Source: a virus
Taxonomy: Duplodnaviria > Caudoviricetes
Length of the DNA stretch: 56,523 nt
Reading direction: 5' to 3' (one strand)
IMG/VR virus record: IMGVR_UViG_3300027749_000129
Coordinates: 1-56,523 of that record
The notes under the pieces are model-generated. The model had not been told where the DNA came from. It did no database searches and saw only the letters and a list, made by a program, of their open reading frames with translations. Made by a program: the position numbers and the translations under genes. This document shows, piece after piece, positions 1 through 56,523 of the stretch; positions within the stretch are counted from its first letter, which is position 1; the number at the start of each line of letters is the position of its first letter.

Positions 1-40
1 AAAAAAAAAAAAAAAAAAAAAAATATTTATTTTCAGCCAG
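1..40. repeat. Poly-A tract, imperfect copy of the right-end sequence
   Basis: A-run then TATTTATTTTCAGCCAG; the right end reads A-run then TTTATTTTAAGCCAA. Confidence 0.6.
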
Positions 41-91
41 AATCCCTATGTAAACCGTGAAATTGAAAAGAGCTAAAAATGCCTCTAAACC

Positions 92-388
92 GTGTTAGGA
101 TTATATATATACTTAATGTTGGAGAAAAACATGTTGCGAGATGACCCTTCAATAGCCGGAGATTTGGCTAAGAAATTCAAACTTTCGTTTGGAGAGAATC
201 AACGCGCGCGCTACCCGTTTAAATGGATGGAAGTGGGAGACTATTTTCTGGTGCCGCCAGAGGTACCCGCTAACGCCATCAGGAGCGCGATACAATCTTT
301 CCATAGGAAGGCCACTCATACGCAGCATTTCTCTGTCAGGCAGGCTGTAGGAGCGCCTCACAGGTGGGTGTGCAGGAGGATCGCGTAA
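92..388 (+). CDS. Small putative DNA-binding protein (YPF-x-x-MEVGD-x-F family), paralog of 52308..52523; start may be ATG 131
   Basis: RYPFKWMEVGDYF...FSVR...RRIA matches KYPFKTMEIGDSF...FTVR...WRIQ; stop overlaps next start (TAATG). Confidence 0.65.
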   Translation: MLGLYIYLMLEKNMLRDDPSIAGDLAKKFKLSFGENQRARYPFKWMEVGDYFLVPPEVPANAIRSAIQSFHRKATHTQHFSVRQAVGAPHRWVCRRIA

Positions 389-1224
389 TGACTGCCGAAA
401 TACCAAAGAAAACCAGAGCCATGCCCTCGCCTAAACGCAGGGATATATTTGGCACACCGCCCATCTTGGAGACCAAGCTGCAGGCGCGACTGAATACCCC
501 CGTAAAGCCCCTTCGCAAGCAGAAGAAGATTGTGACTGCCAAGGAATGGAAATTTGTCATGGAGCTGGTTAGTGGGGACGGGCGCATAACGCAGAAGGAA
601 GCAGCCCTACGGGCTGGCTGGACGGAAACAACGGCAGCCGGTGCTGCAGGCAGGATGACAAGCCCCGTGAAGTCTCCGCACATCGTGGCGGCGATACAGG
701 AGTACCGTGCGCAGCTATCCGCCAAGTACAATTCTAGCTACGACAGGCACATGCGGGATATGCAGGATATTAGAGACGCTGCACTTGCGGCCGGAGCATA
801 CGGTGCGGCCGTTTCAGCGGAATACCGCCGAGGGCAGGCGCTGGGCACGATCTACGTAGATAGGAAGGAAATACGCGTGGGCACCATTGATACCATGGGC
901 AAGGACGAGGTAATGCAGAAGCTGGAGCAGTTACGCCAGTTATTTGGCGCGCCTGTGCGGTCCATTATTGATATGACGCCCGAGGAGATTATTGATAATA
1001 AGATTCAGCCGGACCCAAAACCTAGTTTGTTGGAGCAAATGGCGAATGACGAAAAGCTCAGAAGGATCACTCAGCAAGCGACTCAAGGCAAATATCCCGG
1101 GCTGCAACGTTATCAGGCTAGAATCGCGGGTAGGACTAGGGATACCGGATTGCCTGATAGCAATTCAGGGGAAGGGCTGGGTGACGGTGGAATTGAAGGT
1201 GGTGGCCCGGGGGAAGAAAATTAA
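388..1224 (+). CDS. terS: Terminase small subunit (putative)
   Basis: HTH-like TQKEAALRAGW followed by AYGAAVSAEYRRGQALG, typical of TerS proteins; coupled ATG at 388. Confidence 0.65.
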   Translation: MTAEIPKKTRAMPSPKRRDIFGTPPILETKLQARLNTPVKPLRKQKKIVTAKEWKFVMELVSGDGRITQKEAALRAGWTETTAAGAAGRMTSPVKSPHIVAAIQEYRAQLSAKYNSSYDRHMRDMQDIRDAALAAGAYGAAVSAEYRRGQALGTIYVDRKEIRVGTIDTMGKDEVMQKLEQLRQLFGAPVRSIIDMTPEEIIDNKIQPDPKPSLLEQMANDEKLRRITQQATQGKYPGLQRYQARIAGRTRDTGLPDSNSGEGLGDGGIEGGGPGEEN

Positions 1225-1453
1225 ACTTTCCCCCCATCAGATATCCTTCAATCTAAAAGCCGCCAGCATGGGAGTGCCGTGTTTCTTCCTTGTGGAATAC
1301 CATCCGCCCTTGCCTAAAAAACCCATTTTGTTGTTGTACCGTGGAGATCAGGCGCGTGAATTATATTTACATGGAGTGGAGACTGTACCAGTTGACAGTT
1401 GGCCGATAGTAGGTATTGAATGGGAGGCCGTAAGGCAGAGTTTAACAGAGTAA
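1046..1453 (+). CDS. VRR-NUC / Holliday junction resolvase-like PD-(D/E)xK nuclease
   Basis: SE...RLE...GIPD...VELK...LSPHQ motif order. Confidence 0.75.
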   Translation: MTKSSEGSLSKRLKANIPGCNVIRLESRVGLGIPDCLIAIQGKGWVTVELKVVARGKKIKLSPHQISFNLKAASMGVPCFFLVEYHPPLPKKPILLLYRGDQARELYLHGVETVPVDSWPIVGIEWEAVRQSLTE

Positions 1454-1474
1454 ATACATACAGGAGAGAGCAAG

Positions 1475-1873
1475 GTGCTTGGATATTATTGTGACCACTG
1501 TAAGGTGGTGTTATCGCGTGGGCAATTGATTGAAAAAATGGAAACGGACGTATGCGAGTTTTGGGGCGCGCCAGTGGTGCAACAAAGTATTGAGTTGTGT
1601 TGTCCCGATTGCATGGGAGAAGTTGAAGACCAGCCCAGTTGCAATGAATGCGGAGAACAGCCTGCAGCCGTGGGAAAAAATACGTGCATAACATGCACGG
1701 AAATTATCGCGTACATAGAGGACTATCCGGTCCATGCGCGCATGTACCGGAAAACGGAGACTTTTGTATATAGGACAGAAAAAAGTGCAGAGGAAAAGAA
1801 AGTGGGAGTGTTGAGTACACTGTTAAAACTTTCGGGGATGTTCATGCTTTCGCACTTATTTGGTAAAAAATAA
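1475..1873 (+). CDS. Hypothetical Cys-rich (zinc-binding) protein
   Basis: Four CxxC pairs (CDHC, CPDC, CNEC, CITC); ATACAGGAG RBS upstream of GTG. Confidence 0.55.
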   Translation: MLGYYCDHCKVVLSRGQLIEKMETDVCEFWGAPVVQQSIELCCPDCMGEVEDQPSCNECGEQPAAVGKNTCITCTEIIAYIEDYPVHARMYRKTETFVYRTEKSAEEKKVGVLSTLLKLSGMFMLSHLFGKK

Positions 1874-1950
1874 TATTTACTTTTTTACTCATATACCTTA
1901 TAAACGAGTTTGGCTGGAAATAGTTTCAGCTCATACAGGAGATTAAAAAA

Positions 1951-2739
1951 ATGAAAATTGAACAGATTATTGAAAGCAACACGCATGCGATTAAACGGCA
2001 GGCGGCTTACTGCGCAGAAAAAGAGGGCAAGGAAGTCTTGTATTTTCTCGCAACCGGCTGTGGAGTAATTTCCGAAGGTTATCGGAAAAGCCTCCGGCAA
2101 TATAAGTTTAAAACCGCTATAAAAAAACCGTCTTTTTTGACCGCTTTGACCGTCGTCAATTCCGGCGAAACGGTCAAATACAAGGGAAAGCACACGGGCT
2201 ATTCGCACACCTATAGCAGGTTTTTGTTGTACGTAAGCACTGCTAAAAAAACTGCGCTTGGCTGGGAATGGTCTACGCCGGCCCCACAAGGGGCCACGGG
2301 AAAAAATGCAGCGGCAACGCTTGCCACGCATGCCGCCGCTGCGGGGTGGACACTTGGCGAAAAACCAGTGCGCGGGGATGCCGAGCTTTTTTACCAGACT
2401 GCCAACCTTGATGGCAAAACCGCGCTGGTCGGCTATATCGCCCGGCGCGGGAAAGTTGATTTCCACGCCGCCACGGCGGCCGATGCATGCACCGGGCTGG
2501 AGATTAAAATTGAAAAGCTGGCCGCAGCACGCGCGGCCGCACCGGCAAAAAAACTGGCACCCGTGACGGCCGCCGGATTGCGCGATAAATTTGGATTCTG
2601 CCAGCAAGGGATTGAAACAACGGCCCGGGAACTCGGGCTTGATGTGCAGGGCACTTATACCAAGGGCGAGATTCTGGCAGCCGCGCGCGGCCGCACGTTA
2701 TCGCATGCCGCCGATTTTGCTTCCTTCAGGCGCTGGTAA
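1951..2739 (+). CDS. Hypothetical early protein
   Basis: 262-aa ORF with CAGGAG RBS and AT-rich leader. Confidence 0.7.
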   Translation: MKIEQIIESNTHAIKRQAAYCAEKEGKEVLYFLATGCGVISEGYRKSLRQYKFKTAIKKPSFLTALTVVNSGETVKYKGKHTGYSHTYSRFLLYVSTAKKTALGWEWSTPAPQGATGKNAAATLATHAAAAGWTLGEKPVRGDAELFYQTANLDGKTALVGYIARRGKVDFHAATAADACTGLEIKIEKLAAARAAAPAKKLAPVTAAGLRDKFGFCQQGIETTARELGLDVQGTYTKGEILAAARGRTLSHAADFASFRRW

Positions 2740-2772
2740 AAAAGTATTAAATTAGTTTGCAGCTAAAAAGTA

Positions 2773-2802
2773 TTGCGCTATCTATTAATATACTTTTATA
2801 CT
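2773..2802 (+). promoter_or_regulatory. Sigma70-like promoter
   Basis: TTGCGC-18 nt-TATACT in an AT-rich intergenic region. Confidence 0.5.
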
Positions 2803-2841
2803 GGCCATAGGCCATCCCGGCCAATACAGGAGATTTAAAAA

Positions 2842-3459
2842 ATGTTAATCGCTACTGATCGCGCGGCCGCCGTACATATATCCACCATGACTGGAAAACT
2901 GGCCGGAATTTCCGCAATAAATTCCAATACGCTCACGAATACCTTTTGCAGCAAGATGCGTGGCACTACTGCAATATGTAAATTCTGCTATAGCGCGGCC
3001 ATGTTGCAGGGTTCGCGAAAAAACTGCGCGCCAAGTTTTGAGCGCAATAGCGTGTTGCTCTCGGCCGCTCTTATTCCAGTGGACCGCATGCCGTACATAA
3101 ACGCGGCCATTTTCCGTTTTCATGGCCATGGTGAACTGATCAATTCGGTTCATCTTGAGAATATCTACCGGATCGCAGAAAAGAATCCAGCCACTACCTT
3201 TACGCTGTGGACCAAGCGCCGGGATTTAATCCGTACCGGGCGCGCCCGGCCGGATAATTTTATCCTGATATATTCTAATCCTTCACTGGATAAGGTTATG
3301 GCCACGCCCCCCGCCCGGTTTGATAAAGTATTTAATAACGTGCCGGCGGATTATGCCGGCCCGGCGAACTGCACGGGGCAAAAATGTATAGACTGCAGAA
3401 TCTGTTACACGCCGGGCGGCCAGTCTGTAGTCATTGAGCACGTAAAGAGGCGCAGTTAA
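2842..3459 (+). CDS. GP88-like Cys-cluster (radical-SAM-related) phage protein
   Basis: FCSKM...ICKFCY, FRFHGHGEL, TLWTKR and C-terminal C..CIDCRIC. Confidence 0.6.
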   Translation: MLIATDRAAAVHISTMTGKLAGISAINSNTLTNTFCSKMRGTTAICKFCYSAAMLQGSRKNCAPSFERNSVLLSAALIPVDRMPYINAAIFRFHGHGELINSVHLENIYRIAEKNPATTFTLWTKRRDLIRTGRARPDNFILIYSNPSLDKVMATPPARFDKVFNNVPADYAGPANCTGQKCIDCRICYTPGGQSVVIEHVKRRS

Positions 3460-3475
3460 AAAGTTGTAAATTAGG

Positions 3476-3505
3476 TTGCACTGTAAAAAAGTATTAGAGT
3501 AGACT
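3476..3505 (+). promoter_or_regulatory. Sigma70-like promoter
   Basis: TTGCAC-18 nt-TAGACT, with AAAAAGTATT in the spacer. Confidence 0.55.
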
Positions 3506-3571
3506 GCGAATCGCCGGGATAACTTGCCCGCCCCGGCCGGGCAACCGATCCACTGATACAGGAATACTGAT

Positions 3572-4672
3572 ATGAATATGCCAGCCAATGTTCTGACACA
3601 AGCCAATAAAGAATGGGCCAGCCGTCCGGCCGAAGAACGTTTTTTAAATCTGAACGCAATGCAGGAACATTTTGATTATGTACGCGATCACAGCCGCTCG
3701 GCTGTGGTATCAAGCCGCGCTGTTTATGCCAGACCCTCACCTGATAATCAGGGGTTGCTTATTGCAGGGCCATCCGGTGCCGAGTACAGCCCAACGCATC
3801 ATGCCTTCGGGCAGCTCGCCACTCTGGCCGGCGCGCCCGCCGGCTACCTGCGGCAGCTCCCCGCCCCGATGGCCGCAGACTGTATCAACTACGGCCTGCA
3901 AGTCGATAGGGATATCGAAGACGTTGGCCTACTGTTAACTCGCAATGGTGGCGCGCCGGTAATCCGGGCGGCCACTGGTCCACGTTATGGAAGGGTGTGG
4001 AATTCGGATGTTATCCGCGCCCTGCGCGACCGGTTCGGCGATGGCGTAACGGGTGCTTTCCGCGTGCCCGGCGAATTCGGCCAGCGCGTTGAAGTTACCG
4101 GGGCGAATACCACCCTTTATGCATCGGACCAAGACTGTTTCGTTTTCCTCGCCGATGAGCAAAACAGGATTGTGGTGCCCGGCCGCCGCGACGGCCAGTC
4201 TGGCACACTGGCAAGGGGCTTTTTTGTCAGCAACTCCGAAGTCGGTGCCGGCAGTCTGAAAATCAGAACTTTCCTTTTTGACTATGTATGCAGCAACCGG
4301 ATTGTTTGGGGGGCCGACAATGTTCAGGAGTTGAGCATAAGGCATACAGCCAGTGCGCCAGATCGTTTTCTGGAACAGGTGCAGCCCGCCCTGCTGGAAT
4401 ATGCGCAGTCCAGCGCCGCCGGGATTGAGCTGACCCTCAAAAATGCGCAAGCGCTGAAACTGGACAAGGTCCAAGAATTTTTAGCTAAACGTTTTGGACC
4501 GCGCGTAGCGGCGAAGATTGAAGCGGCGCACGTGCTGGATGAAGGCCGCCCGATTGAGACAGTGTGGGATGCGGTGACAGGAGCCACGGCGTATGCGCGC
4601 ACGATTGCATACACTGCCGCCCGCGTGGAGTTTGAGGCCGCAGCCGGCGATATGCTGAAGCTGGCCGCGTAA
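3572..4672 (+). CDS. DUF932-like phage/plasmid protein
   Basis: HHAFGQLATLAGAPAGYL, GFFVSNSEVGAGS, YVCSNRIVWG, IRHT motifs. Confidence 0.7.
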   Translation: MNMPANVLTQANKEWASRPAEERFLNLNAMQEHFDYVRDHSRSAVVSSRAVYARPSPDNQGLLIAGPSGAEYSPTHHAFGQLATLAGAPAGYLRQLPAPMAADCINYGLQVDRDIEDVGLLLTRNGGAPVIRAATGPRYGRVWNSDVIRALRDRFGDGVTGAFRVPGEFGQRVEVTGANTTLYASDQDCFVFLADEQNRIVVPGRRDGQSGTLARGFFVSNSEVGAGSLKIRTFLFDYVCSNRIVWGADNVQELSIRHTASAPDRFLEQVQPALLEYAQSSAAGIELTLKNAQALKLDKVQEFLAKRFGPRVAAKIEAAHVLDEGRPIETVWDAVTGATAYARTIAYTAARVEFEAAAGDMLKLAA

Positions 4673-4688
4673 ACTACCTGCAGTAATC

Positions 4689-4718
4689 AAAGCCCGGCCG
4701 GTCGCCGGGCTTTTTTTT
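4689..4718 (+). terminator. Rho-independent terminator
   Basis: AAAGCCCGGC-CGGTC-GCCGGGCTTT followed by a T run. Confidence 0.85.
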
Positions 4719-4769
4719 GTCCAGGGTAATAGGACAACCATATTGACCTATCATGACGTATCAGGATGC

Positions 4770-5060
4770 GCACGGCGTGCACGGCGTGAGCACGGCGGCC
4801 CGGCTTAATATGCGCCCGGCCGCTACTTTCCGTACTTGGCCACGTTCCGTGGCCAATGCTCCCCCCTACGCAATGCATAGCGCTGTGGACCCGGTACGCG
4901 GCCCATGGCGCACGATCGCGCCATGGCCAATGCACTAGTCGCGGGTACCCGGTACGCGGCCCATGGCGCGCGTCCAGTGAACCGTGGACCGTGGCCGCCG
5001 GTCCCGGGTCCCTAGCCCGGCTATTGCACCGTGGACCGTGGCCAACGGACCCCGGACCCC
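4770..5060. repeat. GC-rich non-coding repeat region rich in CCRYGG words
   Basis: 23-bp direct repeat ACCCGGTACGCGGCCCATGGCGC (4889-4911, 4947-4969); 16-bp ACCGTGGACCGTGGCC (4981-4996, 5028-5043). Confidence 0.75.
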
Positions 5061-5291
5061 TAAAAATTGGCCCCGGGGGGGGAGACGCGGAGGCAAAAGC
5101 CCGATTTTGCACAATCAAAACGGTCTGAAACGGAATTGATATTTCATGGGGGGGATTTCCCTGCAGGAATGTTTCACGTGTTACATTCCTTGAAAATAGG
5201 CCCCCTATGTTTAGAAAGCAAAACCGGTATAAATTTTTGCGCAATTTTTTGTCACTTGCGTTCCACGGTAACGGAAGGTAGACTGTTTGCC

Positions 5292-5666
5292 ATGACCCTT
5301 GATCCGCGATGCTGCCCCTGTGGTAATCCTCTCCGCCCCTTGCAGCGCAACTGCCTGTCGTGCCATGCCTTGTCCATGCGGAAATACCGTGCGTCCACCC
5401 CCTTGTCAGACGTCCAGCGGGCCAAGGACAATTGTCGGAGTTACGCGCATGTGTACCTTCGTCGTGGCAAGCTAACCCGTGAGCCATGTTCCGTCTGTTC
5501 AAACCCCGTGGCCCAGATGCATCATGCTGACTACGCGAAGCCTTTGCAGATAACGTGGTTGTGCAGACTTTGTCATTTGGCATTGCACAAGACTAAGGCA
5601 GTTGTGCCCAAGCGGCGGCTAGATGTTGCCCAGCGGGATCCTTTTGCACTAGAGACGTCTGTATGA
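5292..5666 (+). CDS. HNH-like zinc-binding endonuclease directly upstream of terL
   Basis: CSVC...HHADYAKPLQITWLCRLCHLALH; ATGA overlap with terL; in-frame ATG at 5292 chosen over 5067. Confidence 0.65.
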   Translation: MTLDPRCCPCGNPLRPLQRNCLSCHALSMRKYRASTPLSDVQRAKDNCRSYAHVYLRRGKLTREPCSVCSNPVAQMHHADYAKPLQITWLCRLCHLALHKTKAVVPKRRLDVAQRDPFALETSV

Positions 5667-8023
5667 CAAACCCTGCAATGTCTGTTGAGTCGGAGTCGGA
5701 GGTATTACGACTTGAGTTACGTCTGGCCCAGATAGAGGCCCAGAGCCGTGCGAAGCGGAACTTTATCGACTTTGCCAAATATGTGTGGCCTGAAGCGATA
5801 TTGGGTAACCACCACCAGAAGATGGCGTCGGCGTTTGACAGGATTGCCAATGGCACGTTGAAGCGTTTGATTGTCAACATGGCACCTCGGCACACGAAGA
5901 GTGAGTTCTCATCCTATCTGTTGCCTGCGTTTATCATGGGCCGTGGCCCGCGAACCAAGATCATTCAAGCGACGCACACGGGGGAGTTGGCGGTACGGTT
6001 TGGTCGTAAGGTGAGGAACCTTATGGATTCTGACTCGTACAAGCAGTTGTTTCCGGGATCGGAGTTGAAGGCTGACAGCAAGGCGGCGGGTCGGTGGGAC
6101 ACGAGTGAGGGTGGGGAGTACTTTGCTGTGGGTGTGGGGGGTGCGATGACGGGCCGTGGTGCGGACTTGTTGATTATTGACGACCCGCATTCGGAGCAGG
6201 ATGCGATGTCGGCATTGGCATTGGACAATGCGTGGGAGTGGTACAGCTCTGGTCCTCGGCAGCGATTGCAGCCGGGCGGGGCAATTGTGATTGTGATGTG
6301 CATGACGGGGGATACTCTGGTTTTGATGTCAGATGGGACACAGACGCCCTTATCTGAAATACGGCCCGGGGATAAGGTAGCTACTTTTGAAAAAGGGAGG
6401 CTAGCCACGGCTAGGGTTAATAACTGGAAGTCAAATGGTTATGACTCCATAGCCAAGATACAAACACAATCTGGTAGAATACTTCGTGCGAATGCAAGAC
6501 ATCCTTTTCTTGTAATGAATGCGGGAGTGTTGGAATGGAAACGAGTAAGCCAGTTGAGAGTGGGGGACGAACTTGTAGTATTGAAGGGTGCAATAGGCCT
6601 CCCAGATCAAAAACAAAACTTGGCAAGTGTGGACCCTGCCAAGCAAGTGCTAGTTACCACCGAAAAAACCCAGACGCTCCATACCACCCCCTTGGCCACC
6701 ACGGCAAATGGAAAGGAAAGACCTGCGGATGCGGTGAACCCGTGCTCTGCAAGGGGTTCTGTGTTAAATGCTACCGAGACCACTATCCCCGTTCAAAGAG
6801 AGCACCCGAGCAAAGCCGCGCCTTGCGTATCAAGTACCGGTATGGAATCACTGTTGGACAATATGAGTGGATGGTTCAAGAGCGTCAAAACCGTTGTGAT
6901 GTCTGCGGTGAAGCGCCTTCAGATAGAAACACTCGGGCGCATTGGAACGGCAAGCTTTGTATTGACCACGACCACGACACGGGAGCAGTGCGAGGACTCC
7001 TGTGCAATGACTGCAACCTCGCCATCGGATATGGCAAGACGCCAGAGGTACTCGAACGAGCTGCAGAGTATCTCCGACTTCACAATCGATCCAATAGCCT
7101 CGATCCTACCTGATGGTAAGGAAGAGGTTTTTGATGTTGAGATTGATAGGACAGGTAATTTCATTGCCAATGGGGTAGTTAGTCACAATACTCGATGGGG
7201 CACGAAGGACCTGACAGCGAGGCTGATCAAATCGCAGTCCAGCCATAATGCTGACCGCTGGGAAGTTATTGAATTCCCTGCCATTTTACCATCAGACAAG
7301 CCCCTTTGGCCAGAGTTTTGGAAGTATGAGGAGTTGATGGGGGTAAAGGCTTCGTTGTCCCCGCAGAAGTGGCAGGCGCAGTGGCAGCAGCAGCCGAGCA
7401 ATGACGAGGGGGCCATTCTGAAGCGGGAGTGGTGGAAGCGTTGGGAGAAGGATTACACGCCTAACCTTGAGTATGTGATTCAGTCGTATGACACGGCGTA
7501 CTCGAAGAAGGAGACGGCTGACTTTTCGGCGATCACGACGTGGGGGGTGTTTTACCCGGATCAGGACAGTGGGGCGCACATCTTGTTGTTGAACGTGAAG
7601 AAGGGCCGGTGGGACTTCCCGGAGTTGAAGCGTGTGGCGAAGGAAGAGTATATCTATTGGCAGCCGGACAATGTGTTGATCGAGGCCAAAGCAACGGGGA
7701 CCACGCTCCAGCAGGAGTTGAGGAAGATGGGGATTCCTGTGACGATGTACTCGCCGGGCGGCAGGCGCGCGGGTCAGGACAAGGTATCGAGGGCCAATGC
7801 GATTGCGACGATATTGGAGTCGGGGATGGTATGGGCACCGGACACTGACTGGGCGGACGAGTTGATTGAGGAGTGTGCGGCGTTCCCGAACGGGGACAAC
7901 GACGACTTGGTGGATTCGATGGTGATGGCGCTGATGCGTTTCAGGGCGGGTAACTTCATTAGTTTGTTGGTGGACGAGGACGATGTGCCGCGTAACGAAG
8001 GTATTGTACCGGAGTATTATTAA
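5663..8023 (+). CDS. terL: Terminase large subunit, intein-containing
   Basis: Walker A NMAPRHTKS, Walker B LLIIDDP, coupling motif IVIVM|TRW split by the intein, nuclease motifs SYDTA, IEAKATG, DDLVDS. Confidence 0.95.
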   Translation: MTNPAMSVESESEVLRLELRLAQIEAQSRAKRNFIDFAKYVWPEAILGNHHQKMASAFDRIANGTLKRLIVNMAPRHTKSEFSSYLLPAFIMGRGPRTKIIQATHTGELAVRFGRKVRNLMDSDSYKQLFPGSELKADSKAAGRWDTSEGGEYFAVGVGGAMTGRGADLLIIDDPHSEQDAMSALALDNAWEWYSSGPRQRLQPGGAIVIVMCMTGDTLVLMSDGTQTPLSEIRPGDKVATFEKGRLATARVNNWKSNGYDSIAKIQTQSGRILRANARHPFLVMNAGVLEWKRVSQLRVGDELVVLKGAIGLPDQKQNLASVDPAKQVLVTTEKTQTLHTTPLATTANGKERPADAVNPCSARGSVLNATETTIPVQREHPSKAAPCVSSTGMESLLDNMSGWFKSVKTVVMSAVKRLQIETLGRIGTASFVLTTTTTREQCEDSCAMTATSPSDMARRQRYSNELQSISDFTIDPIASILPDGKEEVFDVEIDRTGNFIANGVVSHNTRWGTKDLTARLIKSQSSHNADRWEVIEFPAILPSDKPLWPEFWKYEELMGVKASLSPQKWQAQWQQQPSNDEGAILKREWWKRWEKDYTPNLEYVIQSYDTAYSKKETADFSAITTWGVFYPDQDSGAHILLLNVKKGRWDFPELKRVAKEEYIYWQPDNVLIEAKATGTTLQQELRKMGIPVTMYSPGGRRAGQDKVSRANAIATILESGMVWAPDTDWADELIEECAAFPNGDNDDLVDSMVMALMRFRAGNFISLLVDEDDVPRNEGIVPEYY
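6299..7189 (+). mobile_element. Intein in TerL (297 aa)
   Basis: Block A CMTGDTLVLMSDG, block B LRANARHPF, block F/G VFDVEIDRTGNFIANGVVSHN followed by Thr; removal restores IVIVMTRWG. Confidence 0.92.
6535..7113 (+). CDS. Endonuclease VII-like homing endonuclease, overprinted in a shifted frame inside the TerL intein
   Basis: KYRYGITVGQYEWMVQERQNRCDVC...IDHDHDTGAVRGLLCNDCNLAIG; GGGAG at 6523-6527, 7 nt before ATG; offset +2 from the terL frame. Confidence 0.88.
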   Translation: METSKPVESGGRTCSIEGCNRPPRSKTKLGKCGPCQASASYHRKNPDAPYHPLGHHGKWKGKTCGCGEPVLCKGFCVKCYRDHYPRSKRAPEQSRALRIKYRYGITVGQYEWMVQERQNRCDVCGEAPSDRNTRAHWNGKLCIDHDHDTGAVRGLLCNDCNLAIGYGKTPEVLERAAEYLRLHNRSNSLDPT

Positions 8024-8067
8024 CCCGTAGAATGGGGCGAAGTCTTCATTCTTTGAAAGGCAAGCCT

Positions 8068-10014
8068 ATGAACACTCCTTCTGCAAAAGACCTTCTGCAA
8101 GCGATGCCTGTCAAAATGGCAGAGGGTGGTGAAATATCCTCGGGCCTTGCTAATGCAACCAAGCCGGACGGGATTGGGGCGGATCAGTACTACAAGAACA
8201 TTGCTGCGTACGTTGCTACGCAGTCAGACCCCTTAATAGGATTGCAAGAAGCGTCTAAGAACGGGGTCAGCATGGCGGATGCGGCGAAAGCAATAGGTCA
8301 GGATAAGCTCAACGCGTATTTGAACATTGACTTGAATACGGAGAAGACGCCTACCCCTACGGCTTCGGGCTATACTTCTGCACGCGAGAACATGTACGTG
8401 GGTCCTAATGCGATATACGCCACGGGACCGGACAGCGGGCAAGCTGGGCTTAACGCTAAGATCCAAGCGGCCGCAAAGCAGTATGTAGGGAACCCAACAG
8501 CGCTACAAAACCTGTTCATAGCAAACGGCCTTAACATTGACGATATAGTGCGTGCGGGCGTGGACCCCACGGTCATGTTGTCGATTACGCCAAAGAAAGT
8601 AGACAAACCGCCTACGACCGGCGTATTCCCTCCTGTTACACTCCCTCCTGTCTACCAGCCCCTACCCACACCGCCACCACTTTATCCCACGGGCCAGCCT
8701 GCGCTGGACGTAAACTTCCGCAACAGTGCGCCGCGTAGTGCATGGGACCCGGTCTACGGGTATTCGTACACGCCTGCTGCCAAACTGCTCTCGGCCACCG
8801 GATCAGGATTTGGTTGGATGCCGCCGTCTGTGACTAGCCGTCCGCGAGACTTGTTGCGTACACCGATGGCCAATACCTCTGCCTCACAGCAGTACGCACA
8901 AAACAGCGCGGCTCAGGACAGGGCATTGGCGAATGCGTATAGGACAAGCGGCCTTGGTGCGAACCCCTCTGCCTTCTACGACTGGCGTAGCCGGTTGCGT
9001 GGGGGTGAGTTCGGTGGGGATCAGACTACCCCACTTAATACGGACGCGTTTAATGCGAGCTTTACGGACTGGGCAAAAACAGAGGCGGACAAGCAGGCGA
9101 TAGCCAAGGCCAACAAGGGTACGCTTGCAAACACCTCATCTTCTGATTTTGTCCCCCAGTACGCTACCGGGGGATACATCACAAAAAAAGCTGAGGGGGG
9201 TAGCATTGATACTGCCCCCGTTAAACCTGCGCCAGATGCCGTTACACTTGCGCCAAACTCCAACGTTGAGCCGGAATCCAAACCGGTAGACTCGACAAAG
9301 CAGTATAAGGATGTGTTCCAAGATGAACCCTTGGTGGACCGTGTAGGGGAATACCTTGGGGGGTTTAAGGACTTGGTGAAGTACCGTTTATCTGATGGTA
9401 AGGGTTTAGATCAGCACATAACCTACAATAACCAATTGAAGTCCCAGTTCCGTGAAGCATATCCCGAGCTTAAGGATGACAAGCAACGTAGTGGTTTGCT
9501 GGATGCAGCGGTTAAGTATGCGGGAGCCTACGACTGGGCGGCACGTCCTAATGTAAGTCCTGAAGATGCGCGGTCCATGGCCCGTGCTTACCAACTCTAT
9601 GACTACAACACCAGCGACCGTACTCCGTCGAATGAGCTGTCTGACTACTACCGCAATCTGGCAGGTGTAGAGCAGGGCATTAAGCACAGAGCGGAAGGCC
9701 GTCGGTTAAGCGAGTCGGAGTTGATGAAAGAAGCGCTTAACTACGCGATATCGCAGACTGGTGGCAATATGCCATTGACCCGACCAGAGCTATGGAATCG
9801 GGAATACGAAAAAGGTATGAAGACGAAAAAAGCTGACGGCGGCCTGATCAGAAAGTACGACGAAGGTGGTGATGTCTCGCCAATGAGCTACGACGAGTTA
9901 GCGGCGCAGATGCAGAGGGTTGGTGAAGCGCCGAGAGAGGCCCAGACCCCTGAATCGCGGACCACGGTCCGGGAACAGACTGAAAGCGCGAAGATGCTGG
10001 AGCGTGTACAATAA
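8068..10014 (+). CDS. Large putative virion-associated modular protein with five GG motifs
   Basis: Long ORF between terL and portal; MAEGG, YATGG, KAEGG, KADGG, YDEGG; AAAGG RBS before ATG 8068 (track start 8032). Confidence 0.6.
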   Translation: MNTPSAKDLLQAMPVKMAEGGEISSGLANATKPDGIGADQYYKNIAAYVATQSDPLIGLQEASKNGVSMADAAKAIGQDKLNAYLNIDLNTEKTPTPTASGYTSARENMYVGPNAIYATGPDSGQAGLNAKIQAAAKQYVGNPTALQNLFIANGLNIDDIVRAGVDPTVMLSITPKKVDKPPTTGVFPPVTLPPVYQPLPTPPPLYPTGQPALDVNFRNSAPRSAWDPVYGYSYTPAAKLLSATGSGFGWMPPSVTSRPRDLLRTPMANTSASQQYAQNSAAQDRALANAYRTSGLGANPSAFYDWRSRLRGGEFGGDQTTPLNTDAFNASFTDWAKTEADKQAIAKANKGTLANTSSSDFVPQYATGGYITKKAEGGSIDTAPVKPAPDAVTLAPNSNVEPESKPVDSTKQYKDVFQDEPLVDRVGEYLGGFKDLVKYRLSDGKGLDQHITYNNQLKSQFREAYPELKDDKQRSGLLDAAVKYAGAYDWAARPNVSPEDARSMARAYQLYDYNTSDRTPSNELSDYYRNLAGVEQGIKHRAEGRRLSESELMKEALNYAISQTGGNMPLTRPELWNREYEKGMKTKKADGGLIRKYDEGGDVSPMSYDELAAQMQRVGEAPREAQTPESRTTVREQTESAKMLERVQ

Positions 10015-10041
10015 CCGCAAATATATTTAAAGGATACGAAG

Positions 10042-12399
10042 ATGCCGATAGATAGGGCTGTCAACTTAGCACCTAATTCTGACTTGCTTGAAGGCACCAG
10101 TGAGTCGCCAGATATCGAGATCGTTCTTGAGGACGATGGCAGCGCTACTATTGAGCTAGGGGAAGACGACGAAGATGATGTTGGCTTTTACGGCAACATC
10201 GCAGAAGTTATAGATGACGGGGACCTTGGTCGGATATCCATGGACCTGATGGCATTGTTTGAGGCCGACAAGTCTAGCCGTTCCGATTGGGAACAGATGT
10301 ACTCCAAGGGCCTTGAGCTATTGGGCTTGAAGATTGAAGAGCGTACCAAACCCTTCCGTGGCGCGGCGGGCGCGGTCCATCCGATGCTGACTGAGGCAAT
10401 TGTTCAGTTCCAAGCACAGGCATTTAAGGAGTTGATGCCTGCCAGTGGTCCGGTACGTACTCAGATCGTGGGCAAAGAGACTTTAGATAAGGTCCAACAA
10501 GCTTCACGCGTACAAGATTTCATGAATTATCAGATTACTTCGGTAATGAAGGAATACACCCCGGAGTTTGACCAGCTTCTTTTCTACACGGGCTACGGCG
10601 GATCGACTTTCAAAAAGGTTTATTACGACGAACAGATAGGCCGTATGGTCAGTCGGTTAGTTCTGCCCGACGATATGTATATCCCGTATAACGGTTCAAG
10701 TGTTATTTCGGAATGTCCGCGTCTGACTCACCGCATTTCCATGGATACCAACGAGCTTCGCAAGCGTATTGTCGCGGGTGAATACCTTGATGTGATGATA
10801 GACGCCAAGGCAACACCGTCTTACGCCAACCAGATACGTTATTCCATTGATAAAGCTACGGGTGTTGTGCAAACAGGCTCCCCGGAAGAAGCTTTTCTAT
10901 TGGAATTCCAAGTGTCGTTGGATATTCCGGGCTTTGAGGACATGGATGATGACGATGAGCCGACTGGAATTAAGCTCCCTTACGTAGTTACCATTGACGA
11001 AGCCAGTGCAAGGGTAATTGGTGTACGTCGTAACTGGGTAGAAGGGGATGAAAAGAAACGTCGTCGTGAATATTTTGTTCATTACGTATTGGTTGAGGGC
11101 CTTGGTGCGTATGGCTTGGGCTTTGTTCACCTGATCGGTGGTCTTTCTAAGACTGCAACCAGTGCATTACGTCAATTGTTAGACGCGGGTACGCTGTCTA
11201 ACCTTCCTGCGGGCTTTAAAGCCAAGGGTGCGCGCATCGCGGACGACGATACGCCGATCCAACCGGGCGAATGGCGTGATATTGATGCCGGTGGGGCAGA
11301 ACTTTCGTCTTCCTTGCTGCCTTTGCCCTACAAAGAGCCATCACAAACGCTATTTCAGCTACTGGGCTTTACGGTTGACGCGGGTAAACGTCTGGCTAGT
11401 ACGGCGGACATGCAGGTAGGGGACGGAAATCAGCAGGCAGCGGTAGGTACTACGATTGCATTGCTTGAAAGGGGTTCGATGGTGATGTCTGCCATCCATA
11501 AGCGCCTATATTACGCCCAGACCCAAGAGTTTGAGATGCTAGCCAAGGGTTTTGGTGAGTATTTGCCTGACGAATACCCTTATGACGTACCGGGCGCTAG
11601 TCGCAGGATCAAGAAATGTGACTTTGACCACATGGTTGCGATATTGCCAGTGGCTGATCCGAACATTTTCTCTGCTGCCCAACGCATAACGTTGGCACAG
11701 ACGCAGTTGCAGTTAGCGCAGTCTGCTCCTCAGATGCATAACATGTACGAAGCGTATTACCGCGTCTACGCGGCAATGAACATCCGTGACATTGATGGCC
11801 TCCTGCGCGCGCAGAGCAATAACCTGCCTAAAGATCCTGCTACTGAGAACGCTGACGTGCTGGAAAACATGGAGCTTAAGGCTTTTGCGGGCCAGCAGCA
11901 TGATGCGCACATTGCGGCACATATTATGATGGGCTTATCGGCATTAATGCAGGCTAACCCCATAGGCGGCGTGATATTGTACAAGCACATCATGCAGCAT
12001 ATCCGTTTGAAAGCCGAAGAAGATACCGAAGCGGAATTGTATGTTGAATACGGGTCGGATCCAGACCACATGGTCTCTGACTTGCAGCGCGAAGGCATGA
12101 TATCGTTGAAGATTGCGCAGTTCATGCAGGAGATGCGGGCGCTTCAGGATAAGTTAGCCAATCCCGGTGGTGGTGGCCAAGATCCGATTGTTGCGTTGAA
12201 AGCACAGGAGCTTCAGCAGCGTGCAGCGAAGGATCAGGCAGATATCAAGTTGAAGGAAGAAGGCTTGCAGCTTGATCAGTCTAAGATTGCGCAGAACGAA
12301 AAAGCTAATCAAGAACGGATTGCATCACAGCAGAAGGTTGCTCAGATGCGAACAGGTGTTGCACTGCAGCGGATAAACCAACCGCGTAAAGGAGGCTAA
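10042..12399 (+). CDS. Portal protein
   Basis: 785 aa after terL; HPMLTEAIVQFQAQA, GSTFKKVYYD, GLGFVHLIGGL, LLDAGTLSNLPAGFK; helical C-terminus. Confidence 0.85.
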   Translation: MPIDRAVNLAPNSDLLEGTSESPDIEIVLEDDGSATIELGEDDEDDVGFYGNIAEVIDDGDLGRISMDLMALFEADKSSRSDWEQMYSKGLELLGLKIEERTKPFRGAAGAVHPMLTEAIVQFQAQAFKELMPASGPVRTQIVGKETLDKVQQASRVQDFMNYQITSVMKEYTPEFDQLLFYTGYGGSTFKKVYYDEQIGRMVSRLVLPDDMYIPYNGSSVISECPRLTHRISMDTNELRKRIVAGEYLDVMIDAKATPSYANQIRYSIDKATGVVQTGSPEEAFLLEFQVSLDIPGFEDMDDDDEPTGIKLPYVVTIDEASARVIGVRRNWVEGDEKKRRREYFVHYVLVEGLGAYGLGFVHLIGGLSKTATSALRQLLDAGTLSNLPAGFKAKGARIADDDTPIQPGEWRDIDAGGAELSSSLLPLPYKEPSQTLFQLLGFTVDAGKRLASTADMQVGDGNQQAAVGTTIALLERGSMVMSAIHKRLYYAQTQEFEMLAKGFGEYLPDEYPYDVPGASRRIKKCDFDHMVAILPVADPNIFSAAQRITLAQTQLQLAQSAPQMHNMYEAYYRVYAAMNIRDIDGLLRAQSNNLPKDPATENADVLENMELKAFAGQQHDAHIAAHIMMGLSALMQANPIGGVILYKHIMQHIRLKAEEDTEAELYVEYGSDPDHMVSDLQREGMISLKIAQFMQEMRALQDKLANPGGGGQDPIVALKAQELQQRAAKDQADIKLKEEGLQLDQSKIAQNEKANQERIASQQKVAQMRTGVALQRINQPRKGG

Positions 12400-12400
12400 G

Positions 12401-12673
12401 ATGCCACTTAAGAAAGGGTCCAGTCCCAAGACTATTAGCAAAAACATCAGCGAAGTTATGGGTGCTTACAAAGAAAAGGGCAAGATCGGTACTAGTACGC
12501 CAAATAGCAAAGCCAAAGCGCAGAAACAGGCTATTGCGATTGCCCTTTCTACTGCGGGTAAGTCGAACAAGATGAAAGAGGGGGGCAAAGTTATAAGCCG
12601 TCCTAAGGGCCGTCAGGGTCCAAGTATGATTGTTAAAAAACGTGACGGAAACAATCCAGTAAAGATATACTGA
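12401..12673 (+). CDS. Small basic head-module protein
   Basis: MPLKKGSSPKTISKNI...KQAIAIALSTAG, Lys-rich, contains MKEGG; GGAGG RBS. Confidence 0.65.
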   Translation: MPLKKGSSPKTISKNISEVMGAYKEKGKIGTSTPNSKAKAQKQAIAIALSTAGKSNKMKEGGKVISRPKGRQGPSMIVKKRDGNNPVKIY

Positions 12674-12731
12674 CAGTTGCTCCAGCCTCCAGACAGTGGC
12701 TTATAACCGTCTGCTTTTCATGGGAAACACC

Positions 12732-12923
12732 ATGCTCGAATTTGCAGAAAAGATATTGCGAGAGATTCGCAAGCTACAGCAGGACTCCGAAGCAATCGTG
12801 CTCAATGGCACCATTGCTGATATGGAACGCTACCGTTTCATGATGGGTCGTCTGGAAGGCATAAAATTAACAGAAGCCCTTATCAAACATGAATTAGATA
12901 AGAGGTCTAAAGATGATTTTTAA
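12732..12923 (+). CDS. Small hypothetical head-module protein
   Basis: Helical 63-aa ORF in operon context. Confidence 0.6.
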   Translation: MLEFAEKILREIRKLQQDSEAIVLNGTIADMERYRFMMGRLEGIKLTEALIKHELDKRSKDDF

Positions 12924-12942
12924 CCCACCAGAGGACGTGCAG

Positions 12943-13404
12943 ATGGAAGAACCAAAGTTAACGGCATTGGAACAGCAATGGAAGGAGGCAGCAGAGAATG
13001 CACCGCCAACCCTTGATGATGCTTACGATGAGGATGGCAAGGTCGATATCGACAAGATTGCCGATTCCGTTTTAAACATGATCCCCCACCCAACCGGATG
13101 GCGTATTGCCATTCTTCCCTTCAGGGGAAGCAAAAGCTCCAAGGGTGGCATTCTGCTATCTGATGAAACTCAAAAACGTACACAGCTTGCGACTAATTGT
13201 GGCTATGTGCTGCGTATGGGGAATCTTGCGTACTCTGACCAAGAGAAGTTTCCAGACGGTCCGTGGTGCAAGGTTGGCGATTGGATCATCTTTGGGAAGT
13301 ATGCGGGTTCGCGTATTCAGATCGACGGTGGTGAAATCCGGCTGTTAAACGATGATGAAATCTTGGGGCTGATTAACGACCCTAAAGACATCTTGCACAT
13401 GTGA
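12943..13404 (+). CDS. groES: GroES-like co-chaperonin
   Basis: PTGWRIAILP, SKGGILL, KVGDWIIFGKYAGSRIQIDG, LLNDDEILG. Confidence 0.88.
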   Translation: MEEPKLTALEQQWKEAAENAPPTLDDAYDEDGKVDIDKIADSVLNMIPHPTGWRIAILPFRGSKSSKGGILLSDETQKRTQLATNCGYVLRMGNLAYSDQEKFPDGPWCKVGDWIIFGKYAGSRIQIDGGEIRLLNDDEILGLINDPKDILHM

Positions 13405-13414
13405 GGAGCAGATT

Positions 13415-14332
13415 ATGAACGAGCAACAAGAATTTAAGATAGGCGATGACGAGGAACCGGCTACCGTTGAGATGAACGATGATGGTTCTAACGCTGTTAT
13501 TACGACAATGGAAGAGACCCCCCTTGTTGAGGTGGAGCAGCAACAGGCTAAACCTAAAAAAGACGAGCTAGATCAATACAGTGACAAGGTTCAGCGCCGT
13601 ATTGACAAGCTGACATCCCGTTTGCGGGAGACCCAGCGTCGTGAAGAGGCGGCTGTTGAGTATGCCAGAAACGCGCATAATAAGGCTGAAGAGCTTGAGC
13701 GTCGGTTCCAGCAAACGGATGCTGATCGTTTGACTGAAGCTAAAAGCCGGGTAGAGACTCAGGTTGTAGCACTCAAGCAGATCATCAAGAAGGCTCGTGA
13801 AGAGTACGACATTGATACTGAGACTGAGGCCCAGCAGCGTCTGACTAGTATGGTGATGGACCAGCAGCGGATATCCGAAGCTACGGCCTATCGTCAACAG
13901 ACCATGGCCCGTCAGGCTGCCCCACAACCACAGTATCAACAGCCCCAGCAACAACAACGTTCCCAAGTAGACCCACAGGCAGAAGAGTGGGCCGAACGTA
14001 ATACATGGTTTGGCACCAACCCAACCATGACGGGGGCTGTAAGAGGGATTCATCTTGACTTGGTCCAAAAAGAAGGGTTTGACCCACAGTCAGAGGAGTA
14101 CTATGATGAAATAGATCGTAGGATGCGCGACATCTTCCCAAGGGAACTTAAAGCGACCTCGCAACAAAACAACAGGAATAGCCGTCCCGTGCAGACGGTA
14201 GCCCCTGCAACCCGATCTTCGGGCGTCAATAGTTCCGCACGCCGCACTGTCCGGTTAAACCCGAGTCAGGTTGCAATAGCTAAAAAACTTGGTGTTCCGC
14301 TTGAGGAATACGCCAAATACGTTAAGGAGTAA
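13415..14332 (+). CDS. Putative capsid scaffolding protein
   Basis: Acidic N-terminus, long coiled coil, C-terminal QVAIAKKLGVPLEEYAKY; upstream of the capsid genes. Confidence 0.7.
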   Translation: MNEQQEFKIGDDEEPATVEMNDDGSNAVITTMEETPLVEVEQQQAKPKKDELDQYSDKVQRRIDKLTSRLRETQRREEAAVEYARNAHNKAEELERRFQQTDADRLTEAKSRVETQVVALKQIIKKAREEYDIDTETEAQQRLTSMVMDQQRISEATAYRQQTMARQAAPQPQYQQPQQQQRSQVDPQAEEWAERNTWFGTNPTMTGAVRGIHLDLVQKEGFDPQSEEYYDEIDRRMRDIFPRELKATSQQNNRNSRPVQTVAPATRSSGVNSSARRTVRLNPSQVAIAKKLGVPLEEYAKYVKE

Positions 14333-14335
14333 GAT

Positions 14336-14821
14336 ATGACTGACACTATTTCTGTACCAAAACTTAATCGCAGCCCACGTACTAGTGAAACTAGAGAAAC
14401 AACTGCGCGTCGGAAATCTTGGGCACCTCCTTCACGTTTGGATGCACCCCCTGCACCCGAAGGGTTTAAACATCGATGGATTAGATCCGAAGCCGGTGGA
14501 ATGGATGATCGTATAAACGTACAGGCTAAAATCCGTGAGGGGTATGAGCTGGTCCGTGGTGACGAGTATCCAGACTTTGCTGGTCAATCGGTTGACGCAG
14601 GTAAAAATACCGGCGTTATCGGTGTTGGTGCTCTTTTATTGGCAAGGATTCCGAATGAAACAGCGGAAGAACGACGGTCCTACTACAGCGCCCGTACCCA
14701 AGATCAACTTAAAGCTGTCGATAATGACCTGTTAAAGTCGAATGCACATTCGTCTATGAAAATTAACCGGCCCGAACGACAGTCCCGCGTAAGCATCGGC
14801 GGCCCCAAAGCCACCGAATAA
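14336..14821 (+). CDS. Hypothetical head-module protein
   Basis: 161-aa ORF (WAPPSRLDAPPAPEGFKHRWIR) with AAGGAG RBS. Confidence 0.7.
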   Translation: MTDTISVPKLNRSPRTSETRETTARRKSWAPPSRLDAPPAPEGFKHRWIRSEAGGMDDRINVQAKIREGYELVRGDEYPDFAGQSVDAGKNTGVIGVGALLLARIPNETAEERRSYYSARTQDQLKAVDNDLLKSNAHSSMKINRPERQSRVSIGGPKATE

Positions 14822-14843
14822 CTCACTTTAAAGGACAAATCAA

Positions 14844-15419
14844 ATGGCAAATGTAAACAATCCCTTTGGGCTTCGGCCCCTTGGTAACTTGTCTGCTACT
14901 GGTGGCCAGAAGCAGTATGGTTATGTAATTGACGACAACCAATCGGGTGCAATTTACCAAGGTGACTTGGTAACACTGATTGGCGGTTATCTTGTTAAAT
15001 TCGCACCCGGTTCATATAACACTTCTGTTGGGGTGTTTAACGGTTGCTTCTATAACGACCCAACCACACAGAAACCTACTTGGAAAAACTACTATCCGGG
15101 CAGCATCAATATCACTACCGGCACAATTGTTGCCGAAGTGTTGGATGATCCGAACCAGTTGTATATTATCCAAGCAAGCGCTTCACTAGCACAGACCGAT
15201 ATGGGTAACAACGCAGACATTTCCGGTTCTACCGGTAGCACTGTGAACGGCATTTCCTATATGGTACTGGACACCACAACTAAGGCTACTACCGCAGCAC
15301 TTAATCTTAAAATGGTCGGCATATACGATGTTCCAAGCAATACGTTTGGAAGTTACGTACAAGTCGTCGTTAAGATTAACGAACACCGCTATGGCAGTCC
15401 CGGCGTTGCAAGTACCTAA
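14844..15419 (+). CDS. Putative capsid decoration / minor capsid protein
   Basis: MANVNNPFGLRP..IYQGDLV; beta-rich; immediately upstream of the major capsid gene. Confidence 0.6.
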   Translation: MANVNNPFGLRPLGNLSATGGQKQYGYVIDDNQSGAIYQGDLVTLIGGYLVKFAPGSYNTSVGVFNGCFYNDPTTQKPTWKNYYPGSINITTGTIVAEVLDDPNQLYIIQASASLAQTDMGNNADISGSTGSTVNGISYMVLDTTTKATTAALNLKMVGIYDVPSNTFGSYVQVVVKINEHRYGSPGVAST

Positions 15420-15443
15420 TATTAATTCTAAAGGAGCCTACCC

Positions 15444-16349
15444 ATGGCAATTTCACGCGCACAACTAGTAAAAGAACTTGAACCGGGCCTTAATGCTTTG
15501 TTTGGTCTTGAATACAAGACCTATCAAAATGAACACGCTGAGATTTACGAAATTGAATCTTCTGAGCGTGCATTTGAAGAAGAAGTAATGCTGTCTGGTT
15601 TTGGTGAAGCCCCTGTTAAAAACGAAGGCGCAGGCGTCGCTTACGATAATGCACAGGAAACCTACACCTCCCGTTACACCCACGAGACTATCGCACTGGC
15701 CTTCTCCCTGACTGAAGAAGCCGTGGAAGATAACCTGTACGACCGTCTTGCTGCTCGTTACACCAAAGCCTTGGCTCGTTCCATGGCTACTACCAAACAG
15801 GTAAAAGGTGCTGCCGTTCTTAACGGCGCATTTACTACCTCAGTTGGTGGTGACGGTGTTGTACTGTGCTCACTGAGCCATCCTACGCTGTCTGTTAACG
15901 TGGCTAACACGTTGGCTACTGCTGCGGATCTTAGCGAAACCTCGCTGGAACAAGCCCTGATCGACATTGCTGCGTTCACTGATGAACGTGGCCTGAAGGT
16001 CGCTGTTCAAGGTCTGAAACTGGTAGTTCCAAAAGAACTGCAGTTCACTTCTGATCGCATCTTGAAGTCTACTCTGCGTACTTCTACTGCAGATAACGAC
16101 ATCAATGCCATCAAGAACATGGGTCTGGTACCAGAAGGTTACACTGTTAACCATTACCTGACTGACCCAGATGCTTGGTTCGTTCTGACCGATGCGCCTA
16201 ACGGCATGAAAATGTTTGAACGCGTAGCTATCAAAACTGGCTTTGAAGGTGACTTCGATACCGGCAACGTTAGGTACAAAGCGAGAGAGCGATATTCGTT
16301 TGGCTATAGTGATTTCCGTGGCATTTTCGGTTCGCCCGGTACTCCGTAA
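15444..16349 (+). CDS. Major capsid protein
   Basis: MAISRAQLVKELEPGLNALFG, EDNLYD, HYLTDPDAWF, YKARERYSFG; AAGGAG RBS; followed by a terminator. Confidence 0.9.
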   Translation: MAISRAQLVKELEPGLNALFGLEYKTYQNEHAEIYEIESSERAFEEEVMLSGFGEAPVKNEGAGVAYDNAQETYTSRYTHETIALAFSLTEEAVEDNLYDRLAARYTKALARSMATTKQVKGAAVLNGAFTTSVGGDGVVLCSLSHPTLSVNVANTLATAADLSETSLEQALIDIAAFTDERGLKVAVQGLKLVVPKELQFTSDRILKSTLRTSTADNDINAIKNMGLVPEGYTVNHYLTDPDAWFVLTDAPNGMKMFERVAIKTGFEGDFDTGNVRYKARERYSFGYSDFRGIFGSPGTP

Positions 16350-16373
16350 GTCATTGTGTTATAAGTACTATTT

Positions 16374-16399
16374 GAAAGGGGCTTCGGCCCCTTTCTTTT
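16374..16399 (+). terminator. Rho-independent terminator after the major capsid gene
   Basis: GAAAGGGGC-TTCG-GCCCCTTTC then TTTT (cUUCGg tetraloop). Confidence 0.9.
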
Positions 16400-16439
16400 G
16401 TTTAAAATATGGCATATGCTAGTTCCAAAGGACTAGTTC

Positions 16440-17030
16440 ATGCCATACGCCGTTGACCATATTGGTATCTATAAGCTTCGTAACACGGTTACGGGCACTT
16501 GTTATGTGGGCCAATCTCAGCGGGTTAAGAAGCGTATTCGTGAGCATTTCCGACTACTAAACCTTGAAAAACACCCGAACCCTAAACTGCAGAATTCCTA
16601 TCTAAAGTATGGCCCAACGGCCTTTGACTGGAGTCTGGAAGTAGAATGTGCGGATACAGATGATCTAGACCTTATTGAAAATGCTTTCATCTCAAAAGAC
16701 GCATGGTTTGATGAGCCTGTATTCTTCAATATTGCGGATTTTGCTAAGGCACCAATGCGGGGCAGGACGCATGGCCCCGAGTCTCGAAAAAGGATTTCGG
16801 AAGGCCGTCGAAAAACGACCTTTAATTATCAGAGTGAAGAGTACTGCAGTAAGCTAAAAGTTATTAGCACTGGCCGTCACTTCGCTAACCCAGAATTCAT
16901 TGCAAAAGTTAAGTTTATAGTAGAAAATTCTGACATGTCGTATGCCGAACGCGGACGTGTCATAGGTACGAACACAAGTAACGTTCGGAAGCTAGCACTC
17001 AAATATAATCATTTACGAGGAGAACTCTAA
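16440..17030 (+). CDS. Free-standing GIY-YIG homing endonuclease with NUMOD3-like motif
   Basis: GIYKLRN...YVGQSQRVKKRIREH...HPNPKLQ...E; GRTHGPESRKRISE. Confidence 0.88.
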   Translation: MPYAVDHIGIYKLRNTVTGTCYVGQSQRVKKRIREHFRLLNLEKHPNPKLQNSYLKYGPTAFDWSLEVECADTDDLDLIENAFISKDAWFDEPVFFNIADFAKAPMRGRTHGPESRKRISEGRRKTTFNYQSEEYCSKLKVISTGRHFANPEFIAKVKFIVENSDMSYAERGRVIGTNTSNVRKLALKYNHLRGEL

Positions 17031-17632
17031 TGGCAGCTACACACTTTTCTGGTCCCGTAGTATCCGACAATGGCTTCAGCTCAGGTACTTCTTCCGATCC
17101 AGTTGTAATAACAACCGCAGGTAACGAAACTAGTTACTACGGTACAACCTCCGCCACTACAGGCGACACGCGTTTAATTTATGCCAAACTGACCTTTACC
17201 TCCACCGGTTCGGGTGAAACGATTCGTTCGTTCTCGGTTGTAACTGCAGCCAACGCGGCTACCGGTGGCACAATCAACGGTTCGCATATCTCCTTGGAAG
17301 TTAACGGCTCGGGCAGCATTTCGGGTGCGGGCAACGCGTTGCGCGCTACTTTGGGCGGCACTCAAACTACTCAGACCGGCACCTTAGGTGTTATCCAGTT
17401 GGATACTAACTACACCGGCAGCGTAACTACTCCCTCAAACTCGGCTTTTATTCGCGTAACTGACAGCGGCTCGGCTACCGGCAAGATCAACAACCTGATG
17501 AGTATCGGTGCTGGCCCAACGGCTACTCTGGTTTCTACAGGTGCAGCAACCCCCGGCGGCACGATCAAGAAGATCAAGATCGACATCAGCGGCGTAACTT
17601 ACTACGTATTGGCCGCTACAACTTGGTCCTAA
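17030..17632 (+). CDS. Putative structural protein
   Basis: MAATHFSGPV start; Thr/Ser/Gly-rich; AGGAG RBS. Confidence 0.65.
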   Translation: MAATHFSGPVVSDNGFSSGTSSDPVVITTAGNETSYYGTTSATTGDTRLIYAKLTFTSTGSGETIRSFSVVTAANAATGGTINGSHISLEVNGSGSISGAGNALRATLGGTQTTQTGTLGVIQLDTNYTGSVTTPSNSAFIRVTDSGSATGKINNLMSIGAGPTATLVSTGAATPGGTIKKIKIDISGVTYYVLAATTWS

Positions 17633-17633
17633 T

Positions 17634-17807
17634 ATGCAAATAACTAAAGAGTTTCTGGAAGCAGAGATTCGTGACCTTGAGCAAGAAGTACAGAAAGCCA
17701 ATGCTTTTGTACTTCAGGCTCAGTCTGCAATTACCGTTTACAAGATGTTAATTGGTAAACTGGACACACCGGAACCGGAGAAAGACAATGTCAACACTGA
17801 TGCTTAA
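17634..17807 (+). CDS. Small coiled-coil protein (57 aa, not in the ORF track)
   Basis: Manual translation MQITKEFLEAEIRDLEQEVQKANAFVLQAQSAITVYKMLIGKLD...; fills the gap between genes. Confidence 0.6.
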   Translation: MQITKEFLEAEIRDLEQEVQKANAFVLQAQSAITVYKMLIGKLDTPEPEKDNVNTDA

Positions 17808-18105
17808 TGCGGCAACCGCCACTGGCCCGGGTCCTGCATTTGAAATTCGCGGTACAAACCAACTTTATGCCAATAGAAGTTTTCAGGCTGTTGGCATCAT
17901 GTCTTCCTCGACAGGTACTGCTAGCGTGGCTATTGAAGTCAGCAACGATGGGATCAATTACATAACCCTTGGGACAATTACCCTATCGCTCACTACTTCG
18001 GCTAGCTCAGATGCTTTTTACGTCCAAACGGTATATGAGTACTATCGTGCGAATGTAACGCAGATTACGACCAATGGCACTGTTTCCGTTTATATGAAGG
18101 CATAA
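17788..18105 (+). CDS. Putative structural protein
   Basis: IEVSNDGINY...YEYYRANVT beta-rich pattern; GGAG RBS. Confidence 0.6.
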   Translation: MSTLMLNAATATGPGPAFEIRGTNQLYANRSFQAVGIMSSSTGTASVAIEVSNDGINYITLGTITLSLTTSASSDAFYVQTVYEYYRANVTQITTNGTVSVYMKA

Positions 18106-18108
18106 CCT

Positions 18109-18585
18109 ATGACAGTCATAATCAATGAAGCTGCAGCAGGATTAACGACTAGCGACCATGTCATAAAAACAGGCGCTAAAGTGATGGTAACGGGTGATAC
18201 CCTATTTACCGTTGTTGGTAGCGTGCAGTTCCTTAGCCTTGTCTCGGAATGCGTAACGTTAAATGATGGGACAGCATCTACATTGCTTTGGAAATTCACT
18301 ACTTCGGCGGCAAGTCCACTCACCACAAATTTGTCGGCGGCCTCTTCTACGCTAGCTAACGCTGTTCCCGGTTATGCACTGGCAATGACGAATAGTTCTG
18401 CACTAGGTGAGGCCCCAACACAAGGTGCATCGGGTGTTCTACTTAACACAGCGTCGCGTGGCGTACGAGTTCCTACAGGAGCTGTTAAGATAACCATTGC
18501 GGTGGGATCTACCACAGGTACATGGCGTCATTACATACGTTACGAACCACTGGAACCCGGCGCGTACGTGGTTGCTAACCAATAG
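18109..18585 (+). CDS. Putative structural protein
   Basis: 158-aa Thr/Ala-rich ORF in operon. Confidence 0.6.
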   Translation: MTVIINEAAAGLTTSDHVIKTGAKVMVTGDTLFTVVGSVQFLSLVSECVTLNDGTASTLLWKFTTSAASPLTTNLSAASSTLANAVPGYALAMTNSSALGEAPTQGASGVLLNTASRGVRVPTGAVKITIAVGSTTGTWRHYIRYEPLEPGAYVVANQ

Positions 18586-18872
18586 TGGCCGCATCAAAAG
18601 GAATGGGCATTAAGACTTCTGTCAAGTCGGGAAATTTCCGGCCTACAAAGTCAGGTGCTGGTATGACGGAGAAAGGGGTAAAGGCTTTCCGTAAAGCCAA
18701 TCCCGGTAGTAAGTTGAAAACTGCCGTTACTGAGGATAAACCATCCCCAGAAAGGGCGAAAAGAAGGAAATCGTTTTGTGCGCGGTCGGCTGGGCAGATG
18801 AAGCAGTTCCCAGAGGCAGCGAAAGACCCCAATAGTCGTTTACGGCAAGCACGTAAACGGTGGAAATGCTAA
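18585..18872 (+). CDS. Small basic phage protein
   Basis: NPGSKLKTAV, RRKSFCARS, RLRQARKRWKC. Confidence 0.7.
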   Translation: MAASKGMGIKTSVKSGNFRPTKSGAGMTEKGVKAFRKANPGSKLKTAVTEDKPSPERAKRRKSFCARSAGQMKQFPEAAKDPNSRLRQARKRWKC

Positions 18873-18891
18873 CAACTGAGAGGTGATTGAC

Positions 18892-19104
18892 ATGGCCGGA
18901 CGTGGAATGGGTGCTGCTACTAGAGGTGGCGGAGCAGTAATGCAGGGTACTCCAAATAAAGTATTGAGTAGCCCTTTGAAAAAATCAAAAGCACCGACGA
19001 TGGATAAAGGTAGCGATGCCATTAACCAGCATAAGCGCATGGCTATGGGCGAAAAAGTCATGGCTAAAGGCGGCGCAGTTAAGAAAATGACTAAAGGCCG
19101 CTAA
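18892..19104 (+). CDS. Small basic protein with GG motifs
   Basis: MAGRGMGAATRGGG...MAKGGAV; GAGG RBS. Confidence 0.6.
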   Translation: MAGRGMGAATRGGGAVMQGTPNKVLSSPLKKSKAPTMDKGSDAINQHKRMAMGEKVMAKGGAVKKMTKGR

Positions 19105-19769
19105 TGGCAACTTCTGGGACGACTGACTTCAATCTCTCCATCGACGACCTTGTCGAAGAAGCGTTTGAACGTTGCGGAATGAGGATGACCAATGGTTATC
19201 AGCTTTCTAGCGCTCGTCGGTCGCTCAATTTGCTATTTTTGGACTGGGCTAACCGTGGTTTGAACCTATGGACGATTGAGGAAGCAACATATCCTATCGT
19301 TCAGGGGTCGAGAGAGCTTGTATTAGCCAGCGATACGGTCAATGTGCTGTCTGCCGTTATCCGATTGAACACACAGGGTAAGCAGCAAGACATATCTATG
19401 GACCGTATTAGTCGGGAAGAGTACTTAAATCTTCCTAATAAACTGACACAGGCTCGTCCAGCACAGATTTATGTGCAGCGGTCTAACCCCACCACTATCT
19501 ATTTATACCCCGCGTCTAATCTATCGTATACGTTGGTCTACTATAGAATTCGCAGGATTCAAGATGCAGGAAGCTACACTAATACTTCTGATGTTAATTA
19601 TCGTTTTCTTCCTTGCCTAGCGTCTGGATTAGCTTATATGTTGGCTATTAAATATTCTCCAGACCGTACTTCTGCATTAAAACAGATTTACGAAGAAGAT
19701 TTCCACCGTGCGGCTATGGAAGATCGGGATACAGCAAGCGCTCATTTTATTCCTGACTTTGGGAGATGA
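19104..19769 (+). CDS. Putative head-tail adaptor / tail tubular A-like protein
   Basis: MATSGTTDF, EEAFERCG, ARRSLNLL..WANRGLNLW, RFLPCLASGLAY. Confidence 0.6.
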   Translation: MATSGTTDFNLSIDDLVEEAFERCGMRMTNGYQLSSARRSLNLLFLDWANRGLNLWTIEEATYPIVQGSRELVLASDTVNVLSAVIRLNTQGKQQDISMDRISREEYLNLPNKLTQARPAQIYVQRSNPTTIYLYPASNLSYTLVYYRIRRIQDAGSYTNTSDVNYRFLPCLASGLAYMLAIKYSPDRTSALKQIYEEDFHRAAMEDRDTASAHFIPDFGR

Positions 19770-19770
19770 G

Positions 19771-20121
19771 ATGGCACATGCTTCAGGAAAGTTTTCGTTT
19801 GGGCTGTGCGATTATTGTGGCCAGCGCTATCGATATACTGTCCTGCGCAAGAACTGGCGTGGGTTCATGGTTTGCCCTGACGATTATGAGCCGAAAGAAC
19901 CACAGCTTTTTCCCCTTAAGTTTCGGGGGGACGCCATTGCACTCCAGAACCCACGTCCAGACCGCATTGAACCAGTGGTTGTGTATGTGGGTTTACCGGG
20001 TTTTTCGTCGTTTCAAAGTATAGGAAGTGCCGCCGACATAAATAATATGCAACCATTTCCCACACAAGTACCCATACAAGGGGTAGGATATGTTGGAACA
20101 GTTACTATAGTGATTACATAG
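19771..20121 (+). CDS. Zinc-ribbon hypothetical protein
   Basis: CDYCG...VCPDDYEPKEPQ...PRPD. Confidence 0.6.
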   Translation: MAHASGKFSFGLCDYCGQRYRYTVLRKNWRGFMVCPDDYEPKEPQLFPLKFRGDAIALQNPRPDRIEPVVVYVGLPGFSSFQSIGSAADINNMQPFPTQVPIQGVGYVGTVTIVIT

Positions 20122-20123
20122 CC

Positions 20124-20780
20124 ATGACATACGACGAACTGGTTACCAATATAAGGAATTACACTGAGGTTGGCAGCAATGTCTTCAGCGATTCAGTGAT
20201 AAATACCTTTATTACCATGGCCGAGAACAAAATTCTGCGAGATATCGATCTGGATATCTTCAAGGTCGAGTCTGCGGGCACTCTTACTACAGGCAATAAG
20301 TTTCTTACTGCTCCTTCCACTATTTTGACCCATCGCTATATGATGGTGACATCGGCTGGAGTGCAGATATTCCTTGATTTTAGGGATACTTCTTTTATGA
20401 AGGAGTATTGGCCCGATTCCACTGTGACAGGCGTTCCAAAATACTACTCGGTATGGGACCAAAACACTTTTTATATGGCCCCAACGCCTAATGCCGATTT
20501 TGTAGTTGAATTAGGCTACATTTATCGTCCTACACAACTATCTTCGACTAATCCCACAACATGGGTGAGCCTAAATGCTCCCGAAGCACTGCTTTATGCG
20601 TGTTTGGTACAGGCGTACAGTTATACAAAAGGCCCTGCAGAGATGTTAAAATATTTCACGGATAGTTATCAACAAGCCATCCAAGGTTTGGGCATTGAAC
20701 AACAGGGTCGTCGTCGTCGTGATGAGTACAGAGACGGTATGATTAGAATTCCAGTTAAATCGGAGTCACCGGGTCCATGA
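20124..20780 (+). CDS. Putative head completion / adaptor protein
   Basis: MTYDELV..I..Y, APTPN, PEALLYACL, RRRDEY. Confidence 0.6.
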   Translation: MTYDELVTNIRNYTEVGSNVFSDSVINTFITMAENKILRDIDLDIFKVESAGTLTTGNKFLTAPSTILTHRYMMVTSAGVQIFLDFRDTSFMKEYWPDSTVTGVPKYYSVWDQNTFYMAPTPNADFVVELGYIYRPTQLSSTNPTTWVSLNAPEALLYACLVQAYSYTKGPAEMLKYFTDSYQQAIQGLGIEQQGRRRRDEYRDGMIRIPVKSESPGP

Positions 20781-21064
20781 TAAGCAGTGTAGGTGGGGGA
20801 TTCTTAGGCGAAGTTAAGGCGATGATGGTATCTGGGCGAGGCTTTACCCCAGAAGAAGTTGCTGAGATGGCGCTGGACAAGATTATTTACATTGGGGCTA
20901 ATGCTAACCCGATCATACGGGAGCAGGCAGAGGCATACAGAACACAGCTTCGTGAGGTGTTGGTGAGGTACATGAAGCAGGCAGTCGCATCACACAACAC
21001 CACGCTGATGAACCGCTTCCGCAACGCGGGGCACCCGGAACTCGTTAAACTTTTGGAGAATTAA
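20777..21064 (+). CDS. Hypothetical protein
   Basis: RGFTPEEVAE..DKII; ATGA-coupled to the previous gene. Confidence 0.65.
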   Translation: MISSVGGGFLGEVKAMMVSGRGFTPEEVAEMALDKIIYIGANANPIIREQAEAYRTQLREVLVRYMKQAVASHNTTLMNRFRNAGHPELVKLLEN

Positions 21065-21065
21065 G

Positions 21066-21524
21066 ATGACTGGATTTACTACTGCAATGCCGACTAGCTT
21101 TAAGGTTGAAATCCTGACTGCTACTCACAACTTCACCGCTAGCACCGGTAACACGTTCAAATTGGCACTGGGCAAGGCTGCAGCGTCGTTGGCAGGTACT
21201 TATGGTGCCGCTACGACTAACTACACTAACTTGACCGGTAACTCGGATGAGCTGGCTAACGGCAGCGGTTACACTACTGCGGGTAACACCTTGGTCTCCA
21301 TTACGCCTGTGGCCTCTAGCACTACGGCTATCTGTGACTTTGACGATACTACTTGGTCGTCCGCTAGCTTCACTACTTCAGGCGGCATCATCTACAACAG
21401 TTCCGCTTCGGGTAAAGCTTGTGCGGTGTTGAGCTTCGGTGGTGACCAGACAGTAAGTTCCGGAGATTTCCAGATTCAGTTCCCGGCCGCTGCCGCTGCA
21501 ACCGCCATTATCCGTATTGCTTAA
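21066..21524 (+). CDS. Putative tail / structural protein
   Basis: TSFKVEIL...FKLAL...GYTTAG...IYNSS...FGGD...FQIQFP. Confidence 0.65.
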   Translation: MTGFTTAMPTSFKVEILTATHNFTASTGNTFKLALGKAAASLAGTYGAATTNYTNLTGNSDELANGSGYTTAGNTLVSITPVASSTTAICDFDDTTWSSASFTTSGGIIYNSSASGKACAVLSFGGDQTVSSGDFQIQFPAAAAATAIIRIA

Positions 21525-21537
21525 GTAAGGATTAGCC

Positions 21538-22536
21538 GTGACCACCTATACCAAAGGCTGGGGGCAAGGTGGCTGGGGCATTAACGGCTTTGGTGGGATA
21601 GCTCCTGCCTATGCGGTAACTGGAGTATCCGGGACTGGCGCGGTTGGTACGGTAAAACTTGTAATAGCTAAAGCAGTTACTGGAGTATCTGGAACTGGCG
21701 CGGTTGGTACTGTAACGACCAAAGTTGTAAAGGTAGTAGTAGTTACTGGAGTATCTGGAACTGGCGCAGTTGGTACAGTAAAACTCGTAGCGATTAAGGC
21801 TGTTACCGGGGTTGCTGGCACGGGTGCCATAGGTACAGTAAAACTTGTAGCGATTAAAGCTGTTACAGGGGTTGCTGGTACGGGTGCCATAGGTACAGTA
21901 AAACTCGTAGCGATTAAAGCTATTACGGGAGTCGCAGGTACAGGTGCGATAGGTACCATAGCCGTAAAAGTAAGTGATGGGTTGGTCGTTACGGGAGTCG
22001 CAGGTACAGGTGCGATAGGTACGGTAAAACTTGTAGCAATTAAAGCTGTTACAGGGGTTGCAGGAACCGGCGCGGTTGGTACAGTAAGACCCACGGTAAT
22101 TAGAGCTGTTACGGGGGTCGCAGGTACAGGTGCGATAGGTACCATAGCCGTAAAAGTAAGTGATGGGTTGGTTGTTACTGGAGTTACGGGAACCGGCGCG
22201 GTTGGTACAATAAAACCCGTAGTAACCAAGGCAGTCACTGGGGTTGTAGGGACTGGCGCGATAGGTACCGTAACTGCCAAAGTTGTAAAATTGGTGATAG
22301 TCACTGGGGTATCAGGTACCGGAACAGTTGGTACAGTCTCCTTACGATTTAATAAGACCATTGTTGCCGTTGGAGTATCCGGGACAGGCGCAGTAGGAAC
22401 GGTTAGAATCATTGGGTGGACTACAATTAACGACGGCCAGACCCCGAATTGGACAAATATAAACGACGCTCAGACTCCGGGTTGGGCGGATATAACCGAT
22501 GCTCAGACCCCGAACTGGGTTGACATAGCAGCTTGA
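21538..22536 (+). CDS. Repeat-rich putative fibre / structural protein
   Basis: 13 tandem 20-22 aa units (TGVxGTGAxGTV...); Trp/Gly N-terminus; three 11-aa W-x-x-I-x-D-x-QTP repeats at the C-terminus. Confidence 0.7.
   Translation: MTTYTKGWGQGGWGINGFGGIAPAYAVTGVSGTGAVGTVKLVIAKAVTGVSGTGAVGTVTTKVVKVVVVTGVSGTGAVGTVKLVAIKAVTGVAGTGAIGTVKLVAIKAVTGVAGTGAIGTVKLVAIKAITGVAGTGAIGTIAVKVSDGLVVTGVAGTGAIGTVKLVAIKAVTGVAGTGAVGTVRPTVIRAVTGVAGTGAIGTIAVKVSDGLVVTGVTGTGAVGTIKPVVTKAVTGVVGTGAIGTVTAKVVKLVIVTGVSGTGTVGTVSLRFNKTIVAVGVSGTGAVGTVRIIGWTTINDGQTPNWTNINDAQTPGWADITDAQTPNWVDIAA
21615..22410 (+). repeat. Tandem 60/66-nt coding repeats
   Basis: Recurrent GGTACAGTAAAACT(C/T)GTAGCGATTAA units; duplicated IAVKVSDGLVV variant. 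Confidence 0.85.
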
Positions 22537-22547
22537 GGATTTAGGAC

Positions 22548-23837
22548 ATGGCAACTTACGCGAATAACCTACGTCTTACCGAGATTACTACCGGTGACGA
22601 AAGTGGGACATGGGGCACGACGACCAACAATAACTGGGAGTTTTCCACCGCTGCCCTTGGTTACGGCCTCAAGAGCATGGCGACCGATGCGGATGTGACC
22701 TATACGATGGCCGATGGCAGTGTGGATACCTTGCGCTCCATGTACCTCAAGGTTACTTCTGGGGTATCGCTGACTGCCACTCGCACCATTACCATTGCGC
22801 CCAACACAGTGTCTAAGGTTTGGATCATCGAGAACGCTACTACGGGTAGCCAGAGCATCATAATCAAACAGGGTTCCGGTGCTACCATTACGATTGCCAC
22901 GGGCACTAAAGCCATGGTGTACACCGACGGCGCGGGGTCAACGGCTGCTGTGTTTAACGCAGCTCCTACGGCGTCTACGAGCGGTACAGTCACTAGCGTA
23001 GCGGCAACGGTCCCAAGCCTTCTGAGTGTCTCCGGCAGCCCGATCACTTCCTCGGGTACACTGGCGTTCACCTACTCTGGCACTGCACTGCCCATCGCTA
23101 ACGGGGGCACCGGGGCTTCAACAGCCGCAGGCGCTAACGCTGCATTGCAAGCTTTCACTACTACAGCTACTGCTGGGGCCACTACGACCCTCACTAACAC
23201 AAGCACGTACTACCAGTATTTCACGGGGATAACTACCCAGACGGTGGTAATGCCTGTTACTTCTACGCTGTCTACGGGCTGGTCATTCCATATCTGCAAC
23301 AACAGCACGGGGAACATTACAGTTAACTCGTCTGGCGCAAACCTGATTGGAACGATTATCCCCGGCACTACGATACACATCACTTGTATTGACACTACGG
23401 TAACGACTGCTGCTGGTTGGGACTTCGGGTTCACAGACTTCGGTACGATTACCGGCACCGGCTCGGCTGTTCTTGCTACTAGCCCAACCCTGACTACTCC
23501 CACCGTCACAGGCTACACCGAAACCGTCACAGCGGGCGGCACGGTAACGTCCACCAAAACAATTGTAATCAGCACAGGCACGGTCTACACCGCCACGTTG
23601 ACATCTGCCACTGCATGTACGTTCACCATGCCCACGGCTACTGCGGGCACCTCGTTCCTGATGTTGCTCAAACAGCCTGCGTCCGGCACGGCAACTACTG
23701 CGACGTTCACCTCGGTTAAGTGGGGCACTGCGGGTGCGCCAACGATTACGGCTACTGTGGGTAAGATGGACATTTTGACTTTCGTTGCCGATGGCACTAA
23801 CTGGTACGGCTCTGCTGCTCAAGGGTATACATACTAA
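22548..23837 (+). CDS. Tail fibre protein
   Basis: TGDESGTWGTTTNNN N-terminus, SGTVTSV, LPIANGGTGA, C-terminal WGTAGAPTIT...DILTF..DGTNWYG. Confidence 0.75.
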   Translation: MATYANNLRLTEITTGDESGTWGTTTNNNWEFSTAALGYGLKSMATDADVTYTMADGSVDTLRSMYLKVTSGVSLTATRTITIAPNTVSKVWIIENATTGSQSIIIKQGSGATITIATGTKAMVYTDGAGSTAAVFNAAPTASTSGTVTSVAATVPSLLSVSGSPITSSGTLAFTYSGTALPIANGGTGASTAAGANAALQAFTTTATAGATTTLTNTSTYYQYFTGITTQTVVMPVTSTLSTGWSFHICNNSTGNITVNSSGANLIGTIIPGTTIHITCIDTTVTTAAGWDFGFTDFGTITGTGSAVLATSPTLTTPTVTGYTETVTAGGTVTSTKTIVISTGTVYTATLTSATACTFTMPTATAGTSFLMLLKQPASGTATTATFTSVKWGTAGAPTITATVGKMDILTFVADGTNWYGSAAQGYTY

Positions 23838-25699
23838 TGTTTGCGTCGAAGAACTTTTTTCAGGCTGGTGACACTGCTGTTGCAGTCGCGGGGTTTACTG
23901 ACTTTTATCCTGTTGCTGTGATGAACAATTCTACGGCTACGGGCGTTATGTTAGGGGTTGCGGTTAACTCTGCCGGTAAGTTTGTAGCCGTGGGGTATAC
24001 CAATTCTGCCTACCCCGTTGCCGCCTACTCCACCGATGGTACTACGTGGACTACTCCGGCTACAATGAATGGCTCTAGTGTTCTTGCCCGTATGTGGTCA
24101 GTAGCAGTTAACTCCGCTGGTAAATTTGTAGCCGTGGGGTATAACGGCTCCTTCTACCCCGTAGCCGCCTATTCGACTGATGGCACTACGTGGACTACCC
24201 CCGCGTTGATGAACGGCGTTAGTCTTGAGGCCCAAATGTACTCGGTAGCTGTTAACTCCGCTGGTAAATTTGTAGCAGTGGGGCTTAACAGTTCTGTCTA
24301 CCCCGTTGCCGCCTACTCCACCGATGGTACTACGTGGACTACCCCAGCTACGATGAACGGCTCTACTACGGCTGCCCAAATGTACTCGGTAGCTGTTAAC
24401 TCCGCTGGTAAGTTTGTAGCCGTGGGGTATAACAATTCTGGCTACCCCGTTGCCGCCTATTCAACTGATGGCACTACGTGGACTACCCCCGCTACGATGA
24501 ATGGCTCTACTACGGTTGCCTATATGTTCTCGGTAGCTGTTAACTCCGCCGGTAAATTTGTAGCGGTAGGTCGGAACAGTTCTGGCTATCCTGTTGCCGC
24601 CTACTCCACCGATGGTACTACGTGGACTACCCCAGCTACGATGAACGGCTCTACTACGGCTGCCAGTATGTCCTCGGTAGCTGTTAACTCCGCTGGTAAA
24701 TTTGTAGCCGTTGGGGCTGGCTCACCTAGTTTTGCCGTATCCGCATCCTCAACAGACGGCACTACGTGGACTACTCCAGTCCTAATGAACGGCACTAACT
24801 CACGATCCGCCGTTATGCGGTCGGTCGCTGTTAGCTCCGCCGGTAAGTTCATGGCGGTTGGCTATGACACCCAAAGCACTGTTGTACCTGCATCCGCTAA
24901 CGCTGTCCCTTCGTACGCCTATTCTTGGGACAGTGCTACCACTACTCGACCCCCCGGAAGTTTTACACAGCGCACCTTTGGGCTTTCCTCGTGGATAGCG
25001 CCCTCCTGTGTTGTGAGCGTTTCTGTCGTGGCTGTGGGTTCCGCCGGGTGTACCACTAACGGGGGTGGCGGTGGGGGGTTGGGGTACAAAAATAATTATT
25101 CCGTAACTGCTGGGAGTAGCTATACCGTTAGAGCAGGGTGCACCACTAGCCGCTGTTCATATTTTGTCAGCACGGCGGTTGTGAAGGGTGGGGGTGGAAC
25201 GGGCAGCACAGGTGGTACCCATACGGGTGACGGCGGGGGTAATGGGGGTACTGGCACTACTTGTAGCCCCGGCGGGGCAGGTGGGTATTCGGGGAATGGG
25301 GGTAATGGCGCTGTGGCCCCGGCTTCTGCGGGTTCTGCGGGGGCTGGCGGTGGGGGCGGAGGTGGAGGCACTCAAACTGTGGGTGTTGGTGCTGGTGGGG
25401 TGGCTCTGTTGGGGCAAGGGTCAAATGGCGCTGGCGCTGGGGCTTATGGGGCTACCCCGGGGGGTGGTGGTTCATGCGGGCAAGGTGGGACTTCCTGCTC
25501 TTCTGCGTCCTGCCACACCGGGAGCACTACAACGTTTAATCTTAGGTACTATGGGGGTAACGGGGGCAGCTATGGTGGGGGCGCAGGTGGCAGGGGAACC
25601 ACCAGCAACACCGCCGGTACTCCCGCACCGGGTGCAGTCCGTATGGTCTGGCCCGGCGCTACACGTACATTCCCAACAACCTGTGTGAGCTACCCATAA
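23837..25699 (+). CDS. Putative receptor-binding protein: seven-repeat Asp-box beta-propeller plus Gly-rich domain
   Basis: Seven VAV[NS]SAGKF units at about 48-aa spacing with STDGTTW; Gly-rich C-terminus ending GAVRMVWPG. Confidence 0.72.
   Translation: MFASKNFFQAGDTAVAVAGFTDFYPVAVMNNSTATGVMLGVAVNSAGKFVAVGYTNSAYPVAAYSTDGTTWTTPATMNGSSVLARMWSVAVNSAGKFVAVGYNGSFYPVAAYSTDGTTWTTPALMNGVSLEAQMYSVAVNSAGKFVAVGLNSSVYPVAAYSTDGTTWTTPATMNGSTTAAQMYSVAVNSAGKFVAVGYNNSGYPVAAYSTDGTTWTTPATMNGSTTVAYMFSVAVNSAGKFVAVGRNSSGYPVAAYSTDGTTWTTPATMNGSTTAASMSSVAVNSAGKFVAVGAGSPSFAVSASSTDGTTWTTPVLMNGTNSRSAVMRSVAVSSAGKFMAVGYDTQSTVVPASANAVPSYAYSWDSATTTRPPGSFTQRTFGLSSWIAPSCVVSVSVVAVGSAGCTTNGGGGGGLGYKNNYSVTAGSSYTVRAGCTTSRCSYFVSTAVVKGGGGTGSTGGTHTGDGGGNGGTGTTCSPGGAGGYSGNGGNGAVAPASAGSAGAGGGGGGGGTQTVGVGAGGVALLGQGSNGAGAGAYGATPGGGGSCGQGGTSCSSASCHTGSTTTFNLRYYGGNGGSYGGGAGGRGTTSNTAGTPAPGAVRMVWPGATRTFPTTCVSYP
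23957..24865 (+). repeat. 144-nt tandem coding repeat (6 full units plus a partial seventh)
   Basis: GTTAACTC at 23963, 24107, 24251 and onward, period 144 nt. Confidence 0.9.
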
Positions 25700-26133
25700 T
25701 GACTCTCTATATACAAGTGCAAGACGGGCAACCCGTTAACCACCCCGCGTTGGTGGATCATCTGTATGGGGCGTTTGGGGGTATACCTGATAACTGGAAA
25801 CCATTTACTCGCGTTGACCGCCCCTCACGCACGGTTATGCCAGTGGGGGTGTACCAAGTCGCTGAAGTTATTTATTTGCCCGAGGGCGAGGGGTTTAAAG
25901 ACCAGTGGTTTGTCCGGGATATGTCTGAAGAAGAACGTATTGAAAAAATAAATGCTTACCGGGCACTGCAGCCCTATCCGTCTTGGTCGTTCGACGAACT
26001 TATTTGTGCTTGGGTGCCCCCTACACCAATACCAGACATAGAGAAATGGTGGGCGTGGGACGAGGAAACACTGGGCTGGAAAGATATTACACCGCCCGAA
26101 CTACGGCTTTCAGCAGTGAGTTTTGCGTTATGA
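25699..26133 (+). CDS. Tail-fibre-associated protein
   Basis: QPYPSWSFDE..CAWVPPTPIP..WAWDE pattern; follows the fibre genes. Confidence 0.6.
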   Translation: MTLYIQVQDGQPVNHPALVDHLYGAFGGIPDNWKPFTRVDRPSRTVMPVGVYQVAEVIYLPEGEGFKDQWFVRDMSEEERIEKINAYRALQPYPSWSFDELICAWVPPTPIPDIEKWWAWDEETLGWKDITPPELRLSAVSFAL

Positions 26134-26933
26134 GCTACTTATTTTTAGCTGTTCCGCCCTATTCCGGCAGCACTGCCCTGCACAATTATATTGCTAAGTG
26201 CGCCAATGTAACGCCGCTAACCGATGAAATAAGAAAGGCAAATTCCACAGATGAAGTTGGAATAATTGAAGGGAACGCGGCAACTAAAGCTAGGACACTG
26301 TACGGAGACAAGGGTATTGCTGGGATACGTATAGCCCCCGGTGCACATATACCAATAATCCAAGACCCGACAAATTACGACTGGGGGGGTATTAAAACTT
26401 TTCTCGATACCAACTGGGAGCAAAATAACTCTACCGCTCCCGTCCGGCTACAAAAGACCCCCAACGATACCTACCGTATACAAATGATGCAGCCGTACTT
26501 CGATGCGAACTGGATCATCATGGTACGTGAGCCGTATGCGTGGGTGCAGTCAACCATTGAGATGTACTTAAAGCGCCGGATTAACCCTAGTAACAGCGCG
26601 CAAGAAATAGTTGACCACATGGTTAACACCTATGTTATACAGAAGGAGAATCAGGCGTTTCTCGGTGACAAAGCGTACACAATGACCTTTGAAGACTTTG
26701 TCACCAACGAAGACAAACACACTCAAGCACTTAAAGATTGGATGCCTGAACTGTCTGACCTTACCTTTAAAGGCGAATGTCTTGTTAAGCAAAAGGTGGT
26801 GCAGGGGCTAAATAACAATAATGCGGAGCGTGTAGCACTACTGCGCACAATTCCCGGTGCGGTGGGTAAGTTTACTGAGCTATTTAAGCCTCATGAAGCG
26901 GTGTTGAACTCTTGGGGTTATGAAACGCTATGA
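26130..26933 (+). CDS. Sulfotransferase-like P-loop protein
   Basis: PPYSGSTALHNY (5'-PAPS loop-like), LQKTP, IMVREPYAWVQS (3'-PB-like), TFEDF; ATGA-coupled start. Confidence 0.7.
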   Translation: MSYLFLAVPPYSGSTALHNYIAKCANVTPLTDEIRKANSTDEVGIIEGNAATKARTLYGDKGIAGIRIAPGAHIPIIQDPTNYDWGGIKTFLDTNWEQNNSTAPVRLQKTPNDTYRIQMMQPYFDANWIIMVREPYAWVQSTIEMYLKRRINPSNSAQEIVDHMVNTYVIQKENQAFLGDKAYTMTFEDFVTNEDKHTQALKDWMPELSDLTFKGECLVKQKVVQGLNNNNAERVALLRTIPGAVGKFTELFKPHEAVLNSWGYETL

Positions 26934-27589
26934 TAATAGAGCAACCCGAAACTAAGCCCGAGTTTGAAGCCTTTTATTACTTTCCGTCACCAATATATGT
27001 AAGCAAAAAACCAGAGTTCCTTGACGTAGTAAGTGAGGTTTCCGAAGAAGCCTTGAAAAGGATAACGCACGACGTGCATGAGTTATTTCCGATGCACAAC
27101 ACGGATGACTACGCGGGTGATCCTCGTCTAGTTGACTTTGTCACGTACCTTTGGCAAAACGGTTGGAACATCCTGCAGGGTCAAGGTTACGATATGAATG
27201 TCTTTGATGTCGTTGTTGACGCGGCTTGGACGCAGGAGCACTACAAGCACTCGTTGATGGAGCAGCACGTACATGGTGCCGGGACACAGCTAGTAGGTTT
27301 TTACTTTTTGGAGACACCGGAGAATTGTTCCCGCGCCATGTTCCATGATCCACGAGGCGGCAAGGTGCAGATCAACCTGCCCGAAACTGACATGAGTAAC
27401 GCGACACCGGCAAGTAACACGATCAATTTTGCACCAGAACCGGGGATGTTGATTATCAGTAATGCTTGGCTGCCTCACTCGTTTGGGCGACATGGTTCCG
27501 AAAAGCCGATTAAGTTCGTGCATTTTAATTTGAGCGTGCGATATAACCCGCCTCATACATGTGCAGCTCCAGCGGCTGAAGTGATTTGA
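26930..27589 (+). CDS. 2OG-Fe(II) oxygenase superfamily protein (TIGR02466-like)
   Basis: FPSPIY, HVH, GFYFL, FHDPR, AWLPH, FN motifs. Confidence 0.75.
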   Translation: MIIEQPETKPEFEAFYYFPSPIYVSKKPEFLDVVSEVSEEALKRITHDVHELFPMHNTDDYAGDPRLVDFVTYLWQNGWNILQGQGYDMNVFDVVVDAAWTQEHYKHSLMEQHVHGAGTQLVGFYFLETPENCSRAMFHDPRGGKVQINLPETDMSNATPASNTINFAPEPGMLIISNAWLPHSFGRHGSEKPIKFVHFNLSVRYNPPHTCAAPAAEVI

Positions 27590-27819
27590 AGTACTCGATC
27601 AGGTTCAACAAAAATAGGGGGCAGCCGGGACGGGGCACAATGGACCACGTCTGGCGGGTGTTTGAGGGGGACAAAAGTGAGAAGGAATACCTTGTGAAAC
27701 ACTTCCGACTCGAAGTACCCTCTGCGAGCGAACAGGATGGGCAAGACTGGAATGTAACCTGTTATGGACAACTCACGCTAGATCGAGAAACATCAACGGC
27801 GACCATTAACCCGCAGTAA
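27586..27819 (+). CDS. Hypothetical protein
   Basis: IRFNKNRGQPGRGTMDHVWRVFE; overlapping TTG start. Confidence 0.6.
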   Translation: MKYSIRFNKNRGQPGRGTMDHVWRVFEGDKSEKEYLVKHFRLEVPSASEQDGQDWNVTCYGQLTLDRETSTATINPQ

Positions 27820-27830
27820 GGAAGTAAGAC

Positions 27831-28055
27831 ATGGACTACCAAGTGCTATTCAATATCGCAGTCGCAGTTGCAGCATTTTTTGGCGGATGGACGCTGAACC
27901 GCATTTACACTGCTATTGACCGCCTTGATGGGGACGTTAGGAACATGCCAATAACCTACGTCACAAAGGATGATTACCGGGACGATATTAAGGACATGAA
28001 TCGCAAGCTGGACAAGATTTTTGATCTGCTGCAAACCAAGGTAGACAAGGCATAA
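27831..28055 (+). CDS. Small membrane protein with coiled coil (lysis region)
   Basis: One N-terminal TM segment; YVTKDDY...KLDKIFD. Confidence 0.65.
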   Translation: MDYQVLFNIAVAVAAFFGGWTLNRIYTAIDRLDGDVRNMPITYVTKDDYRDDIKDMNRKLDKIFDLLQTKVDKA

Positions 28056-28057
28056 AC

Positions 28058-28297
28058 ATGGCTACACCGAGTGAAGTCAAGGGAAAGCTGACGTTTGCCG
28101 TAACGCTGATGGTGTCTGCCACGCTGTGCATATCGGTGCTGCTGATGGTCGTCGCGCTCGTGACCGGCTTGTGGTTTCAAGAAATAGACAACGGCGAGAT
28201 ATTTAAGCTCATCAGTCCTGCATTTCAGACTATCGTTGGCGGCTTTATCGGGCTGCTTGCTGGGGTAAAACTCAGCCACGATGATAATTCAAAATAA
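28058..28297 (+). CDS. Two-TM membrane protein
   Basis: Two hydrophobic stretches; PAFQTIVGGFIGLLAG. Confidence 0.65.
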   Translation: MATPSEVKGKLTFAVTLMVSATLCISVLLMVVALVTGLWFQEIDNGEIFKLISPAFQTIVGGFIGLLAGVKLSHDDNSK

Positions 28298-28306
28298 GGC
28301 GGCAGC

Positions 28307-28705
28307 ATGATCATCGAACATCGCCGTACATATCAGACTGACAAAACCATTGGCGTAATACAAATTGGTGATGAAGTTTTGGGCGTTACGCTCGAAGACA
28401 TTGGCCGCCCTGCCGGCATCAAGATTTCCAAAGAGACCTGCATCCCGGAAGGCGAGTACAAAGTAGCAGTCACGATGTCTACCCGGTTTGGGCGGGAAAT
28501 GTTGTTGCTCTACTCCAACGAAAAAGACCGGAGCTGCGACTTGTCGGGCTGTTTATTCACCGGAATTCGCGTGCATAAAGGTACGAGAACAGAACATACC
28601 GAAGGCTGTGTCCTCTATCAGGGCGACTTACCTGCTTTAGAGCAGTTAGTCTCCGAGACGATTGCCAAGGGCGAAAAAGTCACTTGGATTATCGGGAGAG
28701 CCTAA
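28307..28705 (+). CDS. DUF5675-like putative endolysin (L,D-transpeptidase-like)
   Basis: TLED...ETCIPEGEY...GIRVHKG...HTEGCVL; adjacent to holin. Confidence 0.72.
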   Translation: MIIEHRRTYQTDKTIGVIQIGDEVLGVTLEDIGRPAGIKISKETCIPEGEYKVAVTMSTRFGREMLLLYSNEKDRSCDLSGCLFTGIRVHKGTRTEHTEGCVLYQGDLPALEQLVSETIAKGEKVTWIIGRA

Positions 28706-29118
28706 TGGCGATGGATCCTATTACTGCTGGAATTGGCTTGCTTGATACGTTCATCAACAAATTTGTTGCTGATAAAGATTTAGCCGCCAAGTTGGCGATT
28801 CAGGCCCGATCCGAAGAGTTCCAAGGCAATATAACCTTGCTGACCGGACAGATGGCCGTTAATCAAGAGGAAGCCAAAAGCACGAACTGGTTTGTGGCCG
28901 GTTGGCGACCTTGGATCGGCTGGATCTGCGGTGCTGGTCTTGCCTATGCAGTTTTGATTGAGCCGCTTGCCCGATTCATAGCACAAGTAGGTTTCCACTA
29001 CGCTGGCCCATTTCCTGTAATCGACACCACGCTGACGATGCAAGTGTTAATCGGCATGCTCGGGTTAGGCACCATGAGAACATGGGAAAAGACCAAAGAC
29101 GCTGAAGGCAAACGGTAA
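28705..29118 (+). CDS. Holin of the 3-TM (GTA-type) family
   Basis: EAKSTNWFVAGWRPWIGW...GMLGLGTMRTWEK. Confidence 0.8.
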   Translation: MAMDPITAGIGLLDTFINKFVADKDLAAKLAIQARSEEFQGNITLLTGQMAVNQEEAKSTNWFVAGWRPWIGWICGAGLAYAVLIEPLARFIAQVGFHYAGPFPVIDTTLTMQVLIGMLGLGTMRTWEKTKDAEGKR

Positions 29119-29142
29119 ACTTTAATCAACTAGGACACGACC

Positions 29143-29694
29143 ATGAAAAGAATAATCGCTGTGTTTGTTACCCTGTTCAGCATGGCTGTCCATGCAGATC
29201 CAAACCTTGCCATCTGCCACGGCGAGTATGCTTTGTGCGCATCAAGCGCCACTGAACCGACGGGCAAGACGATGGTCGTAGGCAGCAAAACTTTTGAGGA
29301 AGGTCACGCGGTTTGCCCAGTGATCAAAGGCGAAAGCGTTGCCGACTTTAACCTCACCAACGGATCTTGCGCCCCGCCTAAAGGCGACCATACCGTGTGG
29401 AGTCTGTTTGGCACCCCCAGCACTTACCCACAATCCCCGACATGGGAGCCGGCCCCAATGACCGTCCGTACATTCACCACGGCTGTGGGAGCTGGTAACG
29501 GCATGAGCAATATGTGGTCTTTCCCGTGCGTCAAACGACCTAAGAAAGTAAATGGTGCGACGCTGTCAGATTGCTTTGGCCCCATCAACGAAAGCCCTTG
29601 GACTGGTGACCATGTACCGCCCGGTACAAACTCCGGGACTGGCGCTGCGGTCGGGGCAAGTGACCCTGTTGGCGGCAACTTTCCAAGCCAATAG
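29143..29694 (+). CDS. Secreted Cys-rich hypothetical protein
   Basis: Signal peptide MKRIIAVFVTLFSMAVHA; six Cys in the mature part. Confidence 0.6.
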   Translation: MKRIIAVFVTLFSMAVHADPNLAICHGEYALCASSATEPTGKTMVVGSKTFEEGHAVCPVIKGESVADFNLTNGSCAPPKGDHTVWSLFGTPSTYPQSPTWEPAPMTVRTFTTAVGAGNGMSNMWSFPCVKRPKKVNGATLSDCFGPINESPWTGDHVPPGTNSGTGAAVGASDPVGGNFPSQ

Positions 29695-29734
29695 TGTGCA
29701 ATAATATGGCCAGATAAAATGGAGTTGCTTCCCC

Positions 29735-30223
29735 ATGAAAGTTCAAAAAGACGCCATTGGCAAAGAAATTAAAAAAATATACGCAAAGGCAGACTTGATC
29801 AAGGTTTGTCCAGTTGAACTGCGGGACAATGGCCTTAACCGCACCAACAGCAACATGGCGATACGGGAATACAACTACGGTCCGCTGAACCCGGACCAGC
29901 CATCTACTGATTTCTGGAAAGCCAAAGCCCGCGTGTGGGATTCCTCGGTTGAAGAAGCCAAGAGTTCGCGTTGCTGCAACTGCGCGGCGTTTGTGCAAAC
30001 CCCCGCCATGATAGCGTGCCTCGTTGAGGGTCTCGAAACAATGGATGAGGATGAATTGACAGAGAAACCGGGGGAGGAAGCAGCAGAAGAAGGTACTGCC
30101 GAATTTGATGCCAGAACCAAAATTGTTCAAAATGCTGATCTGGGCTATTGTCAGTTGTTCCACTTCCGGGCCATGGGCGAACGTACGTGTAACGCATGGC
30201 TGGTTGGAGGCCCTATTACGTAA
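29735..30223 (+). CDS. Cys-rich hypothetical protein
   Basis: YGPLNP, RCCNCAAF, LGYCQLFHF, RTCNAW..GGP. Confidence 0.65.
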   Translation: MKVQKDAIGKEIKKIYAKADLIKVCPVELRDNGLNRTNSNMAIREYNYGPLNPDQPSTDFWKAKARVWDSSVEEAKSSRCCNCAAFVQTPAMIACLVEGLETMDEDELTEKPGEEAAEEGTAEFDARTKIVQNADLGYCQLFHFRAMGERTCNAWLVGGPIT

Positions 30224-32088
30224 TGGCCTACTTCAAACTCACCCTTACCCCCGGCATCGATAAGCAGAACACTGAATACGGTGCTGAAGGTGGCTGGATT
30301 GACGGGGATAACATCCGTTTTCGTTATTCCCTGCCTGAGAAAATCGGAGGATGGGAAGATTTCACTGCCCCTATTCAGTATTTAGTGGGGGTAACGTCTG
30401 ATATTTTTACATGGAATAGCCTTGTGGGTATTCCTTACGCTATTGCAGGCACTAATCGCAAACTGTATGTGCTAACGGGTGGGGTTTGGTACGATATTAC
30501 TCCCATTCGAGCTACAACGGGCGTAGGCGACGTCACTTTTGCTGCCTCCACGGGTTCCGCTACTATTACAGTCACTGATAGCTCGCATGGCGCTATTAAA
30601 GGCGATTTTGTCACGTACAGCGGTGCAGCATCCCTTGGCGGCAACATTACTGCCGCTGTTTTAAACAGCGAATATGAAATAACGGCCATCCTTACTGCCA
30701 ATACCTACACGATTACCGCTCCTGTAAATGCTACTGCAGGGGATAGTGGTAATGGTGGGGGATCCGTGGTTGGTGCTTATCAAATCACGATTGGGCTTCC
30801 TGTCAGCTATTTTGATTTTGGCTGGGGTACCGGACCATGGGGCAGTGGTACGTGGGGTTCCCCACGTACATCTGGCAGTGGTATTGCGCTGTATTCACGC
30901 GTCTGGCAGTTCGATACCTACGGTGAAAATGTCGTATGCCAGTTGGCTAATGGTGCTATCTATTATTGGCAGATCGTCTCTGGTACAGGCACGCGTGCTG
31001 CGGTCCTCAGTGGTGCTCCTACCAAAAATACCTATGCCCTTGTCTCGACACCCGACCGCCACTTGGTTTGTTTGGGTACTGAGGACACCATTGGGGACCC
31101 TACAACACAGGATCCCATGTTTGTACGGTTTTCAAACCAAGAAGATATCACAAACTTTGTTGAATCAGCCACCAACACGGCGGGTGGACAACGGCTCACG
31201 GACGGTAACCACATCGTTACGGCCATACGCTCACGCGGCCAGATCCTGATATTTACCGATACCTCATTACACGGTATGCAATATATCGGCCCGCCCTATA
31301 CGTTTGGGTTCCAGCAGTTAGGTGCCAACTGCGGGTGTATCGGGCCTCACGCAGCAGTGGACGTAAACGGCGTCGCCTTCTGGATGGGCACCGACGCGTT
31401 CTACGTATTTGACGGTACGGTTAAAAAGCTGGCGTGTACTGTGCAGGATTTTGTATTTAAGAATTTGAATCAGGTGCAGAGTACGAAGTGTTTTGTGGGC
31501 CTTAATAGCCAATTCAACGAAGTAACGTTCTGGTACTGCTCATTGAATTCCGATTATATTGACCTGTGCGTAACGTTTAACTACCTTGAAAATGTATGGT
31601 CTACAGGCACAATGGACCGTACCGCATGGGTAAACTCGAACACGTACCCACGCCCCGTTGCTACTAAATACCTGCAGACCAGCACTGCTGCGACGATTAG
31701 TACGATTTACGGCCTAACGGCAGGCCGAACCATTGTTTACAGTCAGGAAACAGGGGCAGATGCTGCGGGTGAGCCGATAATTGCATACGTCAAGTCAGGG
31801 TATTTCGACATCGGCGATGGCGATAATATGCTCTATATGAAGCGTTTTATCCCTGATTTTAGGAATCAAGTCGGAGATCTACTGGTGCATTTATTCTTGC
31901 GCCAATACCCACAGGCCACTGCCAGTTATAGCTCCCTCGACCCCTACATAATCACGCCTACCACTGAAAAAGTGGACACTCGTGCACGCGGTAGACAGAT
32001 ATCAATCCGCATCGAGAGTGATGACCTGTACGCAACGTGGCGCTTTGGTACGATGCGTGTGGACATTCAACCTGATGGCTTGAGGTGA
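30223..32088 (+). CDS. Tail tubular protein B / DNA stabilization (P22 gp10-like) protein
   Basis: PGIDKQNT, RFRYSLPEKIGGW, VRFSNQED, AFWMG, RARGRQI, C-terminal DIQPDGLR. Confidence 0.72.
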   Translation: MAYFKLTLTPGIDKQNTEYGAEGGWIDGDNIRFRYSLPEKIGGWEDFTAPIQYLVGVTSDIFTWNSLVGIPYAIAGTNRKLYVLTGGVWYDITPIRATTGVGDVTFAASTGSATITVTDSSHGAIKGDFVTYSGAASLGGNITAAVLNSEYEITAILTANTYTITAPVNATAGDSGNGGGSVVGAYQITIGLPVSYFDFGWGTGPWGSGTWGSPRTSGSGIALYSRVWQFDTYGENVVCQLANGAIYYWQIVSGTGTRAAVLSGAPTKNTYALVSTPDRHLVCLGTEDTIGDPTTQDPMFVRFSNQEDITNFVESATNTAGGQRLTDGNHIVTAIRSRGQILIFTDTSLHGMQYIGPPYTFGFQQLGANCGCIGPHAAVDVNGVAFWMGTDAFYVFDGTVKKLACTVQDFVFKNLNQVQSTKCFVGLNSQFNEVTFWYCSLNSDYIDLCVTFNYLENVWSTGTMDRTAWVNSNTYPRPVATKYLQTSTAATISTIYGLTAGRTIVYSQETGADAAGEPIIAYVKSGYFDIGDGDNMLYMKRFIPDFRNQVGDLLVHLFLRQYPQATASYSSLDPYIITPTTEKVDTRARGRQISIRIESDDLYATWRFGTMRVDIQPDGLR

Positions 32089-32149
32089 CATGTATACCGA
32101 TCCTAAAATAAGGTGTATACTAAAGGCTCTTCTACTTAAGGGGCTTAGT

Positions 32150-32788
32150 ATGGGTAAATTTATAGATCGCGTAGGGCAGCGGTTTGGGAAACTAGTAGTA
32201 ATTGCGCGCAGCGGCACTAACGTACACAAGCAAGTTATGTGGCTATGTACTTGTGATTGTGGAGAAAAAACCACTGTAGTTTCTGGGAGTTTGGTGACAG
32301 GTAATACTACTTCCTGTGGATGCATCCCCCCAAACTTTAAACACGGAGGGTGGAATAAGTCTTCCTACAACACATGGCGGGCAATGATGCGGCGTTGTTA
32401 TAACCCCATAGATAAGGACTACGCGCGATACGGGAGTAAAGGGGTTACTGTATATGCTCTTTGGCATGATTATGCCGCTTTCGCAATAGCTGTTGGTGAG
32501 CCGTCAGGCACTGAAACCCTTGACCGGATTGACACAACGGGTAACTACGAGCCTAACAATGTGCGCTGGGCAAGCCCTACCGCGCAAGCTAGAAACCAGT
32601 GCATGTCAAAGCTAAATAAGACAGGTTTCGCTGGTGTTTTATTCCACGGTGGACGCTATTACGCAGCGATAACAGTGCAAAAGAAAAAGTTTTATTCCAA
32701 AGTATTTGGGACAGCAGAAGAAGCTGCTGCCGCTAGAAAAGGATTAGAGATGCTGCATTGGGGAGTCTTAAATGAGCAAAATCACTAA
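32150..32788 (+). CDS. Free-standing HNH homing endonuclease with AP2-like C-terminal domain
   Basis: GQRFGKLVV..CTCDCG..SCGC, RCYNP..YGSKG, TLDRIDTTGNYEPNNVRWA, FGTAEEAAAAR (track start 32090). Confidence 0.85.
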   Translation: MGKFIDRVGQRFGKLVVIARSGTNVHKQVMWLCTCDCGEKTTVVSGSLVTGNTTSCGCIPPNFKHGGWNKSSYNTWRAMMRRCYNPIDKDYARYGSKGVTVYALWHDYAAFAIAVGEPSGTETLDRIDTTGNYEPNNVRWASPTAQARNQCMSKLNKTGFAGVLFHGGRYYAAITVQKKKFYSKVFGTAEEAAAARKGLEMLHWGVLNEQNH

Positions 32789-32948
32789 CGTGCGACTACC
32801 TAACGCCAATCCAACCGACTATAGCGCAGAACAATTTAACCAGTTGGTTCGCTCACTGGAACAGATTGTTTTGCAGCTAAACAGCACGTATACGCCCGTG
32901 GTGTCGGAAGATAAGGACCAAGCACAAACTTGGTTCATGGGGAATTAA
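32772..32948 (+). CDS. Small hypothetical tail-module protein (58 aa, not in the ORF track)
   Basis: Manual translation MSKITNVRLPNANPTDYSAEQFNQLVRSLEQIVLQLN...WFMGN; GGGAG RBS; TAATG coupling to the next gene. Confidence 0.65.
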   Translation: MSKITNVRLPNANPTDYSAEQFNQLVRSLEQIVLQLNSTYTPVVSEDKDQAQTWFMGN

Positions 32949-33292
32949 TGGCAAACCTCTATAAGCGGTATCTAGTTCCTTTGGTTAATGCCACGTCTAC
33001 GACTGTTTTCACGGTCCCTGCGGCAACTAGCGCTGTTGTGAAATCAATATGGGTTTCAAATAGCAATGCCGCCGCAACAACGGTTGAAGTGGTGATATCC
33101 CCAGCCGGATCAGGAACCCATACAATAATCCCTGCAGAAAGCATTGTGGGGAAGGGTTATGCTGATTTTGCAGCCGGATGGGACCGTAATCCCAATGTCC
33201 TCGTGCTGGAAGCGGGGGACTTGTTAAAAATTAAGGTGACAACGACTGATGTTGTTGCCACAGTAAGCGTGCTTTTGATAGACAGAAACTGA
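32948..33292 (+). CDS. Putative structural protein
   Basis: MANLYK...FTVPAATSAVVKSI...LVLEAGDLLK. Confidence 0.65.
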   Translation: MANLYKRYLVPLVNATSTTVFTVPAATSAVVKSIWVSNSNAAATTVEVVISPAGSGTHTIIPAESIVGKGYADFAAGWDRNPNVLVLEAGDLLKIKVTTTDVVATVSVLLIDRN

Positions 33293-33382
33293 TAGAATCA
33301 TTGATAATCGCTCCATCTTCGTGCCGTTCAGGCACGCGGCCCTATGTGGCCTTTTTCCTTTTAATCCGGGACAGGTAACAAC

Positions 33383-35341
33383 ATGGCTGACGCAATGCAG
33401 GGCATTATGGCCCTACCCCAAGGTGCAACATCCCAAGCGGCAAATGACCCGCGTGTAATGGCTGCTGTCGAACAGATGCGCAAGCAGGTATCGCCGCAGG
33501 ACGTGCACTCCCAGTTGCTGGATTCAGCCGCTGAGGTAGACCCCGCGTCCGTTGCCAAGTTCAAGTCTGAGCTGCAGGGGCTAGAACTTCCAGCCGAAGT
33601 GCTAGACATGCTCAATACGCTGGTTGAGTCTGTTTTAGACTCCCCAAATGACTACCCGGCTATCCGAGCCAAATATCTGGCACAGGGCATCCCAGAAGAC
33701 TTACTTCCGCCTACCTTTGATGCACTGTTTTTCGGTGCGCTCAATATGGCAATCGACCAGCTTAGGGCAAATACTACTTCTGCACCAGCCGCGAACACCG
33801 GACCACGGACCGCTGCTGAGATCCTTACCCACAGACCCGATCAACAGGCCCCTGAAATGCCCGCCCCGGGCATGGCAAGAGGTGGGATTGCAACCCTCAA
33901 ACCAATGGTTGCTGCGATGGCTCATTTTGGTCGTAATGGCGATACGATGTTGGCGCATATCAATCCCGCTGAAGCACGGATGTTACGTAAACACGGGGGC
34001 AGCGGTACGATCAACCCTAGAACGGGTCTTCCTGAATTCTCGTGGCTTGGTGACATTTTCAAAAAAGTTGGCCACGCGGTTAAATCCTTTGCCTCTAGCA
34101 CAATTGGCAAACTTGTCATAGGCACTGCACTGTTTATGTTTGCAGGCCCTGCTGCGGCGAGTTTTTTAAACGCAGCAGAAGGCGGCATCGCTGCTGCAGG
34201 CATCAGTGGTTTTGTCAGCGGAGCGGGAACCGCGCTGCTGGGTGGTAGTAACCTGAAGACTGCGTTGAAAGCCGGTGCCATTGGCGGCATAACAGCAGGT
34301 GCTGTTAAAGGCGTAACTGGCGCTGTAGGTGCAGCCAAAACCCCTACTACAGGCACTACTGCGGCTACAGGTGCTGGAGAAGCCACGTCAGATACGATTA
34401 GATCCGCGCTTCCTGACGTGGGTGTAACTGCAAGTGATGCGGCTAAAGCTGCCGTGGATTTTGGACCAGATGTTCAAAGGGGCATTGAAAGTTTAACTTC
34501 ACCCACAAATGTAGGGTTTATGGCTAGCCCTGAAGCAATGGCCGCTGCTCAGAGACAAACGGCAGTACTCGCATCACAAGCTGCGCCTATGGCACAGGCA
34601 GCTACCACTCCTGCGTTTATGACTAGCCCACAAGGTATGGCTGCAGGCCAACAACAGGCTGCTAAAGTTGCCGCGCTTACTCCCGCTCCGGGATTTATAG
34701 ACAACTTAAAAGCAACCTTTACTCCAGACAGTAGTGTGGGTTTAGACGCCCGCATTGGGAGCCTTAATAAGGCATTTAATCCAAACGAAATACAAGCCGC
34801 AGGTGAACGGGCGGCTAAAAAGGCATATACCGATATGTTGGCAGACACTGGGTCTAAAGAATTAGCCATGCAAGCCTTTAAAGATGCAACTCCGGGAATG
34901 TTAGCCAAATATGGCCCTGCACTGGGCGCGGGACTCGGTATTGCGGCATTGGCAGGGGGCTTCGACCAGATACCTTCCGAAATGCCCCCCGGCTTTACGG
35001 GTCCTACAGGCAAAGAGTACCTTGCGCAACACCCTGAACTACAGCTAAATTTCGGTGGCACACGCGTTACCTCCGCCTACAATCCCTATATGTCAATGTA
35101 CCGTGCTCCAGTTCAAGAACCGGTTCGCTCGGCAACAGGGGGAGCAATACACTATCCTCGCAAAAACGGTCCAATCAGTGGCCCCGGTACGGGAACCTCG
35201 GACCAAGTACCGGCGATGTTGTCCGATGGGGAGTTTGTCTTTACGGCGAAAGCGGTCCGTGCTGCTGGGAAAGGTTCCCGGCGCGCTGGTGCAAAACGCA
35301 TGTTGGCCCTCATGAAACATCTGGAGAAACAACATGGCTGA
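33383..35341 (+). CDS. Putative internal virion (ejection) protein
   Basis: Ala/Gly-rich with hydrophobic segments; GRNGDTMLAHINPAE and GPGTGTSDQVPAMLSDGEFV motifs. Confidence 0.65.
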   Translation: MADAMQGIMALPQGATSQAANDPRVMAAVEQMRKQVSPQDVHSQLLDSAAEVDPASVAKFKSELQGLELPAEVLDMLNTLVESVLDSPNDYPAIRAKYLAQGIPEDLLPPTFDALFFGALNMAIDQLRANTTSAPAANTGPRTAAEILTHRPDQQAPEMPAPGMARGGIATLKPMVAAMAHFGRNGDTMLAHINPAEARMLRKHGGSGTINPRTGLPEFSWLGDIFKKVGHAVKSFASSTIGKLVIGTALFMFAGPAAASFLNAAEGGIAAAGISGFVSGAGTALLGGSNLKTALKAGAIGGITAGAVKGVTGAVGAAKTPTTGTTAATGAGEATSDTIRSALPDVGVTASDAAKAAVDFGPDVQRGIESLTSPTNVGFMASPEAMAAAQRQTAVLASQAAPMAQAATTPAFMTSPQGMAAGQQQAAKVAALTPAPGFIDNLKATFTPDSSVGLDARIGSLNKAFNPNEIQAAGERAAKKAYTDMLADTGSKELAMQAFKDATPGMLAKYGPALGAGLGIAALAGGFDQIPSEMPPGFTGPTGKEYLAQHPELQLNFGGTRVTSAYNPYMSMYRAPVQEPVRSATGGAIHYPRKNGPISGPGTGTSDQVPAMLSDGEFVFTAKAVRAAGKGSRRAGAKRMLALMKHLEKQHG

Positions 35342-36425
35342 TAGTACTACTTATACCTCACAGGTTGTCCGCGAAGCGCCAGAGATTGAGGCGCAAAAGC
35401 TTGCACTTATGGACGAAGCGCGTCGTTTGTACGGCCAGCCCCTTACTACGCCAGCCGTTGAAGCTGCGGGCCTTTCGCAGACCCAGCAACAGGGTATTGA
35501 CTTTGCTAAACAGGGCGTAGGGGCGTGGGAGCCGTATATACAGGCCGCGTCCCAAGGCGTTACGCAGGGCATGGATCTCACCCAAGCGGGCGCTCGTTCT
35601 GCGGGGGCTATTGAAACCGCACCCAGTTTCCAAGCTGCACAAAACGTGGCGGCGCAGGGGATTGGTGGATTGCTGGGATCAGCTCAGGCATACGACCCAT
35701 CAATGGCGGCCTCGTACATGAACCCGTACCAGCAAAAGGTTACCCAGAATGCTTTGGGTGAAATGCGTCGTCAGGCAGATATTGCTCGTCAGGGAGCTGC
35801 CGCACAGGCTGTTCGTGCGGGTGCGTTTGGTGGCACACGCGAAGGCGTACAGCGTGCAGAAACTGAACGCGGCGTACAGGACCTGATGCAGCAACGCATC
35901 ATGCAGGATTACGCCCAGAATTACGGCCAAGCACAACAGGCTGCAATGCAGGGTTTTGAGTCTCAACAGGGACGCCAATTAGCCTCCTCGCAGGCCCTTG
36001 GTACAGCAGGACAGGGCATCGGCGGGCTAACCGCGCAACAGGCTGGTGTTGATCTGTCTAAAGCCAGTACTCTGGGCCAATTGGGTCAGGGCATCGGCGG
36101 ATTAGGCGTACAATTCGGTGCGTTGGGTCAGTCAAACCAGCAGTTAGGTGCAGCCGATACACAGTTGTTGATGGGTCTTGGCGGCATAGAACAGCAGAAT
36201 GCACAGGCCCAGCTTGATGCAATGCGCGCTACTCAGACACAGGAAGCTATGGCCCCTTATCAGCAGTTGGGTTTCGTGTCTGACATATTCCGTGGTGCAC
36301 CTACTACGCAGATGGCGTTAACATCACAAAGTGCTCCAAGTGCGAGTCCCTTACAGACATTTGCTGGTCTGGGTGTTGGTGCTCTCACTGCAGGTGCTGG
36401 TGCTGCCAAAGCAGGTCTAATCTAA
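35334..36425 (+). CDS. Putative internal virion / DNA transfer protein
   Basis: Gln/Ala/Gly-rich; YMNPYQQ, AGAFGGTR; hydrophobic C-terminus. Confidence 0.65.
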   Translation: MADSTTYTSQVVREAPEIEAQKLALMDEARRLYGQPLTTPAVEAAGLSQTQQQGIDFAKQGVGAWEPYIQAASQGVTQGMDLTQAGARSAGAIETAPSFQAAQNVAAQGIGGLLGSAQAYDPSMAASYMNPYQQKVTQNALGEMRRQADIARQGAAAQAVRAGAFGGTREGVQRAETERGVQDLMQQRIMQDYAQNYGQAQQAAMQGFESQQGRQLASSQALGTAGQGIGGLTAQQAGVDLSKASTLGQLGQGIGGLGVQFGALGQSNQQLGAADTQLLMGLGGIEQQNAQAQLDAMRATQTQEAMAPYQQLGFVSDIFRGAPTTQMALTSQSAPSASPLQTFAGLGVGALTAGAGAAKAGLI

Positions 36426-36434
36426 GGAATCCTT

Positions 36435-38582
36435 ATGAAATCAAAAGTACTTCAGCGGAAGATGTTCCGTGATCCAAGCGACGATGAAAACGTTGGTATC
36501 ATGCAGGGCTTTAAGGATGATGGTCTCGACGAGATGCTTGGAGCCATGGGCAGCGATGGGTCGTCCGAGCACGAAAGTGGCGAAGAGGAGGATAGCGCGG
36601 CTAAAGCCATGGACCGTAAGCCCAATTCGCCTGAAATACTGATGAATAATCTACGCGGAGACATGCGCTCCGTGGATGCGCGCGTTGAAGAACTGGCCGA
36701 TATGGTTGGTTACAACGCGGCCGCCAATACTCCCCCTGAGGTATTAGCGCTGCTACAGCCTGTACTGAAGCAACAAGGCATAGCTGCCTTGCCTGCCGGT
36801 GGAATGGACCAAGGTTCTGCAATGCCCCCTCCGGGCGCACCGTCCGCGAACATGCCCCCACCCGGCATGGCCCCGCCATCAGATGGCGCGCCCCCGATGC
36901 CTCCTCCGGCTGGAGGGGGCATTGCATCCCTACCCCAAGGCGCACCGCCCATGGACCAAGGACCACAGGGCATGGCCCGTGGTGGATATGTGCAACATTT
37001 TCAAGACGGGTCCGATGAAGAAGGCGTGACCCCATCCCCTGATACTTCTTCCAACGACTGGAGTAACCTTACGCCTGAGCAAATTACGGCTGCGCGAACC
37101 TATACCCGTAACTATCTCGCGCAACCTCCTACGCCTACTCCCACGCTACAAGAAAAAATGGCGGAATACGTCCCCATCTATAAGACGTTATTAGGGCAAG
37201 ATAAGGGTGCTACGCAGTCACAGATGCTGTTTGACATCAGTCAACGTGCCTTAAATTACGCAGGCAACGTCAATGACAGGGGCGAAGCAATGCGTGGATC
37301 GCAGGCTGCTCGTCTTGCAGGCGCATTCGCATCGCTTCCTGCAGCTATTGGCGCGCGTGTCAGTGCGATGGCTAAAGACGATCAGGCTATTAATTTGGCC
37401 GCATTGCAGGCAGGCGAGAAAGACATCAATAGCATTCGTGCGGCTAACACCAAGCTTCTTGATGAAAAAATGAAAATACAATTGGGAATAGCCAAAGGGA
37501 AACCCGGATCCGATAACCCTTTTGGCAGTTCACTTAATGGACGAATACTTAATATTTTCAGGAATGGAGCAGCAGCTTATTCTTCTGGATCCACTAGTCA
37601 GGATCAGGATCGTATTTTTGAAAGTGCCGTATCGCAATATATGATTCCAACTACGGAGTCCTACTTGGACCCTACAGGAAGGCAGATAACGCGCACTATT
37701 GACAAGCAACTTCCTGATTTTGTAGTGGAAGCCATGGCTAAACGCAAGTCATTGGGAACTATATCGCCTAAACACGGTAGCCCCGGATTAAATGTTTTGA
37801 CTGCAGGAAGTGATACTACTGATCAGAATGAAGAAGATAATATGCCTTCTGGACCAACTGCCAATGCAACTACTGGTGCAACTACTGGTGCAACTACTGG
37901 TGCAGCTCCTATTGCAACTACTGGTGCAGCTCCTATTGCACCTACTGGTGCAGCTCCTATTGCACCTCCCAATGCCATGGCTCCTAACTTTAATCCGTCA
38001 ATGCACAATTACAATGTTAATCAAAATGCTTCAAATATATTTAACGCTGCAGGGGGTACTGGTCCTATGGGAGCCATATCTAGCGCAGTTGGAAGTTTGC
38101 CGCTTGTAGGGCCGTGGGCTATGCAGGGGCTTGATCAAAAAAGTGCTAACAATCGTACTTATATCCGTAACCAAGCTAATGCTATTACAGCCGTTTTACA
38201 GAATAGTCCTACTTATGCCCAACAGGAACGGAAGCAGATAGAGGAGTTTGTAGATATATTGCCTAATATTATAGATAACAAACAAGCATTTGAACAAAGG
38301 GCACTTCAGTTGGATACCGCCTTAGAACAAAAAATGCTTGCGGCACAAGCCGAGCTGAATACTATTAATAGAAAACCGCGAAATGAAATTACGCGAGCCG
38401 ATGCAGAGAGGCTTAGTGATGCGCAAGCCACTTTATCCATGTTAAATAATGTTAGGGTAATACTAGGCGCACCTGTTCGAATTTATAACAAAGATGACTC
38501 CCGTTTAAAAACTGCGTCCCCCGGAACTCTGTTCAGCTTTAATGGGGAAGTAAAAGCAATACCCTTTCCAAAAACCCCTTGA
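36435..38582 (+). CDS. Putative internal virion protein
   Basis: VLQRKMF start, Pro-rich tract, MARGG, ATTG/AAPI repeats. Confidence 0.6.
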   Translation: MKSKVLQRKMFRDPSDDENVGIMQGFKDDGLDEMLGAMGSDGSSEHESGEEEDSAAKAMDRKPNSPEILMNNLRGDMRSVDARVEELADMVGYNAAANTPPEVLALLQPVLKQQGIAALPAGGMDQGSAMPPPGAPSANMPPPGMAPPSDGAPPMPPPAGGGIASLPQGAPPMDQGPQGMARGGYVQHFQDGSDEEGVTPSPDTSSNDWSNLTPEQITAARTYTRNYLAQPPTPTPTLQEKMAEYVPIYKTLLGQDKGATQSQMLFDISQRALNYAGNVNDRGEAMRGSQAARLAGAFASLPAAIGARVSAMAKDDQAINLAALQAGEKDINSIRAANTKLLDEKMKIQLGIAKGKPGSDNPFGSSLNGRILNIFRNGAAAYSSGSTSQDQDRIFESAVSQYMIPTTESYLDPTGRQITRTIDKQLPDFVVEAMAKRKSLGTISPKHGSPGLNVLTAGSDTTDQNEEDNMPSGPTANATTGATTGATTGAAPIATTGAAPIAPTGAAPIAPPNAMAPNFNPSMHNYNVNQNASNIFNAAGGTGPMGAISSAVGSLPLVGPWAMQGLDQKSANNRTYIRNQANAITAVLQNSPTYAQQERKQIEEFVDILPNIIDNKQAFEQRALQLDTALEQKMLAAQAELNTINRKPRNEITRADAERLSDAQATLSMLNNVRVILGAPVRIYNKDDSRLKTASPGTLFSFNGEVKAIPFPKTP
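37866..37966 (+). repeat. 12/24-nt coding tandem repeat (ATTG / AAPI units)
   Basis: GCAACTACTGGT x3, then alternating GCAGCTCCTATT and GCA(A/C)CTACTGGT. Confidence 0.85.
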
Positions 38583-38599
38583 TCGAATAGGCACTTATT

Positions 38600-41500
38600 A
38601 TGGCGCAAGATAACAAAGATGAAGGGGCCATTCCTTTAACGACTGTTCTTACAAAACAATCCACAGTAGGTGTTCCTGATACTAAGCCCGCTGAAACCGA
38701 ATGGGACAGACTAGTTCCACCGGATTCTTCCATGGCTATAGCACCGCGCGCCCCGGATACTGCGCCAACCGCATGGGATGCACTAAGCGCTCAAGATCCT
38801 TCTGCAGATACACAAATGAAGGTGTTCGCAGCTAATGTTGCAAAATCAGCAGTAGAAGGACTGCCTACCACCGCAGGAATGATGACTGGCGCAGCCGTAG
38901 GTAGCGCATTTCTTCCTCCAGTTGGCACTATTGTCGGTGCTATAGGTGGAGGAATACTAGGCTATTTGGGTGGAGAGAAATTTGTCACTCCCTATGTAGA
39001 GAAAAAAGCTGCAGAAATTACTCCGTATGCGGAAGAGCCATTGCTGTCTGGACTCGTGCCATATGCTGAAGCAGGGAAAACAACTGGAAGTATTGTTTCA
39101 ACGATTCCATTTAGTTTTGGGCTTCCTAATCTAGTAAAACAAGCAGGCGAAAAAGCAGTTGCAGAGGCAATGGGTACGGGCGTTGTAGATACTGCTCAAT
39201 TAGATAGAGTACGACGGCTTGCGGAAGCGGATGTTGGTAAGGTTTCCAGCTTTATATCAAAGCAGGGCACTTTTGCTCGCAGTGCTCCTTTGCTTAATAT
39301 AACAAGTGAGACATTAGCCGGACTAAGCTCTGGTGCACTAGGTGGCTCACAGGTTTACTACAACCCTGAATCCCCGGGTGCACGGCTAGGTGCCGAAATA
39401 GTAGGTGGGTTTTTATTCCCCCCTAAGCTGTTGGTGACAGGGCTTGCTTCCACTAAAGGTCTATTTACCAAAGCTAAAAATATTAAAGGAATAATATTAA
39501 ATAGCCAGCAACAGAAAGCGCAAACTTTGCTCTATGACATTCTAGATAGAGCTGGGGAAGACCCTGATGCGCTGGTTAAACTGCTGGATGATCCCCGTCT
39601 TATTACGGAAACCCCAACCGTTGCACAGATAACAGGTTCTCCTGTCATTAGTGCTTTGGAAAATACCCTATTGAAACGCAATGCTGACTATGGACAAGCA
39701 ATTAATGCACAAGGAAAACGGGCATTAGCTGCATATCAATCTCTTATTCAAAAGTTAAGCGATATCGGGACTCCTGATGCATTACGTCAGGCGGCACAGA
39801 TGCGTTCGGGACAGTTTAATGATCTGTTGACCAATAGGCTTACAGCCGCAGAGTTAGATGCTACTACTACATCAAGACGCATTAACGTAAATGATCCTGA
39901 TGCAGAAATGAAAGCAGCCAATATCATGCAAGTACATGTTGCAGACGCTCTTTCCGACGCTCGGTCCTATGAGCGACAACTATGGGATCAAGCAGAGCGA
40001 GATTCTGTTGTTGTGACAAATCTTTCTGGAAAACGCACTAAGGTAGCACCCCGTCAAGTGCAACCCCTAAATGCAGGTACGACTTTCCTTGAGATGGCAA
40101 GTCGCTTTACTCCTGCACGATTTAAAGAGGGCCTGCCTCCTGCAGTACGCAGCATCATGGCAGAATTCGGCGTTACCCCCGAAACAATTGAACGTTATTC
40201 AACGGGTAAGTTGACCAAAGAATATCTAGATACCAAACAGGTTCCCAAGACCTATTTGAAAATAGATGGGGAGGATATTGTTCCTACTGTCCCTGTCTCC
40301 TATTTAATAAAAGCGCGTAGTGACTTACTGGATTTTGCAAGAAGTGCTGCTGCTAAAGGAGATGTCGCAGAGGCCTCTATCTATGGGCAAATGGGAGAAT
40401 CATTGCTAACCGATATGGATTCATTGGGGATGCCTGCATATGATAATGCACGGGCATATTCGCGTTCGCTCAATGATACGTTTACACGTACATTTGCCAA
40501 TAAACTGACTTCTACTACTACCACCGGGGCACAACGATACACTCCCGAGATGCTGGTAAATGAAGTATTTAGGGGTGGTGGCGACATGACGGCCCGCCGT
40601 ATGCTAAATATGGAAGAGGCGGTAAACTTTTCTGCAACTAAATACTCAGAAGCAGTTGACCAGTTTGGTGTTAATAGCCCACAGGCACTGGCTTTGAAAC
40701 CCCTTGCAGATAACACGGCGACGCGTGTTAATTCTATACGGGATGCACAATCACGACTTTTGATGTCTGCTGCATCGGGTAGTATCAATCCACTTACTGG
40801 ACGAGTAGATCCACTCCGGCTCACTAAGTTCGTAAATGAAAATGAAAACCTTCTTAAGCGGCTAAACTTATTTAATGATCTCAGCGATGCAACTACTGCT
40901 GAATTAACATTGCGAAATGTCACTGATCGCAATTCAGAACTGATGAAAACTGTTGGCAAACAATCAGCCTTTGCTAAAGTGCTGGCTGTGGAGAACCCTA
41001 CGCAAGCCGTAGCCAATATGTTGGACCCTACTAAAAACCCTATCCGCAATATGCAGAAGCTAGTCAATCTAGCTAAGAAGGGAGGTCCTGACGCTGTCGA
41101 TGGGCTTAAATCATCCGTCTTTGAATATGCTTATAACAAAGCCGTCTCATCGGATGGAACAATATTTGATGCTAATAAGTTTCAACAAGCGCTTTTCCAG
41201 CCGTTATCCAAGGGCCAACCTTCTGTCATGCAGTTAATGTCCCGTAATGGGATTGCTAATGCTCCTGAAATTGGTCGTACTCGCGATATTGTCAATGCTA
41301 TGCAACGTGTTACCAATGCAATGCAAGATCCCACTGCTTTAGGAAAATTGATGCAAGATGCAGATGGAATGACAGAGCTAGCTTTCTCCATCGTTGGTTC
41401 TCATTTAGGTACTGCTCTTGCACCAAAAGGGGTAAGCAGCCTGATTGCCTCATCTGCTGCGGGGAAATTCCTGCGGGGTAGTTTTCTAGATAGCCCACAG

Positions 41501-41887
41501 TTCTTGTTACAGGACGTGTTGGAGAAATCTACTCAAGATCCTGAGCTGTTTAAGGCACTTTTGAGTAGACCTAAAGATGCAAAACAAGCATTAAGTCTGC
41601 AAATCATTCTCCATAAATACGGCATAACTGCAGCCAAGAACTACGCCGAGTTTGATCCTGAAAATCCGCCAATGTATGAAGAAGAACCTTCCAGTGGTTT
41701 TGGCCCGCGTGTAAATAGGATGCCTCCTCGCAAAACGCCACCGGCTGCTGCTCCTAGTACAAGGGGGATAAACACTCCCCCTGAGTCACCGGCTGCTGCT
41801 CCTACGGGTGGCCCACCACCACAGGCGTCTGCTGGGCCGAGTAGCAAGGACCTTTATCGTCAGCTCTTCCCACTCGACATGGCATGA
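38600..41887 (+). CDS. Large putative internal virion protein
   Basis: 1095 aa, helical, Gly-rich hydrophobic segment near the N-terminus, last gene of the structural operon. Confidence 0.65.
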   Translation: MAQDNKDEGAIPLTTVLTKQSTVGVPDTKPAETEWDRLVPPDSSMAIAPRAPDTAPTAWDALSAQDPSADTQMKVFAANVAKSAVEGLPTTAGMMTGAAVGSAFLPPVGTIVGAIGGGILGYLGGEKFVTPYVEKKAAEITPYAEEPLLSGLVPYAEAGKTTGSIVSTIPFSFGLPNLVKQAGEKAVAEAMGTGVVDTAQLDRVRRLAEADVGKVSSFISKQGTFARSAPLLNITSETLAGLSSGALGGSQVYYNPESPGARLGAEIVGGFLFPPKLLVTGLASTKGLFTKAKNIKGIILNSQQQKAQTLLYDILDRAGEDPDALVKLLDDPRLITETPTVAQITGSPVISALENTLLKRNADYGQAINAQGKRALAAYQSLIQKLSDIGTPDALRQAAQMRSGQFNDLLTNRLTAAELDATTTSRRINVNDPDAEMKAANIMQVHVADALSDARSYERQLWDQAERDSVVVTNLSGKRTKVAPRQVQPLNAGTTFLEMASRFTPARFKEGLPPAVRSIMAEFGVTPETIERYSTGKLTKEYLDTKQVPKTYLKIDGEDIVPTVPVSYLIKARSDLLDFARSAAAKGDVAEASIYGQMGESLLTDMDSLGMPAYDNARAYSRSLNDTFTRTFANKLTSTTTTGAQRYTPEMLVNEVFRGGGDMTARRMLNMEEAVNFSATKYSEAVDQFGVNSPQALALKPLADNTATRVNSIRDAQSRLLMSAASGSINPLTGRVDPLRLTKFVNENENLLKRLNLFNDLSDATTAELTLRNVTDRNSELMKTVGKQSAFAKVLAVENPTQAVANMLDPTKNPIRNMQKLVNLAKKGGPDAVDGLKSSVFEYAYNKAVSSDGTIFDANKFQQALFQPLSKGQPSVMQLMSRNGIANAPEIGRTRDIVNAMQRVTNAMQDPTALGKLMQDADGMTELAFSIVGSHLGTALAPKGVSSLIASSAAGKFLRGSFLDSPQFLLQDVLEKSTQDPELFKALLSRPKDAKQALSLQIILHKYGITAAKNYAEFDPENPPMYEEEPSSGFGPRVNRMPPRKTPPAAAPSTRGINTPPESPAAAPTGGPPPQASAGPSSKDLYRQLFPLDMA

Positions 41888-42552
41888 TAGGTTTCTACGC
41901 GTTGCAACCATTCTCTCTTGTAGCGCGCGAATTCCTGACTAACACTTGAATACTCCATGGTCGTCCCGTCTTGGACGGCCATGAGTACTACGCCATATTC
42001 AATACATGTACCGTGAACAATGTCGTGTGCTAAGGCATACGCGGCCAACTGATGGAAGTAGTCATTAATCCACTCCTTCTTCTTAGGCTTATTGCTCTGC
42101 TTAAAGTCGATGATGGCAGGCTTACCTCGGTACACGCCCACTAAGTCAGTGGTTCCTGCGTACTTCTCTGGGTAGTACAACGCCACTTCTGATCCCCAGA
42201 TCTCGTCAATGTTCTGAAAGAACGTGTTGATGAGCCTGTAGCCCATCTCATAGCCCTTCGTCATCTCCCAGTTTGTAGGACGTGGCAAATCCCGGTACGC
42301 GATCATTCGTTCAATAACCGAGTGCATGTGGGTGCCAATGTTGGCAGCGGTATTCTTTATCTTCTCCGCGTTCTCTGCGCCCACCTTCGCGGCCCACGCT
42401 TCAAGGCCCGACTTGTCCTTAGTAGCAGACAGGATGGTAGTAACGCTGGGCAGGCGCTGGTCCCCATACACGTATTTCCTTCCATCAGGGTGATCTATAC
42501 GTTGTAAGCTTTCATATTTGTACAACTTGCGTATAGGAATTAAATCAACCAT
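41860..42552 (-). CDS. PD-(D/E)xK exonuclease
   Basis: LPSVTTILS, GTHMH, YAGTTDLV, IIDFKQS, QLAAYA. Confidence 0.85.
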   Translation of the reverse strand: MVDLIPIRKLYKYESLQRIDHPDGRKYVYGDQRLPSVTTILSATKDKSGLEAWAAKVGAENAEKIKNTAANIGTHMHSVIERMIAYRDLPRPTNWEMTKGYEMGYRLINTFFQNIDEIWGSEVALYYPEKYAGTTDLVGVYRGKPAIIDFKQSNKPKKKEWINDYFHQLAAYALAHDIVHGTCIEYGVVLMAVQDGTTMEYSSVSQEFARYKREWLQRVETYHAMSSGKS

Positions 42553-43997
42553 GCGCGTAAATCCTCCTCACCCATTACCTGATCCGCTATATTGATCTTG
42601 CCGCGTAACGCTTTAACGATCTTCTCATCTACTGTTTTAGGCGACATCAGGTCAATATACGTTACGCTTTTCGTTTGTCCGATGCGGTGGGCACGATCTT
42701 CTGACTGCAACCTCACCTCCAAATCAAAACTATTGCTGTAGTAAACGACAATATTAGCAGCGGTCAGCGTTAAGCCGTAGCCCCCAGTACGTGGATTGCC
42801 CACAAAGAACCGTAGGTCATTATCCATGTCTTGGAAGTCAGTGACGATCTGTTGTCGCACGCCTGCTTCAGTGTCTCCGTAATACGTAGCAACAGAGTTC
42901 ATGCCGTACTCCTTTTGGAGCGCGAGCTTTATTGCTTCAATGTCATGCCTATAGTTGGCCCAGATGATGATTTTGCCTGATGACTCTTCGATCACGGACA
43001 GCAGCTCCGTTATACGATTGTTAGGTATCTCAAGGACAGTGCCATCATCCAATTTAGTGTGGCCACAAACAATCTGGTGTAGGCGTAGTAGTTGTGTCAA
43101 CGCGTTAATGGTAGTGGTCATGCCCTCTTTGAATGAGGCCAGTGCCATTACTTTCATTTCGTTGTAAACGCGTATTTGTTCAGGTGTCAGCTCCACTTCC
43201 CGCTTGATGTAGGTCTTTGGTGGCAAATCTAAACATTCCTCTTTAGTCACACGATAAGCAAAGGTACTGAGCTTTTCCTGTAGCTCATCCAGACGTTGAT
43301 AGCCGATTACTTTCTGAAACGAGTGTGCGCCCATCGTGCGTTGGACCGTAATAGCGTAGCGTGCACGGAAAGAATAGAAGCTGGATGTTTGTAAACAATC
43401 CGGTGACAAGAAATCGCATTGCTGAAATAAATCCAACGGACTTTTCGTGACGGGAGAACCTGTCATGATGCGACGGTATTTTGCTAATTTGCCTATTTTT
43501 ACAGCGTTTTTCGCTCTACGCGCGCTGGGTGTTTTTATCGTGGTGCTTTCATCAATCACCATAAAGGCTTTGTGGTACATCAGGAACCTTTGCGCGTATT
43601 TCATCCCTTTCTCAGTGGATAACGCTTCAATATTCATGATGAGGATTTTCAAGTCCTCCGTAACCTCAAACAATGAATCCATTGACTGGAGTTCAACTTT
43701 ACGCGGGGTAGGACTCCACAAGGCCATTCTGTGGACAACATGTTCAGGCATGTGTTTAGGTATTTCAGACTCTATCCAATTTCGATAGACGCCTTTGGGG
43801 GCAATGATGAGTGCAGCGTTAACATGACCATTGTCGTATAACATGGCTATGTTGTTGATAACCATAAAACTTTTGCCTGTCCCCATGTCGGCAAACAGTG
43901 CTACGTTTTGCTTCTTCCAGTAGTCAGTTAAATACTTTTGTTGATGCACAAAAGGCTTATTCTTGTACGGATAGTTTTTTATGAACATGTCTACCAT
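42540..43997 (-). CDS. SNF2-family helicase
   Basis: DMGTGKS, IDEST, MTGSPV, GYGLTLT, QSEDRAHRIGQ. Confidence 0.9.
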   Translation of the reverse strand: MVDMFIKNYPYKNKPFVHQQKYLTDYWKKQNVALFADMGTGKSFMVINNIAMLYDNGHVNAALIIAPKGVYRNWIESEIPKHMPEHVVHRMALWSPTPRKVELQSMDSLFEVTEDLKILIMNIEALSTEKGMKYAQRFLMYHKAFMVIDESTTIKTPSARRAKNAVKIGKLAKYRRIMTGSPVTKSPLDLFQQCDFLSPDCLQTSSFYSFRARYAITVQRTMGAHSFQKVIGYQRLDELQEKLSTFAYRVTKEECLDLPPKTYIKREVELTPEQIRVYNEMKVMALASFKEGMTTTINALTQLLRLHQIVCGHTKLDDGTVLEIPNNRITELLSVIEESSGKIIIWANYRHDIEAIKLALQKEYGMNSVATYYGDTEAGVRQQIVTDFQDMDNDLRFFVGNPRTGGYGLTLTAANIVVYYSNSFDLEVRLQSEDRAHRIGQTKSVTYIDLMSPKTVDEKIVKALRGKINIADQVMGEEDLRAWLI

Positions 43998-44080
43998 GTG
44001 TATCTCCTGTATGAATTTAGACTTGCAACAAGTCCTGAGCTAATATACTCTTCAATTTCATACAGAGAAAGGAGAAAGTA

Positions 44081-44419
44081 ATGCCAGTAGTTTACGTTGT
44101 GTCCGAGACCGGACAACACAACATTACATCTGCGTTAGACTTCGGAACAATTGAAACAATCTTGCCACCCAATGCGCAGGTTGCTTTTTCAGTTGCGCCC
44201 ACAGTTAGGCGTATAAAAAGAAAGTTAGAACTTTTTGATGATAATGATTATCTACTCTTCATTGGTGATCCAACTGCCATAGGTATAGTCAGTTGTATTG
44301 CAGCAGCTAAAAACAATGGACGGTATAAATGCCTGAAGTGGGATAGGCATGAAAAGCGTTATATCCCCATACAAGTTGATCTAAACCCCCAGAAAGGAGA
44401 CAGTTATGACGATGAATAG
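44081..44419 (+). CDS. Hypothetical protein
   Basis: AAAGGAG RBS; DYLLFIGDP, LKWDR. Confidence 0.7.
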   Translation: MPVVYVVSETGQHNITSALDFGTIETILPPNAQVAFSVAPTVRRIKRKLELFDDNDYLLFIGDPTAIGIVSCIAAAKNNGRYKCLKWDRHEKRYIPIQVDLNPQKGDSYDDE

Positions 44420-44960
44420 CATGTTTGAACAGGATGCTGATGCACTCAAGGTAGCCGATGACGATATCGTAAGTATCGCGGGCCTTGCTAAACGTGCCAA
44501 GCTACTTGAGAAAGAAGTGGAAGAAATGGAGTCCGTAGTCAAAGAGCGTAAAGACCAGCTACGTAAACTGGTTGAAGAAGTTATCCCTGAAGCACTTGCA
44601 GGTATGGGGATGAAGTCATTTAAGATGGAAGACGGTTCTTCTATTGATGTGAAACCGTTCTACAGTGCCAGTATTTCTGAAGCGCGTCGTGCTGAAGCCT
44701 ATCAATGGCTCAGGGACCACGGCTTTGATGACATCATCAAGAATACAGTCAGCGTCCGTTTTGGACGCGGCGAAGACGAGCTTTGCAGCCGTTTCATAGG
44801 GCTTCTCGACGAGAAGGGCTTTCCAGCCAGTCAAACCGAGAAAATAGAACCCATGACTCTTAAGGCATGGGTAAAGGAACAGACGGAGCGAGGCAACGAG
44901 TTTCCATCTGAACTTTTTGGTGCCTACATAGGCCAAAAAGCGGTAATTAAATCAGCATAA
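44406..44960 (+). CDS. Hypothetical replication-module protein
   Basis: Coiled coil then WLRDHGFDDIIKN, EPMTLKAWVKE; AAAGGAG RBS. Confidence 0.7.
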   Translation: MTMNSMFEQDADALKVADDDIVSIAGLAKRAKLLEKEVEEMESVVKERKDQLRKLVEEVIPEALAGMGMKSFKMEDGSSIDVKPFYSASISEARRAEAYQWLRDHGFDDIIKNTVSVRFGRGEDELCSRFIGLLDEKGFPASQTEKIEPMTLKAWVKEQTERGNEFPSELFGAYIGQKAVIKSA

Positions 44961-44980
44961 CTAACCAAGAGACAAGAAAC

Positions 44981-45748
44981 ATGAGCAAGCAATCTATAGC
45001 AGTAAAGGAAAATTCCGTATTGGTTTTATCCCCCAACTTTGAATCTGATGCGAACGGTGGCTTTAAGGACATGGGGCAAGAAGACTTCGCGCTTCCATTC
45101 CTGCGTCTGCTGACCAACGTCAGTCCTGAAGTGGGTGAGGTAGATGGGGCCTTGCCGGGCATGCTCTACAATAGTGTTACTGGCCAATTGTATGATGGCA
45201 AGAAAGGTGTGCTTGTCATACCCACCAGCTACGTACGTCAGTACATTGAATGGGCACCACGTGGATCTGGGAGCGGTGCACCGTTGATGGTCTACCCATC
45301 GACTAGTGATATCATCTCTAAGACACACCGTGAAGTGGGAGATAACAAAGATTATCTGGATAACGGCAACTACATTGAAAACACAGCCAATCACTATGTG
45401 ATGGTGCTAGACAATGGCGTTCCCAATCCTGCATTGATCGTAATGAAATCCACACAGCTTAAGAAGTCGCGCAAGTGGAATAGCATGATGTTGTCAGTCA
45501 AGCTTCCTAGCAGTACTGGTACTTTGTTTACGCCACCAATGTACAGTCAGGTATACCGCTTGACTACAGTAAGCGAGTCCAATGACAAGGGCAAATGGTT
45601 CGGCTGGGAAATCGAACGTGTTGGTTCGGTTGAAGACTCCAATGTTTATAGTGCAGCAAAGTCCTTTGCTGAAACTATTAACAGTGGATCAGTAAAAGTA
45701 AAACACCAAGATGATTCAGAAGCAGCATCCTCTGATCGTATATTCTAA
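44981..45748 (+). CDS. Putative single-stranded DNA-binding protein
   Basis: LPFLRLL..SPE, YIEW, MKSTQLKKSRKWN; acidic tail ending in Phe; upstream of primase. Confidence 0.55.
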   Translation: MSKQSIAVKENSVLVLSPNFESDANGGFKDMGQEDFALPFLRLLTNVSPEVGEVDGALPGMLYNSVTGQLYDGKKGVLVIPTSYVRQYIEWAPRGSGSGAPLMVYPSTSDIISKTHREVGDNKDYLDNGNYIENTANHYVMVLDNGVPNPALIVMKSTQLKKSRKWNSMMLSVKLPSSTGTLFTPPMYSQVYRLTTVSESNDKGKWFGWEIERVGSVEDSNVYSAAKSFAETINSGSVKVKHQDDSEAASSDRIF

Positions 45749-45753
45749 GTGTG

Positions 45754-45778
45754 AGGCCGGGTAACTCCCGGCCTTTTT
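45754..45778 (+). terminator. Rho-independent terminator
   Basis: AGGCCGGG-TAACT-CCCGGCCT then TTTT. Confidence 0.75.
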
Positions 45779-45795
45779 ATACCGAGAAAGAAGAA

Positions 45796-47325
45796 ATGGT
45801 AGACATATCTCGCTTCAAGGCTATTTTTACAGGGTTAGACATAGCCTATGGAACCTATAAGATTGAAAGAGCAAAAGAGAATGGCAAGCAGGCCGGAAAG
45901 GCTGTTGTTATTCGCAAACCCCCTACCGATGATCTGTGGCAGAAGCATCTTGATGGTGTAGAACCCAGTCTAGGCATAATTCCAATACGCGCAAACAACA
46001 GTTGTATCTGGGGTTGCGTGGACATTGACCAGTATCCGCTTGATCACAAGGGGCTGGTTGAGAAGGTGCGCCGTTTAAAACTACCCATGGTTGTTTGCCG
46101 TAGCAAATCCGGCGGTGCGCATGTATTCCTATTCACTTCTGAACCAGTCCCTGCGGCGGACATGCAGCGCTTCCTCACGGCGGCGGCAGGACTACTTGGC
46201 GAGGCTGGACGCGAGATATTTCCTAAGCAGGCAGAAATATTAGTAGAGCGCGGCGATACCGGTAATTTCCTAAACCTACCCTATTTTGCAGGGGACGAAG
46301 GCCTACGTTACGCCATCAATGACGATGGCAGTGCCGCGACACTGGAAGAGTTCTACGCGCTATACGCAACTTACGTACAGACACCGCCACTGGCATTTCC
46401 AGAAGCTGCAAAGCAAGCAGAGATCATCGTAAAGGATGGTCCACCGTGCCTACAGGCACTGTGCACGCAAGGATTTCCTGAAGGCACACGTAATAACGGC
46501 ATGTTCAGCGTTGGCATTTATTTGAAGAAGGCTTACCCAGTGGGTTGGGAAGACAAAATGATGGAGTACAACCTCAAGTACTTCGCACCCCCCTTGAGCA
46601 TGTCGGAGCTGCAGATCATTAGTAAGCAGCTCGGCAAGAGGGACTATAAGTACAAGTGCAAAGATGCGCCCATCAATTCCTTCTGTAACGCAGGCCTATG
46701 CCGTACACGTAAACACGGTATTGGCGGTGATGGCCCAGACTCGCCACAGATGTCTGCACTGTCCAAATACAATTCCGAACCGCCATTATGGTTCTTAGAC
46801 GTTAACCTAAAGCGTATCGAACTGGAGACAGAACATCTCTTCAACCAGATAGCCTTCCAAAAGGCATGTGTGGAAAAGCTTAACTGCTTCCCACCCACAG
46901 TGCGTAAGCAGGACTGGGAGACAATGATCAATGGGCTGTTGAAAGAGATGGTGGAACTGGAAGCGATACAGGAAGCCTCTGATGATACGACCATCACTGG
47001 ACGCTTCGCGGATCTTGTCGAAGAATTCTGCACCCATCTCCAGCAAGCAATGGTCCGTGATGAGATATTGATGGGCCGCCCTTGGGTGGATGAAACAGAA
47101 GGCAAAGTATATTTTCGTATCAAAGACCTTGAAGCACACATGAAGCGTAATAACTTCACGGGCCTTTCAGCCCCTAAGATGGCCCAGCGACTGCGCGACA
47201 CTGGCGGTGAACCCATCAGCCTATTCTTGAAGAATCGCACCACCCGCGTGTGGCGCTTGCCACGCTTCACGACACAGGACGCACCCTTTGAAATGCCGAG
47301 GATGCAGAACAAGGCTCCCTTCTAG
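45796..47325 (+). CDS. AEP-superfamily primase with PriCT-like domain
   Basis: GCVDID, RSKSGGAHVFLF, GNFLNLPY, PPCL...EGTRNN. Confidence 0.78.
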   Translation: MVDISRFKAIFTGLDIAYGTYKIERAKENGKQAGKAVVIRKPPTDDLWQKHLDGVEPSLGIIPIRANNSCIWGCVDIDQYPLDHKGLVEKVRRLKLPMVVCRSKSGGAHVFLFTSEPVPAADMQRFLTAAAGLLGEAGREIFPKQAEILVERGDTGNFLNLPYFAGDEGLRYAINDDGSAATLEEFYALYATYVQTPPLAFPEAAKQAEIIVKDGPPCLQALCTQGFPEGTRNNGMFSVGIYLKKAYPVGWEDKMMEYNLKYFAPPLSMSELQIISKQLGKRDYKYKCKDAPINSFCNAGLCRTRKHGIGGDGPDSPQMSALSKYNSEPPLWFLDVNLKRIELETEHLFNQIAFQKACVEKLNCFPPTVRKQDWETMINGLLKEMVELEAIQEASDDTTITGRFADLVEEFCTHLQQAMVRDEILMGRPWVDETEGKVYFRIKDLEAHMKRNNFTGLSAPKMAQRLRDTGGEPISLFLKNRTTRVWRLPRFTTQDAPFEMPRMQNKAPF

Positions 47326-48824
47326 TGGCCATCCATAAAATATTCGGTCCCCCCGGATCCGGCAAGACTACATACCTGCTCGACATTGTTGAGCAGGAAC
47401 TTGCTGTTGTGCACCCAATGTCCATTGGATACTTTGCTTTCACACGCAAGGCATCCCTCGAGGCAAAGGAACGTGCCACTGCAAAGTTTCCGCACCTAAA
47501 TCCTGATACCGACTTCCCGTGGTTTCGCACGCTCCACAGTCTGGCGTACCAGTGCCTTGGCGTCAGCAACAAAGACATCATGAAGCCTGAGAATTACCGT
47601 GAGTTTGCCGCACAGGCCGGTATTACCATGGGGCCACTTGTCAGTGATGAAGACGATTGTGTCGTCCACGCCGATAATCCAATACTGAACGAGATCAACA
47701 TCGCGCGCATCAAGGGCCTTGATCTGCACACACACTACAACCAAAGCCAGATGGGCATCGAGTGGCACCACTTTGAATACGTCGAGCGCGCGTATCGCCA
47801 CTTCAAAGAGAACGCAGGACTGCTGGACTTTACCGATCTGCTGGAATTGATCAACGCGCAACCTGAGCGACTGCCCAAGCTAACCGTGGTCATCCTTGAC
47901 GAGGCACAGGACTTGTCCGCACTGCAGTGGACCCTTGTACAGAACCTTATGAAGAGGGCTACTCGCTCATTCATTGCAGGCGATGACGATCAGGCTGTTT
48001 ACATGTGGGCAGGTGCAGACGTAGACAGCTTTCTGAATTGCGAGGGCGATATCCGCGTCCTGCAGCAATCGTATCGTGTACCTGCACGCGTCCATGCGCT
48101 AGCCACTCAAGTCGTACAACGCATTCGTAAGCGTCAACCTAAATTCTGGAACTCCCGTGAGGTAGAGGGCAATATCACCTATTATCGCGACTACATGCAT
48201 GTGGATATCTCTACCGGAGAGTGGCTGATACTGGCGTCAGCCAATTACATGCTTAATGATCTGTATGGCTGGATAAAGTCACAGGGAATACTCTTCGAGC
48301 GTCACGGACAACGGAGCATTGCTGAAGCCACACTCGCCGCCGTAATCGGCTGGGAGTCCCTGCGCAAGGGACGATCCATAAACTACCCCACGCTCAAACA
48401 CATTTATAAATACCTTAATTCAGATTTCATCGCACGCGGGCATAAGACACTACGCGAGGCGGATCCAGAAGCACTCTTTACGCTTGATGATTTAAAAGCA
48501 CGCCATGGACTATTAACTGATAGCATCTGGCACGAAGCACTGACTAAGATCGGTGCAGAAAAGATAGACTACATCATTGCCATATTACGCCGGGGCACGA
48601 AACTCACTGGCAAGGTGCAAGTAAAACTGTCCACGATCCACGGAGCAAAAGGGGGAGAGGCGGATAACGTCTTGCTCTTCACGGACCTGAGCCCAAAGTT
48701 TGCTAAGGACTATGACCATAACGCGGATGATATAAATCGACTGCTGTACGTGGGAATTACCCGTACACGGGAGACACTGCACATCATCCATCCCAAGGAC
48801 ATACGAAAGGCCTTTAGATTTTGA
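47325..48824 (+). CDS. UvrD/Rep-like superfamily 1 helicase
   Basis: GPPGSGKTT, RTLHS, LDEAQD, GDDDQA, QSYR, STIHGAKGGE, YVGITR. Confidence 0.9.
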   Translation: MAIHKIFGPPGSGKTTYLLDIVEQELAVVHPMSIGYFAFTRKASLEAKERATAKFPHLNPDTDFPWFRTLHSLAYQCLGVSNKDIMKPENYREFAAQAGITMGPLVSDEDDCVVHADNPILNEINIARIKGLDLHTHYNQSQMGIEWHHFEYVERAYRHFKENAGLLDFTDLLELINAQPERLPKLTVVILDEAQDLSALQWTLVQNLMKRATRSFIAGDDDQAVYMWAGADVDSFLNCEGDIRVLQQSYRVPARVHALATQVVQRIRKRQPKFWNSREVEGNITYYRDYMHVDISTGEWLILASANYMLNDLYGWIKSQGILFERHGQRSIAEATLAAVIGWESLRKGRSINYPTLKHIYKYLNSDFIARGHKTLREADPEALFTLDDLKARHGLLTDSIWHEALTKIGAEKIDYIIAILRRGTKLTGKVQVKLSTIHGAKGGEADNVLLFTDLSPKFAKDYDHNADDINRLLYVGITRTRETLHIIHPKDIRKAFRF

Positions 48825-51490
48825 AAACTAACATACCGCTGTTCCCGATCCAGTCCGAATGGCTCCCGCCACTGGATTTTCCTGACTTGTCCGAAGCAAA
48901 AGAAATCGCTATCGACTTGGAGACCTGTGATCCCAACATGGAGAAGTACGGACCCGGTTGGCCACGCAAGGATGGTTTTGTCGTGGGCTACGCTGTTGCA
49001 GTGGATGGATGGAAGGGTTATTACCCTATCGCGCACGCAGGCGGCGGTAATTTAGACAAACGAATCGTCGAGCGTTGGATCACCAAGATCCTACTACTGC
49101 CCTGCGACAAGGTCATGCACAACGCTGCCTACGATGTTGGCTGGCTTCGCGCATCAGGCTTCACGGTCAACGGACGTATTATCGACACCATGATCGCTGC
49201 CGCATTGATAGACGAGAACCGGTTCAGTTATGCGCTCAACAGTCTGGGCTACGATTACCTTAAAGAGACCAAGTCAGAGCAGGGGCTACGAGACGCTGCA
49301 GCCGATTTCGGATTGCACCCTAAGAAGGAGCTGTGGAAACTCCCCGCGATGTATGTGGGTGCTTACGCGGAACAGGATGCTGCTCTTACGCTAAAGCTCT
49401 GGCATCACTTCCAAATCCTAATGCGCGACGAAGAAGTCGAATCCATTTTCAATCTGGAAACAGAGCTATTGCCTATCCTGATCGATATTACCTTTCGCGG
49501 TATCCGGTTTGACCGTGACAGAGCCATAGCTTTGATTACCGAAATGAAACACAAAGAGAAAAAGTTATTAACGTACATCAAGGATGTTTCAGGGGTACCC
49601 GTGGACATGTGGGCCGCTGCAACAATCGCTAAAGCCTTCGACAAACTAAACATCCCCTACCCACAGACTACGACCGGACTGCCCAGCTTTACCAAGTCAT
49701 TCCTTGATACGTGCGAGCATCCTATTGCCAAGGCCATCATGGAAGCACGCGAGCTGAACAAGACCTACGGCACGTTCCTGCAGCCCTACATCGATTTCTC
49801 TGCCCACGATGGGCGCATCCACGCGCATATCAACCAACTGCGCTCTGATGACGGCGGCACGGTGACAGGCAGGCTATCCATGGCATCGCCGAACCTCCAA
49901 CAAGTGCCAGCCCGGCACGAAATCATCGGACCCATGGTGCGCTCACTCTTTCTGCCAGAAGAAGGACAGCACTGGGCAGCCTGTGACTTTTCATCACAAG
50001 AGCCACGCTTGTTGGTGCATTACGCTAACCTGCTCCAGCTTGACGGAGCACGCGACATGGCCCAAGCCTACATCACAGATATCGATACCGACTTCCATCA
50101 GATGATCGCCGACATGGCAGGCATCAAACGCAAGGTAGCTAAAACGATTGGCTTGGGTCTTTGCATTGCGCAGGGCGAAATGGTCCTTACCGATAGTGGC
50201 CTTGTTCCAATCCAACAGGTAACGGAATTGCATAAAGTATGGGATGGGGTAGAATGGGTATCACATGAGGGAGTGTTTTTCATGGGAACCAAAGAGGTTA
50301 TTACCTATGGCAATCTCACAGCAACACCGGACCATGACGTCTGGACAAACGAATCAGGGAAAATTTCTCTCCGGCTCGCAGCATCAAGATTGGATGCACT
50401 TGTTTCCACCGGAAATGCGGAACAGGCAATTCGGTATGTGGACCGTGATCAGCAGGGTGGTTCAGCGAACAGGAAAACATCAGTACGCGAAAGTGCGATG
50501 CGTTTGTGGGGCCGAGGATTGGAAGCTCTTGGACAACCTCAAAAGTGGAAAGTCAACTATGTGCCGACCATGCACTATGCGCAAGCAGCATGCGGGACGA
50601 GGGCACTTGATTGTAAAATCCATCGAGATGAAGTCACTGCAAAGAAGGGCTACGGCGGCTATGCAGAGATGCCAAAACCCCAAGGACAGAGGCTGGAAAC
50701 ACTATGGTGGCCGTGGAATTCAATGCGAGTTTTCCTCCGTAAAGGCCTTTGTGGAATATCTGCTGTCCTTGCACCCTGCTTCGGACTGGTTGGGAATGAC
50801 CATAGACCGGACCAACAACGAGGGAAACTACGCAGTGGGAAACCTCCGAATAGCTTCTTACCGAGAAAACAACCTGAACAGAAGAAATACGCGAAAGTCT
50901 ATGACATCATAAACGCTGGCCCCCGCCATCGGTTTACCGTGTCTAATGTCTTGGTGTCTAACTGCTACGGCATGGGCAAGGGCAAACTCGCCGTACAGCT
51001 CGGCCTACCCGTAGAGGATGCCTCCGAACTGATCACCACCTTTCACCGTAAGGTACCGTTCCTAAAGGGCACCATAGACGCCGTGATGAAGGCCATCGAA
51101 CGCCCCGCCAGTGGGGGCAGCATACGCACGCTACTCGGACGCAAATGCCGCTTCCCACTCTGGGAACCCACCGAATGGGGCGTACACAAGGCACTGCCGT
51201 ACGAAGAAGCCACCGCGAAATACGGCCCACGGATCAAGCGTGCAATGACCTACAAGGGGCTTAACAAACTCCTGCAAGGCAGTGCTGCTGACCAGACTAA
51301 AGCTGCAATGGTCGCGCTCCACAAAGCGGGTTTCACTCTATTATTACAGGTACATGACGAGATTGCGGTCAGTGTGTCCACGCCTGAAGAAGCACGCACC
51401 GCTGCTGACATAATGGTCGCCGCAGTCAAGCTCACCGTGCCCTCCAAGGCCGATATGGAAATAGGTCCCTCATGGGGCAGCGCAAAATAA
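48821..51490 (+). CDS. polA: Family A DNA polymerase with 3'-5' exonuclease, intein-containing
   Basis: Exo motifs IDLET, HNAAYD, YAEQDA; TGRLS..PNLQQ; motif A DFSSQEPR; motif B KTIGLGL|CYG; motif C QVHDE. Confidence 0.95.
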   Translation: MKTNIPLFPIQSEWLPPLDFPDLSEAKEIAIDLETCDPNMEKYGPGWPRKDGFVVGYAVAVDGWKGYYPIAHAGGGNLDKRIVERWITKILLLPCDKVMHNAAYDVGWLRASGFTVNGRIIDTMIAAALIDENRFSYALNSLGYDYLKETKSEQGLRDAAADFGLHPKKELWKLPAMYVGAYAEQDAALTLKLWHHFQILMRDEEVESIFNLETELLPILIDITFRGIRFDRDRAIALITEMKHKEKKLLTYIKDVSGVPVDMWAAATIAKAFDKLNIPYPQTTTGLPSFTKSFLDTCEHPIAKAIMEARELNKTYGTFLQPYIDFSAHDGRIHAHINQLRSDDGGTVTGRLSMASPNLQQVPARHEIIGPMVRSLFLPEEGQHWAACDFSSQEPRLLVHYANLLQLDGARDMAQAYITDIDTDFHQMIADMAGIKRKVAKTIGLGLCIAQGEMVLTDSGLVPIQQVTELHKVWDGVEWVSHEGVFFMGTKEVITYGNLTATPDHDVWTNESGKISLRLAASRLDALVSTGNAEQAIRYVDRDQQGGSANRKTSVRESAMRLWGRGLEALGQPQKWKVNYVPTMHYAQAACGTRALDCKIHRDEVTAKKGYGGYAEMPKPQGQRLETLWWPWNSMRVFLRKGLCGISAVLAPCFGLVGNDHRPDQQRGKLRSGKPPNSFLPRKQPEQKKYAKVYDIINAGPRHRFTVSNVLVSNCYGMGKGKLAVQLGLPVEDASELITTFHRKVPFLKGTIDAVMKAIERPASGGSIRTLLGRKCRFPLWEPTEWGVHKALPYEEATAKYGPRIKRAMTYKGLNKLLQGSAADQTKAAMVALHKAGFTLLLQVHDEIAVSVSTPEEARTAADIMVAAVKLTVPSKADMEIGPSWGSAK
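50162..50962 (+). mobile_element. Intein in PolA motif B (267 aa)
   Basis: Block A CIAQGEMVLTDSG, block B LTATPDH, block F/G VYDIINAGPRHRFTVSNVLVSN followed by Cys; removal restores AKTIGLGLCYGMG. Confidence 0.92.
50307..50912 (+). CDS. HNH-family homing endonuclease, overprinted in a shifted frame inside the PolA intein
   Basis: RQFGMWTV..RCVCG..LKSGKSTMC, RCQNPKDRGWKHYGGRGI, TIDRTNNEGNYAVGNLR..N; AGAGGT before ATG 50307 (longest ORF starts 50265); offset +1 from the polA frame. Confidence 0.85.
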   Translation: MAISQQHRTMTSGQTNQGKFLSGSQHQDWMHLFPPEMRNRQFGMWTVISRVVQRTGKHQYAKVRCVCGAEDWKLLDNLKSGKSTMCRPCTMRKQHAGRGHLIVKSIEMKSLQRRATAAMQRCQNPKDRGWKHYGGRGIQCEFSSVKAFVEYLLSLHPASDWLGMTIDRTNNEGNYAVGNLRIASYRENNLNRRNTRKSMTS

Positions 51491-51504
51491 TTCCTTCAAA
51501 CCTA

Positions 51505-51534
51505 TTGCGTATCATAAAAAGTATGTATTAGAAT
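51505..51534 (+). promoter_or_regulatory. Sigma70-like promoter
   Basis: TTGCGT-18 nt-TAGAAT with AAAAAGTAT in the spacer, as in the early-island leaders. Confidence 0.55.
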
Positions 51535-51562
51535 CCTTTCGCTCGACCAGAAAGGAGAACCT

Positions 51563-51886
51563 ATGACCGCTTTACATACTATTACTTCCCCCAAGATCGT
51601 CAAACGCCGTCGCGATAAGCCATGGCGTAAACGACGGCCCAAGGGCTATGTCGCACCCCTATCTCCCTCCAAACGAAGTAGCGCATGGGTGACGGTAGTC
51701 ATTCGCGTGGAACATCACGCCATGCTGCGCCAGTTAAGCGATCTATATGTAGCCAGCTATGGCAATACCGTCATGCAGCTCATACAGGCCGAATACCTGC
51801 GCACACTGGCACTGAGTGATCCAGAAACCGCCCGCCAACTGGAGGAGGAATACAATGAACGTTTTTCATTCAACCCTATCGATTGA
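51563..51886 (+). CDS. Hypothetical basic protein
   Basis: AAAGGAG RBS; Arg/Lys-rich N-terminus. Confidence 0.6.
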   Translation: MTALHTITSPKIVKRRRDKPWRKRRPKGYVAPLSPSKRSSAWVTVVIRVEHHAMLRQLSDLYVASYGNTVMQLIQAEYLRTLALSDPETARQLEEEYNERFSFNPID

Positions 51887-52082
51887 CGTAGAAGTACTCT
51901 ACGAGGTGCTGCCGCCAGAAGACGGCTTCCCGCGACAGCTTGATGTTAAACGGATCACGGTACTAACGAACAACCCGGTAACGGGAGAACCACGAAGAGT
52001 CAATATAGTTGACGCCTTAACCGAAAGCCAAGTCATGTTAATTGAAGACGAGATACTAGAGAAAGAAAATGAAGCTAACTAA
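51855..52082 (+). CDS. Hypothetical protein
   Basis: GGAGG RBS, ATG 51855. Confidence 0.6.
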   Translation: MNVFHSTLSIDVEVLYEVLPPEDGFPRQLDVKRITVLTNNPVTGEPRRVNIVDALTESQVMLIEDEILEKENEAN

Positions 52083-52305
52083 GAAATCCGCTACAGAGCT
52101 AGGCAGAGTTATCGCGAAAGGACTTCATGGCATTTCCATGGAGGGCGGTTACAGAGAAAAGACCCACGCTGCACGCGGTGGTGTGCTTAATATTTTTGGG
52201 GATATCGCTGACAACATCGAAGATCCAGAAGTACGTATCCATTACTGCCGTTCCTTCCGACAGGAACTGGATGTCCTCGAACCACTGTCATCTCCGAGGG
52301 GCTGA
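52069..52305 (+). CDS. Hypothetical protein
   Basis: 78-aa ORF in a tightly packed operon. Confidence 0.55.
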   Translation: MKLTKKSATELGRVIAKGLHGISMEGGYREKTHAARGGVLNIFGDIADNIEDPEVRIHYCRSFRQELDVLEPLSSPRG

Positions 52306-52307
52306 TC

Positions 52308-52523
52308 ATGAAATACCAAATTGAATCAGGTGTCCCGATGCCCATTAATTTGCGCAATGTTAAATACCCCTTCAAGACAATGGAGATCGGCGACAGTTTT
52401 ATTATAGATAACGTAAACGCCAAAATTATACACAACGCCGCGTATGCGTTTGGCAAACGTAATAACAAAAAGTTTACTGTGCGCACCAATGATGGCACCG
52501 CCCGTATCTGGAGAATCCAATGA
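52308..52523 (+). CDS. Small putative DNA-binding protein, paralog of 92..388
   Basis: IESGVPMP..KYPFKTMEIGDSF..RIWR. Confidence 0.7.
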   Translation: MKYQIESGVPMPINLRNVKYPFKTMEIGDSFIIDNVNAKIIHNAAYAFGKRNNKKFTVRTNDGTARIWRIQ

Positions 52524-52708
52524 ATTTAATTAAACGCCTTATTTCGACAATCTTAAAACAAAAACCACTGTCCGAGGAGGACATCTATGCCGTCTACATG
52601 GAAGCGGCACGGCACATGAAGCCCGCTGGGCTTTTCGCAGTGGACTTCGCACGCGCTCTTGAAGCACGCCACGGCATCGTCAAGAAGGGAGTGGCCAATG
52701 AGCAATGA
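52520..52708 (+). CDS. Hypothetical protein
   Basis: KPLSEEDI...FARALEARHGI; ATGA coupling. Confidence 0.6.
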   Translation: MNLIKRLISTILKQKPLSEEDIYAVYMEAARHMKPAGLFAVDFARALEARHGIVKKGVANEQ

Positions 52709-52886
52709 ACTCGTAGACGATATGCTGGGCTTGGGCTTTGAATTGATTCAGGTCAAGCTGGCTCTCGAAGATGGCCACTGGCTGGAGATGGCACAAATCT
52801 CCCAAGCCGAGGCCGAGGAGGCCCACGCAGTAGTGGTGGAGTTAATCAAAGAAAAAGAAATCAAACTCCGCAAGTTGATGCACTGA
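52698..52886 (+). CDS. Hypothetical protein
   Basis: GGGAG RBS, ATG 52698. Confidence 0.5.
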   Translation: MSNELVDDMLGLGFELIQVKLALEDGHWLEMAQISQAEAEEAHAVVVELIKEKEIKLRKLMH

Positions 52887-52895
52887 GGATTAAAC

Positions 52896-53057
52896 ATGAT
52901 CATCACCGAAATACGGCCACAGTGGTGGCGATTAGTGAGCGAGGCAGATGACCAACTCCCGCTTACTTTCTTCGACTACTCAAGAGAAGCAGTAGTGGGA
53001 AAATTTAAAAAGTGGGTGAGGGAGTACGACATGATAAAACTGAGGGCTATGCGATGA
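52896..53057 (+). CDS. Small hypothetical protein (53 aa, not in the ORF track)
   Basis: GAGGA RBS; MIITEIRPQWWRLV...; ATGA overlap with the next gene. Confidence 0.5.
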   Translation: MIITEIRPQWWRLVSEADDQLPLTFFDYSREAVVGKFKKWVREYDMIKLRAMR

Positions 53058-53374
53058 GTGATAAAGAAGAGATGGAAGCGATAATGGCCGGGATGGCAAG
53101 CGTTACGGTAACGGCCATTGAAACCGCGTTTGCACGCGGCTACGCCAAGGCGCATGAGGAATACCTCATGAGGCAAAAGAAACAAAAACTCGACACGTTG
53201 TACGAACGTGTCGATGCAACGCCCCCCGACAAGCTGGTGTCCCTGTCCGAAACGTTATACCACGAGCAGTGCGAGGCCCGCCGGGAGTACGATGAGGATT
53301 TAACGGACGTATATTCTGAGGTGCTGCAATACGTTGACGATTTAATTAAATTTTGTAAGGAAATGACAAAATGA
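53054..53374 (+). CDS. Hypothetical protein
   Basis: Coupled ATG 53054; helical. Confidence 0.55.
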   Translation: MSDKEEMEAIMAGMASVTVTAIETAFARGYAKAHEEYLMRQKKQKLDTLYERVDATPPDKLVSLSETLYHEQCEARREYDEDLTDVYSEVLQYVDDLIKFCKEMTK

Positions 53375-53598
53375 AATTCAACGACGAGAATAAGTTTTTA
53401 GCCGCAGTAGAATTTATTTTTGCAGTATGTTTTGTATTGCTCGTGGTCTACGCCGCCGCTATTTTCTTTTTGACGATGGGGCCATGAAATGAAAGACTTT
53501 ATTGGTGGCCCTGCAAGGCGCGGGTTTTATGTAGTTTATTGTGTAGTCATTTGGGTTTTCTGCGTTTACGAAGTGGCGCGAGCTAGGGGGTGGGTGCT

Positions 53599-53874
53599 AT
53601 GAAAGAATACGACGAGTACGGCCAGAAGCTTGATGGCATGACGCTACGGGATTATTTTGCGGCAAAATATGCTGAACTCCCAAAACTTGAACAATTCGCC
53701 GACCTTGTTCGGAATGCTGCGCTTGATGAGGCTGCGGCCACAGCAAAAAATCAGCATGTTGGTGCCTCTGTTGACGACAAATGCCACAAGGTTGAAGACC
53801 GCTATTACAACATGGCACTTCGTCATGCGGCGGGCGCAATCCGCAACCTCAAAACAGAACAGGAGACAAAGTAA
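53599..53874 (+). CDS. Hypothetical protein with GMTLRDYFAAK motif
   Basis: Common small phage-protein motif followed by RNAALDEAA...AGAIRNLK. Confidence 0.6.
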   Translation: MKEYDEYGQKLDGMTLRDYFAAKYAELPKLEQFADLVRNAALDEAAATAKNQHVGASVDDKCHKVEDRYYNMALRHAAGAIRNLKTEQETK

Positions 53875-54344
53875 TGAAAACTGAACTTCGCTGGCTAAAT
53901 GGCAGATTGCAAATGCGGCAGCAAAATTTTCATGGGTCAGCCGGGGCATACGGCGGCGGTGGTGGTACTTATCCGGTATGGTCAGACTGGCAAGACGTGC
54001 CAGAAGAATACGTTTACGTTTCCTGTAATAACGACGGGGCGCGGGGCGCGGGAGGTGCTCCAATGTCCTTGGGAAGATTACAGGAAGAATTAGACTTTTT
54101 TTGTAGCCCAGCTGGTACTTTTGAAAAATTAGCATCTACACCAGAAGGTGCGGCGCTCATCAGGCAATGCTTTACGTTTATAGGAGGCTATGCCGACCAT
54201 ACCATTGCTAGCGACGAGGGCTGCTGGGCAATGTTGAAATATGCCTGCGCGCATGAGCCGGGAAATGATGCCGAACGCATTGAGAATATGTGCTATGGCG
54301 CTCTTTTTGCACTCCGCTACTCAATGATTGGACGGGTGAAATGA
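53874..54344 (+). CDS. Hypothetical protein; N-terminus duplicated in 54541..54933
   Basis: ELRWLNG.LQMRQQ...WSDWQDVPEEYVYVS shared. Confidence 0.6.
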   Translation: MKTELRWLNGRLQMRQQNFHGSAGAYGGGGGTYPVWSDWQDVPEEYVYVSCNNDGARGAGGAPMSLGRLQEELDFFCSPAGTFEKLASTPEGAALIRQCFTFIGGYADHTIASDEGCWAMLKYACAHEPGNDAERIENMCYGALFALRYSMIGRVK

Positions 54345-54731
54345 ACATCATAGAAAAGTTTGCAGTAACGTGGTTTTTAATTTTTGTGTTGGGCGGCATT
54401 GTAGATTGGTTTTTTGAAAACGCTGGTGCGGAGTTTGCTCCGCTTAAAAAGATCAACGTATTTATCGGCACGGTGTCTATAGTAACTTTTGTTACGGCGA
54501 CGTTTGTCGCTGTGATGCTACGGGTGTGGGGGTGGGTGCTATGACAATTGAACTTCGCTGGCTAAATGGCAAACTGCAAATGCGGCAGCAAGTGACAGTA
54601 AGTAATTCTTATGGGTCAGCCGGGGCATACGGCGGTGGTGGTACTTATCCGGTATGGTCAGACTGGCAAGACGTGCCAGAAGAATACGTTTACGTTTCCT
54701 ATAATAGCGACAGCGCTCGGGGCGCGGGGAG
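53882..54731 (+). repeat. About 175-bp near-identical direct repeat (53882-54054 and 54549-54731)
   Basis: Long identical stretch GGTGGTGGTACTTATCCGGTATGGTCAGACTGGCAAGACGTGCCAGAAGAATACGTTTACGTTTCCT in both copies. Confidence 0.9.
54341..54544 (+). CDS. Small two-TM membrane protein
   Basis: Two hydrophobic segments; ATGA coupling on both sides. Confidence 0.55.
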   Translation: MNIIEKFAVTWFLIFVLGGIVDWFFENAGAEFAPLKKINVFIGTVSIVTFVTATFVAVMLRVWGWVL

Positions 54732-54933
54732 CATGGGCAAGCCGGTCAGGAAGTGTGTGTGTTCGCTGAAAAACCTCCAATCATCATGCCAAATTTGTGA
54801 CAAGCCGTTCACCCCGACCTATAAAAATGGGCGCGCACTCAATACTTGCTGGAACCAAGTAGCTGACGGCGGCATGTGTCAGCATGACCGCGAATGCCAT
54901 CAAACACTAAAGGGACAGGAGCAAGCGAAATGA
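54541..54933 (+). CDS. Hypothetical protein; N-terminus duplicated from 53874..54344, Cys-rich C-terminus
   Basis: Shared N-terminal block; CVC, CQIC, CQHDRECH. Confidence 0.6.
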   Translation: MTIELRWLNGKLQMRQQVTVSNSYGSAGAYGGGGTYPVWSDWQDVPEEYVYVSYNSDSARGAGSMGKPVRKCVCSLKNLQSSCQICDKPFTPTYKNGRALNTCWNQVADGGMCQHDRECHQTLKGQEQAK

Positions 54934-55442
54934 GCGATAACTTACTACCAAGAATACCTGCCGCAATAGAGAGTAATCACCTCGACCTAACGCCCGAACA
55001 AATGAAATACCTACGCGACCCACGGTTTCTTAGCGAAGTCGTCAAGCCGACGACCACGGACAGAACACATGACGTGCCGTATGTCGGGGGTGTCTCTACA
55101 CAGGGCGGAACCGTTTACGTGGACAAACACTTACGGCCCACGTACCAAGGCCACTCTATAATCCCCTACCTGATGGTGCACGAACGGGTGGAGTGGGTGC
55201 TGATGCACGTACTCGGACTTAAGTATCAGTCCGCACATAAAATCGCAACAGAAGTAGAAAAACTCATGCTTGACCTCGGCGGCGTCATGACGTGGAGTAC
55301 CTATCAGACGCACTACAGGAAATACATCAAAGGCGCAAACAAAGAAAAACTCCTAAACCCACCCCGAGATCTGGATCTCGTGCCCTATAAAGACGAACAC
55401 GACTATAAACACATCAAACAACTGCGGAGACCACGCACATGA
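54930..55442 (+). CDS. Hypothetical protein with HExxE...H putative metal site
   Basis: HDVPYVGG, VYVD, VHERVE, YQSAH..A; AGGAG RBS. Confidence 0.6.
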   Translation: MSDNLLPRIPAAIESNHLDLTPEQMKYLRDPRFLSEVVKPTTTDRTHDVPYVGGVSTQGGTVYVDKHLRPTYQGHSIIPYLMVHERVEWVLMHVLGLKYQSAHKIATEVEKLMLDLGGVMTWSTYQTHYRKYIKGANKEKLLNPPRDLDLVPYKDEHDYKHIKQLRRPRT

Positions 55443-55624
55443 CCGAGAAATTTGAAGATATGACCCCGCGCCAACTGGCGTACATGATGGCCCTGCAGGG
55501 CATGCTCGCCAGCAACGCCCAATTGGCACACTCGCAATACGCCACCGCCGACGCTGTCATCCAAGTCGTAGACGCCCTGTTCTTCAAGATCGCCCAGAAG
55601 GAGAAAGCCGATGGCAAAGCCTGA
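55439..55624 (+). CDS. Hypothetical protein
   Basis: DMTPRQ..MALQGMLA..DAL; ATGA coupling. Confidence 0.55.
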   Translation: MTEKFEDMTPRQLAYMMALQGMLASNAQLAHSQYATADAVIQVVDALFFKIAQKEKADGKA

Positions 55625-55880
55625 CACCCGAAGCAGCGAGATGCGATACATCCTCACCGACACACACAGACGTACCGCCTCCGCCGCTATCCGCGAGGAA
55701 CTGGCAGATCATGTCGCCGCCTTCCTCGCCAAAGGCGGCCAGATCCAACAAGTGGAAATAGGCATAGGACCCGAAAAGGACCTGCCCTTCCGCATCACCA
55801 ACCAAGACCTCATCAAGAAAGACAAAGACAAACAGGCATGGAAAGACCACTCCGTACTCCACCGCAAGCAACAAGGATAA
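55611..55880 (+). CDS. Hypothetical protein with VAAFLAKGGQIQQV motif (SutA-like RNAP-binding motif)
   Basis: AAGGAG RBS; FLAKGGQIQQV resembles the FLxxGGxI motif. Confidence 0.5.
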   Translation: MAKPDTRSSEMRYILTDTHRRTASAAIREELADHVAAFLAKGGQIQQVEIGIGPEKDLPFRITNQDLIKKDKDKQAWKDHSVLHRKQQG

Positions 55881-55886
55881 CGGACC

Positions 55887-56102
55887 ATGAGCCTCGTCAC
55901 ACGATGCCAGTGCAATACCCCCATGGACGAGATCATCGCCAACGACACTCACGACCACTGCTACCGCCGAGGATGGTACTGCTTCAAGTGCTTCGGCTGG
56001 GAAGACGCCATCAACCGCGAACGCCTATACGATATCGACAAGAAAATCGAAGAAAAAATGAAGGAAAAAGCGGAGAGAAGTATATTGATCACAAGGGATT
56101 AA
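55887..56102 (+). CDS. Small zinc-ribbon protein
   Basis: CQC...GWYCFKC. Confidence 0.55.
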   Translation: MSLVTRCQCNTPMDEIIANDTHDHCYRRGWYCFKCFGWEDAINRERLYDIDKKIEEKMKEKAERSILITRD

Positions 56103-56284
56103 GTATGAGGGTAAACGTGTCCCATATAAGCTACAGTGGGGCACGGACAAGGGGGAAAATCAGAGGGAAAGTAGAGGGGGGAAGTATGCGGATAAATGGG
56201 GCGCGGAACACGGATCACGGACCACGGTGCTAATAAAATACTTTTTTAGTCAGGGTGAGGGAGAGGGTGGGGTGAGGGAAGTTA

Positions 56285-56424
56285 TTACGTCAAACGCACT
56301 TATATAGTGGTTTTTTTCCCAGAAAAATGATTTATTTTTTTTATGTGTGAAAACAGCCTTTTTGACGTAATTGACGTAAGAAGTGATTCTAATCATGAGG
56401 TTACAGCTACACGTCTAGACGTAA
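56285..56424. repeat. TTGACGTAA motif cluster in an AT-rich non-coding region
   Basis: Inverted copy 56285-56293, tandem copies 56362-56370 and 56371-56379, variant TAGACGTAA 56416-56424. Confidence 0.65.
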
Positions 56425-56523
56425 TGGTTTTTTTTTCAACGTGAGGCGTAATGTACGACAGGAAGTTAACGGGGTGCGCGCGCAGACCAAAAAAAAAAAA
56501 AAAAAAAATTTATTTTAAGCCAA

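What the first reader, a model, noticed from the sequence alone, without database searches (positions are those of the whole stretch)
6299..7189. TerL intein whose homing endonuclease (Endo VII-like) is overprinted in a different reading frame
Seen: the 297-aa intein has complete splicing blocks (C1...HN/T+1), but its central ~190 aa in the terL frame show no endonuclease motif. The same DNA read in the +2 frame (6535-7113) is a clean 192-aa protein with several CxxC motifs and the T4 endonuclease VII signature (CDVC...IDHDH.TG.VRGLLC..CN). It has a GGGAG RBS, and an in-frame stop at 6475 argues for independent initiation. It begins just after block B and stops just before block F. Established: canonical inteins carry the endonuclease in-frame, usually LAGLIDADG or HNH. 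Inference: this is a dual-coding mobile element where splicing and homing are separate proteins, and about 580 nt must stay open in both frames. I recall out-of-frame intein endonucleases being reported in actinobacteriophages, so this is rare rather than certainly unprecedented.
Basis: partly seen in the sequence, partly recalled or inferred. Interest (0 to 1): 0.92.

Follow-up and report, generated by a model that had tools for sequence, protein, structure and literature searches.

The report
Terminase intein with overprinted nuclease gene
A freshwater phage's DNA-packaging gene carries a self-splicing protein insert whose middle also encodes, in a shifted reading frame, a separate DNA-cutting enzyme that probably spreads the insert; the layout is real and under selection, but was first described in a 2025 preprint.

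Summary
Observation confirmed. terL (5663..8023) holds a 297-codon class-1 intein (6299..7189) at VM|TRW. A 192-codon ORF (6535..7113, offset +2) inside it matches Pfam Endonuclease_7 (E 3.5e-19).

The two-frame layout is conserved and selected:
- All 52 of 52 distinct homologous inteins keep both frames open.
- The nested frame is under purifying selection. The terL frame there is a stop-free, disordered linker.
- Recoding the nested ORF with the phage's own codon usage leaves terL open in only 0.54% of trials.

Sequencing error is excluded. An independent metagenome assembly carries the intein with substitutions only.

The element looks mobile:
- 76 of the 79 closest terL relatives that could be scored lack it.
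- Near-identical intein units sit in terL genes only 73-83% identical.
- One lake sample appears to hold both the intein-bearing and the exact intein-less allele.

It is not new in kind. Gosselin et al. (bioRxiv 2025) described the same intein family, site and frame in actinobacteriophages. The site is Kelley et al.'s 2016 TerL6-f. This scan has noted the kind 38 times on other DNA. What is added is wider occurrence and selection evidence. Verdict: new member of a known kind.

The parts
5663..6298 (+). terL N-extein (ATPase part, ends ...GGAIVIVM)
   Evidence: ORF. PHROG 38 and PHROG 4758 terminase large subunit. 81% aa identity to the intein-less terL of Phage DSL-LC04.
6299..7189 (+). Class-1 intein, 297 codons in the terL frame (C1 ... 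H296 N297, followed by T+1)
   Evidence: Intein_splicing PF14890 E 5.4e-17. Invariant C1, H68, H296, N297 in 39 aligned homologues. A contig in run X7 joins 6298 directly to 7190, skipping exactly these 891 nt.
6299..6598 (+). N-terminal splicing (Hint) lobe, intein residues 1-100, blocks A and B
   Evidence: AlphaFold2 pLDDT 81-97 per 10-residue block, all beta strands. terL-frame column identity 0.51-0.90.
6523..6527 (+). Shine-Dalgarno-like GGGAG, 7 nt before the nested start codon
   Evidence: Sequence. An SD-like 4-mer at -16..-7 is present in 43 of 52 distinct homologues.
6535..7113 (+). Nested 192-codon ORF in the +2 frame: Endonuclease VII-like (His-Me finger) putative homing endonuclease
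   Evidence: PF02945 E 3.5e-19. PHROG 2914. Start codon at the same position in 52 of 52 (ATG 48, GTG 4). pN 0.244 against pS 0.752.
6574..6771 (+). N-terminal Cys-rich region of the nested protein (aa 14-79): presumed zinc-knuckle DNA-binding part
   Evidence: Invariant C14, G18, C19, C32, C35, C64, C66, C76 in 39 homologues. No Pfam family matched. The DNA-binding function is inferred.
6826..7077 (+). Catalytic Endonuclease VII core of the nested protein (aa 98-181)
   Evidence: Pfam match range. Invariant C121, C124, D144, H145, H147, C157, C160, N161. These align to the CxxC, DHDH and CNxCN segments of T4 endonuclease VII 1e7d (E 1.8e-4). Foldseek hits Hpy99I (E 2.2e-4) and T4 endo VII (prob 0.98-0.99).
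6599..7024 (+). terL-frame read-through linker (intein residues 101-242): disordered, held only to contain no stop codon
   Evidence: pLDDT below 50 with no secondary structure. terL-frame pN 0.367 against pS 0.324; close pairs dN/dS 1.10. Only one invariant column (G216) between residues 94 and 263.
7076..7189 (+). C-terminal splicing lobe, intein residues 260-297, blocks F and G
   Evidence: pLDDT 94-95 for residues 261-297. terL-frame column identity 0.82-1.00 from 7115 onward.
7190..8023 (+). terL C-extein (starts TRWGTKDL; nuclease domain)
   Evidence: Terminase_6C PF17289 E 9.7e-12. 73-84% aa identity to 80 IMG/VR relatives.

Best explanation
This is a mobile intein in the large terminase gene of an uncultured freshwater tailed phage. 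The same DNA encodes its two functions in two reading frames.

Read in the terL frame, the 891-nt insert gives a functional 'mini-intein'. An N-terminal and a C-terminal Hint lobe are joined by a disordered loop of about 142 residues. The intein excises itself from the TerL precursor and joins ...IVIVM to TRWG..., which restores the ATPase C-motif. This step is inferred from intact catalytic residues and from terL being essential.

Read in the +2 frame, the loop-coding DNA is a 192-codon gene for an endonuclease VII-type (His-Me finger) nuclease with an N-terminal Cys-rich DNA-binding part. It is translated on its own, by internal initiation at a Shine-Dalgarno sequence and an ATG built on the invariant Trp80 codon of the intein. 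This is inferred from conservation.

The nuclease is the element's homing endonuclease. It would cut intein-less terL alleles during co-infection, and recombinational repair would then copy the whole intein-plus-nuclease unit into them. This is inferred from the distribution pattern.

Selection acts on whichever frame matters locally. The terL frame is constrained at both ends of the intein. The nested frame is constrained in the middle, where the terL frame is kept only free of stop codons by biased codon choice in the nested gene.
For: Anatomy: Pfam, PHROG and the motifs are as stated.

Conservation: 70 loci had a full-length intein match, giving 52 distinct intein DNAs (the window, Gordonia phage Angelicage and 50 IMG/VR sequences).
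- All 52 have 0 stops in the terL frame, C1, terminal HN and +1 TRW.
- All 52 have an open stretch of 178-221 codons in the +2 frame, against 26-121 codons in the third frame.
- The nested start sits at the same codon in 52 of 52 (ATG 48, GTG 4). An SD-like motif is present in 43 of 52.

Selection (51 sequences, 1275 pairs):
- Diversity at nested codon positions 1/2/3 is 0.293/0.224/0.515.
- Nested frame: pN 0.244, pS 0.752. terL frame on the same DNA: pN 0.367, pS 0.324.
- In 33 close pairs, dN/dS is 0.21 for the nested frame against 1.10 for the terL frame.

Stop avoidance:
- Recoding with window codon usage gives a mean of 4.23 terL-frame stops, and zero stops in 0.54% of trials.
- Only 2 of 12 Leu codons end in TA or TG, against 72% in the window's long ORFs.
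- All 14 of 14 free-standing homologues have 2-22 stops in the equivalent frame.

Hand-off: the terL frame is the better conserved up to about 6582 and again from about 7087. The nested frame is better conserved between those points.

Structure:
- Intein residues 1-100 and 261-297 have pLDDT 81-97. Residues 101-242 are below 50.
- The nested protein has mean pLDDT 75 and hits Hpy99I and T4 endonuclease VII.

Not an artefact: contigs of two runs not flagged as possible sources cover the element with no indels (tables 4 and 8). X6 has 0 differences. X7 has one 955-nt contig over 6265-7219 with 10 substitutions.

Microdiversity repeats the pattern. Before 6535, 4 of 5 substitutions are synonymous in terL. 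Inside the nested ORF, 4 of 5 are synonymous in the nested frame and non-synonymous in terL.

Mobility:
- Of the 80 closest C-extein relatives, 76 are intein-less, 3 carry intein plus nuclease, and 1 is undetermined.
- 17 pairs have nuclease identity of at least 95% aa inside exteins 73-83% identical. Intein DNA is 97-99.5% identical against 63-85% in the adjoining N-extein.
- In run X7, a 64-nt contig joins 6298 to 7190 (skipping 891 nt) at depth 50.8. The intein contig is at depth 29.9, and the flanks are at 85 and 73.
Against: Nothing has been shown biochemically. No translation, splicing or cleavage data exist for this or, as far as I read, any family member. The preprint offers predicted structures and phylogeny only.

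For this particular copy there is no sign of recent transfer. Its nearest intein relative (L003) is only 70% identical in the nuclease and 79% in the splicing lobes, which is similar to the extein identity of 79%. That fits long vertical co-descent.

The within-ORF synonymous shuffle is a weak test for the window alone: 34.7% of shuffles stay open, because codon usage is already adapted.

The X7 junction contig has only 30 letters on its shorter side, one below the tool's own 31-letter bridging rule. Contig depths are single figures per contig. The polymorphism is therefore a strong hint, not proof.

9 of 52 homologues lack an SD-like 4-mer as I defined it.

dN/dS estimates in overlapping frames are biased, because sites are not independent between the two frames.
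Confidence: 0.85

Rival explanations
1. Assembly or sequencing artefact: a canonical in-frame endonuclease intein that two compensating frameshift errors make look out of frame.
For: The window is a metagenomic assembly (IMG/VR record). One related contig (L029) does show a frame change near the intein's C-end.
Against: 52 of 52 distinct sequences from independent samples share the same +2 offset, with both frames open. Cultured, finished phage genomes show it too: Angelicage and Chandler. Runs X6 and X7, not flagged as possible sources, show no inserted or missing letters over 6000-7500 (table 4). An in-frame stop lies 3-93 nt upstream of the nested start in all 52.
Confidence: 0.01
2. The nested ORF is a decaying relic that is no longer translated. 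The element is effectively a mini-intein that persists only because terL must stay open.
For: Selection on terL alone would keep the terL frame open. One genome-collection locus (L200) has an interrupted nested frame with terL still open, so decay does happen. The window's copy shows no recent transfer.
Against: Selection on terL cannot keep the other frame open or conserve its amino acids. Nested-frame pN/pS is 0.244/0.752, and the third codon position is the most variable. The Zn-binding Cys and D-H-x-H/N residues are invariant in 39 sequences. Recoding the terL-frame peptide never leaves the nested frame open (0 of 5000). The start codon is kept in 52 of 52.
Confidence: 0.05
3. The nuclease is made not by internal initiation but by programmed ribosomal frameshifting out of the terL frame. 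The product would be an N-extein/N-intein-nuclease fusion.
For: Both ORFs are on one mRNA and one strand, and phages use frameshifting elsewhere. In a broken prophage copy (L199) the N-lobe of the intein is fused in frame to the nuclease.
Against: A stop codon in the nested frame lies just upstream of the start in all 52, only 3-15 nt away in 24 of them. ATG or GTG plus an SD-like motif are conserved at one position. The first 16 or so nested codons are poorly conserved, as expected of a true N-terminus. I did not search for a slippery site.
Confidence: 0.04
4. The nested nuclease is a domesticated helper rather than a homing enzyme. It could be a T4 gp49-like branch resolvase serving DNA packaging, or a weapon against competing phages, co-expressed with the terminase.
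For: T4 endonuclease VII is a junction resolvase needed for packaging (established knowledge; also stated in PMC7344957, passage). The fold and active site match it. The location inside terL would couple its expression to packaging.
Against: 76 of the 79 closest terL relatives that could be scored lack the whole element, so it is dispensable. It travels as a unit with the intein into divergent terL genes. It carries an extra N-terminal Cys-rich region, conserved across the family, that T4 endo VII does not align to (the match covers profile positions 110-170 only). A homologous nuclease (30% identity over 93% of its length) sits in an intron-type gap of terL in Vequintavirus phages, which is another selfish context.
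Confidence: 0.08

Closest known systems
[quoted passage not shown]
   Same: Same intein family, same insertion point, same '+2 / frame 3' offset, and the nested start in the same place. Angelicage terL reads ...VLVM|CMTGDTPV...GLVSHN|TRWH, with a 151-codon nested ORF at offset 2. Identity to the window is 57% in the splicing lobes and 54% in the nuclease, although the exteins are only 28% identical. A 145-nt stretch is 76.6% identical in DNA.
   Different: The host group and habitat differ. The window is a freshwater viral contig, and its extein is closest (78-81% aa) to Phage DSL-LC04, which is annotated as infecting Gammaproteobacteria. The nested protein is longer (192 against 151 aa), with a second Cys-rich module at its N-terminus (alignment). 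The parts of the preprint I read give no frame-specific selection analysis and call the distribution 'ambiguous'. Its supplements could not be seen.
TerL6-f intein of mycobacteriophages (Kelley et al., mBio 2016, PMC5050341; passages read)
   Same: It is inserted in the ATPase coupling C-motif of Terminase_6-type TerL. Chandler gp6, the paper's model protein, reads ...MILIQ|CMTGDTPV...GLVSHN|TRWH. That is the same site and the same intein family, and it holds a 152-codon nested Endo VII-like ORF at offset 2.
   Different: The terms 'endonuclease VII', 'Pipefish' and 'Phlyer' do not occur in that paper's main text (0 occurrences each). The nested gene was therefore not described there.
Intron-type endonuclease VII-like homing endonuclease in terL of Vequintavirus phages (for example Escherichia phage MaxBurger, MZ501093)
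   Same: A homologous nuclease (30% identity over residues 5-183, including the N-terminal Cys-rich part) sits inside terL and is annotated 'putative homing endonuclease'.
   Different: There terL is split into two ORFs (683..1111 and 2025..3113) and is annotated as a two-piece join. The terL frame is not open across the nuclease gene, there is no Hint domain, and the insertion lies right after the Walker B-like FDEG. The splicing would be at RNA level, not protein level.
T4 endonuclease VII (gp49; PDB 1en7, 1e7d) and Hpy99I (3fc3): His-Me finger nucleases
   Same: The CxxC...CxxC zinc site and the D-H-x-H...N active site align. The folds match (Foldseek prob 0.98-1.00).
   Different: T4 endo VII is a free-standing, structure-specific junction resolvase, and Hpy99I is a restriction enzyme. 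Neither is nested in another gene. The window's protein has about 95 extra N-terminal residues.
Fractured genes: split inteins with a free-standing VSR-like homing endonuclease gene between the halves (Dassa et al. 2009; known to me only as cited in the preprint, not read)
   Same: A free-standing-type endonuclease gene occupies the place of the intein's endonuclease domain and is translated separately from the splicing parts.
   Different: There the host gene and the intein are physically split into two genes. Here the host frame reads through the nuclease gene, so the intein stays contiguous.

Membership tests
Class-1 intein (Hint fold) | N-terminal nucleophile (Cys/Ser1) in block A | tested here: met
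   C1 of CMTGDT at 6299. C1 is invariant in 39 homologues and present in 52 of 52.
Class-1 intein (Hint fold) | Block B histidine | tested here: met
   H68 in ANARHPF is invariant. The residue three before it is Asn, not the usual Thr (the usual motif is recalled, not tested).
Class-1 intein (Hint fold) | Penultimate His, terminal Asn, and a +1 Cys/Ser/Thr | tested here: met
   ...VVSHN|TRW. H296 and N297 are invariant. +1 TRW is present in 52 of 52.
Class-1 intein (Hint fold) | Hint fold formed by the N- and C-terminal lobes | tested here: met
   PF14890 at 62.5 bits against a cut-off of 35.8. AlphaFold2 gives all-beta lobes with pLDDT 81-97 at residues 1-100 and 261-297. The intein model was not submitted to a fold search.
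Class-1 intein (Hint fold) | Protein splicing actually occurs | not testable with these tools
   Inferred from the essential host gene and intact residues. The exact 891-nt presence/absence junction fits the predicted boundaries.
Endonuclease VII family (Pfam PF02945, His-Me finger) | Profile match above the curated threshold | tested here: met
   68.9 bits against a cut-off of 23.6, E 3.5e-19, profile positions 3-81 of 82.
Endonuclease VII family (Pfam PF02945, His-Me finger) | Four-Cys zinc site and the D-H-x-H ... N catalytic residues | tested here: met
   C121, C124, C157, C160, D144, H145, H147 and N161 are invariant in 39 sequences. They align to the corresponding segments of T4 endo VII 1e7d.
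Endonuclease VII family (Pfam PF02945, His-Me finger) | Beta-beta-alpha-metal fold | tested here: met
   The model has strands 142-145 and 152-156 followed by helix 158-167. Foldseek hits Hpy99I and T4 endo VII. TM-scores are low (0.27-0.35) because only the core matches.
Homing endonuclease (functional class) | Patchy presence among close host-gene alleles | tested here: met
   76 intein-less, 3 with the element, 1 undetermined among the 80 closest C-exteins. Run X7 appears to hold both alleles.
Homing endonuclease (functional class) | Near-identical element in divergent host genes (recent lateral transfer) | tested here: met
   Met for the family: 17 pairs. Not shown for the window's own copy, whose nearest relative is 70% identical.
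Homing endonuclease (functional class) | Site-specific cleavage of the element-free allele | not testable with these tools
Out-of-frame Endo VII-like HEN inteins (Gosselin et al. 2025) | Nuclease ORF inside the intein, same strand, frame 3 relative to intein and extein | tested here: met
   Offset 2 in the window, Angelicage, Chandler and all IMG/VR homologues.
Out-of-frame Endo VII-like HEN inteins (Gosselin et al. 2025) | Sequence homology of both the splicing lobes and the nuclease to the described members | tested here: met
   57% and 54% aa identity to Angelicage. tblastn E 1e-39.
Out-of-frame Endo VII-like HEN inteins (Gosselin et al. 2025) | Actinobacteriophage host (the scope of the original description) | tested here: inconclusive
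   The host is unknown. The closest extein relative is annotated as infecting Gammaproteobacteria. The same layout occurs in genome records of Bradyrhizobium, Oribacterium and Dysosmobacter as well as Mycolicibacterium.
Group I intron carrying a homing endonuclease (considered, rejected) | Host reading frame interrupted; no Hint domain | tested here: not met
   The terL frame is open through the element and Hint lobes are present. Contrast MaxBurger. No RNA-family search was run.

The most novel reading that the evidence does not exclude
Overprinting may be an adaptive 'hostage' strategy rather than an accident of insertion. The nuclease gene lies inside the read-through loop of an intein in an essential gene, so every indel in it, and any change that creates a stop in the terL frame, also kills terL. 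The nuclease would then be shielded from most of the decay that normally ends a homing cycle. This would explain why one intein/nuclease pair, with the same +2 offset and the same Trp-anchored start codon, persists in phages and prophages assigned to several bacterial phyla. The X7 lake population would be a natural case of an invasion, or a stable polymorphism, in progress.
Probability: 0.3. Interest if true: 0.6.

Novelty: new member of a known kind. Interest (0 to 1): 0.38.

Why it matters
The architecture was published as a preprint in 2025 for actinobacteriophages, so the window does not reveal a new kind of element.

What it adds:
- The same intein/nuclease pair is common well outside that group: 50 further distinct sequences in IMG/VR, and prophage-like loci in genome records labelled with several phyla.
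- The nested frame is under clear purifying selection, while the host frame there is only a stop-free disordered tether.
- A natural population seems to hold both the occupied and the empty allele.

This is a clean natural example of long same-strand dual coding with a visible hand-off of constraint between frames. It also supports the view that inteins acquire endonucleases by capturing free-standing genes.

In practice, gene callers will miss these nested genes, and such inteins will be mislabelled as mini-inteins or as decaying.

Tried and rejected
- Pfam on the intein read in the terL frame found no nuclease family. PCNA_C at E 0.043 is chance level.
- The single-sequence PDB search found only Hpy99I. 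T4 endonuclease VII appeared only with the family profile.
- The within-ORF synonymous shuffle was a weak null for the window (34.7% of shuffles stay open), because the ORF's codon usage is already adapted. I replaced it with recoding from the window's general codon usage.
Only the N-extein side and the protein-level extein identity are used.
- No long co-conversion tract was seen next to the intein on the N side.
- Vequintavirus terL hits looked at first like further examples, but they have an intron-type, split-ORF layout.
- The Pectobacterium phage CB7 paper (PMC7344957, passages) mentions inteins, endonuclease VII and terminase separately. It is not relevant.
- Two further literature searches for out-of-frame intein endonucleases returned only the Gosselin preprint and an unrelated group I intron database paper. 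Subscription journals are not covered.
- Pfam on the neighbouring ORFs gave DUF932 for 3572..4672, and nothing for 5067..5666 or 8032..10014.
- RNA run X23 has only three short contigs on the stretch (6869-7019, 7097-7247, 7363-7394). DNA carry-over cannot be excluded, so I do not count it as evidence of transcription.
- Parts of the stretch without RNA cover, and the small-share runs, are not used for habitat or expression claims.
- MAG labels are not taken as host assignments, because phage contigs can be mis-binned.
- I did not search for slippery sites, internal promoters or RNA families, and I did not run a fold search on the intein model.
- Script crashed on a partial locus after printing most rows. 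The counts come from the rewritten script.
- Loci left out of the 52-sequence counts:
  - those whose intein match was not full length: L029 (frame change after intein residue 264), L035, L036, L044, L048, L088 (match from residue 23) and L091-L097;
  - the 14 free-standing homologues L050-L063, and the distant L098-L102;
  - 18 exact duplicates.
  - L001 was also left out of the selection statistics.
- The supplements of both papers could not be opened. The preprint's supplemental tables and figures may list more members or analyses than I saw.

Full report
**What is there.**

The window is an IMG/VR virus record of 56,523 bases, about 95% complete by CheckV. It is 50.2% G+C. Runs that hold it are freshwater and lake metagenomes.

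The large terminase gene terL is one ORF, 5663..8023, 786 codons. It matches PHROG 38, terminase large subunit (E 1.6e-98), and Pfam Terminase_6C and Intein_splicing (aa 220-509, E 7.4e-16).

The intein is 6299..7189 (297 codons). It begins CMTGDT, ends VVSHN, and is followed by TRW.

Inside it, offset by +2 nt relative to terL, lies a 192-codon ORF, 6535..7113.
- GGGAG sits 7 nt upstream, and an in-frame TAG lies at 6475.
- The ORF matches Pfam Endonuclease_7 (E 3.5e-19, aa 98-181) and PHROG 2914, endonuclease VII.
- The intein read in the terL frame matches no nuclease family.

**Is the double reading frame more than chance?**

Yes.
- Recoding the nested protein with the window's general codon usage puts on average 4.23 stop codons into the terL frame. 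terL stays open in only 0.54% of 5000 trials.
- Recoding the terL-frame peptide never leaves the nested frame open (0 of 5000).
- The nested gene avoids the dangerous codons. Only 2 of 12 Leu codons end in TA or TG, against 72% in the window's long ORFs.
- All 14 of 14 free-standing homologues have 2-22 stops in the equivalent frame.
- A more conservative shuffle that keeps the ORF's own codon usage is uninformative for the window alone (34.7% stay open). For relatives it gives 0.65-8.7% for six of the nine tested and 27-71% for the other three.

**Conservation.**

Three IMG/VR scans and the phage collection gave 70 loci with a full-length match to the intein. These are 52 distinct intein DNAs: the window, Gordonia phage Angelicage and 50 environmental sequences.
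- All 52 have no stop in the terL frame, C1, terminal HN and +1 TRW.
- All 52 have a +2-frame open stretch of 178-221 codons. The third frame reaches only 26-121 codons.
- The nested start codon is at the same place in 52 of 52 (ATG 48, GTG 4). It is formed by the last base of the preceding codon plus the TG of the invariant Trp80 codon of the intein.
- 43 of 52 have a Shine-Dalgarno-like 4-mer at -16..-7.
- All 52 have a nested-frame stop 3-93 nt upstream.

One related contig (L029) changes frame near the intein's C-end. It was not counted, along with other partial loci.

**Which frame is selected where.**

Across 51 sequences (1275 pairs):
- Nucleotide diversity at nested codon positions 1, 2 and 3 is 0.293, 0.224 and 0.515.
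- The nested frame has pN 0.244 and pS 0.752.
- The terL frame on the same DNA has pN 0.367 and pS 0.324.
- In 33 close pairs, dN/dS is 0.21 (nested frame) against 1.10 (terL frame).

Column conservation shows a hand-off.
- The terL frame is the better conserved from 6299 to about 6582, and again from about 7087.
- The nested frame is the better conserved in between.

Between intein residues 94 and 263, only one terL-frame column is invariant. In the nested protein the Cys ligands and the D144, H145, H147 and N161 residues are invariant.

AlphaFold2 agrees.
- The terL-frame intein has confident Hint lobes (residues 1-100 and 261-297; pLDDT 81-97). They are joined by a 142-residue stretch with pLDDT below 50 and no secondary structure.
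- The nested protein folds (mean pLDDT 75). It matches Hpy99I (E 2.2e-4) and T4 endonuclease VII (prob 0.98-0.99).
- A family profile aligns to the CxxC, DHDH and CNxCN segments of T4 endonuclease VII (E 1.8e-4).

**Not an artefact.**

Contigs of two runs that are not flagged as possible sources cover the element without any inserted or missing letter.
- X6 is identical.
- X7 has one contig over 6265-7219 with 10 substitutions.

Those substitutions repeat the selection pattern.
- Upstream of 6535, 4 of 5 are synonymous in terL.
- Inside the nested ORF, 4 of 5 (including one from RNA run X23) are synonymous in the nested frame and amino-acid-changing in terL.

**Mobility.**

Among the 80 IMG/VR loci with the closest C-exteins (73-84% identity), 76 are intein-less, 3 carry intein plus nuclease, and 1 is undetermined. 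The closest named relative, Phage DSL-LC04, is also intein-less.

Within the family, 17 pairs have nucleases at least 95% identical inside exteins only 73-83% identical. Intein DNA is 97-99.5% identical next to N-extein DNA that is 63-85% identical.

In run X7, a 64-nt contig joins 6298 directly to 7190. That is the predicted intein boundary exactly, skipping 891 nt.
- The junction contig is at depth 50.8 and the intein contig at 29.9.
- The shared flanks are at 85 and 73.
- The occupied and empty alleles therefore seem to coexist.
- The shorter side of that junction is 30 letters, one below the tool's bridging rule, so I treat this as a strong hint.

The window's own copy has no near-identical relative; the best is L003, at 70% in the nuclease. 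Recent movement of this particular copy is not shown.

**Mechanism proposed.**

1. The terL mRNA is translated in the terL frame into a precursor.
2. The precursor's Hint lobes, tethered by the disordered loop, splice out and restore the C-motif. This is inferred.
3. Ribosomes also initiate at the internal SD/ATG and make the 192-aa nuclease. This is inferred from conservation.
4. That nuclease cuts empty terL alleles in co-infecting relatives, and repair copies the unit in. This is inferred from distribution.

Rivals are weighed in their own section: artefact, dead relic, frameshift fusion and domesticated resolvase.

**Comparison with what is known.**

The architecture is in print as a preprint. 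[quoted passage not shown] They name Angelicage, Affeca, Keitabear and Sedona.

I checked Angelicage directly. It has the same site, the same CMTGDT...SHN intein and the same offset.

The site is the TerL6-f, C-motif site of Kelley et al. 2016. Their model protein, Chandler gp6, carries the same intein and a 152-codon nested ORF. Their main text does not mention endonuclease VII.

A homologous nuclease also sits in an intron-type gap of terL in Vequintavirus phages.

Beyond those reports, the layout occurs in 16 of 21 loci from the prokaryote genome collection with both frames intact.
- These include isolate records labelled Bradyrhizobium tropiciagri, Oribacterium sp., Dysosmobacter sp. and Mycolicibacterium vanbaalenii.
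- One further locus has a broken nested frame, one has a broken terL, and three are free-standing.
- MAG labels are not host evidence.

This scan has already recorded the kind in 38 findings from at least 37 other genomes.

**Verdict.**

The feature is real, selected and probably active as a family. In kind it is a new member of a known class. Its added value is breadth of occurrence, frame-resolved selection and a natural presence/absence polymorphism.

Noticed in passing
L046:988-4392, L049:2021-5482, L189:701-4480: Some related terL genes carry more than one intein. L046 and L049 each have, besides the Endo VII-type intein, a second insert with LAGLIDADG_3 matches (in the N-extein and the C-extein respectively). 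L189 (1260 aa) shows Hint signals at three places.
   Followed up: partly
L199:2008-4207 (911-kb contig of an Alphaproteobacteria MAG): A broken prophage copy. terL is cut into three ORFs. A 202-aa ORF fuses part of the intein's N-lobe in frame to an intact-looking Endo VII-like nuclease. The C-lobe plus C-extein is a separate ORF that is itself frameshifted further on.
   Followed up: partly
L200:2732-3295: The terL frame is open (1001 aa, apparently two inteins), but the nested nuclease frame is interrupted. This is a candidate example of decay of the nested gene by point mutation.
   Followed up: no
L104:683-3113 (Escherichia phage MaxBurger): terL is split into two ORFs with a 196-aa Endo VII-like 'putative homing endonuclease' between them. 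The record annotates it as a two-piece join. This is an intron-type layout with a nuclease homologous to the window's over nearly its full length.
   Followed up: partly
L190 and L191: Genome records of two different genera (Oribacterium sp. and Dysosmobacter sp., with similar isolate codes) give identical match coordinates and identities for the terL-intein-nuclease locus. They may hold the same phage, or this may be cross-contamination.
   Followed up: no
window 5067-5666: A 199-aa ORF abuts the terL start. It has Cys pairs and a C-terminal ...HHADY...WLCRLCHLALH stretch that looks HNH-like by eye, but it had no Pfam match at E <= 0.01.
   Followed up: partly
window 6299-7189 compared with 5663-6298 and 7190-8023: The intein is 49.6% G+C and the terL exteins are 55.8%. 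The window as a whole is 50.2%.
   Followed up: no
window 6248-6279, run X7: A 1510-nt contig of a related phage diverges after 6279 into sequence that codes IVVVM directly followed by TRWG. A second, more distant intein-less terL is therefore present in the same lake sample (table 7).
   Followed up: no

What the first reader, a model, noticed from the sequence alone, without database searches (positions are those of the whole stretch)
6299..50962. Two dual-frame inteins in one genome suggest a general route: free-standing endonuclease genes invading mini-inteins
Seen: the PolA-nested HNH has the same motif order as the free-standing HNH at 32150-32788 (RQFGMWTV vs QRFGKLVV; CVCG vs CDCG; RCQNP..YGGRG vs RCYNP..YGSKG; IDRTNNEGNYAVGN vs LDRIDTTGNYEPNN). 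Both nested ORFs keep RBS, start and stop like autonomous genes. Inference: whole endonuclease genes inserted into the tolerant loop of mini-inteins without fusing. This would give the nuclease a neutral site and the intein mobility, and would decouple nuclease dosage from host-protein expression. Standard gene callers would miss such nested same-strand ORFs.
Basis: inference. Interest (0 to 1): 0.85.

Follow-up and report, generated by a model that had tools for sequence, protein, structure and literature searches.

The report
Nuclease genes hidden inside phage inteins
Two self-splicing protein inserts (inteins) in this phage's terminase and DNA polymerase genes each carry a complete nuclease gene read in a different frame of the same DNA; one type was described in a 2025 preprint, and the other looks undescribed yet turns out to be common in phages.

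Summary
The window is an IMG/VR phage record. Each carries a same-strand, out-of-frame nuclease ORF: Endonuclease VII (6535-7113, frame +2) and a PHROG-374 'HNH' (50307-50912, frame +1). The PolA ORF is homologous to the free-standing gene at 32090-32788 (BLASTP E 4e-11).

Both nested ORFs are real genes. Across relatives, substitutions pile up at the nuclease frame's third codon position inside the overlap and at the host frame's third position outside it. The Shine-Dalgarno sequence and start codon are conserved. The host frame is stop-free far beyond chance.

Gosselin, Arsenault and Gogarten (bioRxiv 2025) report the same TerL/EndoVII intein in actinophages and propose capture of free-standing nuclease genes.

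What appears new is the out-of-frame HNH type. 76 of the 80 closest IMG/VR inteins carry it. So do GenBank phages (183 records with a homologue; in 36 of the 40 rows listed only a polymerase CDS is annotated there).

Nested nucleases form one clade per type, so capture was rare. Half of the mini-intein relatives found (4 of 8) are deletion derivatives. The window's own free-standing gene is not the donor.

The parts
5663..8023 (+). terminase large subunit precursor (786 aa) containing an intein
   Evidence: Pfam Terminase_6C E 9.7e-12 and Intein_splicing E 7.4e-16; 78% identical to the intein-less TerL of Phage DSL-LC04
6299..7189 (+). TerL intein (297 aa; Cys1, C-terminal SHN, +1 Thr)
   Evidence: insertion relative to DSL-LC04 TerL; same site and homologous splicing blocks in Mycobacterium phage Phlyer and Gordonia phage Angelicage
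6523..6527 (+). Shine-Dalgarno-like GGGAG, 7 nt before the nested start
   Evidence: an SD-like word lies at -18..-5 in 34 of 34 distinct related inteins, and in the printed alignment the host Gly codon there reads GGA or GGG
6535..7113 (+). nested Endonuclease VII gene (192 aa), frame +2 relative to TerL
   Evidence: Pfam PF02945 E 3.5e-19; PHROG 2914 E 1.7e-27; start column is ATG in 29 and GTG in 5 of 34; diversity highest at its own third codon position over 6599-7078
48821..51490 (+). family A DNA polymerase precursor (889 aa, TTG start) containing an intein
   Evidence: Pfam DNA_pol_A E 1.5e-49 in two stretches; 75% identical to the intein-less PolA of DSL-LC04
50162..50962 (+). PolA intein (267 aa; Cys1, block B TATPDH, C-terminal VSN, +1 Cys replacing Met of the intein-less allele)
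   Evidence: AF2 of the host frame gives a confident beta-rich fold for residues 1-90 and 241-267 and pLDDT under 50 for 97-169 and 175-209; top Foldseek rows are all inteins or HINT domains; no Pfam intein model matches it
50291..50297 (+). Shine-Dalgarno-like AAAGAGG before the conserved nested start (host codons K-E-V)
   Evidence: SD-like word in 57 of 69 distinct related inteins, together with ATG in 53 of 69
50307..50912 (+). nested PHROG-374 'HNH' nuclease gene (201 aa from the conserved ATG; the ORF is open from ATG 50265), frame +1 relative to PolA
   Evidence: PHROG 374 E 1.2e-28; ATG at intein nt +145 in 58 of 69; substitutions concentrate at its own third codon position (856 vs 452 and 401); AF2 mean pLDDT 85.3
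32090..32788 (+). free-standing paralogue of the PolA-nested nuclease (232 aa; possible start at 32150)
   Evidence: PHROG 374 E 8.6e-66; BLASTP to the nested copy E 4e-11; groups with free-standing genes in the tree; the called 232-aa protein is in the public collection

Best explanation
Each element is a composite mobile intein that uses one stretch of DNA twice. In the host frame it encodes a class-1 HINT splicing domain: an N-lobe of about 90 residues and a C-lobe of about 30. The lobes are joined by a 140-190-residue linker whose sequence is not conserved and is predicted to be disordered. The linker only has to stay free of stop codons, so that TerL or PolA is translated through and then spliced. 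In another frame of the same strand, the same DNA encodes a complete nuclease with its own Shine-Dalgarno sequence, start and stop: Endonuclease VII in TerL, and a PHROG-374 'HNH'-type protein in PolA. The nuclease is made by internal initiation on the host gene's mRNA. It most likely cuts intein-less alleles in co-infecting phages, so that repair copies intein and nuclease together (homing). Shown here: the anatomy, selection on the nuclease frame, the conserved start signals, intein-less alleles in the nearest relative, and spread across very different exteins. Inferred: splicing, nuclease activity and target, homing, and origin by a rare capture of a free-standing nuclease gene, about once per type.
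For: Boundaries and intein-less alleles. HINT fold with an unstructured host-frame linker in PolA. Pfam intein match in TerL. Frame under selection in the PolA set (5 sequences): pairwise differences at host codon positions 1/2/3 are 75/27/166 in the N-splice part, 856/452/401 in the overlap (host position 1 = nuclease position 3) and 20/6/123 in the C-splice part. TerL set (34 distinct of 45 inteins with both ends found): diversity 23/19/40, then 45/101/57 (host position 2 = nuclease position 3), then 2.8/1.4/14.8. The nuclease is more conserved than the host-frame linker in 9 of 9 pairs (44-70% vs 28-43%). Start signals: (the host Tyr codon that forms the ATG is TAT in 59 and TAC in 8 of 69). 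Stop avoidance. Mobility: the splicing blocks are 56-77% identical between the window and two actinophages whose exteins are 25-30% identical. The same PolA intein family sits in several PolA lineages, an SNF2 helicase and ResIII/DEAD helicases. Recurrence: 47 of 61 EndoVII loci are nested in ~800-aa ORFs; 76 of 80 related inteins have the HNH in frame +1; 183 GenBank phage records carry a homologue, with frames verified in Salmonella phage f18SE (+2) and Streptococcus phage Javan113 (+1).
Against: No experiment or expression data were examined. Splicing, internal initiation, cleavage and homing are all inferred. The 'HNH' label rests on a PHROG name. No Pfam model matches even at E up to 1. 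The family has no invariant His, and an invariant Arg stands where HNH enzymes have the catalytic His. The best structural match (PacI, Z 6.1) is only middling. For origin by capture: free-standing relatives carry a median of 7.7 and 17.6 stops per 200 codons in the two alternative frames and none is stop-free, so an intermediate is needed, for example a split intein. No split form was seen among the 47 nested EndoVII loci or the 80 intein loci. The start signals lie inside HINT-coding DNA, not inside an inserted cassette.
Confidence: 0.75

Rival explanations
1. Secondary frameshift: the ancestors were ordinary inteins with an in-frame nuclease domain. Compensating indels at both ends later moved the nuclease out of frame, and an upstream ATG inside the HINT-coding DNA was recruited as its start.
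For: The present SD and ATG lie in HINT block-B DNA, and the first ~30 residues of the PolA nuclease are low-confidence in the model. That fits a recruited start better than an imported one. One nuclease clade occurs in two relative frames: +1 in most, +2 in L080, L081, L084 and f18SE. So frame changes do happen. In-frame HNH inteins are reported (preprint passages).
Against: No in-frame relative was found: 0 of 80 related inteins and none in a search for longer proteins (weak). A frameshift meets the same stop-codon problem as an insertion. Both nuclease families are mainly free-standing in the samples (14 of 61 and 64 of 79 rows).
Confidence: 0.15
2. Domesticated function: the nested nucleases serve the phage rather than the intein. 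For example, the EndoVII inside terL could resolve branched DNA before packaging, as T4 gp49 does (recalled). The overlap would then be a compact way to encode them.
For: Endonuclease VII is a junction-resolving family (Pfam name) and here it lies in the packaging gene. The nuclease frame is under long-term purifying selection.
Against: The nearest relative, DSL-LC04, lacks both inteins and so both nested genes. The nuclease always travels with the intein across exteins only 25-30% identical. Deletion derivatives that lost the nuclease core persist as mini-inteins. This is the pattern of a selfish homing element.
Confidence: 0.07
3. The nested ORFs are chance open frames or dead relics, with no product.
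For: The window has other long same-strand nested ORFs of 102-173 aa. No expression data were examined.
Against: Family matches are strong (E 3.5e-19 and 1.2e-28). The ORFs stay open in all 47 and 14 nested relatives down to about 30% identity. The codon-position pattern switches to the nuclease frame. SD and ATG are conserved at host-synonymous sites. The nuclease model is confident. The control ORFs have no family match.
Confidence: 0.02

Closest known systems
[quoted passage not shown]
   Same: The window's TerL element is the same family. It has the same insertion site, homologous splicing blocks, and an EndoVII ORF in 'frame 3'. Its nuclease groups with those of Phlyer and Angelicage in one clade. 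The preprint also proposes capture of free-standing nuclease genes and notes that annotation pipelines miss them.
   Different: The window is not an actinophage; its nearest relative is recorded with host 'Gammaproteobacteria'. 47 further copies occur in IMG/VR contigs. In the text read, the preprint lists no same-strand out-of-frame HNH, only in-frame HNH. Its supplements could not be seen.
ShiLan domain: hidden out-of-frame HNH in a phage DNA methylase (Arsenault, Gosselin, Gogarten, Genes 2025, PMC11855218; abstract and section 4.3 read)
   Same: An HNH-type nuclease is read in another frame of an insertion that stays open in the host frame and behaves as a homing element.
   Different: ShiLan has no detectable splicing domain and no detectable RBS (leaderless GTG start proposed). 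Here the insert is a HINT intein and the nuclease has a conserved SD plus ATG.
Fractured genes: split inteins with a free-standing endonuclease gene between the halves (Dassa et al. 2009; known only as cited in the preprint, and recalled)
   Same: A separate nuclease gene sits between the N- and C-terminal intein parts. A capture model is proposed for it.
   Different: Here the host frame is continuous, so this is a cis-splicing intein. No split form was seen in the 47 nested EndoVII loci or the 80 intein loci examined.
Canonical inteins with an in-frame LAGLIDADG or HNH domain
   Same: A HINT splicing domain is interrupted between blocks B and F by nuclease-coding DNA, and the element is mobile by homing.
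   Different: The nuclease is not part of the intein polypeptide. The in-frame product of that DNA is an unconserved, low-confidence linker.
Group I introns invaded by, or collaborating with, free-standing homing endonuclease genes (Bonocora and Shub 2009; Zeng et al. 2009; both recalled, not read)
   Same: The same evolutionary logic: a splicing element gives the nuclease a harmless home, and the nuclease gives the splicing element mobility.
   Different: An intron ORF need not keep a second frame open. Here the two frames constrain each other over 65% (TerL) and 76% (PolA) of the intein DNA.

Membership tests
Intein (HINT, class 1) | Insertion inside a conserved host protein, absent from close homologues | tested here: met
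   DSL-LC04 TerL and PolA lack exactly aa 213-509 and aa 448-714
Intein (HINT, class 1) | Cys/Ser at position 1, C-terminal Asn, Cys/Ser/Thr at +1 | tested here: met
   TerL: C...SHN|T. PolA: C...VSN|C, with the penultimate His replaced by Ser in the window while most relatives have HN
Intein (HINT, class 1) | HINT fold or profile match | tested here: met
   TerL: Pfam Intein_splicing E 7.4e-16, over the cut-off. PolA: no Pfam intein match, but in the AF2 model the top Foldseek rows are all inteins or HINT domains, best E 1.6e-3, prob 1.00
Intein (HINT, class 1) | Protein splicing activity | not testable with these tools
   Inferred from the essential host genes being otherwise intact
Recombination endonuclease VII (PF02945) | Profile match over the curated cut-off | tested here: met
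   68.9 bits against a cut-off of 23.6, residues 98-181; five further PHROG 'endonuclease VII' families
HNH / beta-beta-alpha-Me nucleases | Match to a curated HNH profile | tested here: not met
   No Pfam family at E up to 1 for the nested or the free-standing protein. Only PHROG 374, named 'HNH endonuclease'. PDB profile search: I-HmuI at E 0.39
HNH / beta-beta-alpha-Me nucleases | Catalytic His at the end of the first beta strand | tested here: not met
   The 46-sequence alignment has no invariant His; an invariant Arg168 stands in '[D/E]-R' where HNH enzymes have 'D-H' (motif recalled). Invariant residues are C65 C67 G68 C86 R121 C122 G134 G137 R168 Y175 N179 N191
HNH / beta-beta-alpha-Me nucleases | beta-beta-alpha fold with Zn-binding Cys pairs | tested here: inconclusive
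   The model has strands 165-168 and 180-183 plus helix 185-190. The best VIA-align match is the HNH restriction enzyme PacI, 3m7k_A, Z 6.1, rmsd 2.6, 80 residues. Foldseek found nothing
Non-canonical inteins with an out-of-frame same-strand nuclease (Gosselin et al. 2025) | Nuclease ORF in another frame of the same strand, between the splicing blocks of a contiguous intein | tested here: met
   Both elements. The TerL element shares the nuclease clade of the published Angelicage group
Split intein with an intervening free-standing nuclease gene (fractured gene) | Host gene broken into two ORFs | tested here: not met
   The host frames are open across both inteins

The most novel reading that the evidence does not exclude
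Overprinted nuclease-inteins are not rare oddities or short-lived intermediates. They are the standard, ancient design of a large phage intein family, with at least 561 N-splice-block relatives in IMG/VR and 183 GenBank phage records that carry a homologue of the nested nuclease. In this design the nuclease's ribosome-binding site and start codon are hard-wired into the HINT block-B coding DNA. The nuclease itself would be a His-less, PacI-like variant of the HNH fold. The whole unit has moved between PolA lineages and helicases and between sites 15 nt apart. That would make it a distinct, so far unannotated class of homing element, open to experiments in cultured E. coli phages.
Probability: 0.55. 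Interest if true: 0.7.

Novelty: new variant of a known kind. Interest (0 to 1): 0.6.

Why it matters
How inteins acquired their homing nucleases is a long-standing question. The 'splicing first, nuclease captured later' model has rested mostly on the diversity of nuclease types. Elements in which the nuclease is still a separate gene inside the intein are the closest thing to a preserved state of that association.

This work shows three things. First, the recently described EndoVII/TerL type extends beyond actinophages. Second, an HNH-like type that the searches did not find in print is common and stable. Third, these nested genes are absent from annotations, including those of Salmonella, Escherichia, Shigella and Streptococcus phages.

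In practice, intein surveys that score such elements as 'mini' or 'decaying' inteins undercount active homing elements. Cultured E. coli phages could provide a direct test system for internal initiation and homing.

Tried and rejected
A search of the 5.8-billion-protein set for longer proteins holding the nested HNH, meant to find in-frame fusions, returned none. The tool itself calls this weak evidence.

Foldseek of the nuclease model against the PDB gave nothing at E <= 0.001. Only VIA-align gave PacI, at Z 6.1. Pfam at E up to 1 gave nothing for either HNH-like protein, nor for ORF 5067-5666.

Suspected split or broken forms were rejected. L035's TerL frame closes after the nuclease, but the locus holds an N and a frame jump there, so it is an assembly artefact. 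L170 and L172 end in unrelated sequence. The other 'no end found' loci simply end in VLN or VFN, which my pattern missed.

Rows flagged 'nested' only by short open frames were treated as chance and counted as free-standing: L065 (100 aa), L121 (176 aa) and L134 (152 aa). Ralstonia phage RSF1, listed under a 'radical SAM' CDS, is in fact a free-standing copy between genes.

The separate placement of L095's nuclease among free-standing genes was not upheld, because the AU test does not reject one nested clade.

Rows dropped: three loci with matches under 120 aa (L085, L108, L149) from the HNH tree, and five TerL loci without both intein ends (L035, L041, L042, L050, L054) from the diversity count.

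Only the best 80 of at least 561 and of 244 relatives were examined. Both sets are ranked by likeness to the window's sequences. The trees are 'quick' LG+G4 trees, and the EndoVII tree carries long-branch warnings among the free-standing rows.

Not tried: RNA or read evidence (look-up of sequencing runs, read laying), complex prediction, and scans of metagenome contigs or genome contigs.

Literature: seven searches (and find-in-paper 99) turned up no report of a same-strand out-of-frame HNH inside an intein. Subscription journals are not covered. The supplements of the preprint are closed and could list more types.
Full report
WHAT IS THERE. The window is a 56,523-bp IMG/VR virus record, linear, with CheckV completeness 95%. 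Its nearest named relative is Phage DSL-LC04, recorded with host 'Gammaproteobacteria'; its TerL and PolA genes match at 71-73% nucleotide identity.

Protein alignment with DSL-LC04 shows two clean insertions. The first is TerL aa 213-509 = nt 6299-7189 (IVIVM|CMTGDT...VVSHN|TRW). The second is PolA aa 448-714 = nt 50162-50962 (KTIGLGL|CIAQGEM...VLVSN|CYGMGK). In PolA the +1 Cys replaces the Met of the intein-less allele.

The TerL insert matches Pfam Intein_splicing (E 7.4e-16). The PolA insert matches no Pfam intein model. Its host-frame AlphaFold model is nevertheless confident and beta-rich for residues 1-90 and 241-267. It has pLDDT under 50 for residues 97-169 and 175-209. The top Foldseek rows are all inteins or HINT domains, with the DnaX mini-intein best at E 1.6e-3 and probability 1.00.

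THE NESTED GENES. ORF 6535-7113 lies in frame +2 relative to TerL and is an Endonuclease VII (Pfam E 3.5e-19; PHROG 2914 E 1.7e-27). ORF 50265-50912 lies in frame +1 relative to PolA. It matches PHROG 374, named 'HNH endonuclease' (E 1.2e-28), as does the free-standing gene at 32090-32788 (E 8.6e-66). The nested genes cover 65% of the TerL intein DNA and 76% of the PolA intein DNA.

ARE THEY REAL GENES? Four lines of evidence say yes.

(1) Codon-position pattern. I compared the PolA intein with four IMG/VR relatives whose nucleases are 61-89% identical (L005-L008). Pairwise differences at host codon positions 1/2/3 are 75/27/166 in the N-terminal splicing part. They are 856/452/401 in the overlap, where host position 1 is nuclease position 3. 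They are 20/6/123 in the C-terminal part. The TerL set used 34 distinct sequences out of 45 inteins with both ends found; five loci without both ends were dropped. Diversity there is 23/19/40, then 45/101/57 (host position 2 is nuclease position 3), then 2.8/1.4/14.8. A sliding window places the switch at about 6599 and 7078. So inside the overlap, purifying selection acts on the nuclease frame. In 9 of 9 pairwise comparisons the nuclease is more conserved (44-70%) than the host-frame linker (28-43%).

(2) Stop avoidance. Synonymous recodings of the nucleases, using the window's codon usage, leave the host frame open in 169 of 20,000 trials (EndoVII) and 0 of 20,000 (HNH, mean 13 stops). The unused third frame has 15 and 11 stops.

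(3) Start signals. In 34 of 34 distinct TerL inteins an SD-like word precedes the start. The start is ATG in 29 and GTG in 5, always in the same alignment column. In the printed alignment the host Gly codon that forms the SD reads GGA or GGG. In the PolA intein family, 58 of 69 distinct inteins have ATG at intein nucleotide +145, which is 50307 in the window. 57 of 69 have an SD-like word and 53 of 69 have both. The host Tyr codon that creates the ATG is TAT in 59 and TAC in 8. ATG 50265, the first in the window's ORF, is not conserved: in L006-L008 a stop lies just upstream of the 50307 equivalent.

(4) The nuclease model is confident (mean pLDDT 85.3). Only its first ~30 residues, which overlap HINT block B, score low.

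As a control, four other nested same-strand ORFs of 102-173 aa in the window have no PHROG match.

RELATIVES OF THE TerL ELEMENT. DNA search found short matches inside the nuclease region in Gordonia and Mycobacterium phage terminase genes. Phlyer and Angelicage have the same insertion site, homologous splicing blocks and an out-of-frame EndoVII ORF. In both records only TerL is annotated, plus in Phlyer the intein as a mature peptide.

An IMG/VR scan with the nuclease returned 61 loci. The 47 with 50-69% identity are all nested in a long same-strand ORF in the same relative frame, about 800 aa where the contig allows. The 14 with at most 49% identity are free-standing. In a tree, the 35 distinct nested proteins, actinophages included, lie on one side of a branch with SH-aLRT 97 against the 14 free-standing ones. 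Long-branch warnings apply to the free-standing rows.

Between the window and the two actinophages the exteins are 25-30% identical, but the splicing blocks are 56-77% identical. That fits horizontal spread of the whole unit.

RELATIVES OF THE PolA ELEMENT. A profile of nested plus free-standing HNH proteins found 244 relatives in IMG/VR, of which the best 80 were kept. Fourteen of the 80 are nested in ORFs of 856-977 aa. Eleven of them have the nuclease in frame +1 relative to the host, and three (L080, L081, L084) have it in frame +2. Four of these fourteen are the contigs already found as L005-L008.

A profile of the N-terminal splicing block found at least 561 relatives, and the best 80 were kept. 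I translated these in six frames and scanned them with a local HMM of the nuclease family. 76 of 80 have their best match in frame +1 of the host, 70 of them at E < 1e-20. None has it in frame 0 or on the other strand.

The exteins include several PolA lineages, an SNF2 helicase and ResIII/DEAD helicases (10 proteins scanned). Within the window's own PolA lineage the same intein occupies two sites five codons apart: AKT|C... and AKTIGLGL|C....

A tblastn search of GenBank phages found 183 records at E <= 1e-10: Salmonella 145, Escherichia 11, Pseudomonas 9, Streptococcus 6, and others. In the 40 rows listed, 36 matches lie under a CDS annotated only as a DNA polymerase. Two rows are a free-standing copy in Ralstonia phage RSF1, and two records have no annotation. 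I checked frames in two. Salmonella phage f18SE (Jerseyvirus) has the nuclease in frame +2 of an intein-bearing PolA. Streptococcus phage Javan113 has it in frame +1, with the same SD and ATG arrangement.

The window's nested proteins are absent from the 15-billion-protein collection, whereas the free-standing 232-aa protein is present. Of five other long records with the TerL/EndoVII intein, one also has a PolA-family intein.

ORIGIN. Several results fit it. Both nuclease families are mainly free-standing in the samples. The nested genes have their own translation signals. No in-frame member was found.

The data add limits to that model.

- Capture was rare. There is one clade for EndoVII. 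For HNH, 14 of 15 nested rows form a clade (SH-aLRT 97), and a tree holding all 15 together is not rejected (AU p 0.53).
- The window's free-standing gene sits far away among free-standing genes; its nearest row is L110 at 45% identity. It is not a recent donor.
- None of 54 distinct free-standing relatives is stop-free in either alternative frame. The medians are 7.7 and 17.6 stops per 200 codons, and the window's own gene has 14 and 20. A fresh insertion would therefore truncate an essential protein unless it passed through a stage such as a split intein. I saw no split form among the 47 nested EndoVII loci or the 80 intein loci.
- The genes are not confined to a loop. The SD, ATG and about 40 codons overlap block-B DNA. 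In some relatives the nuclease ORF runs past the intein end into the C-extein (L077, L079 and the L186 type).
- Eight mini-inteins of 129-172 aa occur among the 80 related inteins. Four of them keep fragments of the nuclease frame. L226 (137 aa) equals L186 (309 aa) minus the nuclease core, and it retains about 55 N-terminal and 40 C-terminal residues of the nuclease frame. These four are deletion derivatives, as the homing cycle predicts, and not ancestors. The other four (L168, L178, L204, L218) show no remnant and are uninformative.

WHAT THE 'HNH' IS. The label comes from a PHROG name. No Pfam model matches, even at E up to 1. The PDB profile search gives I-HmuI only at E 0.39. The 46-sequence alignment has four conserved Cys (three invariant, one nearly so), Arg168, Tyr175, Asn179 and Asn191, but no invariant His. 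The model ends in a beta-beta-alpha unit. The best structural match is the HNH restriction enzyme PacI (Z 6.1, rmsd 2.6, 80 residues), a middling score. I recall, without having read the paper here, that PacI also lacks the usual catalytic His and is thought to use a Tyr. That is a lead, not a test. Nuclease activity is therefore inferred.

PRIOR ART AND NOVELTY. Gosselin, Arsenault and Gogarten (bioRxiv 10.1101/2025.01.02.630785; I read the abstract, found passages and section 15) describe out-of-frame EndoVII-like nucleases 'in frame 3' in actinophage inteins, including those of Angelicage, Affeca, Keitabear and Sedona. They propose invasion of intein coding sequence by free-standing nucleases. 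They discuss split inteins and later in-frame fusion, and they warn that annotation misses such elements. The same group described an out-of-frame HNH in a non-splicing methylase insertion (PMC11855218; abstract and section 4.3 read).

The searches did not find in print a same-strand out-of-frame HNH-like gene inside PolA and helicase inteins, its prevalence, or its presence in cultured Salmonella, Escherichia, Shigella and Streptococcus phages. Subscription journals and the preprint's supplements were not visible.

VERDICT. The finding is best filed as a new variant of a known kind, with moderate to high interest. The main reason is that the second type is widespread, stable, unannotated and open to experiment.

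Noticed in passing
window 50141-50980; L006-L008, L074, L075 (PolA intein junctions): The same intein (N-splice block 78-82% identical in L071 and L074) sits at two insertion points five codons (15 nt) apart in one PolA lineage: AKTIGLGL|C...N|CYGMGK in the window and L005, and AKT|C...N|C[ST]L..MYG.G in the others. The extein residues between the two points differ, which looks like co-conversion. This suggests imprecise or shifted homing.
   Followed up: partly
L077 3001-3804, L079 3001-3708, L186 and L195 (IMG/VR loci): In one PolA lineage (KGKxAELA|C...HN|CGYGG) the nested nuclease ORF runs 22-31 nt past the intein's last codon into the C-extein. Here the nuclease frame also overlaps block G and host-protein codons.
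   Followed up: partly
window 50342-50431: About 90 nt after the nested start are almost invariant at all three codon positions among the five close relatives. This may reflect double constraint from HINT strands and the nuclease N-terminus, or possibly an RNA or DNA signal.
   Followed up: no
window 50162-50962 and ten related host proteins: Pfam's intein, Hint and Vint models do not detect this PolA/helicase intein family at all, although the fold search does. Domain-based intein surveys would miss the family.
   Followed up: partly
L073-L075, L152-L159 (IMG/VR loci): A subgroup has a 321-aa intein whose nested nuclease is about 70 aa longer at the C-terminus (271-284 aa). The window's free-standing paralogue also has a C-terminal extension that looks AP2-like from recall. 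Neither extension matched a Pfam model.
   Followed up: no
contig of L016 and L215 (G001, 64,683 bp): A second phage record carries both intein types, TerL/EndoVII and a PolA-family intein with a +1 HNH. Four other complete or near-complete records with the TerL intein do not.
   Followed up: partly
window 5067-5666: The ORF just upstream of terL has paired CxxC motifs and an 'HH..Y...WLC..CH..LH' tail. It reminded me of the small HNH proteins that sit beside terminase genes (recalled). Pfam gave no match at E up to 1, so the resemblance is unsupported.
   Followed up: partly
L067 2920-4305: One distant EndoVII relative lies in a 462-aa ORF in its own frame, so it may be fused to another domain. 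It was not examined.
   Followed up: no

What the first reader, a model, noticed from the sequence alone, without database searches (positions are those of the whole stretch)
50162..50962. Second, unrelated intein (PolA motif B) with an out-of-frame HNH endonuclease
Seen: a 267-aa intein (CIAQG...LTATPDH...VYDI...VSN/C+1) sits in the O-helix between KTIGLGL and CYG. Its middle is motif-less in-frame. The +1 frame (50265/50307-50912) encodes an HNH-type protein (FG..V..C.CG, RC.NP..YGGRGI, IDR.NN.GNY..GN.R). The nested ORF overlaps block B at its start and block F at its stop, so conserved splicing residues are dual-coded. The penultimate residue is Ser rather than the usual His. Inference: an independent instance of the same architecture as the TerL intein, with a different nuclease family and frame offset.
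Basis: partly seen in the sequence, partly recalled or inferred. Interest (0 to 1): 0.88.

Follow-up and report, generated by a model that had tools for sequence, protein, structure and literature searches.

The report
Polymerase intein hiding an out-of-frame endonuclease
A self-splicing protein insert (intein) in this lake phage's DNA polymerase gene also carries, in a reading frame shifted by one base, a separate gene for a likely DNA-cutting "homing" enzyme; the layout is real and kept by selection, but this kind of intein was already described in 2025.

Summary
polA (48821-51490) carries a 267-aa intein (50162-50962) in motif B. A 201-aa ORF (50307-50912) lies inside it in the +1 frame and matches phage "HNH endonuclease" family phrog_374 (E 1.2e-28).

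- **Not an artefact.** Both frames are open in 4 of 4 close viral relatives. Contigs from an independent run show no indels.
- **Selection switches frame.** pN/pS is 0.23 in the polA frame over the N-splicing part. In the core it is 0.31 for the nested frame against 1.13 for polA, and 0.18 for polA at the C-end.
- **The polA frame is kept open.** Synonymous resampling of the nested gene left it open in 0 of 3000 trials.
- **Folds agree.** The polA-frame middle has no predicted structure, and its ends match solved inteins. The nested protein folds confidently.
- **The layout is widespread.** Of 55 related intein loci, 49 carry this gene out of frame and none in frame.

The architecture is in print for other nuclease families (Gosselin et al. 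2025 preprint; Phillips et al. 2026). This scan has also noted it before on other DNA: 147 notes in at least 138 genomes. Verdict: new member of a known kind.

The parts
48821..51490 (+). polA gene (family A DNA polymerase with 3'-5' exonuclease domain), 889 codons plus stop, uninterrupted in its own frame
   Evidence: ORF list. Pfam DNA_pol_A E 1.5e-49 and DNA_pol_A_exo1 E 3.5e-08.
50162..50962 (+). Intein, 267 aa, inserted in polymerase motif B between ...AKTIGLGL and CYGMGK
   Evidence: Junctions read. The intein-free homologue (phage DSL-LC04) reads AKTIGLGL-M-YGMGK. The AF2 model has top Foldseek hits that are all inteins, prob 1.00.
50162..50416 (+). N-terminal splicing region (residues 1-85: Cys1, KVWDGVEW, block B T55-P-D-H58 at 50324-50335)
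   Evidence: pLDDT is 89-96 per 10-residue block. pN/pS in the polA frame is 0.23 over 50162-50306, with 77% of third positions variable.
50417..50872 (+). polA-frame spacer (about residues 86-237). It is translated as part of the precursor but is constrained only to stay free of stops.
   Evidence: pLDDT <50 for 86-237. No family hit. pN/pS in the polA frame is 1.13. 0 stops against 12.8 expected.
50873..50962 (+). C-terminal splicing region (blocks F/G: KVYDIINAGPRHRFTVSNVLVSN, ending Ser266-Asn267)
   Evidence: pLDDT 91-95. pN/pS in the polA frame is 0.18, with 83% of third positions variable. V246, D248, N251, G253, F258, T259, V265 and N267 are invariant in 25 inteins.
50963..50965 (+). 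+1 extein nucleophile Cys (Met in the intein-free allele)
50293..50298 (+). Shine-Dalgarno-like AGAGGT, 8 nt upstream of the nested start
   Evidence: GAGGT, AGGAGGT or AGGT lies before the ATG at +145 nt in all of window and L006-L015 (11 of 11; L009 has only AGGT).
50307..50912 (+). Nested gene in the +1 frame: 201-aa HNH-like (PacI-like beta-beta-alpha-Me) endonuclease, stop TAA 50910-50912. The frame is open from 50253, and an upstream ATG at 50265 has no SD.
   Evidence: phrog_374 E 1.2e-28. Start conserved. pN/pS in the +1 frame is 0.31 in the core. AF2 mean pLDDT 81.
50307..50414 (+). Doubly constrained overlap: the nested N-terminal leader (MAISQQHRTMTSG...) is read over intein block B and the strand after it
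   Evidence: Variable columns are only 25/14/31% at the three codon positions. pN/pS is 0.36 (polA frame) and 0.42 (+1 frame). The leader has pLDDT <50 in the nested model.
50424..50897 (+). Folded core of the nested protein (residues 40-197): beta-barrel plus Cys4 (C65, C67, C86, C89), then RCxNP...YGGRGI and IDR...Y...N...N
   Evidence: Invariant columns are listed. pLDDT is mostly >90. PacI 3m7k_A gives Z 6.3 over model residues 100-199.

Best explanation
This is a mobile intein whose homing nuclease is a separate, overprinted gene.

- Ribosomes reading polA translate straight through a 267-aa intein.
- About 85 N-terminal and 30 C-terminal residues form the Hint splicing domain. The roughly 150 residues between them are an unstructured spacer that is selected only to contain no stop codon.
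- The intein then splices itself out and leaves Cys in motif B of the polymerase.
- Independently, ribosomes start at ATG 50307, behind AGAGGT and inside the intein's block-B codons. They read the +1 frame to make a 201-aa PacI-like HNH (beta-beta-alpha-Me) nuclease.
- That nuclease is inferred to cut or nick intein-less polA alleles of co-infecting phages near the motif-B DNA. Repair then copies the whole cassette into the cut allele (homing).

Shown here: both frames are open, selection switches frame, the splicing ends have an intein fold, the nested protein folds, and the cassette is far more similar between two phages than their polymerases are. Inferred only: internal initiation, splicing activity, nuclease activity and its target.
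For: 1. Both frames are open in the window and in 4 of 4 close viral relatives whose nested protein is 61-89% identical.
2. Selection switches frame.
   - Variable columns by polA codon position 1/2/3 are 37/19/77% in the N-splice part, 83/48/40% in the core and 38/24/83% in the C-splice part.
   - pN/pS in the polA frame against the +1 frame is 0.23/1.50, 1.13/0.31 and 0.18/1.15 for the same three parts.
3. The window against L001, both short forms, differs in the core at 43/11/12 sites by polA position. Most changes are therefore silent in the nested frame.
4. The polA frame is kept open by codon choice. It stayed open in 0 of 3000 synonymous resamples for each of 5 sequences, with 12.8-22.3 stops expected.
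5. The nested protein matches phrog_374 at E 1.2e-28. It is 26% identical (E 3e-11) to the free-standing HNH gene of the same family at 32090-32788.
6. The nested protein model has mean pLDDT 81. PacI is both the best structural match (Z 6.3, rmsd 3.6 A, 85 residues) and the best sequence match (E 0.16).
7. In the intein model, residues 1-85 and 240-267 are confident and 86-237 are below pLDDT 50. The top Foldseek hits are all inteins (best E 3.5e-3, prob 1.00).
8. An SD-like motif precedes the conserved ATG in 11 of 11 members of the close clade.
9. Mobility is supported.
   - The intein-free DSL-LC04 PolA is 74.9% identical in the exteins, as close as the intein-bearing relatives at 70-75%.
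   - Between the window and L006 the intein is 86-95% identical in DNA, against 64-72% for the exteins.
   - Third-position differences are 20 of 79 in the singly coded splice regions against 178 of 325 in the flanking exteins (Fisher p 2.5e-6).
10. Of 55 loci with a related intein, 49 hold the same nuclease family out of frame: 44 in +1, 5 in +2, 0 in frame and 0 antisense. The host frame is open across it in 48 of 49.
11. Intein N-part divergence and nuclease divergence correlate (Mantel r 0.66; 0 of 2000 permutations reach it).
Against: - No Pfam HNH or intein model matches either frame.
- The first His of the HNH motif is Arg (D167-R168).
- The PacI likeness is weak: Z 6.3 is below the tool's caution line of 8, and the sequence E-value is 0.16.
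- The window's nested gene is a short form. It lacks about 54 codons that code a C-terminal domain present in the 269-271-aa forms and in free-standing relatives, so DNA recognition may be impaired.
- In an independent, very close variant (run X7), 7 of 9 core substitutions fall on nested-frame position 2, and 8 of 9 change the nested protein while 6 of 9 are silent in polA (one-sided binomial p 0.008). This runs opposite to the deeper pattern and could mean recent relaxation or diversification.
- The penultimate intein residue is Ser, not His.
- Expression, splicing and cleavage are untested, and no run on record as RNA was listed.
Confidence: 0.85

Rival explanations
1. The architecture is real, but in this particular lineage the nested nuclease is a decaying or repurposed remnant. 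The short form has lost its C-terminal DNA-binding domain, so the intein now persists by vertical descent alone.
For: - A 162-nt deletion relative to L004 and L010-L015 removes a domain shared with free-standing relatives.
- The very close X7 variant shows 8 of 9 core substitutions changing the nested protein.
Against: - Short forms compared with each other still show strong silent-site excess in the nested frame: window-L001 43/11/12 and L002-L003 77/28/19.
- The short-form cassette is much more alike between the window and L006 than their polymerases are (Fisher p 2.5e-6), which points to transfer after the deletion.
- No stop has arisen in 5 short-form sequences.
Confidence: 0.1
2. The nuclease is not made from its own start. 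Instead it is made by ribosomal +1 frameshifting from the polA frame, giving an N-extein/N-intein/HNH fusion.
For: The two frames overlap for about 110 nt with both constrained. Internal initiation inside a translated gene is unproven.
Against: - An SD-like motif at the right spacing before a conserved ATG is present in 11 of 11 close relatives.
- Reading the 5-way alignment, I saw no shared slippery run between block B and the core. This was an inspection, not a formal scan.
- The polA frame has no stop or obvious pause codon there.
- Free-standing relatives start about 10 residues before the same core.
Confidence: 0.03
3. Assembly or sequencing frameshift artefact: the true intein has an in-frame HNH domain.
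For: None found.
Against: - The same two-frame layout is present in 4 of 4 close and 49 of 55 wider loci from other samples.
- Contigs of run X7 from another study cover 50000-51100 with substitutions only and no inserted or deleted letters.
- A random double shift would leave about 13 stops in the polA frame.
- No protein of 353-2000 aa with this domain was found (0 of 239 candidates scored; weak evidence).
Confidence: 0.01

Closest known systems
Non-canonical actinobacteriophage inteins with a homing endonuclease in a separate frame or strand (Gosselin, Arsenault & Gogarten, bioRxiv 10.1101/2025.01.02.630785; abstract, sections 8 and 15 and 'find' passages read)
   Same: - A bona fide splicing domain sits in the host frame.
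- The nuclease ORF lies between the splicing blocks in another frame, with the host frame open through it.
- The nuclease is related to free-standing phage HEGs.
- The proposed origin is invasion of an intein by a free-standing HEG.
- Their 'endonuclease VII-like HEN in frame 3' of TerL inteins is the same layout as this genome's TerL intein.
   Different: - In the passages read, they list HNH only as an in-frame domain. Their out-of-frame and antisense types are EndoVII-like, LAGLIDADG and VSR-like.
- Here the out-of-frame gene is a PacI-like HNH of phrog_374, the host gene is a family A polymerase (motif B), and the phage is an uncultured freshwater one.
- Their supplements could not be seen and might list more.
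Cyanobacterial dnaX intein with an out-of-frame LAGLIDADG endonuclease (Phillips, DeSimone & Gogarten, bioRxiv 10.64898/2026.09.14.751524; abstract and section 17 read)
   Same: - An overlapping ORF inside an intein, with frame-dependent dN/dS: low in the nuclease frame and high in the host frame over the overlap.
- Mini-intein relatives exist.
- A secondary invasion origin is proposed.
   Different: The nuclease is LAGLIDADG in a +2 ORF, the host is a cellular (cyanobacterial) gene, and the paper does not mention HNH (0 occurrences).
ShiLan-type hidden HNH insertions in phage DNA methylases (Arsenault, Gosselin & Gogarten 2025, Genes, PMC11855218; abstract and section 19 read)
   Same: An out-of-frame HNH gene lies inside an in-frame, stop-free insertion of a phage gene, with its stop at the very end of the insertion.
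   Different: - ShiLan has no detectable splicing blocks and is thought to stay in the protein. Here Cys1, TxxH, the terminal Asn and +1 Cys are present and an intein fold is predicted.
- ShiLan has no recognisable RBS and a GTG start. Here an ATG follows AGAGGT.
Fractured genes: split inteins with a free-standing endonuclease gene between the halves (Dassa et al. 2009, NAR, PMC2677866; abstract and 'find' passages read)
   Same: A free-standing-type nuclease gene with its own start lies between the N and C intein parts, and short coding overlaps occur at the nuclease 3' end.
   Different: There the host gene is broken into two ORFs and the intein acts in trans, with GIY-YIG or Vsr-like nucleases. 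Here polA is one continuous ORF, and the nuclease gene is wholly overprinted on it.
PacI restriction endonuclease (PDB 3m7k/3ldy), an HNH enzyme with Tyr in place of the His general base (review PMC4081073, 'find' passages read)
   Same: - PacI is the best structural match (Z 6.3) and the best sequence match (E 0.16).
- The shared motif is (V/I)DR...GY.P.N.RLA, with Arg where HNH has His.
- Both have Cys4 zinc sites.
   Different: - PacI is a 142-aa restriction enzyme.
- The likeness is weak and covers only residues 100-199 of the model.
- Whether the invariant Tyr175 matches PacI's catalytic Tyr was not checked.

Membership tests
Intein (Hint-domain protein-splicing element, class 1) | N-terminal nucleophile (Cys/Ser) as first residue | tested here: met
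   Cys1 at 50162-50164. It is invariant in 25 of 25 aligned relatives.
Intein (Hint-domain protein-splicing element, class 1) | Block B TxxH | tested here: met
   T55-P-D-H58. T55 and H58 are invariant in 25 of 25.
Intein (Hint-domain protein-splicing element, class 1) | C-terminal Asn followed by Cys/Ser/Thr at +1 | tested here: met
   N267 is invariant in 25 of 25. The +1 residue is Cys at 50963.
Intein (Hint-domain protein-splicing element, class 1) | Penultimate His (usual, not obligatory; this rule is recalled) | tested here: not met
   Ser266 (VSN). The alignment shows VSN in this clade and VHN or VAN in others.
Intein (Hint-domain protein-splicing element, class 1) | Hint fold | tested here: met
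   The AF2 ends have pLDDT 89-96. Foldseek hits through rank 34 are intein or Hint-type domains (mostly inteins, plus a bacterial intein-like domain and a Vint domain): Mtu RecA, Ssp DnaB, Npu DnaE, gp41-1 and others, prob 0.94-1.00, best E 3.5e-3, TM to target up to 0.64.
Intein (Hint-domain protein-splicing element, class 1) | Match to curated intein/Hint sequence models | tested here: not met
   No Pfam family at E <= 1 for the 267-aa sequence. Only PHROG hits to residues 20-78.
Intein (Hint-domain protein-splicing element, class 1) | In-frame insertion at a conserved site of a host protein, with intein-free homologues | tested here: met
   The insertion is in motif B of PolA. Phage DSL-LC04 PolA reads AKTIGLGLMYGMGK uninterrupted.
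Intein (Hint-domain protein-splicing element, class 1) | Protein splicing activity | not testable with these tools
   Needs expression of the precursor.
HNH / beta-beta-alpha-Me endonuclease | Match to a curated HNH sequence family | tested here: inconclusive
   phrog_374, phrog_3377, phrog_2081 ('HNH endonuclease') and phrog_8790 ('restriction endonuclease') match at E 1.2e-28 to 1.8e-07. No Pfam HNH model matches at E <= 10.
HNH / beta-beta-alpha-Me endonuclease | First His of the H-N-H triad (general base) | tested here: not met
   The position reads D167-R168. R168 is invariant in 19 of 19 and D167 is conserved in at least 90%. It aligns with VDR of PacI. According to review PMC4081073, PacI uses Tyr as the general base.
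HNH / beta-beta-alpha-Me endonuclease | Metal-ligand Asp/Asn and the Asn of the motif | tested here: inconclusive
   N179 and N191 are invariant and D167 is nearly invariant. Their roles are assigned only by analogy.
HNH / beta-beta-alpha-Me endonuclease | Beta-beta-alpha-Me fold | tested here: inconclusive
   PacI 3m7k_A ranks first by VIA-align: Z 6.3, rmsd 3.6 A, 85 residues. Foldseek found nothing at E <= 0.001.
HNH / beta-beta-alpha-Me endonuclease | Nuclease activity | not testable with these tools
   Needs purified protein.
Non-canonical intein with out-of-frame homing endonuclease (Gosselin et al. 2025) | Splicing domain in the host frame plus a nuclease ORF in another frame between the splicing blocks, with the host frame open | tested here: met
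Non-canonical intein with out-of-frame homing endonuclease (Gosselin et al. 2025) | Purifying selection in the nuclease frame | tested here: met
   pN/pS is 0.31 (+1 frame) against 1.13 (polA frame) in the core.
Non-canonical intein with out-of-frame homing endonuclease (Gosselin et al. 2025) | Nuclease type as described there for the out-of-frame class (endonuclease VII-like) | tested here: not met
   The PolA nested gene matches an HNH PHROG and not Endonuclease_7. The TerL nested gene of the same genome is Endonuclease_7.
Homing element (functional definition) | Sporadic presence among close host-gene alleles, with the element more similar than its flanks | tested here: met
   The intein-free allele is at 74.9% extein identity. 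Between the window and L006 the intein is 86-95% identical in DNA against 64-72% for the exteins (Fisher p 2.5e-6).
Homing element (functional definition) | Cleavage of the empty allele and copying of the element by repair | not testable with these tools
   Needs an assay.
Fractured gene with split intein (Dassa et al. 2009) | Host gene split into two ORFs | tested here: not met
   polA is one ORF of 889 codons.

The most novel reading that the evidence does not exclude
This intein may be one twig of a large, old lineage in which a Hint splicing domain and a PacI-like HNH gene travel as one overprinted cassette.

- In 49 of 55 related loci the nuclease is out of frame (44 in +1, 5 in +2). It is never in frame, and the rest are mini-inteins.
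- The lineage occupies many sites in family A polymerases (31 of 39 hosts scanned) and SF2 helicases (8 of 39).
- Splicing-domain and nuclease divergence are correlated.
- The cassette has slid 5 codons within motif B between near relatives.

On this reading, overprinting is not a passing accident on the way to an in-frame domain. It would be a stable, selected way to express a homing nuclease separately in amount and timing from an essential host protein. The polA-frame spacer would then be a long natural example of a peptide selected only to lack stops.
Probability: 0.45. Interest if true: 0.55.

Novelty: new member of a known kind. Interest (0 to 1): 0.35.

Why it matters
- **Gene annotation.** Gene callers would label this intein a 'mini-intein with a long linker' and miss a complete nuclease gene. 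Nested relatives appear in protein databases only as unnamed fragments (13 close hits with no source name beyond 'hypothetical protein').
- **Intein evolution.** It adds an HNH-type, PacI-like nuclease and a family A polymerase host to the short list of inteins with out-of-frame nucleases. This supports the 'splicing first, nuclease invades later' view of intein origins argued in the 2009 and 2025 papers.
- **Dual coding.** It gives a clean natural case of about 600 nt where one frame is selected for protein sequence and the other only for the absence of stops. That is useful for testing methods that detect overlapping genes.
- **Possible tools.** The short 201-aa nuclease and its 113-residue splicing domain could interest makers of intein or nicking-enzyme tools, but nothing here shows activity.

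Tried and rejected
**Family and fold searches**
- Pfam on both frames gave nothing for the intein or the nested ORF, even at E <= 10.
- Foldseek of the nested model against the PDB gave no match at E <= 0.001. HNH enzymes appear only at E 0.6-1.9.
- A search for longer proteins holding this nuclease domain, which would reveal in-frame fusions, scored none of 239 candidates. The tool calls this weak evidence.

**Signals in the DNA**
- The promoter/terminator scan of 49800-51100 found no plus-strand sigma-70-like site, and the counts were at shuffle level. An internal promoter for the nested gene is therefore not supported by that scan.
- The 29-nt stretch 50231-50259 is identical in the 5 closest sequences. 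In the wider set its silent sites vary, so I dropped it as a general DNA signal.
- Other same-strand nested ORFs in the window (25188-25688, 30728-31249, 33648-34121) have no PHROG hit. I did not pursue them.

**Expression**
- No RNA holder was listed by the look-up of sequencing runs. This says nothing about expression.

**Literature**
- Searches were 'intein/HNH/overlapping/reading frame', 'intein/out-of-frame/homing endonuclease', 'intein/alternative reading frame/endonuclease' and 'non-canonical inteins'.
- In the listings and passages read, none describes an out-of-frame HNH inside a bona fide intein.
- Supplements were closed, and Gorbalenya 1998 (PMC147447) is not held, so the claim 'not in print' is limited to these searches.

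- Complex prediction, the search of protein representatives and the protein-atlas search were not used, because no open question needed them.

Full report
**What is there.** The window is a 56.5-kb virus record, estimated about 95% complete.
- ORF 48821-51490 (889 aa) is a family A DNA polymerase. Pfam DNA_pol_A matches at E 1.5e-49 in two stretches, with a 3'-5' exonuclease domain.
- The polymerase match is interrupted in motif B. After ...RKVAKTIGLGL comes Cys (TGC 50162), then 267 residues ending ...VLVSN (AAC 50960-50962), then Cys-Tyr-Gly-Met-Gly.
- The insert has Cys1, block B T55-P-D-H58, a 'KVYDIINAGPRHRFTVSNVLVSN' C-terminus and a +1 Cys.
- In the +1 frame the same DNA is open from 50253 to a TAA at 50910-50912.

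**Is it an intein?**
- Pfam finds no intein model in the 267 residues.
- An AlphaFold2 model built with 25 related sequences is sharply two-part. Residues 1-85 and 240-267 have block means of pLDDT 89-96. Residues 86-237 are below 50 with almost no secondary structure.
- Foldseek with this model returns intein or Hint-type domains through rank 34, mostly inteins (Mtu RecA, Ssp DnaB, Npu DnaE, gp41-1, DnaX mini-intein and others; prob 0.94-1.00, best E 3.5e-3).
- An intein-free homologue exists. The PolA of phage DSL-LC04 (OR003939.1) reads AKTIGLGL-M-YGMGK without interruption and is 74.9% identical to the window's exteins.
- Relatives L027, L029 and L032 are 139-140-aa mini-inteins of the same family, with the N and C parts joined directly. 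The middle 150-200 residues are therefore an insertion into a self-sufficient splicing domain.
- The penultimate Ser is shared by the whole close clade.

**Is the nested ORF a gene?**
- *Family.* Its product matches phrog_374 'HNH endonuclease' at E 1.2e-28, plus related PHROGs. Pfam gives nothing.
- *Paralogue.* It is 26% identical (E 3e-11) to the free-standing gene at 32090-32788 of the same genome, which hits phrog_374 at E 8.6e-66.
- *Fold.* An AlphaFold2 model has mean pLDDT 81, with the core (about residues 40-190) mostly above 90 and the first 30 residues disordered.
- *Conserved residues.* Invariant residues in 19 sequences are four Cys (65, 67, 86, 89), R121-C122, Y133-G134, G137, R168, Y175, N179 and N191.
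- *Closest solved structure.* This is the HNH restriction enzyme PacI, which ranks first by structure (Z 6.3, rmsd 3.6 A, 85 residues) and first by profile search (E 0.16; 'IDRIDNDGNYEPGN' against 'VDRSDSFEGYSPQN').
- *Limits.* Both scores are weak. Their agreement is suggestive, not proof.
- *Arg for His.* PacI is reported to use Tyr, not His, as the general base (review PMC4081073, passages read). That makes an Arg-for-His variant plausible as a nuclease.

**Artefact or selection?** Four related viral contigs encode the nested protein at 89, 71, 69 and 61% identity. In all four, both the polymerase frame and the +1 frame are open.

The 5-way DNA alignment is gap-free apart from one 162-nt and one 3-nt indel. 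Results by segment are:

| Segment (window coordinates) | Variable columns at polA codon position 1/2/3 | pN/pS, polA frame | pN/pS, +1 frame |
|---|---|---|---|
| N-splicing part, 50162-50306 | 37/19/77% | 0.23 | 1.50 |
| Overlap, 50307-50414 | 25/14/31% | 0.36 | 0.42 |
| Core, 50415-50872 | 83/48/40% | 1.13 | 0.31 |
| C-splicing part, 50873-50962 | 38/24/83% | 0.18 | 1.15 |

- Selection therefore hands over from the polA frame to the +1 frame and back. A short stretch is constrained in both frames.
- Resampling synonymous codons of the nested protein gives a mean of 12.8-22.3 stops in the polA frame. That frame stayed open in 0 of 3000 trials for each of the five sequences. The observed count is 0 in all five, while the third frame has 5-15 stops.
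- Contigs of an independent run (X7, another study) cover 50000-51100 with substitutions only and no inserted or deleted letters.

**How is it read?**
- The ATG at 50307 is conserved, and the gene callers behind 11 of the 13 close database relatives chose it. The exceptions are P0011, which is N-truncated, and P0013, which starts 4 residues earlier.
- It lies in the Tyr-Gly codons five residues before block B.
- It is preceded at 8 nt by AGAGGT. GAGGT, AGGAGGT or AGGT holds that place in 11 of 11 members of the close clade.
- Free-standing relatives begin about 10 residues before the 'FG.W/L.V' strand. The 36-residue leader of the nested form is probably just the price of starting inside block B, and it is disordered in the model.
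- Internal initiation is inferred, not shown. No run on record as RNA holds the stretch.

**Is it mobile?**
- Between the window and L006 the exteins are 64-72% identical in DNA, but the intein is 86-95% identical.
- In the singly coded splice regions third positions differ at 20 of 79 codons, against 178 of 325 in the flanking exteins (Fisher p 2.5e-6).
- The intein-free DSL-LC04 allele is as close to the window's polymerase (74.9%) as the intein-bearing ones are (70-75%).
- Both facts fit recent transfer of the cassette between diverged phages.
- The same intein sits five codons apart in near relatives. It is AKTIGLGL|C...N|CYGMG in the window and L006, and AKT|C...N|CSLGMMYGMG in L007-L009, with CTLAIMYGAG after the intein in L010 and L012.

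**How general is it?**
- A pattern search seeded with two N-terminal intein motifs returned 55 viral loci. The set is therefore ascertained on the intein, not on the nuclease.
- Six-frame ORFs of these loci were scored with an HMM of the nested protein. 49 of 55 carry it inside the intein, with the worst E-value 3.6e-25. 44 are in +1, 5 in +2, 0 in the host frame and 0 antisense. The host frame is open across it in 48 of 49, the exception being L054.
- The other six are mini-inteins (L027-L029, L032, L053, L060).
- Several loci are near-duplicates: 45 unique among 49 sequences, the window included and L054 left out.
- Of 39 non-redundant host ORFs that I chose from the 56, 31 match DNA_pol_A and 8 match ResIII (7 Helicase_C, 6 DEAD).
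- Divergence of the first 48 intein residues, which lie upstream of the nested start at +145 nt in the close clade, correlates with divergence of the nuclease core (Mantel r 0.66; 0 of 2000 permutations reach it). Shared ancestry of the host genomes also contributes to this correlation.

**Results against or unexplained.**
- The window's nested gene is a short form. The 269-271-aa forms (L004, L010-L015 and database proteins) have 54 more codons, which code a domain also seen in free-standing relatives.
- Short forms still show a strong silent-site excess among themselves: window-L001 43/11/12 and L002-L003 77/28/19 by polA codon position.
- In the very close X7 variant, 7 of 9 core substitutions fall on nested position 2. 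Eight of 9 change the nested protein while 6 of 9 are silent in polA (one-sided binomial p 0.008). With nine sites this may be noise, recent relaxation or diversification. I cannot tell which.
- The HNH assignment lacks a Pfam match and the canonical first His.

**What is known.**
- My searches found that inteins with nucleases in another frame or strand are in print.
- Gosselin, Arsenault & Gogarten (bioRxiv 2025; abstract, sections 8 and 15 and passages read) describe antisense LAGLIDADG, antisense VSR-like and 'frame 3' endonuclease VII-like genes in actinophage inteins. They list HNH only in frame.
- Phillips et al. (bioRxiv 2026; abstract and section 17) describe a +2 LAGLIDADG ORF in the cyanobacterial dnaX intein, with the same frame-dependent dN/dS.
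- Arsenault et al. (Genes 2025; abstract and section 19) describe an out-of-frame HNH in a methylase insertion that has no splicing blocks.
- Dassa et al. 2009 describe split inteins with free-standing nuclease genes between the halves.
- In what I could read, an out-of-frame HNH inside a bona fide intein is not described. Supplements were closed, and Gorbalenya 1998 is not held.
- This scan has already noted the layout many times on other DNA: 147 notes in at least 138 genomes. These include polymerase, helicase and terminase inteins, and follow-up agents reached the same verdict.

**Verdict.** It is a new member (HNH-like nuclease, family A polymerase host, freshwater phage) of a kind described in 2025-26, and one twig of a large lineage. 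Interest is moderate to low for a single instance. The lineage-level pattern, in which the nuclease is never in frame, is the more interesting open point.

Noticed in passing
window 5663-8023, nested 6535-7113: The TerL gene (phrog_38, E 1.6e-98) carries a second nested same-strand ORF in its +2 frame. That ORF is an endonuclease VII protein (Pfam Endonuclease_7 E 3.5e-19; phrog_2914 E 1.7e-27). This is the layout reported for actinophage TerL inteins in the 2025 preprint, so one genome holds two dual-frame inteins with different nucleases.
   Followed up: partly
window 32090-32788: A free-standing 232-aa gene of the same PHROG family as the nested one (phrog_374, E 8.6e-66). It is 26% identical to the nested protein (E 3e-11) and keeps the C-terminal extension that the nested short form lacks.
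   Followed up: partly
window 50231-50259: A 29-nt stretch coding HKVWDGVEWV is identical, silent sites included, in the five closest sequences, although nearby third positions vary at 77%. In the wider set the silent sites do vary. The promoter scan found no plus-strand site there.
   Followed up: partly
window 50141-50161 and 50963-50980; L007-L015 junctions: The same intein lineage sits five codons apart within polymerase motif B in near relatives: after AKTIGLGL in the window, L006 and L022, and after AKT in L007-L015. The cassette has apparently moved to a neighbouring site.
   Followed up: partly
window 50415-50872 versus contigs of run X7: A roughly 97%-identical variant from another study differs in the nuclease core mostly at nested-frame second positions: 7 of 9 sites, with 8 of 9 changing the nested protein. 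This is opposite to the deeper pattern.
   Followed up: partly
L054:2881-3523; L046:1371-2501; L025:947-1936: L054 has the host frame broken by a stop inside the intein while a partial HNH-like ORF continues, so it is a possible decaying or fractured case. L046 has a second HNH-like ORF in the +2 frame elsewhere in the same 1250-aa polymerase ORF. L025 has a free-standing HNH-like ORF ending just where its polymerase ORF begins.
   Followed up: no
L053 and L060 versus L055-L059: At one insertion site (after TGKTGILS), some contigs hold a roughly 150-aa mini-intein and others hold the full intein with a 360-aa +2-frame ORF. Full and mini forms therefore coexist at the same site.
   Followed up: no
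window 25188-25688, 30728-31249, 33648-34121: Three further same-strand ORFs of 157-173 aa are nested inside longer ORFs. None has a PHROG hit at E <= 0.001.
   Followed up: partly
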